A stretch of 64,000 nucleotides of DNA from Oikopleura dioica (lineage: Eukaryota; Animalia; Chordata): contig OU015566.1 in NCBI GenBank assembly GCA_907165135.1, positions 1,860,001 to 1,924,000 on the forward strand, in the 5' to 3' direction. Under the pieces are notes generated by a model. The model saw only the letters and a list, made by a program, of their open reading frames with translations. It was not told the origin of the DNA and did not search any database. The position numbers and the translations under genes are program-made. Below are positions 1 through 64,000 of the stretch, one piece after another; positions within the stretch are counted from its first letter, which is position 1, and every line of letters begins with the position of its first letter.

Positions 1-186
1 GTTTTCTTGGCATGTTCCGTTCACAGCAAATATTTGCCAGTTCCCCGTTTTTTTCGCAAATGAGAATTTTTCCTCTCTGATTGTCAAAATTTATTACTTC
101 CAACAGTCCCTTTTTTACAAAAAAATGGCAATAATTTGAACTTTTCAACAGCAGTTTTTAATTTTTACAGATTTTCTTCGTTGATT

Positions 187-3100
187 TCACTTTTTAGCCA
201 TTCCACTTTGTTTTTTCTTTTCGAGATTTTGGGAGTTTATGAGGTTTTCAATGGCCATGATTGGGTTTCCTCGCGGAGGAGAGGCTGATGATTTTCTTGA
301 AGAAGAGTTGTCAGGTGAGGTGGGATTGTCCAGATGGGGCATTTTTGAAGGTGGTTCCAGCTCGTGATCCTTAAAAATGATGAAAATTGGGGTCTTTGCG
401 AAAAAAAACTGGGGTTATTTCGGTTTCTTGTTCATAGGAGGTATTTTTGGAGTTTGAGTTGATTTCGATGAAAGATTGATTTTTTGATTTTTATGAAAGT
501 GGTCTTTGATGAGCGCTTGTGAGCCGAATTCGCCGGCTTGGACGACTGGCGGCTAATGGAGCGATTTGGTGTGACCGATGGGTAAAATAAAAAGTGAAGC
601 AAAAACATTTATTTGAAATAAATCTTCATTTTGACCGCTTCTCAAGCAGCCCAATGGATCATCCGACGACTTTTTACTGCTCGTTGAACAAAAATAATCT
701 CCGAAATCAATCAACCACGCTTTTATCACCCACCGAATTCCGAATATACTAGTAGAGGCACTTCCTTAGATGAGTTTATCTTGGCATTCTCAAGATACGG
801 TTAGGGTAAGAAATCGAAATTTAGGGTTTTCTTTCAGCCGGCTGCTGATTGGCCGACTCGTAGAATACGGGGTTTTTATTGGTTAATGTAACGAAAAGAG
901 CCCTAGCCGGCTTCCTATTGGCGAATTTCTGGAATAGAGCCTTTTGATTGGTCGATTTTTTTTTGGGAATTATTATCTAAAATATGGGTTTTTAACGCTT
1001 ACCTCATGAATATTTTCATTTCCAGGCGATGTCGGAGCTACGATGTCAATGTCGCTGTCATGTGACATCGCAGATTCTTTCTCCAAAATCGGCGAATTCG
1101 ACCTGCTACAACTTCCGATCGGATAATTCTTGAAGAGAATTGGAGAAACAGTAGCATGAATGACTCGCTAACTCGCCAAGAAGTCGATCACAAATTACAA
1201 GCCGCTCATCACCCTGTATATCCTTACCTCCTTTTCGCTCACCAAGGGCTACCGTACTCATCTGATGGATAAGTTTGGGGATTAGCTTGTTGACAGCCCA
1301 TCCGTCCTGCAGACGAAAGGGGACATAGCGAAAACGGGACTTTTTCGCGACCTGAACCCACGTGTCAAGCTTTTCTGTTTTTACAAATACAATTTCAGAA
1401 TTACAGTGATTACTTTCTATTTTATTCTATTGCTGTTATTATTGGAAAAACTTATTATTTTTCAATAAATTTCAACCCTTTTTGTCAAAATGAAAAAGAT
1501 TTTTTAGGATGTGATACCCTTATTTAGTGGTAAATAAATAAATGATGATAAGCTATGATTTCAAAGGTCTTCCCTTATTACAAGATTTCTAATGAAAAAA
1601 TTCCATAAATTATGAAAAAAATAATGTCGTTGTGTATTTTTTTCAATAAGAATTCGAGCAAAAGTACTGGCGCTAGATTTGCGATACAGTGGATTTGGCC
1701 GTATCGATCAAGAAATGTGCGAAAAGAAGACGATCTAGAGAGTGATGAGCGGTTCTTGACACTTTCCGTGATCACTGGCTCTTCTCGATCAAGAGGGATT
1801 ATCCGATGCCTAAGGGGTCGTTTCTTCGACAAATCTAGTGGCTCTTCACCGTTTCCTCCTCCTTGTCTCCCACTGCTACTGCTCAGCCGCGAACAACTTG
1901 CCGCTGAAAGAAAACACATCTGTCAAGTGATTGATATACGGGAAAAATTGATGCATGATACTGTAATATTCATACAGTAAGCTAGCAGAAATTCCAAGTC
2001 CTATTTATTACAAGAAAGCCAATTTGAAAATTTTAGCATTTTAATTTTGATCAATTTTTTGGACCTTTTTCATACCTGGCATTTTATTTGTTCTGCTAGG
2101 ACTTCTAGAGCTTGAAGCATGTGATCTTGAATCATCAATTTCTTCATTATCCGATTTCTGCGCCGTCTGAGCCGCCAGATTTTGATGCAACTGAGCTGAA
2201 AAACGCTAGAATTCATTCCTTATCAGTTTTCCTTACTTTGAAGCAGCGCCAATGTCTGCTGCTGAAGCAAACTCTGCAGCGCCGTATGCGACACCTGAGG
2301 TCTCATGAGCGGGAAAAAGGCGTTGTAGAGCGGAAGGGAGCCGGGCAGCATCGGAATTCGTCCGGCCAGGGCGGAGGGTTGAAGAAATGAGGCTCCAAGA
2401 GAGGAGGGAGGAAAAAGTGGGACGGATGGAAGTGAAGCGGTTTGGAGGGAATTCTGAGTGGGGAAGCCGAAGCCTTTTTGGCCGGGTTTCGGGAGTTGGG
2501 AGAAAGGGGATGATGTTGAAGAGTTGAAGGTTTTCAGGCTGAAGAAAAGTAATGATAAAAAGGATTGTTAGAATAGGACTCAACTGACCTTGGTATACTT
2601 TCATGATGATTAGTCCTTGCCATATGGCAGGAAAGATCCGGGAGGCTATCAAAACTCGCCCCACATCTCAAGCAACTAAGAACTTTTGCTGCAGAACTTT
2701 CTTCATCCTTTTTTGCTGGATTTTTTGCTTCGCCATTGAAATTGGCGCGGAGATCCATTGAAGCGCTTGATTTCCTCGACAAGTTCAGACTGTCAGCAGC
2801 TTGTGCATCATCATCAGTTTCTGTAAAATGGCCCTAAATGAATACTTGAGTATTTGTGGAGCCGAGTTCCGCGAATGAAAATTTTGATCGAAGAGCTGAC
2901 AGTTGCCAAGGATCTTTTTCTTGGATAGCACCTGAACGGATCAAGCCTGCGTTTCTATAGAGATGCTGATTTCAAAATAAATTTATCAAAATTAATATTA
3001 TAATAAAATGAAAAAAAACACACCTGGATCATCATATGCTTGGTAAGACTGTCGAGTTTGTCGAAGCTCTCTCCACAATGTTTGCATTTGAAGTCACTGG

Positions 3101-3543
3101 CTCCTTTCATGATGCTCTTGATCAGCCGCGAGTTGTACGAGACATCGCCAGCTGGCCCGACCCCAGCGGTGTTCTGAACAAGTCCTCTGGAAGTTCCGTT
3201 CGGAGAGCTTGGAGATCGCTGGTTCTTAGGGGAACCTCCGCGGATTGACGAGTTTTGCTGATTGGTTGATGAGGGTTCTGAAAAAAATTTTGATTGGCTA
3301 AAAAAGAAAAGTCTCGAATTTGATTGGCCGAAAGAAAAATTTCTCAATTTTGATTGGTTCTCAAACAAAAAGACCAGAAATTATATTGGATCTAGAAAGA
3401 ACGCATTTGAAGACGTAGAAAACACAATTTTTCTTGCAGAAATGACTGTAGATTCAAAATCAAAGTCGCTCACCTTGGATGATCCATCGGTAACGCTCGG
3501 CCTTGGACAGCTGGCGACCGGGCGCAGGCTTCGGGTTTTGCAT
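187..3543 (-). CDS. Tshz: Teashirt/tiptop-family C2H2 zinc-finger transcription factor (multi-exon)
   Basis: Spliced fingers SIMKGASDFKCKHCGESFDKLDSLTKHMMIQ|GHF and VLSCLRCGASFDSLPDLSCHMARTNHH match the widely spaced Tshz-type fingers. PLDLS CtBP-binding motif in the 1578-1919 exon. Probable ATG at 3543. The last exon seen (NPIMAIENLI...KK*) stops at 187. Internal exon boundaries are only partly resolved. Confidence 0.8.
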
Positions 3544-5269
3544 TTGAAGCGAATGATTTGATTCGTGACGCGATTCCTAAAGACAAAACTCAGTAAAGCG
3601 ACACTAATCGTGACAGTATAAAAGATATCACTTCGCTTCCAACTGACAAGTTAATTCGAATTAGAACGAGATCAGCGGACAGCGATTTTTGACTTGCACG
3701 CGCGAAAATATGACAAAACATTGTCACTCAAAGTATCATTTTGTATGATCTTCTACAGAGGCACATGCCTCTCACAAGCTACAGTAGCTTCTTTTGTGTA
3801 TAAATTTCTTCTCGTCAAATAAATTTTCGACATCTCTAGTACCTGTCAAAAGATGTTGGTAAGCAGAAAAGGAGAGGAAAAATCTCTGTTTCAGAAAAAA
3901 GGGGCTTGGTTCCGGCTGGTCTGGCTTGTCTCTCAGGGAAAAAGAATGCGTGTGCCCAAGTGCAGAGAGAACTGCTCTGGGCCGACTCTAGATGCTGGGC
4001 ACACAAGACGGCACTGCATCAAGGCGGCGTTTGACCGCGAATCTTTGTGATATTTGACGGTGTAATGACAATCCCATAATTCAATTTGAGAGATAAATAC
4101 ACTTCGAGACAACTTTGTATGTTTTTGCAATTTTTTAACTTTTCAAAATGACAAGCCCGCCGAGCTAGATCAAAGACATTCCCATGCAGTGAACTACCCG
4201 CCAAGTGCCACTCACGAAAATGACAACCGACCGAATCGTCCTGGCGAAATTCACCTGCGCCACGCGCCTCAGGCCATGTCAAAATAAATGACACATAAAA
4301 ATACGAAAATTCGTCTCTTATTTTTGTTTATCGCGATTTAAAAAAAACAATCTTCAAAGCAAATTTTATCGACTTACTCAAAAAATGATGGTTAATAAGA
4401 TGACCCCCTTAATTTTATCAGAAAAAAAATTGAAAAGATGTTAAATCCCCTTATTGAGGCCAAAAAATAACATTCGATCAACTTATTTTTTTTTCAAAAA
4501 GTTGAAAACTTCACAGAATCGATCTCCTCAGGAACAAAAGGTGACATCGCTCAAGCGGGGGTTAAGAGGCCATTTCTGGCCTGAGCCGAGCGAACAAGAA
4601 ATACTTCACGTGATTGACACTAAGAGCCCATCGAGGTGATCATCAGTCAAATCGCCACTCGAGACACCGCAATTGGGCCATGTCGAACATGCCCCGGTTT
4701 TTTTTCTTGCTTTATTTTGGGCAAAAAACTATCTTTTTCGGTTAAAAAATTTTTTGATTTTTGAAAAGTAAAAACTAGTTTCTAATTGGTTAAATTTGAT
4801 ATTTCAGGCTTCTGATTGGTTGAATTGGAAATTTCAGGCTTTTGATTGGTTGAAGAAAATTATTGATTTTAATTGTACTTACAGTCTTGAAGGCATTCAA
4901 TTTCTTCTTTTCTTCATCCCTCTTCTTGTAATTGATCAAAAACTTCTCCATGTCTCCATAGCACTTGTCCAAAATATTGGTCGATGCCATTTGCTGCTGT
5001 GTCCTTTGATTGTTTGATTCGTCCTCTGAAAAAATGTGATTTTGGAAAAAAATGAATTGAAACTTGAAAAAGATTTCCCGTCAAGAGCAAGCGAATGCAG
5101 CGGTGCCAGTGACAGCTAAGGTGGCCATAAATTCTTCAACTTGAAATGTGTCACGCTCGTGACAAAAATTGAAATTCGTTTCAACAAAATGGATAAATAA
5201 AACGTTTTTCATCTTTGAGTCCTACCGACCTACTGGGGAGACGAACTCTTCCCGGCCGCGAATTATTCA

Positions 5270-5650
5270 AATCTTAAGGGTATCACTTCTTCGAAAATCG
5301 TTTTAAAAAAAAGCATCAAAGTGAAGCCCTTAATTAATGATCTTATGAAATCTTAAGGGCATAACGTGTTCAAAAATGGTCTTCTCTCAAAAATTTAACA
5401 AAGTGATGCCCTTAACTCAGGATTTCAAATGGGTCGAAGCTTTTTTAGCTTTAATTAGTTAAGGGGTCACCTTGTTATATTTTCTGTAGAAAGACCATTT
5501 TCAAAGAAGTGATACCCTTAAGATTTCATTTGATCCTTGATTAAGGGTATCACTTCGTCGAAGATGATCTTTTAACGAGAAAAAAATTAATAAAGTGACA
5601 CCCTTAATACATAAAGTAAAAAGACAGCTTCGAGCCTTTTGAAAACCTGA
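5270..5650. repeat. Foldback array of ~70-bp quasi-palindromic units (AAGGGTATCACTT...AAGTGATACCCTT)
   Basis: 5345-5418 is the reverse complement of 5457-5529, with related units on both sides. Confidence 0.75.
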
Positions 5651-6819
5651 CAAAAAGACTGTCACTAAAACTATTTAACTTACAGGAAGAAAGTTTTTTG
5701 AAGAAAAAATCTCTTTTTAATCAAAAAGAAAATGTTTTGAAAAATGAAAGAGCAAAATAATTTGATTTGTATTGTTTATGAAATTAAGCGGGTAGAAGGG
5801 ATAGTTTGATCGGTGGGCGAAAAGAGGCATAGGCAGGCCGTCGAATGCAGATTTTAACCCTGTCAAACTCGTCAACTTTCGGCCAAATAAGTGATAGCTC
5901 GATATAACTCCACCATTTTGTCACATTTACCGCAATAAATATACACAAATAAAAAATAGAGGGAATTTTTTATTTGATCTTATTTGAGGATAATCATTAT
6001 GACACCCTTATTTTTTGGAGAAGAGGTTATTTTAGGGGCATTATTTTTATGCAAAATTAAACTAAGGGCGTCACTTTGTTATTTTTTATTGGCGAATCAA
6101 GCAAAATATGTTTCAATAGCGCTACACCCTTAATTTGAAATTCCCCTTAACTTGAAAAATAAGGCAGAAATGCCAATTACTGTATTACAAATTCGACTTT
6201 TTTGAAATATGCAAGGGGTCGATTTCACGATTTCGAGCGTAAAATCGAGATAAAAAGTTGACGACATGGATGAAGACAGAGCCGGATGAAATCGAATTGA
6301 CTACCGACGGGCAGAGGCTGTCAATAAACACGCCTCGAGCAAGTTACACACACGCCGTTTCAGAAGTCAAATCATACAGTCACAAAAGTCGATATGATAC
6401 CTTCCGCCTGGCTTGATTTACTTTTCACTTACTGTTTGATTACTGTAAGACTCTCGAAAAATTCAATCAGCGAAAAAACGCAGATTTTGAAGTTCGAAAA
6501 AGCCGCCGCATATCTCGCCGCTCATGAAGATGAGTGAGTGTCATTCACGGCATTAGAGGTTTATCCATCAGGGTTGAATTAGAGTTGCTCCGTCTCTCCA
6601 TCATGTATCTTGTCCGTGACAAGTGACGAAAGAGCCCGAATCCGTCAAATCGTTTACACCCGCTGAGACGCGTCTTTTACTTCTTTATAAAGCGATTTTA
6701 TTTTCAATCACTTTCGAACCCAGAAGAAAGAAAAATCACAAAAATGAAATTTTTCAACAAAAACGGGATGCAAATCAAAAAAAAAAATAATTTTCATAAA
6801 TAGAATTATTAACATTATT

Positions 6820-7027
6820 TTTGAAAATAAAATAAGGGTATCACTACGTTATTTTTCAAAAAAAAATAAGGGAATTACAACGATATTTTCGAAAATAAAA
6901 TAAGGGTATCACTTCGTTATTTTTAAAAATAATATAAGGGTATCACTACGTAAGTTTTGAAAATATAATTATGGTATCACGACGTTATTTTTGAAAATAA
7001 AATAAGGGTGTCACTACGTTATTTTTT
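6820..7027 (+). repeat. 34-bp tandem repeat (~6 units) with the AAGGGTATCAC core
   Basis: The core recurs at 6833, 6867, 6901, 6935, 6969 and 7003. Confidence 0.85.
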
Positions 7028-9539
7028 TGGACAAATTTCTTATAAAATCTTGCAACTGCGGTCGTTGAGAGTTTTTGTGCGAGAGACACAGAATGACGAA
7101 TGGTTATGGTCGGCTCATCTCAAATTTATATGCAGGGACATATATCTCGCTGTTGAGATTGATGGACAGGCGCAGTATTTGCTCTTGATCGAGAACACCT
7201 TTAGAACTGGGCCGCGCTATCAACTGTTATATGCCTCCGGAAGGTAGCACTTCGCCATTTTTGATCGAGTCAAGAATGGAAAAGCGCGAAGTTTTTTGGC
7301 GCCTCAAAAACCTGAGTCAGGGTTCAGGAAGAGCTTCAATGACCTCGAGAAGCTCTAAAATCGTTGATTTCTCCATTTTCTTGATATGCCATCGCTAATT
7401 TACGGTCGCAGATGTTTGTCAAACGCGAATAATGAACGATTAAAAACGTTCTTTCTTAAATTTATGTTGGCCATTCATCAAGTGTCAGAAATCGGAAGCG
7501 ACATCGATCGGAAATAATCTGTCCCAGTGCTTTATGATGAGCCGTCTTGATTCGAAACAATAAAATACGACCACTTTTCGCAAAATTAAGGCCGATTGAC
7601 GTACTTCAATTTCACGAAATTTCAGCGATTTTCAAGATCAAATCCCGCTTCATGATGTTAACCGCTCTAGAAACTTGTTAATCTTCCCTCTGAAAGGCTA
7701 CTAGATACAGCAGTTTTCGGCTAATCTTCGCCAGGTGGAGTGGATATCCGCTCGGCGAAATGTGCATAATATAAATTTATCGTTTCGCTAAAATGATCTG
7801 TGCGGTGTTGAGTCCTGTCAGCGTGCTCTGTCATCCTTACGCTTGTCACAGCTTTTTCGACAATGCTCTGATTGACTCTACAACACCCAGCGCACAACCT
7901 GCACCCGATCAGTCAGTGTCAACACCCGACAAGTTGATTTGCCGCTACAAACGAAACATATCAAATGCAGCTTTTTTTCGGTATAGAAATCGAATTTGAT
8001 CTGGTTTTTTGGCCGTTTTTGGACCTTTTTTGTTATCTTTTGACCTCATTGAAGAAAAATTGAATAAGAAATTTATCAAAGAATGCATTTTCAAAAAAGC
8101 TACCTTCAGTTTATACAGATTTTATACAAAACGATGATATTTTTTTATCAGAAAATGCCATTTTCTTTGAAATTCGTCCAATTTATAGCCAAATTTATGG
8201 CCAAAAATTACTCAAAAGAAAGAGAAAGGTTTTTAATGAATGACTTGAACTGTAAGTTACAGTAAGAAAATTTTTCTTGTTGATTTTTTTGCTCGAAATT
8301 ACCTTCTAGTCTTGTTGGACTCAATTTCGTTCGCGGCATTCACGGCTGCTCTCTTTTTTTTTCTTTGAAAATTGTTGAAAATTTAGTTTTTCATGAAAAA
8401 AATTGAAATTTTTTTATTTTAATTTATCTAATCGTTAATCGCTGATCAATCGGAACACAATAAAGTTAATTTCTTCCAGCGGCCGCTAAATGGATCCTCC
8501 GTGGCCAGGCCGCTCCGCAGCGCCGCGACCATTTTTAGCGATAATGAGCGCCGCAAATCGCGCTTCCTGCACGCGCCAATTACACTCGCCTTTGTCCAGA
8601 ACTCTCTGAATTAACAGCATGGCTCAGCAGAATGGTTTTTCGTGGACTGGATTGAAAATAAATAAGAATTATTTTAACAGTATTTTTTTGATAAATTTAA
8701 TGAATACCTTCTCAATAGGGAAATTAATGGGGGCCCAAAATTTTCAGGCAGATTTTCGGGCTCAAATCTATGAACAAGCACCGACCTCCTGAAGTCTTGG
8801 AGAAAACATTTTAAAAGCACAAATTATAAAAGAAGGTTCGCGAATTTGAAACTTAGACATGAAGAAAGATTTTGAAAATTTCGTATGAACATTTTTCAAT
8901 TTTGCTTATTTGATGTTTATAGAATCATTTTCCGCCCATTATTCGATTCTCGACCCCATAAGGGGAGCGAATCATACATGTCAATTTTGACAGAAACTCA
9001 GCGGGGTCATGGGCGGCGCCTACTTTTTTGAAATCAAGGAGGAAAGTGTTTCCCTCATATTTTGTAATTCGAAGAGAATGACAGGTTTCAATATTGAATA
9101 AGAAATTACTTTGATGATTCTGATTGGGAAATTTTTAACTGAGGAAAATCCTTAATCCCTTCTTTTTGTATAAGGGAAAATATACTTTGTTGAATTCGTA
9201 AACGTCATCAGTATGCTTTCATATTCAGAAGGAAAGCATATTTACGAAATGAACTCTGAGTTTAATTGATTGGAAAGACTGAAATTATGCGAATGAAATA
9301 TTCAATTTGATCATTTGACGGTGTAAATTATACGATTCTTCAATTTTTCCGGGTAAAGGAAAAATACTTAATACTCAATCATGCTTCATGAAAAATAAAT
9401 AGTTAACGAAATTAATTGAGTCTGTGAACATTTTATTAAGAAGCCATCAGTAAATTCTTGTCATAGCAGTTTGTCATAAATCAATTTTTAACGAAAAAGA
9501 AAATGATGAAATAAGTGTTTGATAAAATTGAATAGAGAG

Positions 9540-12500
9540 TTACTCGAAAGTAATCAGATCTTCAAGAGATGATGATGATCGTCGTCGTCGAGCGCAGTTT
9601 GGTGTAGCTACGCAGGCACTGGAGGGATCATTTCGGTCGCAAACAGTGATCTGAACAATTTTTATAGTACAGAATCGCACCTATTTCTAGGCTTACCGCG
9701 GTGTTTTCTATTTTCAAGGTATTTTTGAAAAATCTCCACATACTTTCAGAACATATGCATCAAGACAAGCCTTGAAAAACTGCACTTGCAGAATTTTCGA
9801 TATGAGTCATCTTACCTCTCTTTTTTGGGGGGATTTTTAGCAAGAAAAAAATCACTAGTTTGATTAGAAGCGGCTTTTGAGTGCGTGCTAGATCGGATGC
9901 TTATATCAGAAGTTGATAATATTGGATTTTCGTATCTGGCTGCTTGCGTCAACTTTGGAGCTCTAGAATCATATGAAGGAAGCACTCCGCAATAATATAT
10001 TTCATATGTATCGATGCATCTTGCGCTGATCTTTCACATGGTAGGCATCAAATAATCAAAATCGATCTAGCACGCACTCAAAAGCCGCTTCTAATCGAAC
10101 TAGTGCTTTTTTCTTGCTAAAAATCCCCCAAAAAGAGAGGTAAGATTACTCATATCGAAAATTCTGCAAGTGCAGTTTTTCAAGGCTTGTCTTGATGCAT
10201 AAGTTCTGAAAGTATGGGGAGATTTTTCAAAAGAACCTTGAAAATCGAAAAACACCGCGGTAAGACTACCTATTTCACTTACATCGCAGCTTAGTTTTTC
10301 ATTGTAGTCGATATCATCCTCTGCGGACACAAATCGGAAACTCATGTATTCAAAGTACACAGAGTCCTCATTGTGAATCGGACGAATCGAAGCGTCAATA
10401 GGCCATGCTGAAGTATCCTCGAAGTCGAATCCGACAACTTCTTGTGCGCAACCATCAGCGAGGATTGGAAACTCGACGCTGAGTGCATCGTTGATGATTC
10501 GGCAATCGGTGACGGTGTAAGTAACAGTTTCGGGAAGAGAGGAGTTGGTATCCGATCCAGTTGGCTAAAATGATTCAAACTCATGAGAAAATCATGAAGG
10601 GCTTACATTGATTCCAAAGTACACGATGTCACCGCTCTCGAATGCAGCACCGCTGGAGAGATCTGTGTAAAATCGATCGGTGAAAAATTGATGTCGAAAC
10701 TGAACTCTCCCAATCCAGTCTGCTGACCAGTGTAAGTAGCATTAAATTGAGGATTGCTGACGTAGAAGTTGAAATCGGTCTCATTATCACCACCAAAGAC
10801 AGCAGTCACCAAGGAAGGATACGAGCAAGTGAAGGAGAGATCCATTGGCTTATCGATGGAGATAAAGGACGAGTGGGTTTCGACGTGAAGGACTTGCGTG
10901 AAATCGAGATTTGCCCCATTGAGGGAGTTCACTGTTCCACATCCGTCGAGAGCAGTCTCTAAAGTGAAGGAGTCTTCTTCAAGGGAGCCTACTGTACGGC
11001 AGTCCATGGAGCTGTCATCAATGAATTTAGCCTCGTATTGGTCGTTGTCATTGAAAAGGTCAGTGCTTAGGGTGACAGTCATCGATGTTGAGCCGCAAAC
11101 GACTGATACAAGGCCGGTTTTCGGAGCGCAGAACCAGACATCCTGCTCACTATCATAGATATAATCCCAAAACTCGTTCGGGCAATCAGAAAATAGAGTA
11201 GTAGCTGTATTTGTAGTTGTGCTTGTCGCTAATGTTGTCGTTGATTTTGTTGTCGTTGTTGTTGATGTCGTTGTAGTAGTGCTTGTTTTTGTTGTGGTTG
11301 TTGTTGTTGTAGTTGTTGTAGTTGACGTAGTTGTTGTTGTTGTAGTTGAAGTCGTGGTCGTACTTGTTGTCGTTGTTGTTGTTGTTGTCGTTGTTGAAGT
11401 CGTCGTCATAATTGTTGTTGTTGTTGTTGTGTCTGGATTTCCAGGATCGCAACCGGGAAATTCATCTTTACAAACACAATTGAATCCAGTTTCATTGGCA
11501 TTGTTGACACAGGTTGCTACCTCTAAATTGCATGTGCTGCTAGCGCAAGGCAACAGTGTTTTTTCGCCGTTCTTAACGCAGCTTAGCTGCATATTGTTCA
11601 ATCCCCAAACAAAAGTTGGCTCTTGAACTTCCGAATGAAGGCAAGTTCCGGACGTGTCGCCAAAACTGGTTCCAGAGTTTGAGTAATAGGCTGAGCTCAG
11701 TTCACTGACACTGAAAAAAACAAAATCAGTATCTTTACGGCTAGTTTTTTTACTTACTAATATGTCCAACCACTGCTCGAGCTCCATCTGAGTGAATTAC
11801 CATTCGGACAGAGATAACTCTGTTTATCGTTGACAAGTCCATTTGACACGCAAGTCTGGCCAAAGAGACTTGAATAAATCGACGCACAGCATCCATTTTC
11901 ATTCAAATCAAATTCGCATCTCACGATCTCGCTTCCTTCATCCTCGCCCCCGAGACAATTGCTGAAACTATCGCACAATCGGTGATGGAAAACTGGTCGA
12001 ATCGCACCTACAACGTCTGGAGAAGGACAAGTCGTCATGGGGGGAAGAGGGAATTGAGAGAAATTCGCCTCGCAGTATTGCTTCCAGACTTGGATGGCAT
12101 CAGTTGTGGTCAAGAGGTCATGAGCGGAGTATGAACCGCCGTTTTTGAGGGTGAAGCCAGGATACATCAAATTCGAGCTTGGTTCGAGAACGTGTCCAGT
12201 ATCGAACCATTTATCAGTGCCTGCTAGTTCTCCTCCCTCAGCATGTGGATCGAAATGGTCCTCGAAATCCGGTCGATCTTGTTCGTGAAGCAAACCAAGC
12301 GCGTGAAGAAACTCGTGGTGAATGCCTCCTTGCTCGATGCACCAGTCGGGAAGTCGGAGTGCTTGCCAGCCCGCATTGATTATGTTTCCGTAGCCATCGT
12401 GCGCATATCCAACTCGACCGACGAACGACCAGCAGCCTGTTTCGGTCGAACCATTTTCTTTGACTGACGCTTCGCCGATGACATACACACCATTGTCATA

Positions 12501-13343
12501 AGTCAGATCCGGATCATGGACCAACTCGATGCAACCGAGTGAGAACGAGAGATCGACTAGCTCATCGTGAATTTGCTGCCGGTAGCTCTCAGTAACTGTG
12601 TCATGAATGAAGTAAGGAACGACAATTTTCCCCTCTTCATTCAAAACGCTCCATTTATTTAAATATTCTTCTGTCTGAAGACCTCTCGTTATCGGCACAT
12701 TTGGGTCGATTCGGTAAGAAGAAGTGTCGAAGCCACTTTTCTCTAGAATCTCTTTTTGCCAATCGGTCAGGATCAAATCGCCGTGAGGACCATTGTGCCA
12801 ATCACGAGGAGCTCTTGTCGGGGAAGTTGTTGGTAGAGGCTGTGCTGTCCCAAGACACTCGTAAGCGTCTCCAGTTGCTGCGTCCATGTTCAGGCAAGTT
12901 TCGCCGTTTTCGATGTCGCAGGAGTTCCGGTTGCCCTCAGCGCACTCATCGTAATCTTCACAAACAAAGGTGAATTTAAAAGTTGTCGTGCTAAAGATCG
13001 AAGTTTGTTTGAACCCAGGTGGACAGAAGCATTGTTTGCTCAAGATACCGGAACTGCCATAAGTGACGTGGCAATATGTCAAACCATCAGCTTCTGGTCC
13101 ACAGTCGGAAGCAGTGCATTCTTTCGACGATTTGGGAACACATTTGCAGTCAGTGAAATCAGCGTAAACAGAACCGTCAGCGTCATTCTTCGACTCGCAA
13201 GCGCACATTTGACTAGCTTCATCACACCCGAGATTCAAACAACGCGGGTAATGGTGGTCTACTGACGAGCTCGCGCCTACCAGTGCGAGCGCGAAGAAGT
13301 AGCGAAACTTATGATGGCTTTTTCGGAAGCTCGCTCGAATCAT
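9540..13343 (-). CDS. Secreted mosaic protein: EGF-like, astacin (M12A) metalloprotease, LDLa-like, EGF, Thr-rich mucin stalk and ZP domain
   Basis: N-terminal hydrophobic stretch; HEFLHALGLLHEQDRPD zinc motif with SNLMY Met-turn; CDSFSNCLGGEDE; poly-Thr tract; ZP-like cysteine pattern ending LSCD|ITVC...CARRRR (furin site), stop at 9540. GT-AG introns near 11.71-11.76 kb, 10.57-10.61 kb and 9.65-10.28 kb. An apparent 1-nt frameshift lies at 10683-10687. Confidence 0.85.
9688..10268. mobile_element. Non-autonomous hAT-type MITE (581 bp) in the last intron of the astacin-ZP gene
   Basis: ~205-bp terminal inverted repeats start TAG(G/T)CTTACCGCGG. An 8-bp target-site duplication CCTATTTC is at 9680-9687 and 10269-10276. 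Removing the element restores a ~43-nt GT-AG intron. Confidence 0.9.
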
Positions 13344-13606
13344 ATGTGGAAAAATATCATGCCCGAAAAATATTCAAAAAGCCTTTCCTTCATGGAGATT
13401 ATCTCTCTTCTGAAAAAATCCGGAATTTTTTCCGTCTTTTATATGTTATCCATGACAAGCGCGGAGTCGCGGGAAAATTATTGGCTGGCTAGAAAAACAA
13501 CCTCATCACTACGAATAAATAGTTTTGGAAGGTGCCGTCAAATTTTTGGAACATTATGGCAAGATCTAAATCACAAGGTTTTCAAATATGTAAGTCTTTG
13601 CAGCGT

Positions 13607-14020
13607 TTATTTGGAAAAACAGGAGTAAGAATCTTCTTCCAGCTCCCGAACTGCTTGTTGGAAGTCAACTGTCTGCCAGTCTTGGTCTCTTGCGAAGAAA
13701 ATTGACTCATCAAGGATCTTTTTGACGCATTTTGCTTCTGCAGTTGGTGCTGATGTACAGTCATCAGTCTTAAAAGCAACGGTGAAATACTGTTTTGAAT
13801 TCATTTTTACCTCTTCGTCAAATCGATCGCAAAGTGATTCAAGAACGCAAAAAGAAGTATCTCGGAAAAGTTCGAACAAACAAACGAGCTGATCTTCTGG
13901 TTCATTCAATCTTTCGCATTTTCTCAATTCTCGATTGAACTTATCCCAGCAGTCTTTGAAAGTAGCTGGAATCGCCTGCTCGGCAAAAACAGCGGCAATT
14001 AAAGCGATTGAAACTTTCAT
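13607..14020 (-). CDS. Small secreted cysteine-containing orphan protein
   Basis: ATG at 14020, signal peptide MKVSIALIAAVFA, several Cys, and a likely 42-nt in-frame intron (gtaaaa...ttttaag). Confidence 0.65.
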   Translation of the reverse strand: MKVSIALIAAVFAEQAIPATFKDCWDKFNRELRKCERLNEPEDQLVCLFELFRDTSFCVLESLCDRFDEEVKMNSKQYFTVAFKTDDCTSAPTAEAKCVKKILDESIFFARDQDWQTVDFQQAVRELEEDSYSCFSK

Positions 14021-14601
14021 TTTGAAAAAAACGAATGGCGCGAAATTGCTTCCGATAATTGAAGAAAATGAAGAAATTTTAGCAGCTGCGGAAATTCTCA
14101 AAGCCAAAGATTGAGAAAGAGAGAGATGAGTTCGAAGTTTGAGTATTATCAGGACTGGCAAGTTCTCGCCGCCTTTGGAGTTTTTCTTGTGTTTCTGACT
14201 TTATGTAAGGCATTTTCATCGATTTGATTTGATAGAATTCAAGTCGTTGTGTGGATGATTTATTGGATGAAATTCGGATACGAAGAGAAAGTGGAGAAAA
14301 CGATGAAAAAATATCGCAGAAGACGAAGATTTCAACAGAAAATCTACGACTGTATATAAAATCTGATGAATAATTCGATGATTTGCGGGACCTGGATGTT
14401 TTCTAATTACAGGAAAAATCGCCCAGTTCATTCACCTGCTAATTAAGCGTTCCTTCTCGTCTGCATAATGCATCAAATAAACCCAATAATAAATATGCAG
14501 ATCAATAGTCTGTTAACTAAGTTTTGCTCCCAACCCTAGTACGCAGCGCGTCAGAAATATTTTTTTTTTCATTCTCTTGGCTTTTATCGGTTAATCGGTT
14601 T

Positions 14602-17582
14602 ATGTCCACATCCGATATTTTAGAGACGGTTTTTGTTCTGACAGAAGATGAGAGAGACAAACTCGAGGATGTTTTCAGGTAGTTGTTATTTCGGGAATGA
14701 TCTAATAATTTTCCAGTCATGAAAAGGAAAATATTCCGGCAATTTTCTTCGATAATGGAAAAGTTGTTTATATTTATTTTCTCACAAAAATTTAAAAAAT
14801 TAAAAAAATCTATAAAAAGATTTCATTTTAAAAATTATCATTTCTGACTCGAATTTTTATTTTCTTGAAATAAGACTAAATAAGTCTTCATTCAAAAAGA
14901 CTGAGATTTTCAGGTCTATCGGAATCTTTATTAAAAAGAAGAAAGTATACTTTCGTGGAAAAATAAGCTTGAAACTGTCATTTTTTAATTAAGACGAAAT
15001 CTGGTGATTCTTCGCGCTGAAAAATCAAGAATCAATTCTCTGGAGCGAAAAACGCCCTTGATCGAGCAATCAGGAGCATCCCCAAGTCGAAATGCTTGCA
15101 GCTTCTGCAACACGAAATTTCTCTTTTTCTGGCTCCGATTGAAGATTTGCTCCGACTGCGGTTGTAAATATTGCAAAGCGTGTCTAATTGAAACGCGGCA
15201 GAAGAACAGGAGCATTTTACGCTGCCGACTGTGCAAAAATAAACGACAGTTTCGTTCGCAATCTGGCACATGGGTGAGTTCATTTGCGAGCGTATAGTCG
15301 TTACTGTATCGATGTCGTAAAAAAGCATTTTAGATCAAGTATTTGACGCAAGATGAGAGGCCGTTCGGGATTTCAATAGATTTTCTGGCGAATCTGATTG
15401 AAAGGAACAGTTGTTTATCAAGTTTTTTCGGGTCAAATTTTTAACACAGTGATCCCCTTATTTTTCTGATTTGTTAATTTTTCTCTGAAGGCCAAAAATA
15501 TTAATTTCTGAGAATTTCTGGACGTTGAAAATCACAATTCATTATATCTTCGACGCTTGCAAATAAGATACTGTATTTTATATGAAAAAGATTTGACAGT
15601 AGTATGCCAAATTGTAATTGACAGCTTTGAAAAGGAGAAGGGCATCTTTGGCGTCAAAAATTTCCTCGATCAATACGAATTCAACAGGTACCGACGATTT
15701 CAGATACTAAAACCCTCAAAGAGGAAAATAGTGCCTGAAAAGCAAAAAAATTATAAATTGAACAGACACTTGATTGTTTATTAAGCATCGTACTCGTCCG
15801 GATTCTCCGAGCTCTCAGCTCTTAGGTAGGATGTTTGTGATCGAAGTAGCTCCATTGGTTGAAAATTTCAGAGATTTCGGGAGTGCTAGAAAGAAGATTT
15901 TAAGAAGAGCGAGCTTGCCTAGCTTGAAAGCATCTGAAAGCATCGTAAGTTCTTTAGGGTACTCGACACCCTTAATTATTGGATAAAAAATATCGAATTC
16001 GAGCTTTTCTAGTGTTTTTTCGCGGTTTTTTTTTGTAAAAGGCATCAAAAATCACATTTGTCTATTTCCTTCATTTCATGAAGCAAATTCCTCAAATGAG
16101 CCCCAGAATAAAAGATTCATAGTATGAAAATAAATATCCTTTCTTATTGGAACGAGAAATAATTAATGTCGGCTCGTGCGGCGCAACACAGAAAGGACAC
16201 GGGGACACGGACCGAAGGGGGTTGATATAACGAGCACTGGTTGTATCAATTTATGACAAAATAAGAGCGCTTTTATTTTTTATGAGAAATGATAAAAGAA
16301 TGTGCTGTCTTCAGGTAGTATAACGTAATTGAAGCTTTTGTTGATAATTTATTATTTTTTATAAAGTTGTGATACCCTTATTTTGTAGCCAAAAATAGTG
16401 AGAAGCTTTTCGTTAATTTCCTTAATCGGCTGTAACGAAAATTCTAGAGAAGCATAAAATCAAACGAAGAAGACCTCGTCATCACCACTCCATCAGAAGA
16501 GTTACTCGAACACGGCCACGTGATCAGCTTCACGATAAGATATGATCATCGTCTTGGCATTCTGACGGTTCATCTTCGAACCATCTACGGGATTGCCCTA
16601 ACAACTCCTTCGACTATTTTTTATGTCAAAAGTAGGTCAAAAAATTAATCCCACTTTTAACTTTTTTCAGCATATCTTCTTCCAGACAAAAGTAAAGGGG
16701 CAAAACGAAAGGCTACTTGCTCTCGAGATGGGTCCATTGGTACCCACTTCAAATATCACGTGTCAGAGACAGAATTGGCACTCCGTGTCTTGCATATTTC
16801 TCTCTGGCGGTCTTCCATTCTGACTAAAAGCAGGTGCATCGCTGAGGTAAGGGGCTGCTTGAATGAACGAAAAAATAATTTCCAGGCGGGGCTGAACATG
16901 ACAACTTGGGACTGGAAAGATTTGTCGATCAGACACGAGCCACTCAACCCCGTCGAAAAAATTTTGAACAATATCACAACTTCCTCCTCTTACGATATTC
17001 TTCTTCAACCCTTCCACGGAGAGCTTGATTTCAAAATTTTATACGAAGACAAGACGAAAATCATGAGGCGAGGAACGAAAAAATCATCGTATTTTATCTT
17101 TTTCGACGATTTTCGACCATGTAAAAGAGTTCATGTGGAGCAAGCCCGGCACCTGATTCCCCCTCAAAATGACAGTGGAAGCCTTCTGCAGATTATAAAT
17201 GTGAAACTGTGTCCAGGAACTGCGAAGTTTCGCGCTCAAAGCACTGGAAATGAACCAACCGACCCAATTTTTGATAAATCCTTTGCTTTTCTCGTGAGTT
17301 TTTTCAGTCAACTTTTTTTTCATGATAATTTTAGTGGACGGCGAAATCGAGGGGAATTCAAATTGGAGTGATAAATCAGACGGATAGAGGAGCAAACACA
17401 GAAGTGGGATTTATTCAACTTATGCGAAATGAAACGGTTTGAAATTTGGGCGTGAAAAAAAGGATAAGAAATTCTAGAGATCGAAGAAATCAGTCATCCA
17501 AAAAGCGCTGGAAAACCCATACGAGTGGATTTCGGATAAGAAGGCGATAATTGTTAGACCAAAACCTGTTCGAGTTAAATAA
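14602..17582 (+). CDS. SYTL4/5-like: Synaptotagmin-like protein (Slp4/5 type): Rab-binding domain with Zn finger plus two C2 domains
   Basis: LTEDERDKLEDVFR|RNLVILRAEKSRI helix; CSFC...CSDC...CKAC...CRLC...QSGTW finger; C2A YVK|TYLLPDKSKGAKRK; C2B; C-terminal ALENPYEW. The exons join in frame through GT-AG introns. Confidence 0.85.
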
Positions 17583-17636
17583 AAGTTTATTCAAAGCTTT
17601 TCAGTTAACAGGAATGATACTGTACCATTTATCTCC

Positions 17637-18387
17637 CTAAGGAAATCGAATTTGTTCAAAGCTTGGTCTTACTTCCAATTGCGATCCAATCTGAGGCCGC
17701 TGTTTATCAGTAATGACGTAATCAGGAGCGGTGCATCCTCTTACTCCAGGAGTTCCACCCCAGAAGAATCTTTCACCTCTCTTCTTACATGTCACTCTTC
17801 TTATTCTTTTTTTCTGCGGTCCACATGTTGGCAGGAGGCAAAGATTCCCATCTCTCGAGCAGTTCCACCAATGAGCGTTTGGTAATGGCGGACAGTTTGA
17901 ACTCGGTGGTAGGCCTTTGTATGTGACACTTGTTGTTGTAGTTGTACTCGTATTAGTTTGTGTGGTAGTCGTTGAAGATGATGTTGAGATCCTGGAAGTT
18001 GTCGAAGACAATGTGGGACTCGAAGTTGAAGTCGTCACCGTAGTCGAACCAGTTTGAGGGCGGGTGTAAGTCGAGTTGGTTCCAACTGCTGTTGTTGAAG
18101 TTGGCTTTCTTGGTATAGTTCTGGTAGTTGATGTGGACGTTGATGATGTCGTCGTTTTAGAATTGTTCAAAATCATGTTGGTGGAACTCGAGGCTATCGT
18201 TGTCGGTGATGTTTGTAAGCCTTTAGAAATGATGCAAAATTTTATTTCTTTAGTTACCTCCTGCAGCTGTTTGAGAAATTTCTTCGAGAATAACTGGCTC
18301 ATTGCTGGAGGAAATCGGTCGTTTTTTACGTTTTTGACAACTCTCAATTGGGATGAAAAGGGTAAAAAATAACAGTAATGTTTTCAT
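17637..18387 (-). CDS. Secreted Thr-rich mucin-like protein with a C-terminal Cys domain (paralog A)
   Basis: MKTLLLFFTLFIPIESCQKRKKR signal and basic region, one short phase-1 intron, Thr/Ser tract, then CPPLPNAHWWNCS...C...TC...C...FW...C. Confidence 0.75.
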
Positions 18388-20117
18388 TTTGTTAAATTGC
18401 AGACTGCATGTTCCAGGGAAAACAGTCTAAAGGTGCTTTCTATTTTATTGCTCCAAGCAAGATTAAAAATGTACTAGCCCGCGTAACAATTCTCTCAAGG
18501 TTATCAAAAGAACAAAATAAAAATCATTTGCCTCTTTTGAGAAAAACGAGAATAATTTTTGACAAAAAAACGAGCCCGTGAAATAATTTATTTTGGATAA
18601 AGCAGATTTAATCTCTTACGTAAAGAGGAACGTCACAATCTTTCGTGCTTGGTGAGCGAGTCCAGAAACTTGATCGTTCCCTTATTCTGCAATACGTTTT
18701 TCTTATTTTTTTCCCGCAGGTTTTCAGAATACAGCTGTTCCCATTGTCTGAGCAGTTCCACCAGGTTGGATTGGGCAATGGTGGACATTTTGGATTCGGC
18801 TCATCTCCGACATATGTGACTGTTGTAGTTGTTGTTGCAGTTGTAGCTGTAGTCGAAGTTGAAGTTGTTGGTGTAGTTGTAGTCGTCGTCGAAGTGGTAG
18901 TCGTCGTCGAAGTTGTAGTTGTAGTCGTCGTCGATGTTGTAGTTGTTGTCGAAGTTAGGGACCGAACGGAAATCGGACCAAAATTTAGTTATGAGAGTTA
19001 TGAATGAAAAAAGGGGTATTGAAACCAGAGAAATTGAACTGCGTTCTCAATTTTCTCCCAATCCCTTCCGTTTCCGAGATATTGACCTTTGGAAAGAATT
19101 AAAATTTCAGGAACGAACCACTTTCAAGCGCGCTGTCTTACTCTGATGGTGGCGCTCCGGGGCGAGAAGCTTTTGCCGCGGCGCGTTTCGAGTTTTCACT
19201 GTGAGCGAGCCCGCGCTTCCACCAATAGGAAATTAAAAAAGAGCGATCAGGGGGATTCGAACTCACTCTTCCGACCATACCCGGCCCCATCAGAAACTAA
19301 CTAGGCCATTCGTTCTAACGCACCTGTCCCATTTTGCATGGGTATGATTTTAGTTTAATCCTGGCTTCACCGATTTCAACCATGACTTCTGCAATGTCAA
19401 TTTCGGGTTCTTCGACGTCAATCTCGACTTCTGAAATGTCGAATGATTGATTGATTTTCATCAAGATGATAAGAGTCAAAATTTTCATTTTTTCGACTTT
19501 TGAATAACCTCGAAATAAGACATATAAGAGGTCTATCGAAAGCTTAGAATGAGCAGATTAAGAATTTTGTGACCGCACTAGACTTTTGGACCAAATGTTG
19601 GCGCTAGAGAGCATTTGAACTCCAAAAACGCCAAAAATTCCCCCAATCGGTTGTTCTAAAGAAAATTTTTTAATTACTTGACCAAATTGTTTCTCTGTAC
19701 TAGAGATTAAAGATTAGGCTTCGGTCTATCTAAACCTAGTCGCAGACGGTGTCTATCTAAGCCCGAATCGGCAGAATTTCGATTCAAAAATGGCCTAAAA
19801 TGGCGTTTTTTCAAAATTCTCCAACTAAGGCCCCTCCTAGTGGTAGGTTTGCCTTGAGCAAAAAACTTCTCTGTACTAGAGAATAACGGATAGCACCTGA
19901 GCTTTCCGAAGAGCTATTGTACGGCTTAAGTCCGTTAACCAAAAACTCTCAAGAAAACGGTCGTACCTCAGGGCCTATCCCGAAAAAATTAAGGGCATTA
20001 AAAACCCGAGAAAAACCTGCATTTAACGACCTTACCTTGAAGGGCATGTTGAATCTTAACATATTGATCGTGAGATCATCGTAAGTGGAATGGTGACAGG
20101 CGAGGGTTTGATCTCTT

Positions 20118-21156
20118 CAGCCCCGTTCCTTGATTATTAAATTTAAGGGGCTTGACGGCCCTTCGGGCCGTCTCAGCCCCGTTCCTTGATTATTAAATTT
20201 AAGGGGCTTGACGGCCCTTCGGGCCGTCTCAGCCCCGTTCCTTGATTCTTAAATTTAAGGGGCTTGACGGCCCTTCGGGCCGTCTCAGCCCCGTTCCTTG
20301 ATTCTTAAATTTAAGGAGCTTGACGGCCCTTCGGGCCGTCTCAGCCCCGTTCCTTGATTCTTAAATTTAAGGGCTTGACGGCCCTTCGGGCCGTCTCAGC
20401 CCCGTTCCTTGATTCTTAAATTTAAGGGCTTGACGGCCCTTCGGGCCGTCTCAGCCCCGTTCCTTGATTCTTAAATTTAAGGGCTTGACGGCCCTTCGGG
20501 CCGTCTCAGCCCCGTTCCTTGATTCTTAAATTTAAGGGCTTGACGGCCCTTCGGGCCGTCTCAGCCCCGTTCCTTGATTCTTAAATTTAAGGGCTTGACG
20601 GCCCTTCGGGCCGTCTCAGCCCCGTTCCTTGATTCTTAAATTTAAGGGCTTGACGGCCCTTCGGGCCGTCTCAGCCCCGTTCCTTGATTCTTAAATTTAA
20701 GGGGCTTGACGGCCCTTCGGGCCGTCTCAGCCCCGTTCCTTGATTCTTAAATTTAAGGGGCTTGACGGCCCTTCGGGCCGTCTCAGCCCCGTTCCTTGAT
20801 TCTTAAATTTAAGGGCTTGACGGCCCTTCGGGCCGTCTCAGCCCCGTTCCTTGATTCTTAAATTTAAGGGGCTTGACGGCCCTTCGGGCCGTCTCAGCCC
20901 CGTTCCTTGATTCTTAAATTTAAGGGGCTTGACGGCCCTTCGGGCCGTCTCAGCCCCGTTCCTTGATTCTTAAATTTAAGGGGCTTGACGGCCCTTCGGG
21001 CCGTCTCAGCCCCGTTCCTTGATTCTTAAATTTAAGGGGCTTGACGGCCCTTCGGGCCGTCTCAGCCCCGTTCCTTGATTCTTAAATTTAAGGGGCTTGA
21101 CGGCCCTTCGGGCCGTCTCAGCCCCGTTCCTTGATTCTTAAATTTAAGGGGCTTGA
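20118..21156 (+). repeat. 55/56-bp minisatellite, 18 full units plus one partial
   Basis: Unit CAGCCCCGTTCCTTGATTCTTAAATTTAAGG(G)GCTTGACGGCCCTTCGGGCCGTCT. Copies are near-identical and carry no spacers. Confidence 0.97.
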
Positions 21157-21654
21157 GATCGGCGTCGGACTCTAAGGTGATCAATCTCAGTTATGTCCCC
21201 AACCCCACCCACACCCCTTTGGGGTGAAAATATAAATAATTCAAATTTTACGCTTTATTATGGTTTTTATATACATGTATTTTTTTTATTTTAATTTCTT
21301 TATTTGCGGATTTATTATCTTGCTTAAACTTTTTTTGAGTCGAAAAAATCATTCTTGAATTTTTAAAATGGTCGGCTAGGTTTTACTAGGCCTAATCTTG
21401 CAAAAATAAAAACACCGATTTTTTCGACCCCTACCCTTAATTTTTTGAAAATTTTTTTTTCAGATTTTTCTTGATAAGGACATGTGCAAAAACAAGTCCC
21501 ACTGGCGCAGCCCCTTGCACAATCAATTTGAGTTATTCAGAATAACTTATTCTCAAAATATGGCTACTCTGATAACTCTGAAGTGCCAGAGTTTTATCGA
21601 GTAACAAAGAGGTTTCAATATTAGTTTATAAATAAAGTTTCTCAGGCTTCAAGT

Positions 21655-21736
21655 ATTTATCAGTGGTGCATCGGTAGCGTCATGGATCGGCGTGCCGGTG
21701 CTCCGGGTTCGAATCCCGCCGTCTCGTTTTTTTTTT
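21655..21736 (+). other. tRNA-derived, Pol III-like segment (degenerate tRNA or SINE head)
   Basis: A-box-like TGGTGCATCGGTAG, B-box GGTTCGAATCC, then a T10 run. The acceptor stem does not pair, so this is not a functional tRNA. Confidence 0.5.
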
Positions 21737-22809
21737 CTCGCGCCATGGTGATGAGTCATTTTCGCTCTTGAAACCTTTAAAAGGCTTGCGCACCCAGGGA
21801 CCCCTACAAACCTATATAAATTTTTCAATTTTAGAAATGGTTTTTATTTTATCTTTCGATTTTTTTGGGGACTAAAATTGCGCATCAACTCTAGCACCCT
21901 CAAAACGACCAAATTGTGAAAACAGATGTGATTTCTCGGTCTTCCGGACATTTTTCGGGGTGGCTGTAATGAAAGAAAATGTTCGCCGTAGTCGATTTAC
22001 TATTGTAAATTTTCATTTCAAGCAATTTAAAATTTTGACCCCCGATTTGCGTTCGGTCCCTAGTCGAAGTTGTAGTTGTCGTCGAAAATGTAGTTGTGGT
22101 CGTCGTCGAAGTTGATGTTGTTGTTACAGTTGTTGTTGAAGTTGTAGTCGTCGTTGATCTTGATGTTGTGATTGATGAAGCTGTCGTTGTGATTTTTATC
22201 GTTCCTCTTGGTCCAGTTGAAGAAGTCAATATTTCTGAAGCTCCTAGAAGAACTGATTCCGTAGACGGCATGCTCGGTCTTGGCAACGTCTTTGGCGTTG
22301 TGACTGGTTTTGTTGATGGCGCCTCTGATGTCGTTGTTGGAGCTGTTGTTGTCTCTTGAATGGTCGTTTCAAGAACCGTCATCTCAGTTGTTACGGGAAC
22401 TCGCTTTTTCTTTGCACAACTCTCTGCGGGACAAATTAGGGCCAAAAACATGAGTTTGGTTATCATTTTCTCGATTTTTCTCTAAGTTCTTTTTCCTGGT
22501 ATTTTTTAGGTTCAAGTGTTCATCTATTATATTATGACTCGCTCCAAGCCATGGCTTTGCGTGTTCTTTATTTTTGCAATAAACTTTGGTTGAGTTTTCT
22601 AAAGCAGACAAGATAAGCTCTTGTAACGATTAGTTAACATTCAAATCAACAGAGATCGAACTATGCTATTTGCTTGGATTATGAGTCGCTTTATTTAAAA
22701 AAACACTTATTTAACTGACGTTATTAAGAGAATAGAACCAAAAACAAATGAGACGAAAATTTCATTTGAGATAATTTATTTGGATTTGGCTAAGTGGTGT
22801 TTTGAGGTG

Positions 22810-25158
22810 GTGAAGTAAGATATTGATGTTTCAAAGCAGCTGATGGACGGAATTGAGCACCTTATTTTCTTGGTCAGGCTCCATCTTGCGTCGAAATTTT
22901 GTCTAAAAACAGACTAGCAAAGATCTTTCGTGATTCAACTTTACCTTAAAAAAATCACCATTTCTGGTGCTTTGGCTTCTGAAGCTTGTGCTTTCTCTTT
23001 TTGTTCTTCTTCCCGCTTGGAGTATTTCCCTGAGAAGCGGTTTGAGGCTGGCCATTTTCAGCAGGCAAATCTAGCAACTTGGAATCGTCTTTGTTTTCAG
23101 CGGAGTTTTGTTTTTCGCTTTCAAGCTCTTTGGCGATCAGGATATTTCGGAGAATTTCAGCGCGAAGGGCCTAAAAAAATATAGAAATTTCAATCAAGAA
23201 AGTACTAAAAAGCAGGATATGTCAAAAAGCGACCATTTCTGAGCGACAAAATTTGATGAAAACTCCCGAGTTGTTGATTGGCCGGAAGGTGAAATACCGG
23301 TTTTTCATTGGCTAGAGATTTTTTCTTAATTAAATCGCTCAGAAATATCGCTTTGAGACACTCGCCCCAGGGGGTGCCACGAAAATTGATAATAAGGACA
23401 ACGAATAAAACTGTACTCATAACTGTCTTACCATTTCAACAAGTTCCTAATCATCAAACTTTTATTTTATTCAATCAAAATGTTCCGTACCTCGATTTCT
23501 GAAGCAGTTCGTTTCACAGCTTTTTCGCAGTCATCGGAAATCGCCTTGACTTTTTCGATCGATTCTTCGGTTGATTTTTCTTCCGAAACATTTCCGGAGT
23601 CTTTTTCGTCCTCGTTTTCCAAATCGTCGAGCTTTGGCTGCTCCGTTTTTTCTGCTTCTTCGACAATTGGCTCCGATTCTTGAGCTGGTTCTGGTTCATT
23701 TTCTGGTTCAGAAATTGGCGCTTCGTTTTGGCTCTTAGCTGGCTCTGGTTCTTCTTGTTCAACAGGCTTTTGCTCAGGTTTTGATTCGTTAGCTACAGAG
23801 ACCTTTTCTTCTGCATCACTTAGATTCTTGAGAGTTTTTGCTTCTTCGGCGAGCTCTTGCTCGAATGCTTGAATTTCCGCCTCGCTCTGTTTTCGACGAA
23901 GTTCCTTTTCTTCGTCAACTGTTTGTGATTCTTTTTCTTCTTCCTTTTGAGCTGCGGGATTTTCTGTTGGGGAGGATTCTTCTGGCTGGGATTCAGCTGG
24001 AATTTCTATTTTTTGAGGCCTCATTTTGGCCCGAGAAAAATAGCCGCGCGCGGCTTTCGAAGTCTCAATATGGCCCGAAAAAAACAGCCGCGGGCGACTT
24101 TTGAAGCCTCATTTTGGCCCAAAAAATAGCCGCGTGCGGCTTTCGAGTGAACAAGATTGTTGAGAAAAGGCCGCGCGCGGCTTTTTCGAGAAGATTCTAG
24201 CAAAAAATTGTTGATAAGGCAAGTGCGATTTCATTTTTTTGACCCTTTCCTTTTGTTTCTAGAACTTTTTCATCCTCCTTGGATTCTTCTTGTTTGTTCT
24301 CCGAATCTGGCTCACATTGAGCCAGCGCTGGGTCATTTGTTTCAATGATTTCAAACGACGAGTTGAGCGATTTCTGTTCAGCCGTTGCTTTTTCGGCGGA
24401 AACTTCAGACGCGGCGTCAGTTGCCGGAGCAGATGCGTTCTTCGCTTGCTCGGGCTCGTCGGCTTTATCTGAACGGTTTTGTGGTTAATTATTTATTCAA
24501 CCTTTTTCGTCGATTCTTATTTTTGGCAATCCCTTCTTTTTTCGATAGAATTGTGAAATTGGGAAAACTGCCAATTATAGATTCGGGTTGAAAATACCGG
24601 TATTATCGGGTTAGGGTGTTTCAAAACCGATCAGGGCAGAAACAGACTTGAGGGGAAGGATTATGAAAAATAAGGATATGGAGGGCCTTATCTTGATTTT
24701 TTGGAAATTGAAGGAAAAAGGGATGAAAACTCAACATGTATCAAGTTGAGAAACTTATTATTTGATGAAATTTTAAGAAAAAGAAGTTTCGACTCAAAAC
24801 TTTTGACTTTATTGCAAGAATAGCCGCTTGCGGCTTTTTATTCAAAGCGACAGAGGAAGTATAAGATGCTTATTCTCCATTATTTTCTCTTCATTTTATG
24901 ATTACTTTGAAGATAACTTACTTTATCTTGGAAACAATAAAGTATAACTAATCTGGAAAATCATGAGTCTAGAAAACCGCACGCGGCTTTGCGTCGAAGA
25001 AGCCAGCTTTTTAGCGCGGCTTTTTGATAAAATATTTCTTTATTTAGAAAAATTGAAACCGTCTTTATTAAACAGAATTCTTCAGCTGATTTTCGCTAGA
25101 ATTTACCTTTCTTACTGAATCCCCCCGAGCAGGTTAGGACTCTCAAGATTCGCTTCAT
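22810..25158 (-). CDS. Acidic, low-complexity multi-exon protein of unknown function
   Basis: E/K/P-rich open exons at 23467-24007, 24.24-24.47 kb and 22.95-23.18 kb. A candidate first exon is MKRILRVLTCSGDSVRK|gt. Both ends are uncertain. Confidence 0.5.
24015..24190. repeat. ~44-bp intronic tandem repeat with the palindromic core AGCCGCGCGCGGCT
   Basis: Three units plus a partial copy. Degenerate copies occur near 24820 and 24975-25020. Confidence 0.7.
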
Positions 25159-26220
25159 CGGGCGGCTTTTTCACAATTTTCTCTCTTCACTTTTTTAATA
25201 TTATTTTTTTCGTGCGTGTGCCCCTTCTCTCCTTATTCGAAAACTATCTGAGGCGCCTTCTGCGCGCGAAAAACACACAAATTCGCTGTTTTTGTTCTAG
25301 AAACAAAGCCAACGAAAAATAACAACAAGGGGGGTTCCCTTAACCCCTTTTCTCTGTATTTTCGAGGAGAAAAAAATAAGCAGCGCTGTGTGTTTCGGCT
25401 CGAGAGTCCAGTTTATGCCGCCAGAGGGCGGGTCAGGGGCTGAATTTTAGCTCAGAAGTTGGTCAGCTGTGAAAAAACTGAAGAGATCGCGAAAAATATG
25501 CGCATCGATTTCCGTTCCTGATTTTACGCGAATTTCAATAATTCAGCTCGGGAGGAAATGAAAATTTGGCGCTGCAAATTTACGAGTATGAGAAGCAAAC
25601 ATCTGGGAAGGGAATTTTTGTTTGAAAAGGATTCTCAAGAATTTTTTTTCAAACAAAAATTTTTGTTCCAAAAAATTTTAAAAGTCACTTTTTCGAAAGC
25701 TTTTACCTGAAATCGATGCTGTTCTTGATTCGAAACAGCTGATGAGTTTTGAAATGCAGAATTCAAGCAGAAACTCAAGTAGCAAACTCAAAATCACTAG
25801 AATTTGAAATTTCGTTTTCACCAAAAACTCTCTATTTCCATTTTTTCTTATCAAAATGATCGTTTCCTTCACTAACTCCATTCTCTTTTTTCGGTGTGAA
25901 AAAAACTTTTGCTTCGGTTCTGATTTTATATTTGGAGAAAACGATAGTTATGCAATGAGACGAGTAGGGCACCACGAGTACAATAATTGTGAACTTGGAA
26001 TTTTGAACTCGTTCTCAGAAAAATGCAAATAAAATCGCTAATAGTCCAGCTAATAATTCGGGTAATAGATATGTGAATATTTTTGAGACACCATAAAACT
26101 CAAACAATTTTTTAATTTATTTAATTTTATCAAAATGTATAATTGAAAAACTCTAAAATTTACGAAAAAATTGCCCATCAGAAAAGTCAATTTAAAAATC
26201 ATAAAACAATCATCGATGCA

Positions 26221-27583
26221 TCATTTATTGCCCCATTTGAGTGCAATAAGCCCCGAGACACCGATTAAGAGTCCAGCTTTGATGTAGCCCGTGACCGGTG
26301 ATCCGTCTTATTCTGGGTCAATTCAGGCCGTCAGTTCAATTCTGTCAATAATCGCCCCTTCTCGCTTCCCACCAGACCAAATTTACTGTTTTTGGTTCGA
26401 TTTCGTTTTGGGGCGAAAGTGAAATTGACCCTTACCTGATGATTCCTGCTCCGAAAGTGTTTCGTCAATAATCACCGGGAATTCGCCCTCCGATTCTTCC
26501 GAGATTTTGCCGTTTTCCTGGATGGTCGGGTTGGCGCTGAAATCTGATATTTCAGAAACATCAGCGAGGGTTTCGCGACGATCTTTGTCGAATTCGACTT
26601 CAGCGCATTCGTTCTCGCTTGATTTCGACTCCTCGTTGTCTTCAGTCTTGCTCAAATTTTCTGTGGATTTTTCGTCTTTTTCGAGTTTTTCTAGTTCTTC
26701 CTTGGTCATTTCTTTTTGAACCGTGAACCCGGTTTCGGTTTCAGCATTCTCGTACTTTCTTAGATCCGCTTTAGTTGGAGGTTCTTCATTGTTAGTTTCG
26801 CCGAGTGCTTGTTGAATCGCTTTTTCGACGATGTCTTCTGATTTTTCTTCGATTTCTTGGGTTTCAGAAATGCCAGATTCGACTTTTGATGAAGTTCCAA
26901 AAGTGAGTTCTTCATTTTCTGAACCCTCATCTGACGAAAAGGATTCGACTGGAGCGCATGACTGAACTTTTTGGCTCGAAACGAAGTTAAGCTGAACATC
27001 ATCATCATCGTCGTCGATGTCATCATTGTCGTCATTGTTGTTGTCAGATACTGAAGAAGAAAACTGCTTGGGAGATTATTTTAGTTGCTTTCGGTACCTT
27101 GCTTTTTTGATGATTCATTGCCTTTAACGATCTCCTGAGCGGCTTCAACAACCGGTTCTGGTGACGTTGAATCGATAATGATTCCAGAGTCGACCTTTAG
27201 GAATCAGTCTCAAAACTTCGCTTCTTGATTCATATTTGATTATGTGTTAAAAATAATAAAACTAACAAATAATCGTAAAACTTGTGAGACCTCCCTCATG
27301 AACATCACTTTGACCTCCTGATTTTACGACTTTAGCGGCTTGATTTAAAGACGTTTCCTCTCCACCAAGCTTTTCTGAAGAATACAAAGTCAGTCACGGC
27401 CATCAATAAACGAGCGGAAATCAGCAATAACAATAAACCACTTGTCACAGCTACTTATTATTTTATAGCTTGGGACTTACGTAAAAGCTGCTCGCTGAGG
27501 TCCAAGCATCGTTTTAGCCGGTCGTAGGTTTCTTGGGCCTGGGTTGTCGAAAATTTGATCGTAGTGCTGATTTCTGCAGCCAT
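26221..27583 (-). CDS. Acidic protein with a C-terminal hydrophobic tail (candidate tail-anchored protein)
   Basis: MAAEISTTIKF... with in-frame GT-AG exons, a D/E-rich body, and a last exon DGSPVTGYIKAGLLIGVSGLIALKWGNK*. Confidence 0.55.
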
Positions 27584-27929
27584 TTTTCTCAGCTAAAAAG
27601 GTTCTTCGAATGAAAAATTTGTCCCTTTTTTCGATGAAAATTTTTGTGAAAAAGTCCTCAAAAACGATCTTTTAAAAGAAAATCCTTAAAATTAAAAAGA
27701 AAATAAATAAGGGTGTCACTTCGTTAGCATCACCTTAATTTTATAAAAATTATAATAGTGATACCTCACTCTAAATAGCCTGTAATAAGAGCAAACTTAC
27801 CTTTTTTATATTTTTTATATTGAAAAATCAAATTCTCTGCTTTTTATTTTTTTCGTGAATTTCAAAATCTACCTTGAGTATCTTTCGCGTAGAAAAAAAA
27901 AAGTTACGACCTTCGACAACGCGGATTTT

Positions 27930-29426
27930 AAAACCACCTCATCAGAGAGAGCGAGTGAACTAGGTTCGAGTAAATAAATCTGAATTCGTTGTTTTGCTTC
28001 TTTCTAATTAATGCTGATTGATTTTGAACCTGCTCGACATTTATTTGACCCCTGAAAGTTGAACTTGAGTTTAAACTTTAAAAAATAATATTTTATTTTT
28101 GAGAAATATAAACAGTGAAATCTTCAAAGTTTAATCAAATCACCGTCCGGTAAATCGTCGGAAAATTCGGTTTTGATGTTGACTAAAGCGCTCGTTTTTC
28201 CGTTTTTCGGCGAGCGATTTTTCGTAATGAAATCGTATGTTGAAATGTCTTCGAGCCAGAAATAGACGTGAAGGCAGAAAAGCTGCGTCAGGATAAGCAT
28301 GAGACTAGAAAATGGGTTAGGAGGAGGGAAAATGGGGGAAAGGATGGAAGAAACGATAGTTACCCAAAAATGAGCATGGAGCTCATTATCGCTAGAATGA
28401 CTCTAGCATGATCATTGACGGTCTGTTTTGGGTGGACAAAGTCTGACTTACTAGCTCTGATATCTGTGAAGCAACCTGAGTCAGGTCCCCGAATAAGATG
28501 TTTTGTCAGGTTTTTAACGTAACCCTAACCCTAACCAAATAAATTGTCCACCCGAAATTGCCCAAGGTGAAGGAGGAAAAACCGACATGTAGAACATATT
28601 CAACAAAATGATCCCGATGACGAAGAGACACAAAATGATGGCGGTAAAAAGCGTCATGAAGAAATAAAAGTAGTTCGCACCGCCGACGCAGTTGTTGAGC
28701 CAGACGCAGTGGTGGTCAAAGTTACCGATGCATTTGTTGCAGCTGCGGCAGTGCTTGGAATTGCGAGTCACGCGACATTGACAGACGAAGCAGTAGTTGT
28801 CCTTGACGACACGGTCGCCTCGGTGGAGCTCGACATCTTGCCGGATAAGGGAATACTGGGAAAAACGTAATGTTTATGAAGAAGAATCTTGCTTTATTTG
28901 AAAACAAACCTCGACTTCTTCGTCTTTTGGGTCAGTAAATGTCGCTCAAAAGGTTTCAAGCTGACTGTAAATCCAGCTGGTATTATTAATTCTGAGTTAT
29001 GCTGTCAACCTTTCCTAGCAAATGAAAAATGATATGAACAATGTAAGTTGTCAACAGAAGACCAGTGAACCAAACCGGACTAAAAATACAAATAAAAAAT
29101 TTGAGTTTGCTAAAAAAATTAACATTGTGACACCCTCACAATGTCAAAATCGGAATTTCAAGCTTTCACAAGAAGAACTGGAATAAGGGTGTCAGTATGT
29201 TAATTTTTTAGAAAAATTCTCGTCCATAATGTCTTATCCCATCAAATCAAACCTCTTGAGATAGGGAATATAAATAAAAATCGTCCCCGCCAAGACCATA
29301 AACAACGCCGTCCAAGTAAAAAGCTGATGATAGTTCAGTGGATTCGTCAATCCGTTTTTACGCGGTTTCGTCCTATTCAACCATTTTAGTTCATTTTAGC
29401 TCAAAATTTCTAAATTGCACTCACAT
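27930..29426 (-). CDS. ZDHHC1/11: DHHC palmitoyltransferase, ZDHHC1/11 family
   Basis: [31 protein letters not shown]-terminal [14 protein letters not shown], and TM segments with an ISTYDFI (TTxE-like) motif. The ATG may be split by an intron (AT|G). The 3' end is approximate. Confidence 0.9.
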
Positions 29427-30053
29427 CTTCGGAGCGTCCAGATTTTTTTTCCAAAAACAAGTGTTTTTTTTTCTATCTCTGGTGTTTCTCAAATTCGATT
29501 AAAAGAAGTGCTCAGAATTGAACGCGCGAGTAAAAAGAGGATGCATGAATTATCAAAACAGCCAGTTGAACTGAATATTGAATATTTTTGCTGAATATTG
29601 CACGAAAAGCCCTGGATGAGAACATATTTCCTCTTGAAACACATTTGTACGTATCCGGCCGATGCATTATTCAACAGACATTTGTTGCTGAGATATATTT
29701 TTACTGCGACTACAGTGCAGCAAGAAATTAGCTGGCACCTTCAGCCTGCGGATAAAGCTCAGCCAGCTGTAATGAGCATCGTTTGTTTTCGAAATCCTCT
29801 ATTTCATCTGCAATTCTAGCAACTACTCAGTTGAATGGCTGCTTATTCATGTTGCAATAAAGGAAAAAGGATCAACATTTCTTGCGATTTTCATAAAAAT
29901 CAACAAGAATTGTTTTAGTAGGTAGAATCTTTTGGTTTTATTTGAACTGAAGAATGAATGGATAAGAATGAGGCTTCTTTATCAAGGAAACTGGGCATGG
30001 AAGTTGAGAAATCAATAGTTGAAATTGCACAAAGAATTTTTCTGATGCTGGTA

Positions 30054-31998
30054 TCATCTGGCTGCTCGCTGAAGTTGAGCCAGTTCCGTCATTCTAGGGC
30101 ACAGATGAGTTTTCGATTGCTAGTTTAATTTTACCTTAATTTCAAAGCTTCGTTTTCCATTTTCAATTTCTTCAAGCTCGCCATTTGCAGATCCAGAATA
30201 TCATCCTTCTTGCTCGAGCTCGAGTGCTGAAATCGACACCAGTACTGTCTCCACAAATCTGACGGTCCAAGTGGCCATGCGGGCGTCATCTGCGTTTCTC
30301 CATAAAGTGGATTTTTGAAGGACTCTTCTGCGGCTAAAACGGGCCAGATTGAGTAGGTTTTGTTGGTAACACCGGCAAGGGTTCGTTCTTTTTCGCTGTC
30401 GCCGATGAAATTGCCAAATTCGGAAGTGATAGAGATGTCGTGGAGGCGGAGGAGGAATGATGAGTTGAACTAGATAATGATTTATGAAAATATATTTTGG
30501 TGCATTCATGTACCTCAAAATGAAGAGGGTGTGTCAGCAAAAGATGATGAACAGCATGTAAAAAGAGGAAAAACGTTGATCCTTCTTTTCCGGTGATAGT
30601 GTTTTTATGCGCCCAGGCAGAGCGCTGATGACGCTCAAAAAAGGGATGGCCGGCTTCAATCCACTCTCGTTGAATGATAGAAAGCAATCCGACAAGCGTC
30701 CTCGCTAGAAAAAGGGCTAAAAAAGGGTTCAAGACAGAATGATACCTTCAGGAAGGTGGATAATCTGCGTCAACGAAGTGACAACCAACGTCATGTCCAC
30801 TCCATCTCCGCCATGAACAATCACGGGTGCCTGTCGAACAGCTTGAGCGGTCATCGAAGCGACCCAAAGAGTCGTGTCCACTGCAGCGAGCCAGCCTGAT
30901 TTCCGAAGTTTATCGAGGAAATCGTCACTCTTGGCGGACATGGCTTCCCAGGCCTTGCAAAAACTTGTGTGCACCGAGTAGCGATTCATAAGATCTTTCT
31001 AGGGATAGACTTAATTTATTAATTATTGTTTAAACAATTAATGTGACATTAATAATGTCTTTTCCTTTTATGAACAAAATTGCTAACTTCGAATATTCAA
31101 TCCCTTTGCCTGGATACTCTTTCTTATACAGCGGGTAATAAGAGTCTGTTTCCAAGCCCTTGCGCTTGTTTCTCAGCTCTTGAATCATGGATTTCGGTCT
31201 AATGTCAATCAGCACGCTCTTCTGTCCATTCGAAATCAACCTGAAGATCTCCTCGTCTTGCTTGTTCCGAGCATCCATGAATCCGATCGAGCTGCAGCGG
31301 AGAAGCGGATTGTGAACTGTTTGTTTCTGCTCTCCAACAGCTTAGATTTACAAATAAGGAGCGGGAAAAGGAGGATATTTACCGATAAGAGCAGAAAGAA
31401 CAGGAAACCGTCCGCCATCGCGGAACTTGGCAGATTTGAGAATTAGATCGTCCTTGACCGCGGCAGGAATAACGAGATATTTAGGGTAGCTAGAGCAGAC
31501 ATCGAATTTCTGATTCTTCTCGAAAAGTCGCCAGCGCTTGTTTCTCAGCGAAGCAAACCAAGCCTAGAATGAAATCCTTTAGTCTCCTGTCAGAAGCAGA
31601 GATTCTACCTGTGTCCCTAAAACATTGGGTTTCTTGAGCTCTTCATATTTTCTCGGCGGGTTATAGTAAAAAGGATGCGTGTCGGTAAACTTGATCATTC
31701 CACAAAGCTGAACGGAAGTGCACAAATCGTCCGCTTCGCCTTGCGAATTCAGAAGAAATCGAATTAGTTTTCCATTCTTTTGTCGCATTTTCACCAAATT
31801 TCGACCTTTGTCCGTCTCTTTCTCGACCGAATCAACCATTTTATGATCGACAATCAGTTCTTTCTGGACTCTTCGAGCGACGAAGATCAATTGATGACCT
31901 GTAATTGCCAGCTGGCCCTGACAATCAACCTGCCCATTTTTGTCCAGAAGCCGCACCCCGTCAACTTGTGGTGTTCTTATAAGTTCGACGAATTCCAT
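30054..31998 (-). CDS. MTMR9: Myotubularin-related protein 9 (catalytically inactive)
   Basis: The N-terminus MEFVELIRTPQVDGV matches MTMR9. The active-site loop VIVHGGDGVDMTLVVTSLTQII lacks the catalytic Cys. FKNPLY...LW motif and a C-terminal coiled coil. Confidence 0.92.
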
Positions 31999-32127
31999 TC
32001 TATGATGATTTCTTATTGAAAGGCTTTTTTCTTGAAAATCGTATTTATTCGCATTTGAACTGTGGAGGAATGAGGTTAGCTTTCAAATAATATGATCATG
32101 AATTGAAGAAATAAATGAGTGTTGTTT

Positions 32128-35100
32128 TCAGTCGTCTAGCATAGTTTTAACGAGGAAGAGAGTAATGGCGACCATGAAATTTTCTATTTCCGTGCGCAAG
32201 TTCATCCAGCTGTTTCGATACTTTCCTGCTTTGGAGATTTCCTCCCACTGAGTTCCGCGCGGAATATCCTTAAGCAGCGCGCGGATTCGTGTTTCTTCGT
32301 CGTTGTCGCTTACGGTGAGCAGGATCAGGATGGAGTAGTCGCCAGATTGGTTAAAGACTGCCAGATGACGGCACTTGCCACTTGTGTCTTCGTAAGGAGT
32401 CACCTAAAATCAAGCTGATCATGGTCCCTATTTAGGACTCGTTGACAAAAAGAAGGACAGATCATTGAGTCCATTCGATAAAAGCCACACAAAACGCACC
32501 TGAATTCTATCCTTTGAGCATTCCTCTCGAATAAATGTACCCAGTTTCTTGAGCCACTCGTTTCCAAGTCGACTCAAAGTCTTCAATCGTTCGTCAAGCT
32601 CGTGGGAAATCTCCATCACTGCCACATCAGCGTTGTTGAGCAGCTCTTTCAAGTCGGACAAGGCGGCGGTGCCAGTTTGTTGGAGTTTCCAAAGATGGTC
32701 TTTGTAGCACTTTTCGCCGACATTGTCGAATAATTTTGGCAATCCGGCGTCTTTCGAAGTCACTTCTTTTTCGATCAAAGCGATGGCGTCATTGAACGTC
32801 AAGTTGGTGGACTTGTCCGGGTTCTGGACGCAAATGATCCAGTAGGCGAGTTTAAGTTGTTTTATTTCTTCTTTGTCAGGTTCGGCACTGTCGTCGTGGT
32901 AGATGATTGCTACGGTTTTGAAAGCTCCAGAGTCGTATTCGCGCTGGAGGAGGATGTAGCTTCGGTTTTCGTCTGCGTCGCGGATTCTGAAGGTATTTTT
33001 AGCTACTGCGCTTCTCGATCATTTTCAAAACTTACTTTCTTTCGCTGCGTAACTCGACAAACTGAATCGGCTTAGTATCGAAATCCCTGTCCAATGTACT
33101 GTCTTTGACCAAATACTAAAAGATCTTTAATTGAAGAACAAATTGAAATCATGCGGGAAGAATTCTTTGCTTGAAAGAATCCTTCGTCGTGATTTTGTTC
33201 CATATGATTGGTGAAAATGACGAGAATGACGAAAATAGGGCTAGCTGAAATGAAAGATGCAGAAAATGACGACTAACAGCTATAACACCTAATCACTGGT
33301 ATTACCTTGAAGAAGTTAATTCTAACCTTGAAGAAATCCTTCGCCGGAATATTGTGCGTGTACGGCACAATCAGGGACCCCTGGTGGAAATCCCCGTGTA
33401 CCAGTTTTTCCCTAGAACGAAAATAAGTGGCGATCGGACAAGAATGATCTTACTTGAAATTCTGCTGCATGAGAAAACTCAAATAGCTCGGGAAGTCAAA
33501 GTTGAGGGGAAATAGGCTTTCTTTGGCTCTTGGAATTCCGGGGTAGTAGCGACTCATTTTGCGGATTTCGAAGTTGTAGTAGTCAGACCAGTCCCGGAAA
33601 ACGATTGAAAGATGGACTTCTGCCATCAGACCAGGGAAATTGAAGTTTTTAACCAATTTTTCGACGTTAAAATCGATCGCACTGTCTAGGGATGAAAGCT
33701 TTTCGCAGGTATCGAAGTCGTCTCGCTCCGAACTCACTACAATTTCACTCAAATTAGCTGCTTATCTAATGATTTGAGTTACCGAGAGCCATGTTGAGCG
33801 CAAAAACAGTCATCGAAACCGTGTTTTTCTTCTCCAAATCGATCATGATTTCAAAGACGATAGTGAAAATTTGATCAATACAGAATTGAAAGGAAATCGT
33901 CGAGAAAGAATCGTCCTTGTCCGAGAATTGAATATTCCTGACGGAGTTTGCCGGGAAATGCGCCTTGACATATTTACTCGTCAGTTCGAAAAACGCTTGT
34001 TTCTGACGCCTTCTTCGTCCGCTTTGTTGGTCGAATTGGGCAGGAGGCTGAGCGCCAAGATTGTTCATTCTCCTAGAAGCGGTGATCCCCGGGTTAGGCC
34101 GTTGTCTGCTAGAAACGACCATTTTTGCCCGTGGTCGCATTCGAGAAACTTCAACTCCAGGTGGTGTTTTGTTACGTTTTCTCAATTCTTGCCGTGTCGG
34201 ATTGTTTATAACATAACACTTGTCAGAGTGAAACCAAATCGGCTCAACTTCAAAGTGCTTTACGGTGGAAAAAGTTTTGATCAGCTGCAAGTCCGCATGG
34301 GAAATTTCAATGTCATTCAATCGGCCATCTTTGGTGGTCTCAGCCCATTCATGAAGAATGTGAGAAAGGCGGGAATCCTGTTGATCTCCCTTTGAAGCCT
34401 TTTTGGATTCCGAAATCGCAAGAAACTGGCGCCCATGATTGGTTGGAGGATCCCCGCAATTTTCTAGCGCTGGGATGTCGGAAGTGTTTCGGAAGGCGGC
34501 GCAGAAGGAGTTGATCACGACCGATTTGTCAGGCGCTGGTTTTTGCAAGTTGTCGATGTTGTTTTCAACCACGTCTTGGTAGTCGTAGCATTTTTTCGAC
34601 TTCCGATGATCTGGAACAGAGAACAAATTTCCCGATGGCAAGCTGTCGTATTGAAGTTGATGCTGAATCGGCGAGCTCAGGCCGAGTTTGAGCTTCGTTA
34701 TCGCTGTCAAAAGCTCGTATCTCACCAACTGAGAGGTCAAGAGCTTTTTAATGAAGTCGACCATTTGATCCGCGAGGTTTTCGGAGACGTTGTACATGTA
34801 CAGACACAGTGTGGGGTTTCCAACGATTTCTGAGTTTTCAAGAGTCAACATGGCGCAGGATTGACGGGAGAGCTCGTAGTCGCCGTCGGCAGTAGGACCG
34901 TTGTTGAACTTTGCGTAGTTTCGTGAGTTATTTGGACGAATACAAGTCATCGAGCCGCTGCGAGAGATGCTAGAAGGGCCTTCTTCGGAGCGATTGGTGC
35001 ATCTTTGCCAGTCCTCGTTGTCTCTCAAGAACATGGTTACCTCCACCTTTTGGCCAGAAACTTGCTTCACATTCTTCCAAAAACGTGACGGGACGAAATC

Positions 35101-38100
35101 GCCTTCAGTTTCATTCCGATAGAAAACTCTGCAGATATTCTCCTGATCATCGATTCCCGCTGCTTTAGCCCACAAGTCGGAGAATCGATCCCGTATCGCC
35201 TTGATGCAGCTCTTTTCGAATATTTTCCAGGATGGAACGCGAATTGATTGGCGCGAAAAGTCAACAAAATTGATCGTTGGATGAGAGAGCTCGTTCATGT
35301 GGGGAGCATTTTGAACGTTATTCGTCGGAGATTTTGATTCTTTGCGAATCCAATCGCGGAACTGGTTCTTGTAGTAGTTATGTAGCGCACCAGTTAGGCC
35401 ACTTTCGACGTCAAGTTTTTCTTGGAGCCGGGTGCTCGCTTGCTCCTGGGCTTTGTTCTCGTTGTTTCGCGATTTCAAGAATGAAATGCCTCGGGATTTT
35501 TGGAAGTTCGCGCCGTCGGTTTCAGCATTTTCACTCGACAGCAACAGTGATTTTTTCGAAAAGGATTTTGACATGTCGATGCTGGCAGAAGTGAGAGAGT
35601 CCTTTCTTCGTCTAAGAGAGCTGTGAACTTCTTTTGGACATGTTTTCGTCCCTTTTTGCCGACTTTCTATCGAACAAATCGGTCGATCGAAATTCATGCC
35701 AATCGGTTTCTGCAAAACGACGATTTCCATCAAACTGTCGAAAATCGCTGCTCGGACAAGACGAGAGAGGGACTTGTAGACCATGCTCTTGACTCCGTGC
35801 ACATTTGGCCGGAATGTGGAATTGTCCGACGTCTTCTCTTTTGAATCTTTATAATCTTGCATCCACATGCAAAAGACGATCGTCGGCTCGGCGAAGTTAT
35901 ACCCTGTTTCGCGAAAGATGATCATGTTGTCTTTGAGCTGCTTATCTGTGGGTGAGTTTGATTGAATGATGGCTTCTGCTTCGTCTAGGAATATTTCAGA
36001 GGCGTTTTGCTTTGGTTGCTCCTTTTTATCGGAGGGAAGATCAGTTTTGGTGGGGATGAGATTTGATTTATCATAAACTTCATAGGAGATGACGGCGATT
36101 TTAGCCTGCGTCGGATCGGGAGAAATGTTTGTTGAAGGAATATGCTGGCTAGTCCGTTTGTTTTGGCGATTTGGAAAGTTTTTCCGGCGCAAATTTGAAT
36201 TGAAAATAATCACCTCTTCTGGGTGAAGCTTTCGGCCTTGCGAAGCATTGTGGCGGAGAAAAGGCGTCTCGGGATGGATCGTTTCTTTCTTCTTTGTTGA
36301 TTTTCTATCGGAAGAAGAGTTTTGGTCGAGAAAGCCTTGTGCGGGCCCGTCTTTTCCAGCTGAGTGTACGGATAATTTCGGCTTTTGAGGCCTTTCGTAT
36401 TGAATATGATTCGCAGTCATGAACACTTGGAACTCCGTAGACTCAAGGATTTGCGATAAATAGAACGAAAAGCGGCGGAAATTGGCGTAAAGACACCGGG
36501 GAATCGGGAAGAAATACGAGAAACTGGGCGGTTCGGGTGTTGATTTATCATTTTTCGATCGTGGTTGGAGGAATTCGACGTCGGCGGTAGAAAGGAATTC
36601 ATTTCGATTTCGGTGGATTGTTGTTGAAAGCGCTTGGAGGGTCGCATTGTAGAGGACGAGTTCGACTTTTCGCTCGAGCTCCCGAAGAGCTGGCTTTATA
36701 TCGCCGTCGCCAAAATCGTCAGAGAGGCCGTGTACGTCGATCGTTACTGAGTTAGTTTTTTGACAAGATTTGCTGTTTGCTAATTGCGTGTTTATTGGAG
36801 GTGGTCTACCAATGCTGCCATTTGAGTTGAGGCGAACTGGCTTCTGGTGATTGAAATGATCACCGTAAACATCAGTTGATTCAATCGAAATTGAGCGATG
36901 AGTCAACAGCTGTCCAGAAGAGATCTCTTGTGATTCCTGATGTTTCCTGTCGATGAAGAAATAAACGATTCGTTCGCGCTCCATGATGACGAACATGTTC
37001 TGGCGATTCTTGACCCGCAAGTTCTGGAATTTCTTCTTGAGATTCGACACGGCGATAGAATCACCTCCTTCCCGAGGACGCTTGGTTATTCTAGGATGGA
37101 GCTGGATCTCGATCTCGTGGATTTTCGCGCAGGCGAACTCGCCGGGCTCGAAGTTCAAGAAGTCGCAGATGTCGTCTTCCAGCGGCCCATTGTTTTCTAC
37201 CAAATATGGATGGCATTCGAAAGAGGTGGACAGATCGTGGAGCAGATACATTTGGTTAACTTTCTGCACGATGCTTTTGATGTAATCTTCGATCTCCTTG
37301 ATGAATCGCTCGTCAGCATCCGTTACATTTGGATCTCTATATTGAATTCCTCTTGAAATGTTAGAATGAATATCAGATGTTTGTCCGATTTCGTTTGCTT
37401 CATGATGAATGGTTGTTCCGTAGCTGATTCGTTCTCCCTGAATTTTTACCGCGAAAGGATTATCTGCTCTTCTTCTGTGGTGATATAGCTTCATTACGGG
37501 TATTCTGCGATTTTGCGAAAAATTAAAAAGTCGATCATCATTCTGGCTCTTCAATTGATATTCCTCGAGGAGATCGATTTCCATGATAAGCCAGAAGTTC
37601 GGCACTTGCCATAGATCCTCGTGATCGTCACGATTGAATCCTCCGTGACTCATTCTTCGGACTCCACTGGACTCACCAGAAGTTCTATTGAATTGATCAG
37701 ATGCAGAGGAAGTCATGGTCGTTGGCGTTCGAGATATGGGTAAGTGACCTCTGCTGCCTCTCTTGTGAACGGGAGACAAAATGCTTTGAACTTCTCGATC
37801 TTCTTCTTCATACAGCTGGGGACGCTGGTCATAAGGCTGGTCAACAAATGTCGGAAGAGTGATTTCTCCTTCAAGTGTTCCATTCAATTCACCGAGACTC
37901 GCGTTTGAGGAGTTTTTTCCGCCATTGCCAATCCCTCCGTTTGAGCTCTGAATACTAGCGATGTCGACATCACTTCCATGCTCTTCTAGAGGCGCATCCC
38001 CAGTCTTTCTAGGGGTCAAGGTGACGTAGAAAAATTTGCCCTCGGACTTCAAATCGAATTGGAAGTCCTGATAAACGTCTGGCCCATCTTCTTTGCTCTC

Positions 38101-41100
38101 GAAAAGGGTTGATGGAAGAGAAAAGCCATGGTTTGTGCTGCCAAAGTAGCCGTGTCGGAGCAAATTTTCCCTGAATCGCTCGATCGATTCCGCATAATCG
38201 TCCTTTTCATTGACGAATTCGAGCGTTATTTCTCGCCCGTTGCACATTAAATTGTGGCGATGAACGTCAGTTTGCGTGATTGACTCGTTTTCTTCCACAT
38301 GCTTTTTGACTTTTTCGAGAATTTCGGATGTAATGATTCCTTGTTTTCTTCTCGCCGCGACGATCTCGTCTTCAATGATCATCTGGATAGAGCTCAAGGT
38401 CTTGTTGATTTTGTCTTCGAAGCCCATTGGGATTTTTCCGACGTTCGAGCTCGTTTCGGCATCATCTCCGCTCGAGAACACATCGCTTGGGATAGTGAAG
38501 AACATGAAAACCAGCTGTACTTGAATATCATCCAGTCTAACTCTGTTAATTCGTTCTTGCTCCGTTTTTATATTGTTAACTTTTTGCACCAGTTTTTGAA
38601 TTGACGTGAAAAACTCCTTCTTGAGAGGAACGGTTTCTCCGGAGAAACGGCGGTTGCACTCGCCACTAGCCCAGATTTGCATCTCCATTTGGAGAAAGAG
38701 CGGCTGGTGGAGGGTCGGCTCGTCTTCCAGTTGCGACGACATGAAATTCGATCGATCGCTTTCAGCGTTGGTGAGATCGGACACATTCGCTTGAGGCTCG
38801 TCATCCGTAATTGTCGCGAGAAGCTGACCTAAAAGAGCAATTAACGATTATTTCTTATGTTAATAAGGTACCTTCACACGACATTTGCTCGAAATCGTAG
38901 TCGTGGATTGTGGTTTTCTGCTCCTCCTTGGTCTGCTGATGTTCGAAAACAATGTCGTCTTCTTCTTCACTTTGATTTTCTTCCACAATTTGGTCTCGTC
39001 CAAATCCGTCTTGGGAGAAATTTTCATTATGAGGAGAATACTCGCCGTGAGTATAATCTGGCTCGACGAAGTAAAAAGTCGAGCATTCATGATCCTGATC
39101 GTCAGCGAAGAGTCGGAAATAATGGCCGATGTTTTCGTAGAGAAGTTCAGAGCATTTTGCAGCCGTTTCAAGCTCCTCTTCCGCGTCTTGTTGCCGCCGA
39201 GGCGTGTTGACGTCTATAGAGCGATTTCGAAGCTGAGGAGGAGGCGATCGATCTTCCAGTGTCGTGTCGGAGGGCTTCGGCTCGCCCATGAAGAAGCTTA
39301 ACGATTGATAAAATAACTTATTTTAAATAAGCCCGTTTATGAGTGGATGTTAAAGTTACCTTGGACGATTTTCATGCTTCGGGGAACCCAAACTCAGTGA
39401 ACTTCCTTCATCACTGCTTCCTGAAAAAGAGTTTAAACAGGTTTCAGTCGAAAAGATTGGTGATCCTGAGTGAATGGTAAAAAATGTGGGAGAGGCGATT
39501 TCTATGATTTCTAGAGCCCTAGCTAGCACCGTGAAGTGAGTGTTTAGCCCGAATTTCGATTAAATTACGGGCATCTACTAATTAATGAGCGTGATTTTTC
39601 ACCGAATGAGTGTATCTTTCCAAAAATTACCGCGAGAGATAGAAGTAACGCTTCGGCGCCTCATAAGTCTATTCCGGAAGACTGAATCAAGTTAAAATGT
39701 CGAAATGAACGACAAGAAAACAACCACTTACCTTCTTCATCAACATCTAAGTCCATATTGTCGCCCGCAGCTTCGTTTTGCCGCATTTGCTCGTCAAAAT
39801 TCACGCGCCACTCGGGGCACCAGGATAAAATTGCATCAGTGATGACAATTTTCTTCTCTTCCGGGACGCAATGCTCGTACAAGGCAATGTGAAAATCGGT
39901 CGAAGAAACAAGCGGGTCGCTGGACACAGATTTTTCGCCAAGAGTATGATAAACTCCACGGACAAAACTGCGGTTGTAGAGGTCTTCAAGTTCCGTGAAG
40001 TATTTTGTAAAGGCATCATCGGCTTCTTCGACGAACTGGAGCTTTGGAACAAACGGGCTAAAAGAGGACAGTTGTGAAAAAGGAAAGAATAAATGCACTT
40101 TGAAAGTTACCTGAAAGAATTATTCCGCTCATGTCTTACGGATTCTTGCTTCTTCATCGATTCAATCAGCTCTGGCTTCCAGCATTTATTCATGACCGTC
40201 ATTTTTTTGTTCATTGGCTTCATCTTGTTTATCGCTTCTCGAACCTTCGCCCGTTCCGAAACAGTCACAAGAACTGGCAACATTCCACGGTGTTTTCGAT
40301 TCTGAAGATCGAGAATTCCGTCGCTAGTGTAGCTGGACCGGCAGAAAGAAACTTCAGAATCTTTTCTGAGTCGAGACTCAATTTCTTCGTCAGAAACAAC
40401 TCCTTGGAAATCAGAATTCCGCGGCTCGTCTTCTGGAGGATTGATTTTGTCAAAAAGCTGTGGAGAAATGCACTCAAGAAGGGCAACATCGCTCAGACGC
40501 TCAGGAAGAGCAGTGATGATCAAACTGTCTTTTTCATCAACATATCTTGCATAAACTGCCCAGTGAGGAGTATTGTTCATGTTCGATCTCGGCAGACCTC
40601 CATCACATGATCCTGCGGAATGCGCTTTATCATCACCGTCCTCGTCTGAGTCGTAGTTTCCATCATACAGATTATCCTCTTCATAATTGTCATAGTCAGT
40701 AACTGTACTTCCGGATTCCTTGTGATCGCGTTTTCGGATGCCGAGCATTTCACAAAGAAATTCTTGAATCGGACACTTCATGTTTTCAACCGAATCAAGA
40801 ACGAGAGAAACATCTGATCGGATTTTCAGCACTTCATGGAATTGATGAAGAAGCACTTCATTTCCAGGATTCGGTTGGTTTTTATCCTCGGTTGTTGATT
40901 CGAGCAGCGAGAAGCCGAATAGGCGATGATTGCCGTGATACAACATTATTCCAATGTCGTGGGTGTTGTTCATAAAGAAGATCCGGTCCATTCGATTTTC
41001 GAATTCTTCATCTAATGAGTAGTCGAGGTATTTCATCTTCACTTCTTTTACCCCGCTTGTGTTCTCGAACCCAGCCGGCTTTGAGTTTTGCTTCAGGTCT

Positions 41101-44100
41101 TTGAAAGCAAAGGAGCTGTCCCAGGGCTTCTTCGCTCGACACTGCGACTTGATCAAATTAAACGTCGTTTCAAAAATGATCATTTGGTGATCGCGCGTCA
41201 TCTGGATCTGTGCGATTTCCAGAAAATTCTTTCCTTCGCATCCGGGAGGACCTCTTGCAAGATTTCCCCGACGTGGTTCCACCCATACTTCGGTGGCGAC
41301 GTGAAATGTGGATATTTTAATGCCATTTGAGCGGTCTTCTTCTTCGTCGGCGAAGGATTTTCGCGGAAGTTCTATTGGAGGAAAGAGAACGATCTATAAC
41401 TAGGGTGAACTAAATTCTCAAAAGATAAGGGGCAGAATCCCCTTTCTTGACCCTCCATAATCGGTAAATATTCTCACCCAAGTCCTGAATAATCCCAGTA
41501 TCTTCTCTATCGTGAGTTTTTTGCTGCATTCTATCCGCTTCCCTCTCGAATTGTCCCTCGTCTGCGAGAGTGATTGGACCATCGTTGCCTGAGAACACGA
41601 TTTTGAAGCCATCGTCGAGCCGGTCTTTGAATAAATCCATCATGATATCATTCAGCGCGTTGATATGATGACATTTCACCTCCCAGACGAATCGCCGCTG
41701 ATGAAGATACGAGAAAACATGCCAATTTGGCGTTGATGATTCTTCTACCGGCTTGTCCGTGGATTTGGAATTGACAAGAGGGGAGAACCAGAGCTTTCTC
41801 GGCAGCGTTTTGTATTTGATGAGAAGATATGTGCTTGCAAGGGGCTTTTTGAGGACATGACAAAAGGGACTTCGATCGGAACTCGTCAGGTGTTCTTTTA
41901 TGCTTTCGAAAATGATGCCTCTTCTTTCGATACTCATTCCAACATTGAATGCGACTCTGATGATGGAAACAAGTCCAAGTTGAGTTTTTCGGATCATCAC
42001 GAACCCTTCTTTTTGATAACTCGGAGGTTGAGAAGAGAGAGACCGTCCGTTCTTCAAAGTCTTGTAGACGAAGGTCTTTCTGTTGTCGACATGCCAGCTT
42101 ATCGTTCCTTCATCGCCCAGGGAGCACTTCCACTTGAGAAGAAGCTCGCCGAGCTCGGAATCAGAAGAATCCGCGCCAATTTGCGGGTATTGATTCGCCA
42201 AGTTGCTGTTTCGCAGAAACAAGTCATTCGGCTGAACATGGTCCACGATCCAATTCGGCTTGAGAATCAGCTCCAATTTGTGCGTATGAAACCACTTTTG
42301 CCAGTTGTGCTCTGGAAGCGAAATGATTTCTTTCCAAACATCACGGGATTCTGTCTCCAGACTTTCTGCTTCGCCCGTTTTCGAAATGAGATACAGTGTT
42401 TCGAGCATGTTGTCAGTGTTGTGAAGCTCGTTGACGTAGATTTGAGTCCAATGAACGCCGGAATTCGCCTCGTTCGTCGCAGTCTTCCCTCGCATTGTGC
42501 AGACATTACAGGTGTTCTGCTTCTTTTTGTGGTTCAATTCGCACATCAAAAACTCAAACTGGCCTTCGATGGCGATCGTCACAGTAGTTGAGCCGGGATC
42601 CGAATAATTTCGTCGAGCGCAGTAGACGATGTGCGAAGTTGGCTTCCAGGGCATCAGAAGTTTCGCCGATACAAGTTCTTTTTTGCTTACGCGCCATTCT
42701 TTTACCGTAAATCCTTCGCGGAGGTGACAAGAAATGAGATTTTCGAGGGGGATCTCGTAGCTGCGGGTTTTCTTCACCTCTTTTTCGTAAAGAATGACTT
42801 AAATGAAAGATATCGTTATTTGAAAACAAAAAAATTCTAACCTTGTTTCTTGTTGATGATTCCTCTAGAGTAGGACAAGTTTTCAGCCTTATGCCATCTT
42901 CGAATAATGTCCGGAATATTGTAGTAAATATCGGTTCCAGGCAAATATCTTCCGCAATAAAGTCCTTTTTGAAAAGACCAGGTGAGGAGTCCACGAGCGA
43001 TCGGATTCAGGACATCTTCCGAGTCTCGATTCTTCGACCACCATTTAGGCGGCCAAGAGCGGCGAGTTTTGAAGTCGAGGTTGATGAACATTCCATGCGT
43101 CGCGGCGGAGATGAATTTCATCAAATGAGCATTAGGGACAAGGCCGAATGAGTTCATCGGCGTGTTTTCGGTGACCTGGACGAAAGAGCAGGAAATAGTC
43201 TGATTGCGAAGCCTGTTCAAAATGTCGCAAATGTTGGACTCTCCTCTGAGCATATTTCCCATCGCTCGGACATGCCCTTCTCTCATCATCATCGACGTTT
43301 CCAAGGAATAGATATCCGAGCATCCATCAGTGATGATGCAGATTCCAGCGATCGAGTTCGATGGTAGCAGTTGAAGCGCTAGAATTCCAGTTCGGAGCAT
43401 TGGAACCAACCCTTCATCGGAGACGTTTTTTCGATTGGTTCGTTTCACTTCGTATGCGTAGTTGATCTTTTCTCTAAGAAGCTCCATTGTTGCTAAAATA
43501 AGGGCTCAAAATTTTTCTTATTATGTTATATTCAAGGTTTTTCTTGAGCCCTGTCCTGGAATCGTCGCTTTTGTCAAGTATCTATCCTGTTCAAAAACCA
43601 CATGGCCATTTTCTTCACCCAAGAAACCGATCAGAGTGCAGAAAATCTCCGGTGTAATGAACGAATCGTCGAATTGTCCCGGAACTTGGTAGTCTTTCAG
43701 CAAATTTTCGAGTACAATTTCGAACGCTTCCAGCATTTCGTCAACGATCACCATTGAAGTAAGTCGATTGACGCGGATCGCTGAGGAGGAGAGATCGAAG
43801 AGAAAGACGAATCGGTAGCGTTTGAAGATGAAGACGACGTCGACTTCGTCCGTGATGTCGCCATCTTTGGTGTGGCCGATGATGTCGATTTTGTCCGGGA
43901 AGATGTTTTCTTTTTCGCGGAAAAGACTGTCGATGATCTGAAAAACGATGATCTTTCGTGTCTTCTCTCTATAGAAAAGTACCAAATTTCAACCCTTTTC
44001 ACCCGAAATCCCTTTTGAAAATCCATTTCCTTACCCATTTGGCTCTAGAATCGCGGCTGATTCTTGCAGTATCCTGGACGAGAACGAAAGCTTCTTCAGT

Positions 44101-44139
44101 TTCATAGTGGACTTCTTCTTCTTCGTCATCCATAATCAT
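32128..44139 (-). CDS. SZT2: SZT2, KICSTOR complex scaffold (multi-exon, >3000 aa)
   Basis: N-terminal EEAFVLVQDTARISRDSRAKW; YRFVFLFDLSSS; MLRTGILALQLLPSNSIAGICIITDG...CSFVQV...FGLVPNAHLMKFIS; LISCHLREGF; C-terminal CYKDHLWKL...LSDLKELL...RHLAVFN. All align with remembered SZT2 segments. Confidence 0.92.
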
Positions 44140-44477
44140 ATTTCATTTCTTCTTTTTCAGAAGATTCTTTTTTCTTTCTCAGGCTTTTTCTCGAATCTCG
44201 AAATTGGTTCGGACTGAAAAGTGGAGCGCGCGCCTTTCAGCGATTGGCCGAAAGATAATTAGGAGGAATTTTGAAAAGGAAAGAGAAATGGAAAAACGAT
44301 ATTTTGGAAGGAGAACTCATAATTGAAGAGAAAAACAGAAGGAGGTAAAGCTTTTTTTCTCATACATAAAAAAGAATATTTTTTATTAAGAAAAAGTAAA
44401 TTTAATATCTTGTTAATAATTTTTTTTTTTGCTTTATATTCACTTATAGTCAATTTTTAGACCAAACTCGGTCCGAA

Positions 44478-45071
44478 ATGCCGTCTCTTCGTTACGCTCT
44501 TGAACCTCCCCCAAGGCCGGACCCATATTCAGACGATGACGACGATGAGCCCACACCTCAGCTGCGAATCTTCCACAACTACGATGCTAGAAGACGCGCT
44601 TGCGCTGATGGCGCTGGGCCGAGTCATGCTTACGTCCCTCCTCCCGAAACGCCCTTTTCTTCGGAATCTGAAGGCGAAGATGAAGAGTTAAAAGCTGCTC
44701 CTATAGCTGCAATGCGAAAACGTAAATTTTCTAGCGACGAGGAAGGGATGAACCAACGGCCAACGAAACAGATACGGGATTATTTGTCCAGCAGCTCCGA
44801 TGAAGATGAACTTTCAATGTCTCCAATCGCAGCCAAGCGTAAACGAAGCGATTCAACTGACGAAGAAGATCTCCCTCCTCCAAAATCATCAAGAGAAGAG
44901 ATGCTCAGCTCAAGCGATGATGATGTTCCTCTAGGAGAGTTGTGTAGGAAAGAGAATAGCCCGCTTCATCGAGATTCCGCGAATTCGGAAGTCGATCAAG
45001 CTGAGTTTCAGCCGATTCATTCGGACTTAATCAAGGTAAGAAAATATAAATTGAAAGCGAAAACTTCCTAG
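44478..45071 (+). CDS. Acidic/basic nuclear-type orphan protein (first exon; downstream exons unresolved)
   Basis: 197-codon ORF with repeated S-S-D/E-E-D tracts and KRK motifs, an AG acceptor just before the ATG and a donor at 45036. It could belong to the host or to the element. Confidence 0.5.
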   Translation: MPSLRYALEPPPRPDPYSDDDDDEPTPQLRIFHNYDARRRACADGAGPSHAYVPPPETPFSSESEGEDEELKAAPIAAMRKRKFSSDEEGMNQRPTKQIRDYLSSSSDEDELSMSPIAAKRKRSDSTDEEDLPPPKSSREEMLSSSDDDVPLGELCRKENSPLHRDSANSEVDQAEFQPIHSDLIKVRKYKLKAKTS

Positions 45072-45359
45072 ACTAGGAATCCCGGATACCCTCCTTTCGT
45101 CAGGAAATCCTCCATTCGTCAGGAAACTTGCAGATTTTCCTGGCGAATGGAGGATGTTCTAGAAACTCGTCTTCTGATGATTTTCCCTTGATTTATCAAT
45201 TTATTATTCTTTCTAAAAAAGGGTTAGGGTTGAGTAAATTCCCAATTATATGTTAAAAAAACTGATTTCTATCCAAAATTACTATAAAAAGAACGAATTT
45301 GTCACCTAAATTCGCAATTTTAATAGTCAATCTCCTGTAGGAAAACATGAGTAGTTATA

Positions 45360-45632
45360 GTAGTGACTGACCATTTGATAATTTTTCTGTGTGTTGATTG
45401 GGTGCGAGCGATGTAGCACTGAACCGGAAGGCTCACGGCTCAGTGCGGGGGGAAGGCCCCTCAGGGCCTTCTTGACACTCATCAGACTCCAAATGAAAGC
45501 ATTTTACGCCACCACCAAGGTGCTGCACCACTTGCATTACATGCATGGCACCAACACACACTATAGGGCGGCGTGATTTTTTTCTCCACTCCACACAGCG
45601 ATTTTTTACTTGTTCAAATGGTCAGTCACTAC
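45360..45632. mobile_element. 273-bp MITE with ~19-bp TIRs and probable TA target duplication
   Basis: TA|GTAGTGACTGACCATTTGA ... TCAAATGGTCAGTCACTAC|TA, with several internal hairpins. Confidence 0.7.
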
Positions 45633-46781
45633 TATTTTCGCCTATTTAAAAATAAAAATTATTTTAAACGCACTACCCCACTATTCTAACGCTACTGAAC
45701 CCGCCTATCTTTTTACATTACTCGTAACTTAACTCTAACCCTTAGAACTAAACCCTTCAACAAAGTAATTTCGCTAACTCGGGCCCCTCTGCACCAATTC
45801 TCTTCGCCCGCTCGACCCAGCGCTCCAATACCAACGCGCCAATTGCCGCGCGGATCCACGCCCATGGATTAGCCCCGCCATTGTCCCGCATCGATCCGCC
45901 TTCTCGCTTACTCATCGGGCTCTAGAAGCTTCGGCACGTTCTACTCATTCTCGAACTTTCTATTCATTGATCCATTCAGGCTCTCTCCACCAGCTCAGCC
46001 GCCGCCTCCGCCGCCCAGCTGCTCCAGCGCCCCGATCACTCTCACTGCCACTGATTATCACGACCCTCGCGCATGATCGCCCAGCTCAATCTTTTCAGGT
46101 TAGAATCTCCGTATATTATGAAAAACGGGGTTGAAAAAGGAGTAGATCAATTCATTTATTCAGGCATTACGGTGCTATGGTTGTGAAACGGTGAGGGTAC
46201 AGTTCTTCATCGCTATAAATTGGTGGCAGGTTTGTGATGACAATGAAGACAATCGCAGCGAAAGTAGCAGACATCATTACGCAAAAGCAGCAACCAAGAA
46301 TGATGCTTTCAAGGATTACCTGGATAAAATTGGTCGCCATTTTGCTTGTATTTGTTTGTAAGTTTTCAAAGTTTTTGAATTTTTATGCTCGAATGAAAAA
46401 TTCTGCGCGTTAAATGTCTTTCTCCAGGTGAGTTCCAACTGGCCTACGTCTGGAATTTATGCAATCAGCCGCCCCTTATCGCCCTGGACATTCTTATCAT
46501 AGATTTCTTCAGGTACACCGCTGGGACTAGCCACACTCGCTTTCAGTAAAGTCACACCGCCGCTGCACGATCGCTCTGCGTTATCTACTTCTTACTACCT
46601 CTCAGAAACCGTAATACTTTTTCAAGTCTGATTTAACCTATCAATAAATAATCCCTTCTTTATTTGAATAAATGTAGCTCAAGAAAAATTATTAGCGTAA
46701 TGATATTGAGTGTGTTTATGAAATGATTCTTTATTCTTGAGTAAAAATTCTAAAAAAGACATTTTGTTTTTCTTTTTTTAT

Positions 46782-46928
46782 TTATAATCCAGAAGTAATA
46801 ATCTTTGCAAAAAACAAGTTGAACTGAACAAGTGCAGAGCAGGCGTAAAACAAGATCGCAAAAGCAGTAACAATGGCGAACAGGTAGAAAAGAGCGAAGA
46901 GGACGAGAGCGAAGATAAGAAGATCCAT
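46782..46928 (-). CDS. 48-aa hydrophobic membrane micropeptide
   Basis: MDLLIFALVLFALFYLFAIVTAFAILFYACSALVQFNLFFAKIITSGL*. TATAAAA at 47015-47009 and AATAAA overlapping or following the stop. It is below the ORF-track cutoff. Confidence 0.55.
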   Translation of the reverse strand: MDLLIFALVLFALFYLFAIVTAFAILFYACSALVQFNLFFAKIITSGL

Positions 46929-47004
46929 TTTTCGTTCTTGTTTTCGTTGAAGTTTTTGAAAAATTTGATTTTTTGGTTTTTATGAAGTTTGAGAACTCGG
47001 ACAT

Positions 47005-47330
47005 GCCTTTTTATACGCGCAGATGTTACGGAAGTGATAGTATCAGCTGTTTATGGTTCGATCTAGAATCTAAATTAGTTTGGGCAAATTGACTATCAAT
47101 TTGTGTATCTCCAATTTTCCAGCTGGGGAAACATCAGAGCAATTCGCACCTTATTTATCAATGAAGATCAAGTGCGCACCTTGTACTTGAGAAAGCAACT
47201 GATCTACCGGATATTATTATTGTTTTTATCTTGCGTTTCATCTTTTTAGGGGTACTTTTTGGCGACTTTTTCGGTACTTCTAAGAGAACTAGTTGGCGCA
47301 CCTAGTTCAAGGTTCAGTATAAAACCAGAA
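47005..47330. promoter_or_regulatory. Divergent TATA promoter pair
   Basis: TATAAAA on - (47015-47009) and on + (47318-47324). Between them are repeated (G)CGCACCT and GATA-like motifs. Confidence 0.5.
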
Positions 47331-47361
47331 CTTTTTTTCAGCAGGTATCAAACAATTCAAA

Positions 47362-47715
47362 ATGATTGTACCAATTGAACAAATTAAACCCAAGAAGAAG
47401 AGCGTTACCAAAAAGATGGCCAATTTTTTCAAGCGGCAGTTTACTACTTACCAGTACCCAGTCAAAGAGATCAACCAGAAAATTTTGTGGATCGACACAA
47501 ATACAAACACTAACCTTGGCGCCATGACCAAGGCTTCCGTCAGCTCCGTTCTCCATTGTCCTCCGCCGCCATACCCGAAATCTGTTGGATTAGCCCCTCT
47601 CACCACCAAAGAAGAGCCGCCGATGCACTCCCATTTTTCGGATGAAACGCTGAAATATGCGACGATCCGTCGCTCGTACTCCGTTCGCTACCGAAACGCC
47701 TCACGCTTCTATTGA
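47362..47715 (+). CDS. 117-aa orphan protein with a PPPPY motif
   Basis: ATG 38 nt after TATA, intronless ORF, AATAAA near 47792. Confidence 0.6.
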   Translation: MIVPIEQIKPKKKSVTKKMANFFKRQFTTYQYPVKEINQKILWIDTNTNTNLGAMTKASVSSVLHCPPPPYPKSVGLAPLTTKEEPPMHSHFSDETLKYATIRRSYSVRYRNASRFY

Positions 47716-48026
47716 AACTTTTCACTTCCATTGCACCTCTATTTATGATAATTTCTTTCTTACTACCATTCTTACGCTCTAAATTTTCTAAAATAAAAAA
47801 TATAAGGACAAAATCTCATCTTGTTGTATTTATTATCAGCGGTTTAAAAGCATCTCTGTTTGAACCGGTAAAGTGGACTCAGATGATTTATCAGAAATTG
47901 TTTTCATTTTTCAATTTTTTTATTTTCTCAAGTAGCATTTTATAATCCTTATTCTCGTTTCAGCCCTCTTTTTCAGTTTGTTTATTTGCGCTCAGATGCG
48001 AATGATAAATGAGTTCTATTTAAAGT

Positions 48027-48289
48027 TTATTGTTCCATATAAATTGAGCTAGAAGTAGCGTTGTTAATAAAGAAATCCATGTCTTCAATCTCTTCGTCTG
48101 ATGTTTCGTTCAAATGCCAGTGAATATGAAAGCGGCTAAGGCGTCTGGCTAAATCCTCAAAAACAGAATCTTCTATTATGGGAATATTAAAGGCATGCGA
48201 CAAACTTTGTCCCTGCCCGAGTTTAAACTCTCCTTTACGGTCTAAGCAATAAATAATAAAATTAGAAAAAACCTCTTACCTCTTTTCAT
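48027..48289 (-). CDS. 74-aa spliced orphan protein
   Basis: TATAAAA at 48334-48328, ATG AAA AGA G|gtaaga...ttag|AC CGT in-frame phase-1 intron, acidic C-terminus, AATAAA at the stop. Confidence 0.6.
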
Positions 48290-49378
48290 GTTTTTGTTGT
48301 TCTGATAGAATCATTAGAATCGCTCGCTTTTATAACATACTACTGTATTTATTCAAATTTTACGAATCTTAGCAAATCAGGTTTTTTCACGCTTCATTTT
48401 ATTACAGTATTTATTCAATATTGATCGCAAGAGAATTACTAAGTGAAGACATGGAGGAAGTTCTTGGTTGGAAAATTTTAGTTTCATTTTTGATTGATTT
48501 ATATTTGTTAACTTCATCATTGCCAATAGGAAAGAAATACTTGCTTTTATGCACCATTTTACGTTAGTTATTTGAAAAGTCAAGGAGGAAACTGGTGTTT
48601 GGAATTTCGTTCCATTTTATAAAGGTTTAAAGAAATCATCGAGAAGATTATTTGGTAGTGAAAGCATTTTATCACTTTTCAAAATACATATCCGCGAGAA
48701 AATATTTGACGCTAGAATTTATGGTTCATTTTATATTTTTCATAATATTCTTCATTTAGTTGCTTCTGAGGTGGCTGAACATGCTTGTCGTTTTGTAGTC
48801 ACTAAAAAAATCATTTTGATTTGAGCTCTATTTTTACCTGACCATTTTAAAATTCTCATCTTTATTAAAAACGTAACTCAACGATGTTTTTATTTTAATT
48901 TTACATTGGCGCTCGTGAAGCCGCTAAATGGTGCTGTTCGAGGAGCTCTCTCTTCAACTATCGATTTAAAAATGAAGTTTTTTTAGAATAACGTGACAAT
49001 TCGATCATGTCTTCGAAAAAACACGAGAATTTTGCTCCTCAACTCGAATCACTATCTTTGGGGTGGGCAAGTTTGCCCTTGTGGAATATTCTAGCGGAAG
49101 CAGGTACGTCGAGTGTTCAATTACTTTCAAGCATTCCCCATGTTCAGTATCATTTTTAAAAAGCTATATTACTGGACATAAGCGAATGTATGACATAATC
49201 TTGCCGGATGTGAAACTTGACAAGAAACCCCAACCCTTGCCTATATTGAGTCAGAGCAGCGTCAATTAAGGCAACGTGGAGTTTTTGTCATTTTCTTAAC
49301 ATATATACCGATTATCTGGGGCTTTAGTGCGAGTGAGAATATAAAGACGCTCTTGATCAGGCGCACTTTTCTCATTCG

Positions 49379-50352
49379 ATGAGGGCGCAATTTTTCCGCG
49401 CTGATGTTTTCAATTTATACGGCGATTTTCGTGGCAATACTCACTTTATGCATTACTCGCTTAATAATAGCAAATTTAATTTGCTATCCTTCAGCGAGTT
49501 CTTTTTAGGCAAGCGCGGGGAATTGAAACAGTTTGACGACTTTTCGGCGGCTGATTCTGCTCTTCAAAATGAACAAGGTTTATTCTCGGTTAGTTTTTCG
49601 GTTATTTATTTTAAGCCATCTTTGACGCTCTTTCGCACGAATTGGACCTCTCCTGTGCACGTCTTTTGCTTCTCATTGAGCAATTTTACTCTTCAAATGC
49701 TGCAATAGGGGACGTTTTGATGTGTTCAGATGGAGCCCATCGTAAGCGCAAGTTAGTCGACGATGACACTCCCACGCGTCCGCAATCAACAATGAGTTCT
49801 AGCTCCCAGTCAGCGTCTTCATTATCACTAGATCGTCCCATTCTCAATGATAAGGTAGATGGTATTTCTGGAGCTTTCGAAGATTTGAAGATGGCGAATG
49901 ACAAAGAAAAGCCCGAAGCGAACAGTTCTCGACAGACCTTTGAATACCACAACATGGTAAAAACACTCAAAGCCAATAATCCTGTCGGAACTGCTTCTGC
50001 GAAAGTATTATACGTTTTATGTAAAACCGAAGCCGAGTACAAGGTGAAATGTGGAATCCCTCTCAAAACGCAAGATATCCTCGATTGTAAGCGCGCTGCT
50101 GCATTCGCCGGAAAGGATGGTGCGATTTTTGATGAACTGTTTCGGAAGAGTTATTTGCAGGAGTGCAGGGAGCGAGCAAGAGGATCTACTTCATCACCGG
50201 CTGGAAATGACGACGGCACTGAACATGACTATGAAATCTACGCGAGAAGTCTTCCGATCAACCCTCTTTCTTTTATCGGGCAAGCAATTGCCGACCAAAT
50301 GAAAAAGTTGGAAGAAGATGAAAATGCAAAGAAGGATCAGTCATCAGAATGA
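49379..50352 (+). CDS. Spliced orphan (~310 aa) with a possible BEN-like C-terminal helical domain
   Basis: TATAAAG at 49340, ATG 49379, and a 38-nt intron 49578-49615 that joins to the 49642-50352 ORF. RKRK NLS. Confidence 0.55.
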
Positions 50353-51087
50353 AGATAATGAAAGTTAAATTTTGGTTAAATTATTAGCCAAAGCATAAAG
50401 TCTACTGATTTCTACAATTTTTTTTGTTTTTTGCTTTTTTAACGCATTTTATTCATTTCATCTACAAGTTATTTTTTGTTTTTCGGTTGCTTTTTAATAG
50501 TGAACTAATTGGTGCTTTTTAAATTGAACTTTCTGACGCACAGCGTGATTTCATTTTGGATCTCCTCTTTGATTACAGGGTAAATATTAATTGAGAACAA
50601 TGTCTAGCCTGTAATCGTATCAATGTTTTGCGCCTTTTCAAAAGTGATAAATGTATCTAATCTACTCTACAATTAAATAACATTTCAAAACAGCCATGTG
50701 TGATAAGAAAATTAGGAATATCTAGATGTTTTTCTCCTTCAGTAATTGTAAGTTATAAAAACTTTCGCCAACGACAAGATCAGCTCCGACCTATCATTTA
50801 GGCCGCCAAGAAAACCTCATTTTTTGTTTTGTTGAAGTATGAATAGTTACTGTTATTCGGATCAGCTCAAACTCTTTCTACTTCAGCTTTTATTTTTTAC
50901 TGCTTTATTAATACAACATCTGCCATAAAATCTCTAGTGTTTCTAGCGTTTCTTTGCAAAATGTCGCAAAATGTTTCTAGATGCAATGTTTATCTCAGGC
51001 GTTTCTATAAAAGCAGCAGTAAGTCGAGCTTCCGTTCAGTTTTGTATTTGACAGCAGTAAAACAAGACAATTTTCTAATCTTGCGCG

Positions 51088-51956
51088 ATGGGACGGAAAA
51101 AGGTACGATTTGTAAGAGATGTTATTGCTTAAAAATATTACAGCAAGCGCAGCAAAAACGCAGCAGCCGCAGAACCGAGACCGTGCGTCAAAAAACACCA
51201 CCAAAGCCTTATCGAGGCCTTCCACCTGCGTCTCCTCCACTCTCACCCCGAGAGTACTTGGAAGTGCACAGCCTCGATCCCCTCGACTCTCTTTTCGTTG
51301 TTAACGAAACCGTCGCTGCTAACGAATCAGCGCTTGAGGACACCATCGTCGGTGGCGAGAACCTTGTACCGATTGAAGCTACTGAACCAACAAGAGCGCA
51401 TCGTCAGCTTGTCTTCGATTCTGATGAGAGCTCCGACGGTGACGAGCACGACCGTGCTTTTATTGAAGAGCCCGCCTTTGGTCCAAGGCGCGCCAAGCAT
51501 TGCATTACCTACCGTGGCTTAATTAGAAAAGTGGGCCCAAATAATCCAGCGGAAGTAATTCGGTACTTGGGTGAAAATGGGGACAAAGGGCGATGGTTTT
51601 TCCGGCCGGTTTATGGTCGTTTTTGCAAAACCTCTCACGGGTTCTTGCGTTTTAACGAAGAACGTAAGTGTTTATTTTTTTACTTTATTTAAAATAAAAA
51701 TTAAGTCTACGAGGGCACTGGCGATGATCTCGAACGAATCTTGAAGATTCTGGACAAGATCTTCAGAAATCGCACGACTGAAATGGCGGAGTTTGAGGAG
51801 GAGCTAAATCGAGGGGAGATTGGAGTGGTTCTTGAAACAAAAACGCATCTTCTCCCCCTGAAAAACATTCAGTTCGGGATTGCAAGCCTCAAGAAAACCG
51901 ATCCGGATCGACGGGCAGAGCACGATGAAGCTCCAGCGTATGCGTCCGAGCCTTGA
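51088..51956 (+). CDS. Three-exon orphan with a basic N-terminus, Pro/Ser-rich and acidic regions
   Basis: TATAAAA at 51006, MGRKK|QAQQ via intron 51103-51143, and a second intron 51664-51705 that joins to the 51741-51956 ORF in frame. Confidence 0.65.
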
Positions 51957-52436
51957 AAAGGCTTTTTTCAAGTTTATTTGAAAACTCCAGCTGTCAAATA
52001 AAAACTTATTTTATATTCATTATCTTATTCTTTGATTAAAATCTAGTTGCAGTTTAAAAAATGCGCCTTGAATGTGAGTCTCGAATTATTCGTAAATGCG
52101 ATCAATCTAGAAAAGAGTTTGCGCATTAGCAGAAGCGCGGCGCGTTTAGTCGGCGAGCGGCGAAAATCATTTCCAGAAGTGAGATTTGTCATTTCGAGAA
52201 TTTGATTTTGAAAAATGTGGAGGTTTTGTTCTCACATGGGAAAATCACCGTTATCAAATCAGCGCGGAGAAGAAAATTGTGAATAAGAGAAGGAAGTAAA
52301 ATCGAAGAGAATTTTCTTTTACTGGCGATTATCAAAGTTAATTTTTCTCAAGCGAATTCATACATCTGATAAATTCACCGGCTTACGTTAATGATAACCA
52401 TCCCTTTTTTACAGAACAGTTGGCGTTAGAGAGTTA

Positions 52437-53681
52437 ATGTTTGTGTACGATGGCCCCAACCCAGGAACTCCGCGTGCGTCTCAAGCTCTCCCGCCAGCAA
52501 ACTCGAGTCGAACATCGAGTCTACGTCTTTCCCCGACTCCGAGTACCAGGACGATCGACGATTTCACGTTTGTCAAGCCCAGTATTCCGCTTCGGTAGGT
52601 TAAATTGAGAGATATTTTGTGCATAAATAACAAATATTTTAGTACGATGCAAGCTGCGCAAACAAACGAGCATCAAGCTCAAGATGAAGCTCATTCGCGA
52701 GCAGTAGGCGAGCCAACTGTTCACGGGTACGAGACAACGAGCTTCGTCAACCCTCATCCTCCCACTTCTATGCCAGAGCCTGTCGGTGCTGGGCGTTATC
52801 AGGCGCCGACTCCGCTATCTATGCCCCAAGACGCGTCCGATCTTCGATCTCTTCCTCGGCCAAAACGCAAACGGGTAATACATTTTTATAAAAAAGTTTA
52901 TTAAAATTTTTATAAGGTTAACACCTGCGGCGGAGCGGCCAGGTTTGATCTTCCGTGTCTTGTTACCTCGATGGTCGCAAGCGGTCTTTGCGCTGTCGCC
53001 GTCTACGTTCTCTTTGCGTCGACTCAGCAATGTTTGCCGACTTTTGGCAACGAGGTGAAGTCGATCGCCCCCTTAAATCAGGTTACTCGTCGTCGTCGAT
53101 CGCTCTCGAACGAGGACTGCTTCTGCTCCTGCACCTTCGATCCGCGCGATAAGGGCTGGTCCATCTCGTTGGAAACGCCCAACAACCGCCCAACATGCGA
53201 CGTTGAGAGTTACACCGTCTCCGTCAACGGCAAGAAGGTGACCAATGCAGCTGATCTTGAGTTGGACCTTGCTCGCGATTTGCTCGATCTTCTCACTGCG
53301 GTCCTTCTCAACGACAACGACAACGAGGGTTCCAAAGGCGGCGACAGTGAAGGCGGCAGTGCCACCACTTCGACCAAGATGACTACTTCTACGCCGCCGG
53401 AGACAGGAACGCGACCGCCAACTACTCTTTTCTCCGACGTCGACGGAAACAACGAGGTCCCTGACTTGTTCGTCAACCCTGGTATATATTCAAGTTCTTT
53501 CATAATTTAATCATATAAATAGAAGTGACCATCATCGAGCCGTTCGGAGAGATGGACATTGGAAGTGGCGAGGACATCTGGGGCTCCGTTCCGGAAGGTA
53601 AATTAGTTTTATTTGAACCGTTTTCTAATTACAATTGTAGTGGAGTACACTCTTCCCATCGACTTCGACGGCGAAATCTAA
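52437..53681 (+). CDS. Five-exon type II membrane glycoprotein with a furin site
   Basis: Four GT-AG introns join in frame. Cytoplasmic N-terminus ending RPKRKR, TM LVTSMVASGLCAVAVYVLFAS, RRRR/S, CFCSC...C domain, Thr-rich stalk, DIGSGED. Confidence 0.7.
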
Positions 53682-54027
53682 GTATTGACCCCGAATTCTT
53701 ATTATTGGTGTGTCTTGGCATTCGCAACTGTAATCAAATTTACGCTTCATAAAATTCTGCTCATCTGCTCTCATTGAAAACTTATCTGCATTCCCACCCC
53801 TTAAAAATCATTTAGCCGGACCTTCTTATCACTCGTTTATGCAATTATGATCTATTGTATTATTCACCTTCTAACCCACCCTTTTATCGACACTCACACA
53901 GTTCAGTAGTATTTGACTGTTCTGCCGCTTTGCACTTATTCGACCGACAATTTTTCCGACCTGTTCTTGTCAATGAAGCCTCTTTACATTTTATTTGTTC
54001 GTTTTCTTTTATTGCAACACTTTAGCA

Positions 54028-56655
54028 ATGGGCAAGAAAAAAGTTATTTCGCGACCGTTAACTCCAATTCCATCTTGGCTCAAGAGTCAATTGAAAAATG
54101 CGCCCATCAAGGATGTAGTCAAATCTGCTGCAAATCAGAGTGCAAGGTAAATAATTGAAAAGCAAATATTCATTTGCTAATTTATTTGCTTAGGGCGCTT
54201 TTCACTAAAGCAGAGAAGGCCGCTAGCGGCGCGCCTTTTGCAACACTGCCACGGCCGCGATTGCCCGCTATCTTCGAAACCCGAGGTACTTTTAATCAAA
54301 GGGATTAAATTTAATGGATTTAGCTGGAAAGCGAAAGCGAATTTCTTCCCCGCGTTACTCTCCAGGCGCTGTTCGATTGTCTCCCGAACTTGTATCAATC
54401 GACAGTGCAAAAGTTCTTCCGACCAAGCAGGAGGCGGTTCTGATACACAGAGCTCCAGACGGGTCGATTCTGATTCCTCAGGAATTCACAAAAGTGCTGA
54501 TCGATTTCATCAACACTCTTCAGAGCGGTAATTTAGTTTTGTCCTGCATTTAGCTTAATTAGTTTTTAGAGTACGAGTGGGCGAATCCTCGTTAGGGAAC
54601 ATGCGCTTAAAACCTGGATTTTACGAGCAAATATTGGAATTTGCTGTGTACAGAGAGTGTTTTCAGCGTCGTGGTCTTTTTGGTTTAAGAAATTATATGG
54701 ACTTCAGCTTACCCGATCAACCTCTGCATTTTTCAGCTTCTCCGTATATTGACGGACAGTGGAGAGATACGCTTCTACTTGCCGCAAAAGGGAGAGACTG
54801 GCAAAATATTAAAAACAGAATACTAAACAATCCGCCTCCTGTTATTCTTCCATTCGAAAAAACTTCCCTTATTTCTACGTTGGCGAAGCAGACTGTTGAT
54901 TCTTTTCAAACTTTGGAAAATCGAGTTTTACCTACTCTTGGAAATGATAAAAACGCTCAGATATACACAAGTTTTCCTGAAAACGCTCCACTACTTCTTG
55001 CCGGAGATTTTGCGCCGAATCCTCGTATATGCAAACCAAATCCTGAAAAGTTTGACGCAGATTTTATTTCAATCGACAGTTTGCTAGGCGATGTGAATTT
55101 TTCGAGTCCCTCAGGGGCTCTTGCGACCTTAGAATTTATGTACGGAATCCTCGACATTGAATACAGAGTAGTTAAAGATACTCAAACAGGCGTTTCATCT
55201 ACCAGGCTGATTTCCAGAGCATTCCGACAGATAAATCCCGACATCTCAGAAGTTATTTATCGAAACCGTTTCGCTTGCGATCCGAAACAATTTAATGAAG
55301 AAGAATTTGTACTAAACAACTTTGATGACGAAGTTGATGTTACAATGGAGATGACAACCCTGCTCGGAGCTTTTTCTAGCGAAAGCTATAATTTTTCTAA
55401 GAAATTTCTAGCTGATGCGGCCTCTCTATCAAAAAAACAGCAAAACGGCAATTCGTCTTTTTCAGAACCAACTGAAACTACTCAATTCTCCAACAACGAC
55501 GCCGACGATGAGCTCAATCAATCTCGCAAAAGTGAGCGAATACGCAATAAGAAGATTAATGCAACCTCTAAAAGTGATGAATACGAGGAATACGAATATC
55601 TAACGACTCCCCTGGAGAACAGAGTGTATACCTTTGACGAGTGCAACTTCAATCTGTGTAGCAAGTTTTTTAATCAAACGGATCTTTTCAAATATTTGAC
55701 GCTCCTTGGAAAAACTGTCTATTATATGGCACCCTACTATAAACACTGCCCACTTCTCCTGGCCAATGACGCTGCAAGTCGCGACTTGGAGAAGAAAATT
55801 CCTAAAGCGCTGTTAGCTGACTGGCGAATTGGTAAAGTCTCTAAAAAAGTTGGTCGATCAATGGATAATTCTTCAAACTTTGCGGCGTCATTTGGATCAC
55901 AAATTTGTGAAGGAAATGTCAGCCTGCTCAAAAGTAAGCTGTTCAATCAAGATGTCTATAGAGTTTTTCTTCTGAAAAATCAAACTGACAACAGTGCTCT
56001 ACATCTGCTGCTTTCTATCAAGAAGTATTTCAACGATTTTGTGCAAGAGCTTTTTTTGCAGGCGCAGCAAGCAATTCTGTTTTCGTCGAAGGAAGTTGAC
56101 GAATTATCCACATGGAAGCGAGGTTCAGCGGAGACTCTTCAACAAAAAAGAAATCGTTTTCGATTGATGAGGCTTCATTTGCGCTCAAGAAAACAACTTC
56201 TCCTTCATCAAAAGCGCCAGATTAAAAGCTTGTTAACGAAGCTTCGGCTTCTTTATGTTGACTTTTGCACCAACTGCCCGTCTCAACTTGACAAAAACTT
56301 CCCGATCAAAATTAAATGCTCATTTGAAGATCAGCAGTTTCTTCAGACGTCGTTTATCAACTCATTTCAACGAAGTCAAATCGAAAATGCTGTATTTACC
56401 TGCGACCGTTGTTCAAGTCGTCTGAACAATTCATTTTATCGGATCAGGCTCTTTCGGCATTTTGAATATGACTTGCCCAGCATTTATCTACAACGAAAAC
56501 AGAGGCAAATGGCGGAAGTCATCAATTTCATGGAGATCACTTATAATATGTGTCCCGACGCATTTCTTATTTTCGGTATTGATCGCTCCAATGTTTACAG
56601 CAAAAAAGGTAATAAATTGATTTTACGAAGAGATTATACTTACTTATTATTCTAA
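54028..56655 (+). CDS. Large spliced orphan (~820+ aa) with two C-terminal CxxC motifs
   Basis: MGKKK... exons joined by introns 54147-54193 and 54286-54323, then to the 692-aa ORF through a non-canonical or tandem junction near 54525-54571. CTNC and CDRC motifs. It may extend 3' by splicing from the donor at 56609. Confidence 0.65.
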
Positions 56656-56820
56656 GCAGATAAAAATCCGGACGACTTACAAGCCACTCAAGAAGAAGAA
56701 AATACAGTCGTCGCCACCACAAACGTTTTTATCGTAAGAGCGAGCACCATCTAGCTTTCTAACTTATAAATAAGCTCCCCGAAAGCGACATTCGTCCACA
56801 GAATCGAGAGCGATCGCAAT

Positions 56821-57534
56821 ATGAGCACTCAGGTAATTCTTTTTATCAGCGTTAGTTAATAGATCATTAAAGCGCGCGCCGGATCAACAGGAAAAAACCT
56901 ACAACAATTCTCCCGAGTTGACAACAACGTTTCAGGACGAACTATTGTCAACAAGCTCGGAAGAACCTCGAACTCCAAGTCCGATTCAATTTCCGCCCAT
57001 AGAGTCGCTGATCTCAAGAAAGCCTATGGAGACTCAAACCGACCAAGTAGTTCCCGATCTGGAGAGAAACTTCAATCAATATCCAGGCCACACTCCGGGC
57101 ACGGTCATCCATACGGTAGGCCCCTGCACCGTGAACTATCATACAACGCCAGCAATCAATCAGAATCAAACCTGTTGGGGCCAACTGCCACCGCTAGCAT
57201 CAACTGCTCAATGGGCGCCGGAAGTAGTTCCAACTATTTGGCAACCGCCCCAGAACCTCCCGCCAGACGAGTTACAACAGACGACCTCATTACTTATCTG
57301 CGAGAAGTCGCGACTCCGACTGAGTCGATCGGGGCATCTATTGCAAATAGAGCCTCTGCGCAATTGTTGCCAGCACTCGTCGGCGAATCCACTGGTTTTC
57401 AGGAGCTCCGCGCTTCTTCCTCAACAGGAACGTCTACCTCGCACCGAACAATCGTCTCCTGCACGACCGACGAGTCCAGCACCGATTGCTCAAGCAACCG
57501 CCTCCAAGACCAATCCAAGACGCGTACACTTTGA
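56821..57534 (+). CDS. Ser/Thr-rich ORF (frame A of the dual-coding region)
   Basis: ATG AGC ACT CAG|gt 30-nt intron ag|ATC ATT..., open 56863-57534. Confidence 0.4.
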
Positions 57535-57580
57535 GGAGCCCTGCAAGAAGAAATACAAAAAGGACACCGAAAAACGCTAA
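56918..57580 (+). CDS. Pro/Gln-rich ORF with TQT, RVxF and basic NLS motifs (frame C of the dual-coding region)
   Basis: Open 56837-57580 with first ATG at 57026 (METQTD). RRVHFEE and KKKYKK near the C-terminus. Confidence 0.5.
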   Translation: MTTTFQDELLSTSSEEPRTPSPIQFPPIESLISRKPMETQTDQVVPDLERNFNQYPGHTPGTVIHTVGPCTVNYHTTPAINQNQTCWGQLPPLASTAQWAPEVVPTIWQPPQNLPPDELQQTTSLLICEKSRLRLSRSGHLLQIEPLRNCCQHSSANPLVFRSSALLPQQERLPRTEQSSPARPTSPAPIAQATASKTNPRRVHFEEPCKKKYKKDTEKR

Positions 57581-57775
57581 AAGGTAGTTTCTAAAAGTTT
57601 AAAAATTTATTAATAAATATTTCAGCTTTTCCTCCCCCAGCCTCCAACGACACACCGATTCCCGAGCTACGAAAATTAATGTCTTTTTCTTTCAATGTTA
57701 CTTGTTTTTCCTTGTTCTCCTCCTGCAATTTTTCAAATAAATGTCATTTTTTGAAAATCGTTTTTTAATTGTTCT

Positions 57776-58831
57776 TTATTTAAAAAGCCAGGCAGTAGGA
57801 TATTGTTTAATAACTATTTGAAAGGCTAGTAATCGATGAACTCTAACATTACTCTCAGTAAAGACGTCTCGACTATGATAAGTGTTTGTAAGTAACTGGG
57901 CTCCAAAATCTTTTGGGTTAAGTTCTGCACAAAGATCGTCAAGATCTTTTTGATTTCGAATAAACTCAGTTATCGTTACTGACCCCCAACCGTTCGGATA
58001 CGCTATCTGAGTTTGCGTTTGTATTTCTGGTTCGCCCGTTTCATAATTATAAACGGTAGCTGTTGACTTAGTGCTATAAAAAGCATCTACGCTAATTCTT
58101 AATAATCCCGAAAATACGTTTACTAAATCACGAACAAGTTGAACAACATCGCGATTATTTAAGACAGTAATAACGTATCTATTGCAGAGGTCTTTCCATC
58201 GCCCCATGTTGTCTGCGCCAGGCTGAAGCGGATAATGTTGCCACCCCTGTTCTAAACGTATTAAAAGAAAATTTAAAAACTGGCAACTAACTGATAAGAT
58301 GTCGGATAGGCGCGCGTAAAGGTTGATCTTTTCCTATGAGAGCGTCGAGTTCTTCTGGTTCAAAGTAATCGTCAGCTGGGGTGATAGGTGGAACAAGTCG
58401 TCGCAACTGATTCTGCTCATGAATTACGTTTGGTGCAAGGGCCTCTTCTGTAAAATTGAAATTTTCTTGCGTTTTTGATTTAGGGTAGAACCATTCTATC
58501 CTGGGCTCGCGAACCTGAATAGAAAACCCGAGTCAGGCTCTACGAGACTTTTCATATTAAACTTTTCAAAGCCTGACTTAGGTTTTCTACTCAGGTTCGT
58601 GAGCCCAAATTCTATCTGTTCAGGCGTTAATGTGTATTCGGGCTGTTGAGCTTTAAAAGCCGCCATAAAATCTTCCATCGGTTCGCCTGAACGAGGTGGA
58701 TTGTTTTCCATGCCAGCATAGTAACGACGTTTATGTTTTCGTATTTGAGCCGCTGTTGCAAATACATCTTCAACATAATTTTCAGCATCGTTTATCTCAC
58801 CAGTTTCAACGTTTAAACTATCGGTATCCAT
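57776..58831 (-). CDS. Three-exon orphan immediately downstream of the polymerase
   Basis: The 58496-58831 ORF, a middle exon (EALAPNV...RHLI) and the 57776-58207 ORF join through phase-1 introns (second intron gttagt...tttag). The ATG is 55 nt after the pol stop. Confidence 0.6.
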
Positions 58832-58886
58832 TCTTAATATTTTAATACATCAATTTTTTAGCCAGTGTGATAATTAAAATTTATAT

Positions 58887-61800
58887 CTAATAATATGTTC
58901 CATCAGCTTTTTTTAAGGCATAAGTGCGAATCTTATCCTTATCTACGATGCGCTTTTTGAGAGCGCCGTTAATCACTCGTTTTGACAGTACTTTTGTTTT
59001 AATTTGCTTGTTAACTTGGTCGTACATAAAAAGAGGCATATTTTTAATAACACTATCTTCGCTGTTGTCGGAAAAAAGCGCCGCAAGATAATCCAAATAT
59101 CGAAGTTTGATTTTTTTCGCGCAACCTTTTGCTGATCGTTTGACATTTTTTTCATTCAAAAAGGAGCGATTATGCTCCTCCAAAACTTCAAACACTCGAT
59201 GACGGTTTTCTGGAGCGACGATGGCTTCATCTATTCTATTGGGTTCACATTCGGTCATTATGTAACATTTAGCGCTGAGCGCTATAAACCATCCACTGTA
59301 TATTTCCGCTTCAACCTTTAAAAGCCCTGGTTCTTTCTGAGACGCTGGACAGCTTGTGGCAAACCACTTCGGCTTTATTATTGTTTCCCATTCATCCTTC
59401 AAGCAAACTTTAACACACTCGTCCAACGTTTTCGCGCCCAATGCAAGTACAAATGAGTCTGTGTCACAATAGCAAATTTGAACCATTCCTTCCTCCATGT
59501 ATTCATTTAGAACGTCTCGAAATTTAAAAAACAGTAGCTTACTGTTTTGATATACAAACAGCTGCACTTGAAGAGCCGTTGAATGATTTACCATTTTTTT
59601 GGAGAATATAGCCTCGTGGAGAGGATCGCATTTCGTCTTTTCTGCCTGGAGAGTAGAGAGTGATTTAAGCCGTGGATTGCGAAGCGCTGTATATAAATCG
59701 CCCGAAGATAATATTCGAGTTTTTAGAAATTTTGAGCGATTTATCGCAAAGTATCCAACCGCCGAATTCAAAATAAACTTAATCCAGTTTTGCCCCGCTT
59801 GGTCGCCCTTTGCCGCAGCTTTTACTCGATCTGCAACAAGATCGTTGACGAAATTTTCAAAAGGTTTGCCTCTGAAATAAGACACAAAATACTTGACTTT
59901 GTACTCGATCCCCATCTTCGCATAATAATGAAGCATTTGTGACGAAATAAAGTAATTATCAACATTAAAACAGAATATATTCTCCTCACATGGAAACATT
60001 CGTTTCTTCTGAGTATCCGAAAGAGTGTCATTCAAATCTCCTTGTAGATCCTCTCGTTCAATTCTTTTTCGAGCGAAGATAGGCGGCATGTACTTATATT
60101 TCTCAATCACTGACGGGGGCGAACGCAGATCAACCATTGCGAATCCAAAGAATTTACTTTCGCCGTTTTCATCTTCTTCTAACACCAATTTTTTGAATTC
60201 AGCTTCTGTAACTCCTTCTCGACCCGACGGTAATCCTGAGGGTTTTTTCGCTCCCTTGAATAAAAATGGATATGTTTTTGAAGATGGGCTTTTACCAGTA
60301 GACTCCAATATTTTCCATTCTCGTTTCCACTCGCAGGCCATTTTTATCGTTATACTGTGGGGAAAATTTTGAGGTCCCTCTGTTTCTTCCCATTCGTTCC
60401 CGTTCCAATGTTTCAGCGGTTTTCCCCAATCTTCAATTTTGTCCATTTTGCGAACATCGTCTATAATCTTCTGCATCCTCGCGTCTTCTTTTTTGAGTAA
60501 ACCGTCTTTGGTAAAAGGAACAAAAATTTTCGTACCGGTTGCAGGATCAATGAGTTCTTTTTTAGCCGCGCACGTCGGCTTTATTTTGCATAACTTATTG
60601 GTGCATGGATGAAAAGTACATCCCCGATATTCAAAAAAGTAACGTTTTTTAATGAATCGGAAAGGCTCTTTTTCTGCATCATTTGACCGAATTAAAATGC
60701 GCTCGTCCTCACTTTCCGCATAGCCATCAATATAATAATTGCCAATCTTTTTCTCTTCCAAATTGTAAGAATGTTCGATTGATCCGTTGAAAGAATAATC
60801 CGGCGACCAATTCAAATATTCCAGCCATCGAATAGACCCCAATGACGTATTCTGGCGTTGATGAAACATCCCTTTGCTAAAAAATCGCTTCTCATCGGCA
60901 TAACACATTGACGAAGAATAGCCCATTTTTTGTAAAGTGTACTTTATACCAGGCCCGCAAGGAAGATCTCCTCTAAAGGATTGAGGATACAAACTATTGA
61001 AATCGTAAGTTATAACCGCTTTAATTATTTTTCCAAGTAAAGTTTTCCAAGCAGATTCAGGAATCGCAGGATTAGGTCCATTCAAATATACCGCCCGATG
61101 AAGAACTTGAACAATGCCTCCTGTGAGATTTTTTCGCATGTCACGCAATAGTTCAGGAAAGTCAGGAGAAATCGAATATATTGGCGGACACTTTTTATCG
61201 TATTTCAAAAACGCAATTTTATGAGCAAGCTGAGAAATGCTCAATTCAGAATGAATGCCTAATCCAAAACGTCGTTGATTTGACAAGGCGAATGAAGAAA
61301 TAGATCCCTGTAGAAGAACACAATCGTTGTAATTGTAATCAATAAGGAAATCCATCATCGTGATTGGATTTTGATTTGAACTATCCTCTTCAAGAGCATA
61401 CCATCTTTCAACTGACGCTCTGTACATATTCGGCGAAAAACGGAAAAACGCGCGCGTAGCTTCGTCGTCCTCGTCCAAGTGCCAGCGGTTTTTCTCATCG
61501 CTCCAACAAAGAAACTTATCAATTTGAGTTGTCCACTTTACGTATAAATCAATCGTGTCGCGAATTTGGAATAAACTTTCACCTTGCGAAGCTTCATCAA
61601 CTGGCGGAAGGTTATCAAAATGTTCTTTTGCGACCGGATCTTCAAAAATATGTGTCAATTTTAAAAATCGGCAAACACGATTCGCAATTTCTTTTTTTTC
61701 ATTTTTCCATTTCCCATCTTGAATATTCGTTGCAATGATTTTATCCATTTCAATTACGTACTCATTTGTTGCTACCGACATCGTTGAATAGAAGCAGGGA

Positions 61801-64000
61801 TACGCAGGCAGTTCTTTCGCATTTCTTATATGGTCAAGTTTGTTGTACCATTCATAGCAAAATGAACCTTTTGCAAAAAGTTCCTCACTCAGACCGCAGG
61901 ATCGAGCAAGTTTATCCAGCGCCATCGGACAAGTGTAGTTTTTAAAATCTCGAAAAGTGAGATTAAGGGCTTCTAAAACCATGTATCCACTAGCTCGTTT
62001 AATAAAGCTAATTAGCTTTGTATTTCCACCAACGAAAAAGAATAAAACGGAGATAAGAGTCGGAAAAAGAACGACCATGTCGTATCTTTCTCCTACCCAA
62101 GAATAGATTTTCAACTTATAAAAATCCTTCAAATATTTGAGCTTTTTGCGATAAGCCGCCAGAAGAGAAGGATTACTTCCTTGTCCAGCTTCTTTCTTTT
62201 TGTTTTCATCTTCGATCAGCTTTTCATAATGTTGAACACCTTGAAATATACAACCAGGAATCAGACTCTCCATTTTCTTCTGAAGTATGAGAAGGTAATT
62301 GATAAATTCTGTAAGCATTATTAAAGATCCTTCGACTTCATCCGTTTTACGCACAAAGCACTCGCGTTCACCATTACTGGTGACAGTCGCCAATGTTGCT
62401 AATTTATGATATTTATCTCCAGTAGAAAAGCCATTGCAATTCATTGTGCACTCAATATCATAAACAACGAAGTATTCTTGCACATAATCAAATGCAGGCA
62501 AGAATTTTTCAGCAACTAGCTCGTGCACGTGATCCATGATTCGGTAAGATTCGACAGTCTGATGAATTATATCAATGGTGTCCATGTTACAGGTTGATTC
62601 GTGTTTTTTCATTTTACGCTTATCGGCATGGGTATACAGACAATTTGGCGTTTTACACTTTGGAAGTTCGACGACCATGCGATCAGGCAAAACTCGAACA
62701 AGAGTTTGATCATTGAAGACATTTGGTATTAGAGTAAGAACGTTTCGTATTGGCATGTATTCTGCGTAAAGCGACGATTCGACGCTATCGTGAGTGCTTT
62801 GCGCCCGTGGAATTGAGTCGTTGTTTTCATCTGAAGAATCACTTTCATGAGCAGGCTCTGGCAACAAATCGTCGGTATCGTAATTAAGCAAATCGTCATT
62901 TGTATGCAAGGAAGACGAAGTATCCTCGCCATTTTTCGATACTGCACATTGGTTATCAACAAATGGATTTCGCGCTTGACTCTTTTCTGAACTTGCATTT
63001 TCAGTCAATTTATCAAAATCAACAAAAGATAAATCGTCATCATTTGTTTCCATCGCAGCTGTTTCCATAGCAGTTGTACCTTCGAGTTCTTGCAAATCTT
63101 CCTCATCGCTTTGCAATACTTCTGTTGCATCGTGTAAGTTGTGTTTGTGATTTTTTGTCCAACGCAAAATTTGAGCTGTCTTCTTCTTACCCAGATATCT
63201 TGAACATTTACTGTAACGTCGTTGAAAATCTTTATTCGCGGCGTAAAGTGGTAGCAGACCAGGATAATTATCAAATTCCCTGTACGTTAGATTTGTAAGC
63301 CGTTTGAATTCGTTTGCAAACTCATCCTCTTGCATGGGCGCCGCTAGAATATTCATATTGATACAATCCGAATTCCCCATCGCTGCGTAAACGCACCGCT
63401 TCAAATTAACGTTGTCGTTTATAATTTTTCCAACAAAAAGGCGAATGTTGACTTTGTATTTGTTTCTTATTTTCTGGAAAATGCCATCTGCAATCGAAAA
63501 TTGTTTATCTGCGTAAGCTTCGCCAAACAGCTCCTTTTTTATCTCCGCAATTTTGACATTATACTCGCGTAGATGTAGTTTAGGCCACCGTACTTTTATC
63601 AACGCGTGCCAAATACTTACCCAGTTTTTATCTCGATCTTCAAAAGTACGCCTAGTTGGCAAAAGATGAAATGTTCCAAGACGCCAAAAATAAGGTCGCG
63701 CGCTTTGCAGAACAACGCAGGGTCGAGTTGACATTGGATTGACGGACTCTAATCTGCCAATAACTTGTTCAACATTTTCGCGGTCACCAACTCGATGAGG
63801 TCGATAACTAATACCAAGAGGGCGAAAATAGCCTCCATACAAAGCGTAAATATCAATGTCCAAGAAACGCTCTAACTTTGGTAAATCTGCTCTCGTCGGC
63901 GACAAACCAAACTTTTCCACTAGTTCGCTAGAATCCACTTTTGAAAGCTCTTCGCGCAGTTCTTGGTTTAATTTTGTAGGAATTTTCGGGTGTATTTTTT
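58887..64000 (-). CDS. Protein-primed family B DNA polymerase (Polinton/Maverick type), 5'-truncated by the window edge
   Basis: Exo I VVYDIEC, Exo II GERYD, Exo III YNYND; KNLTGG; motif A YDFNSLYP; motif B KFILNSAVG; motif C YCDTDS; PGLLKVE and SAKCY; inserted EKKIGNYYIDGY...FEYRGCTFHPC nuclease-like segment. The frame stays open to 64000 and has no introns. Confidence 0.93.
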   Translation of the reverse strand, partial: KIHPKIPTKLNQELREELSKVDSSELVEKFGLSPTRADLPKLERFLDIDIYALYGGYFRPLGISYRPHRVGDRENVEQVIGRLESVNPMSTRPCVVLQSARPYFWRLGTFHLLPTRRTFEDRDKNWVSIWHALIKVRWPKLHLREYNVKIAEIKKELFGEAYADKQFSIADGIFQKIRNKYKVNIRLFVGKIINDNVNLKRCVYAAMGNSDCINMNILAAPMQEDEFANEFKRLTNLTYREFDNYPGLLPLYAANKDFQRRYSKCSRYLGKKKTAQILRWTKNHKHNLHDATEVLQSDEEDLQELEGTTAMETAAMETNDDDLSFVDFDKLTENASSEKSQARNPFVDNQCAVSKNGEDTSSSLHTNDDLLNYDTDDLLPEPAHESDSSDENNDSIPRAQSTHDSVESSLYAEYMPIRNVLTLIPNVFNDQTLVRVLPDRMVVELPKCKTPNCLYTHADKRKMKKHESTCNMDTIDIIHQTVESYRIMDHVHELVAEKFLPAFDYVQEYFVVYDIECTMNCNGFSTGDKYHKLATLATVTSNGERECFVRKTDEVEGSLIMLTEFINYLLILQKKMESLIPGCIFQGVQHYEKLIEDENKKKEAGQGSNPSLLAAYRKKLKYLKDFYKLKIYSWVGERYDMVVLFPTLISVLFFFVGGNTKLISFIKRASGYMVLEALNLTFRDFKNYTCPMALDKLARSCGLSEELFAKGSFCYEWYNKLDHIRNAKELPAYPCFYSTMSVATNEYVIEMDKIIATNIQDGKWKNEKKEIANRVCRFLKLTHIFEDPVAKEHFDNLPPVDEASQGESLFQIRDTIDLYVKWTTQIDKFLCWSDEKNRWHLDEDDEATRAFFRFSPNMYRASVERWYALEEDSSNQNPITMMDFLIDYNYNDCVLLQGSISSFALSNQRRFGLGIHSELSISQLAHKIAFLKYDKKCPPIYSISPDFPELLRDMRKNLTGGIVQVLHRAVYLNGPNPAIPESAWKTLLGKIIKAVITYDFNSLYPQSFRGDLPCGPGIKYTLQKMGYSSSMCYADEKRFFSKGMFHQRQNTSLGSIRWLEYLNWSPDYSFNGSIEHSYNLEEKKIGNYYIDGYAESEDERILIRSNDAEKEPFRFIKKRYFFEYRGCTFHPCTNKLCKIKPTCAAKKELIDPATGTKIFVPFTKDGLLKKEDARMQKIIDDVRKMDKIEDWGKPLKHWNGNEWEETEGPQNFPHSITIKMACEWKREWKILESTGKSPSSKTYPFLFKGAKKPSGLPSGREGVTEAEFKKLVLEEDENGESKFFGFAMVDLRSPPSVIEKYKYMPPIFARKRIEREDLQGDLNDTLSDTQKKRMFPCEENIFCFNVDNYFISSQMLHYYAKMGIEYKVKYFVSYFRGKPFENFVNDLVADRVKAAAKGDQAGQNWIKFILNSAVGYFAINRSKFLKTRILSSGDLYTALRNPRLKSLSTLQAEKTKCDPLHEAIFSKKMVNHSTALQVQLFVYQNSKLLFFKFRDVLNEYMEEGMVQICYCDTDSFVLALGAKTLDECVKVCLKDEWETIIKPKWFATSCPASQKEPGLLKVEAEIYSGWFIALSAKCYIMTECEPNRIDEAIVAPENRHRVFEVLEEHNRSFLNEKNVKRSAKGCAKKIKLRYLDYLAALFSDNSEDSVIKNMPLFMYDQVNKQIKTKVLSKRVINGALKKRIVDKDKIRTYALKKADGTYY

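Follow-up and report, generated by a model that had tools for sequence, protein, structure and literature searches.

A probable Maverick/Polinton arm beside SZT2 in Oikopleura dioica, with a terminal protein predicted from a gene of its own

Element ends and insertion site

The window is a stretch of 64,000 nt from Oikopleura dioica (contig OU015566.1), examined here from 44478 to 64000, and the element that it holds runs off its edge at 64000. Next to the element lies the host gene SZT2 (E=7.5e-17 against KICSTOR SZT2), as an earlier sequence-only reading of this DNA had proposed; its apparent start codon, read from the sequence, is at about 44141, and the accessory arm of the element begins ca. 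1.2 kb from it. The same reading placed the left limit at 44478 and advised a search for terminal inverted repeats (TIR) and a target-site duplication (TSD). Both were found, and they set the true start at 45350, with AGTAGT as its first bases. ORF 44478-45071 and a repeat at 45083-45349 are outside the TIR and TSD, and the ORF is covered by contigs in all four runs (X1, X2, X3 and X5).

The left TIR (45350-46073, ca. 720 bp) was delimited by contig depth and by loose contig ends, which fall exactly on 45350 in runs X1 and X2; partial similarity to the other end may extend to about 46096 and near 46606-46660. The run X1 contig spanning 45606-46073 had a depth of 213, against 108 in the element interior, and the outer 290 bp of the TIR reached 299-435, contig depth being only a rough guide to copy number. 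The left copy of the 6-bp TSD is at 45344-45349. A run X2 contig with the other element end has the same six bases beyond the terminus, followed by a 24-base stretch with two differences from the host sequence, i.e. the continuation after 45349 in runs X2, X3 and X5; the right-hand reading comes from this one contig of one run. Within the TIR, a 22-bp perfect inverted repeat closes a structured loop (45357-45636; -59.7 kcal/mol, z=-8.0, with none of 100 shuffles equally stable), forming a terminal stem-loop that is a candidate origin or integrase-binding structure.

Run X1 also contains a second insertion flank joined to an identical TIR tip, which, with the several O. dioica polymerase models noted below, speaks for a family of such elements. 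Among the contigs listed, the element interior had no substitutions in X1 and X3 and 0-1 in X2, while flank contigs had up to 30 differences in 271. Because the interior is near-identical while the flanks differ, there are signs of a recent insertion, X1-X3 being one study that may include the source of the window. Contigs in X2, X3 and X5 run from 45349 directly into the host continuation, and a contig of X1 likewise departs from the window sequence at this position; such contigs may stem from an allele lacking the element or from further copies of the repeat in the host. Run X5 covered the host flank and, between 46076 and 59999, gave only short, isolated pieces (some depth in 16 of 30 bins), which suggests that the element is absent from this run; low cover is not proof, and the observation is not counted as evidence here. 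As regards expression, run X11 gave two reads and run X8 none, in a stretch without a host control gene, which is too little to count for or against it.

The accessory arm

The accessory arm, ca. 12.4 kb long, holds about ten converging ORFs or gene models, packed closely together over 46167-57700. Their introns were predicted from sequence alone by a permissive scan, which yields many chance candidates and had no shuffle control; the listing covers the arm apart from ca. 54000-56600. Genes a (46167-46340) and b (46782-46928), both on the minus strand, code for predicted single-pass membrane peptides of 57 and 48 aa (KD19 2.62 and 2.88) and have similarly built leaders, with TATA-like sequences at 46387 and 46984, respectively, and a polyA signal at 46160 for gene a. 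They are followed by gene c (47362-47715, plus strand, 117 aa; TATA-like sequence at 47318 and polyA signal at 47792) and by gene d (48027-48289, minus strand, ca. 74 aa), with two predicted exons and an intron at 48279-48242. A weak candidate for a further small gene, d0 (48411-48557, minus strand, 48 aa; TATA-like sequence at 48621), was read from the sequence.

The remaining genes are on the plus strand. Gene e (49379-50352, ca. 310 aa) has two predicted exons and an intron at 49578-49615, with short pieces of a diverged copy in a run X3 contig, and gene f (50961-51956; TATA-like sequence at 50924) has at least two predicted exons and an intron at 51664-51705. The 4-5 predicted exons of gene g (52437-53752; KD19 2.16) are separated by predicted introns that preserve the frame (52595-52642, 52875-52916 and 53482-53522), and its product is likely a type II membrane protein with Cys in its ectodomain and a tetrabasic site of the furin type; a diverged copy occurs in X1 and X3 contigs. 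Gene h (54028-56754) has one long exon of 684 codons (54601-56655), flanked by short exons that are predicted. It had one homolog only, the O. dioica model PAR.g13028 (70 % identity over half the exon), and no match in Pfam, PHROG or PDB. In gene i (56821-57580), two long open frames overlap (56837-57580 and 56863-57534), and the second has 38 % identity to the C-terminal portion of PAR.g13028. The search for homologs in a large database covered one of the ca. ten accessory genes.

Genes a to g were assigned to no family at the cut-off. None of 23 exons or ORFs scanned against Pfam reached it, and two sets of 14 proteins scanned against Pfam and other families returned the polymerase as the sole match in each. 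The 12-14 kb of packed orphan genes described by the sequence-only reading stand for the ca. ten genes without family in 46167-57700, and neither for ORF 44478-45071, outside the element, nor for the two ORFs proximal to the polymerase (58496-58831 and 57776-58207), which are kept behind the polymerase in relatives and likely form a core replication gene. Its suggestion of an adenovirus-like "early" host-manipulation region remains a guess, no accessory gene having a functional match. The adenovirus-like feature that was found is in the replication module, not in the accessory arm, and had gone unnoticed in that reading.

Polymerase and its clade

The protein-primed DNA polymerase B (pPolB) gene (58887-63998, minus strand) has its 5′ end past the window. 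Up to the window edge, its frame has 1703 codons without a stop (1615 aa counted from the first ATG) and matches Pfam DNA_pol_B_2 (E=1e-12). What we take to be Exo I, II and III, a YxGG-type motif and motifs A, B and C are all present, as is a Vsr-like insert, in agreement with the complete-motif polymerase of more than 1700 codons reported from the sequence. The product is laid out as a degenerate vOTU-like region split by an acidic insert, a Cys/His zinc-finger-like motif, the exonuclease, and a palm with the Vsr-like insert; Pfam Vsr gave weak matches in two of 29 related polymerases. Homology of the first region to vOTU is marginal (two partial matches, E ~0.02 each; score of 21.6 vs. 18.3 in shuffles). 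With registers set by motif, the catalytic Cys is absent from 12 of the 13 clade rows where the helix was located, and the catalytic His from nine of the 13 where the strand was located. The protease domain of the window polymerase appears to lack both residues and is predicted to be dead.

The polymerase is 93 % identical to the O. dioica gene model P0001, one assembly of this species having five polymerase models at separate loci, and there are two further O. dioica records. In the tree, it falls within a clade with good support and a long stem, made up of polymerases from O. dioica and from metagenomes. Identity to the non-clade polymerases retrieved was 24-33 %; phmmer nonetheless connected it to all 43 polinton-type polymerases outside the clade (E of 1e-24 or better), in contrast to mastadenovirus polymerases, to which there was no significant similarity (E of 3.2 or worse, with three of seven reported at all). 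A tree including 10 clade polymerases, with a very long adenovirus branch and other polinton groups left out, placed the O. dioica clade on the adenovirus side of a 95/94 split from polintons with fused terminal protein (TP), and an AU test did not reject its grouping with adenoviruses (p=0.70). The phylogeny that the sequence-only reading had called for supports a separate clade and does not discriminate between convergence and kinship with adenoviruses. A PDB sequence search with the polymerase gave no match, and scans of viral contigs with the polymerase, its alignment and the capsid alignment found no relative. Three GTDB loci contain distant, fragmented polymerases with an ATPase, and gave no match to the TP, the capsid or the N-terminus of the clade polymerases.

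A predicted terminal-protein gene behind the polymerase

Downstream of the polymerase, three predicted exons (58831 to ca. 58505, 58447-58292 and 58251-57776) form a gene on the minus strand (57776-58831) whose product is predicted to be a stand-alone TP, from its conserved position, a profile match, an AF2 model and Foldseek. Homologs with 40-48 % identity lie behind the polymerase in L001, L002, P0010 and P0027. The last exon encodes the predicted TP/D1 domain, where an invariant Ser (residue 134 of 57776-58252) immediately precedes the final strand. A profile match to pPolB D1 domains ran end-to-end over 112 columns (E=0.0018) and scored 24.5, the highest score among 30 shuffles being 19.5; HHalign gave a weak probability of 15 %, and the TP HMM alone was not significant on the ORF (E=0.66). 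The AF2 model of the domain (pLDDT 74) has D1 topology, and its order of strands and helices agrees with the TP/D1 fold as presented in the portion of PMC11161782 drawn on here. Foldseek ranked an adintovirus C2H2-domain protein first (prob 1.00), a densovirus-labelled protein of 1064 aa second (1.00), a MELD-virus PolB fifth (0.91) and a parvovirus-labelled fragment ninth (0.84), all with low TM-scores of 0.31-0.41; going by names and lengths only, ranks 1, 2 and 9 may be pPolB N-termini. The ESM Atlas gave no usable match for the domain.

Core genes in relatives and element size

Relatives contain genes for a packaging ATPase, an integrase and a double-jelly-roll-like capsid upstream of the polymerase, a region that in the window copy is beyond the edge. 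A search for major capsid, penton, A32 ATPase, protease and integrase genes, proposed in the sequence-only reading, succeeded in relatives for the ATPase (L001, Pox_A32, E=8.5e-6, above cut-off), weakly for the integrase (L001, rve, E=2.3e-4, below cut-off) and likely for the capsid; neither protease nor penton was found in the 13 ORFs scanned of the incomplete, 13.9-kb L001. Two integrase ORFs of L001 had no chromo match; adintoviruses are defined, in the part of PMC11071296 used, by a hexon recognisable by BLASTp against adintovirus references and an integrase with a C-terminal chromodomain.

A 600-aa ORF of L001 is 32 % identical (E=7e-50) to the N-terminal exons fused to polymerase model P0001. 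The eight best structural matches of its capsid-family model were all double-jelly-roll capsid or scaffold proteins (Z 4.3-6.6), for a model that is itself weak (pLDDT 50, Z under 8), and the family matched a virophage MCP (E=4.5e-4). All six capsid homologs are unnamed metagenome proteins, and the ESM Atlas gave a weak capsid lead for the P0001 N-terminus (score of 0.80). A double-jelly-roll capsid is thus likely encoded in L001 and upstream of the 93 %-identical P0001 polymerase. By analogy with the relatives, the window copy would also have integrase, ATPase and capsid genes, and the 6-bp TSD implies an integrase. Because 18.65 kb of the element are inside the window and core genes upstream of the polymerase take up ca. 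6.5 kb in one relative, the whole is probably large, at least 25 kb, in keeping with the unusual size first suggested for it.

Alternative readings of the arm and of the downstream gene

The accessory genes belong to the element because they are inside the TIR/TSD boundary, so that the arm of a Polinton-type endogenous virus, accessory genes included, was correctly recognized from the sequence. That only the polymerase is element-derived and the orphans are host genes, which the sequence-only reading gave as its own refuting case, is true of ORF 44478-45071 alone and otherwise extremely unlikely: all other genes lie between the TIR and the polymerase, on run X1 contigs of one depth level tiling 46044-59109, with the target duplication at 45344-45349. 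It is also unlikely, to a lesser degree, that the 12-kb arm is host cargo, i.e. captured intron-bearing host genes in an ordinary Maverick. Nematode Mavericks do have intron-bearing cargo adjoining the TIR, as excerpted from 10.1101/2022.07.12.499685, and the predicted introns of 38-48 nt have the size of host introns (median of 49 nt in the excerpt of PMC8008620). Introns are nevertheless no mark of cargo here, because core genes of relatives, such as the L001 polymerase and integrase, also look interrupted by short introns. Gene h has a single homolog, a gene model of O. dioica without visible genomic context, yet identity is no higher than 70 % and the search gave no other host-like copy. 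In L001 and L002, the ORFs that converge on the TP gene have no similarity to genes of the window, as cargo would predict; against this, no accessory gene matches any family, and the overlapping double frames and dense packing of TATA and polyA signals look viral. The accessory genes would most likely be fast-evolving element genes adapted to the short-intron splicing of the host.

There is a small chance that the gene behind the polymerase is a conserved element gene of other function, with the priming TP encoded elsewhere, e.g. in unseen upstream polymerase exons. The TP profile statistics are weak, solved structures matching the model are generic alpha/beta folds (best Z of 5.6), and a simple gene split would not leave the TP downstream; even so, TP/D1 is consistent with the order of the fold, with where the invariant Ser sits and with how Foldseek ranked its matches. 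A spliced upstream TP exon is conceivable for this copy, whose polymerase 5′ end is past the window, but the TP profile matched neither full-length clade polymerases nor the DNA preceding their genes in L001 and L002, and none of the 10 clade polymerases of the tree at E<1e-3. Our preferred reading, with a probability of about 0.75, is that of a Maverick/Polinton left arm beside SZT2, bounded by a TIR and a 6-bp TSD and likely protein-primed, with the TP predicted to be encoded separately, downstream of the polymerase, and with ca. ten likely spliced accessory genes.

Comparison with known systems and proposed mechanism

Published systems are compared here through excerpts of the papers cited. 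The window contains the AG-type TIR end, 6-bp TSD and protein-primed PolB that characterize Polintons/Mavericks. Those of vertebrates, described as 12.7-24.6 kb long with intronless core genes and TIRs of 46-1447 bp (PMC8097293), share with our element the AGTAGT end, a TIR length within range, the 6-bp TSD and pPolB, the integrase, ATPase and capsid of its relatives, and accessory regions flanking the core; ours differs in its inferred size of at least 25 kb, its 12-kb accessory arm with predicted introns and its predicted separate TP. The nematode elements (10.1101/2022.07.12.499685) likewise have intron-bearing extra genes beside the TIR, including a membrane protein, but their cargo is 2-5 kb with identifiable host families, in contrast to 12 kb without match; their extras include a fusogen, whereas gene g codes for a predicted membrane protein only. 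A Vsr-like endonuclease insert in the palm region is shared with VSR-containing pPolB2 Polintons of marine nematodes and molluscs (PMC10748475), elements compared by description, the non-clade polymerases retrieved being only 24-33 % identical.

The Stylophora pistillata polinton StCAV (PMC11161782) also integrates and also encodes TP in a gene of its own; according to that paper its vOTU is catalytically active, whereas the window vOTU has apparently lost its catalytic residues and the TP gene is downstream of the polymerase. Adenoviridae, as portrayed in the same excerpt, have a stand-alone TP with an N-terminal extension and an inactivated vOTU on the polymerase, both predicted here. Unlike them, the window polymerase is without significant similarity to mastadenovirus polymerases and has a Vsr-like insert, and the element is integrated with a TSD; it has neither the adenovirus-type polymerase nor the non-integrating genome of that family.

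Starting from the element ends, the target duplication and the intact polymerase frame, which were observed, we infer a cycle in which an rve integrase on the unseen arm would have joined the ends to host DNA. Excised linear DNA would be primed at its AGTAGT ends by a nucleotide linked to the Ser of the separate TP, and packaged by the ATPase and double-jelly-roll capsid of the unseen arm. The vOTU protease may have decayed to a structural or docking domain because, as we propose, there is no TP-polymerase polyprotein to cut. The three predicted membrane proteins may act at host membranes.

Adenoviruses have been proposed to derive from polintons after TP split from the polymerase, followed by decay of the vOTU protease, and the split polinton named in the excerpted proposal retains an active protease (PMC11161782). 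What is new here is the predicted combination, inside an integrating element, of a stand-alone TP downstream of the polymerase and a vOTU without catalytic residues, an adenovirus state that is probably convergent, although trees cannot settle this. It is very unlikely that the O. dioica elements and the wider marine TP-less polymerases are living integrating viruses from the adenovirus stem, with TP already detached, vOTU dead, a large spliced accessory region gained and the integrase not yet lost. Long-branch attraction is a likelier cause of the adenovirus-side placement than kinship, because the tree has a very long adenovirus branch and lacks other polinton groups. In the present element, which integrates and belongs to a culturable chordate, both split and decay appear to have been completed; its frames are intact, and there are signs that it inserted recently. 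This makes the model testable, as convergence or as kinship.

The literature searched gave no description of this element lineage, consistent with the undescribed tunicate lineage first suspected, and "maverick" is already a repeat class in the O. dioica annotation (figure legend in PMC5240408). The element offers ca. ten unstudied genes and the case of a DNA virus-like element apparently adopting, as predicted, the very short introns of its host.

Insertion of the element beside SZT2

The element is a Maverick/Polinton insertion that has a large accessory arm and a predicted split replication module. The sequence-only reading placed its left boundary at 44478, next to host SZT2; the gene to the left does match SZT2, but the element starts at 45350, within a host repeat (about 45083–45349), leaving the ORF at 44478–45071 outside. 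We aligned contigs from four sequencing runs to 40100–59999, and from two DNA and two RNA runs to 45322–58500; runs X1–X3 belong to a single study, and the source of the window may be among them. X1 contigs with no substitutions tile 46044–59109 at a depth of 108–114, resembling single flank alleles (85–122), and depth reaches 213 over 45606–46073 and 299–435 over the outer 290 bp, although contig depth reflects copy number only roughly. The first bases at 45350 are AGTAGT, the end motif of vertebrate Mavericks according to an excerpt of PMC8097293, and these outer 290 bp yield a stable stem-loop fold (z=-8.0). Contig loose ends start exactly at 45350 in both X1 and X2. The X2 loose end, reverse-complemented, reads the six bases of 45344–45349 and then 24 bases with two mismatches to the host continuation after 45349 in X2, X3 and X5, and is therefore the other end of the element, flanked by a 6-bp target duplication. 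In X1 the loose end leads into a different flank, indicating a second insertion with the same tip. Depth, AGTAGT, loose ends, target duplication and stem-loop together set the start at 45350; the terminal inverted repeat (TIR) and target duplication proposed as a check were thus found, as the AGTAGT end, the raised TIR depth and the duplication read in X2. There are signs that this O. dioica insertion is young.

The host repeat at 45083–45349 is multi-copy, with a 19-bp tandem unit, and its right edge is where the Maverick inserted. The host-side ORF 44478–45071 (197 codons), head to head with SZT2, is acidic and Ser-rich with internal repeats, had no match in a Pfam search, and likely has an intron after 45036, leading into the interrupted repeat.

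The polymerase

The protein-primed DNA polymerase B (pol) frame, at 58887–63998 on the minus strand, contains 1703 codons open to the window edge, in agreement with the claimed length of more than 1700. Its profile matches are Pfam DNA_pol_B_2 (E=1e-12) and, among PHROGs, a DNA polymerase (E=1.3e-8). It belongs to a clade of O. dioica and metagenome polymerases, hereafter the clade. Thirteen homologs were returned: five O. dioica records, including the closest of the 13 (P0001, PAR.g12375; 93% identity), and eight metagenome proteins (40–51%). Two further O. dioica records came from a cluster look-up, and pol models occur at five separate loci within one named O. dioica assembly. Two public gene models join separate Maverick genes, a capsid-like gene with pol in P0001 and pol with the terminal-protein (TP) gene in P0010; these fusions are likely annotation artefacts.

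A predicted split replication module

Behind pol, three minus-strand ORFs (58496–58831, 58287–58532 and 57776–58333) likely form one three-exon gene, the predicted TP gene, whose second predicted intron (58291–58252) is canonical and frame-preserving. The last exon has homologs at the equivalent place in both relative loci that are long enough (L001 and L002); gene models P0010 and P0027 have this exon fused behind pol. Many distant pols open with a conserved domain and carry a Cys/His protease-like domain behind it, the N-terminal TP (D1)/vOTU (D2) layout described in an excerpt of PMC11161782. A profile from 16 D1 regions matched the last TP exon over 112 columns (E=0.0018, probability only 15%), scoring 24.5 against a best of 19.5 among 30 shuffles; the TP profile matched none of ten clade pols. 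The TP-domain structure model (pLDDT 74), for which no more than five clade sequences were used, has a strand-helix-strand-strand-helix-strand order and, in the loop leading into the last strand, an invariant Ser; the same excerpt puts the linking residue at this position. Foldseek with this model ranked an adintovirus protein first, a densovirus-labelled 1064-aa protein second, a MELD-virus PolB fifth and a parvovirus-labelled fragment ninth (TM-scores 0.31–0.41); from their names and lengths, ranks 1, 2 and 9 would be pPolB N-termini. Within the first TP exon, the short stretch 58541–58607 draws matches from numerous unrelated contigs of each of the four runs and resembles a common host repeat.

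Clade pol N-termini gave two marginal vOTU-like matches. Registered by motif, the clade rows lack the catalytic Cys wherever the second helix (12 of 13) or the first helix (seven of 13) was located, and lack the catalytic His wherever the strand was located (nine of 13), versus both present in 11 of 11 outgroup pols, selected for a clear domain. In the window pol, a 127-residue insert (26% acidic) splits the vOTU-like domain. The replication module is thus predicted to be split in an adenovirus-like manner: adenoviruses have a split-off TP and a dead vOTU, both shared with the element as predicted, whereas a coral polinton shares the split TP but has an active vOTU (PMC11161782, excerpt). Eight metagenome pPolBs of 1100–1300 aa (P0032, P0038, P0047, P0052, P0054, P0056, P0120 and P0123) had no TP-profile match in their N-termini and possibly represent a wider group of split-TP elements; further ones may be in the supplements of PMC11161782.

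Relationship to polintons and adenoviruses

The proposed pPolB phylogeny set the clade apart with full support in both trees. The window pol matched all 43 non-clade polinton-type pols strongly (E≤1e-24), versus E≥3.2 for seven adenovirus pols; over 314 columns, mean identity to other polinton-type pols is 26%, that to adenoviruses 19%, and adenovirus pols average 18% to the remaining pols. The careful tree (33 of 50 rows) contains a split, supported at 95/94, with 17 rows on one side (15 TP-fused) and the adenoviruses, the clade and eight further TP-less pols on the other. Joining clade and adenoviruses by constraint gave a tree that was not rejected and that beat the quick free tree by 11.6 log units. 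These tree results run against simple convergence; the adenovirus branch is, however, very long, with only mastadenovirus-type sampling and other polinton groups absent, and convergence is judged the likelier origin of the adenovirus-like state. Polinton-type pols in fragments, together with an ATPase, are found at three loci (L054–L056) of a record titled as a bacterial MAG, a hint that this bin holds eukaryotic DNA.

The accessory arm

About ten genes or candidates lie between the TIR and the TP gene, as had been claimed, and showed no meaningful match to Pfam, PHROGs or PDB sequences; nothing indicates the adenovirus-like early host-manipulation role that was also claimed. AT-rich GT-AG gaps of 38–48 nt, predicted introns, connect frames in several of these genes and equal host introns in size (PMC8008620, excerpt). 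Two genes are predicted short membrane peptides with similar leaders, and gene g (52437–53752, plus strand) is likely a type II membrane protein with a tetrabasic site. Gene h (54028–56754, plus), with an exon of 684 codons, was the only accessory gene queried against a large protein collection, where its one homolog, an O. dioica model (70% identity), extends over the second frame of gene i (56821–57580, plus). Contigs of X1 and X3 contain short matches to genes e and g, a sign of diverged copies. At 56837–57580 and 54181–54553 the same DNA is open in two frames, possibly through overprinting or alternative splicing. Splice-acceptor-like T-rich AG sites, with no nearby TATA box, lie just upstream of the gene g and h ATGs (about 52415 and 54025), possibly reflecting host-style trans-splicing.

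Core genes in relatives

A metagenome scan yielded nine loci out of 284 pattern matches. The longest, L001, carries an ATPase (minus), an integrase, a 600-aa ORF, pol and two ORFs homologous to 58287–58532 and 57776–58333. The 600-aa ORF shares 32% identity with the exons that P0001 has fused ahead of pol, which places the same gene upstream of pol in the closest named relative. All six homologs of this ORF are unnamed. The structure model for its family is a weak one (pLDDT 50); against this model, the best eight of 48,161 solved chains were double-jelly-roll capsid/scaffold proteins (Z 6.6–4.3), and a virophage capsid was the sole BFVD match under E=0.001. With 18.65 kb in the window and about 6.5 kb of relative-type core genes, the full element is likely at least 25 kb, just above the range of vertebrate Mavericks (12.7–24.6 kb).

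Previous reports and other features of the window

In the literature searched, Mavericks of O. dioica appear only as a label in one figure legend (PMC5240408). Earlier papers on the O. dioica genome and its transposons (Denoeud 2010, Naville 2019) may describe these elements.

Elsewhere in the window, 20117–21156 is a near-perfect tandem array of about 19 copies of a 55–56-bp unit. MITE-like inverted-repeat elements occupy 9704–10251 and 5269–5604, and 34-bp tandem units related to them occur at 6815–7026. Thr-rich coding repeats on the minus strand (11192–11442, 18780–18979 and 22039–22208) have a composition suggesting a mucin-like host gene.
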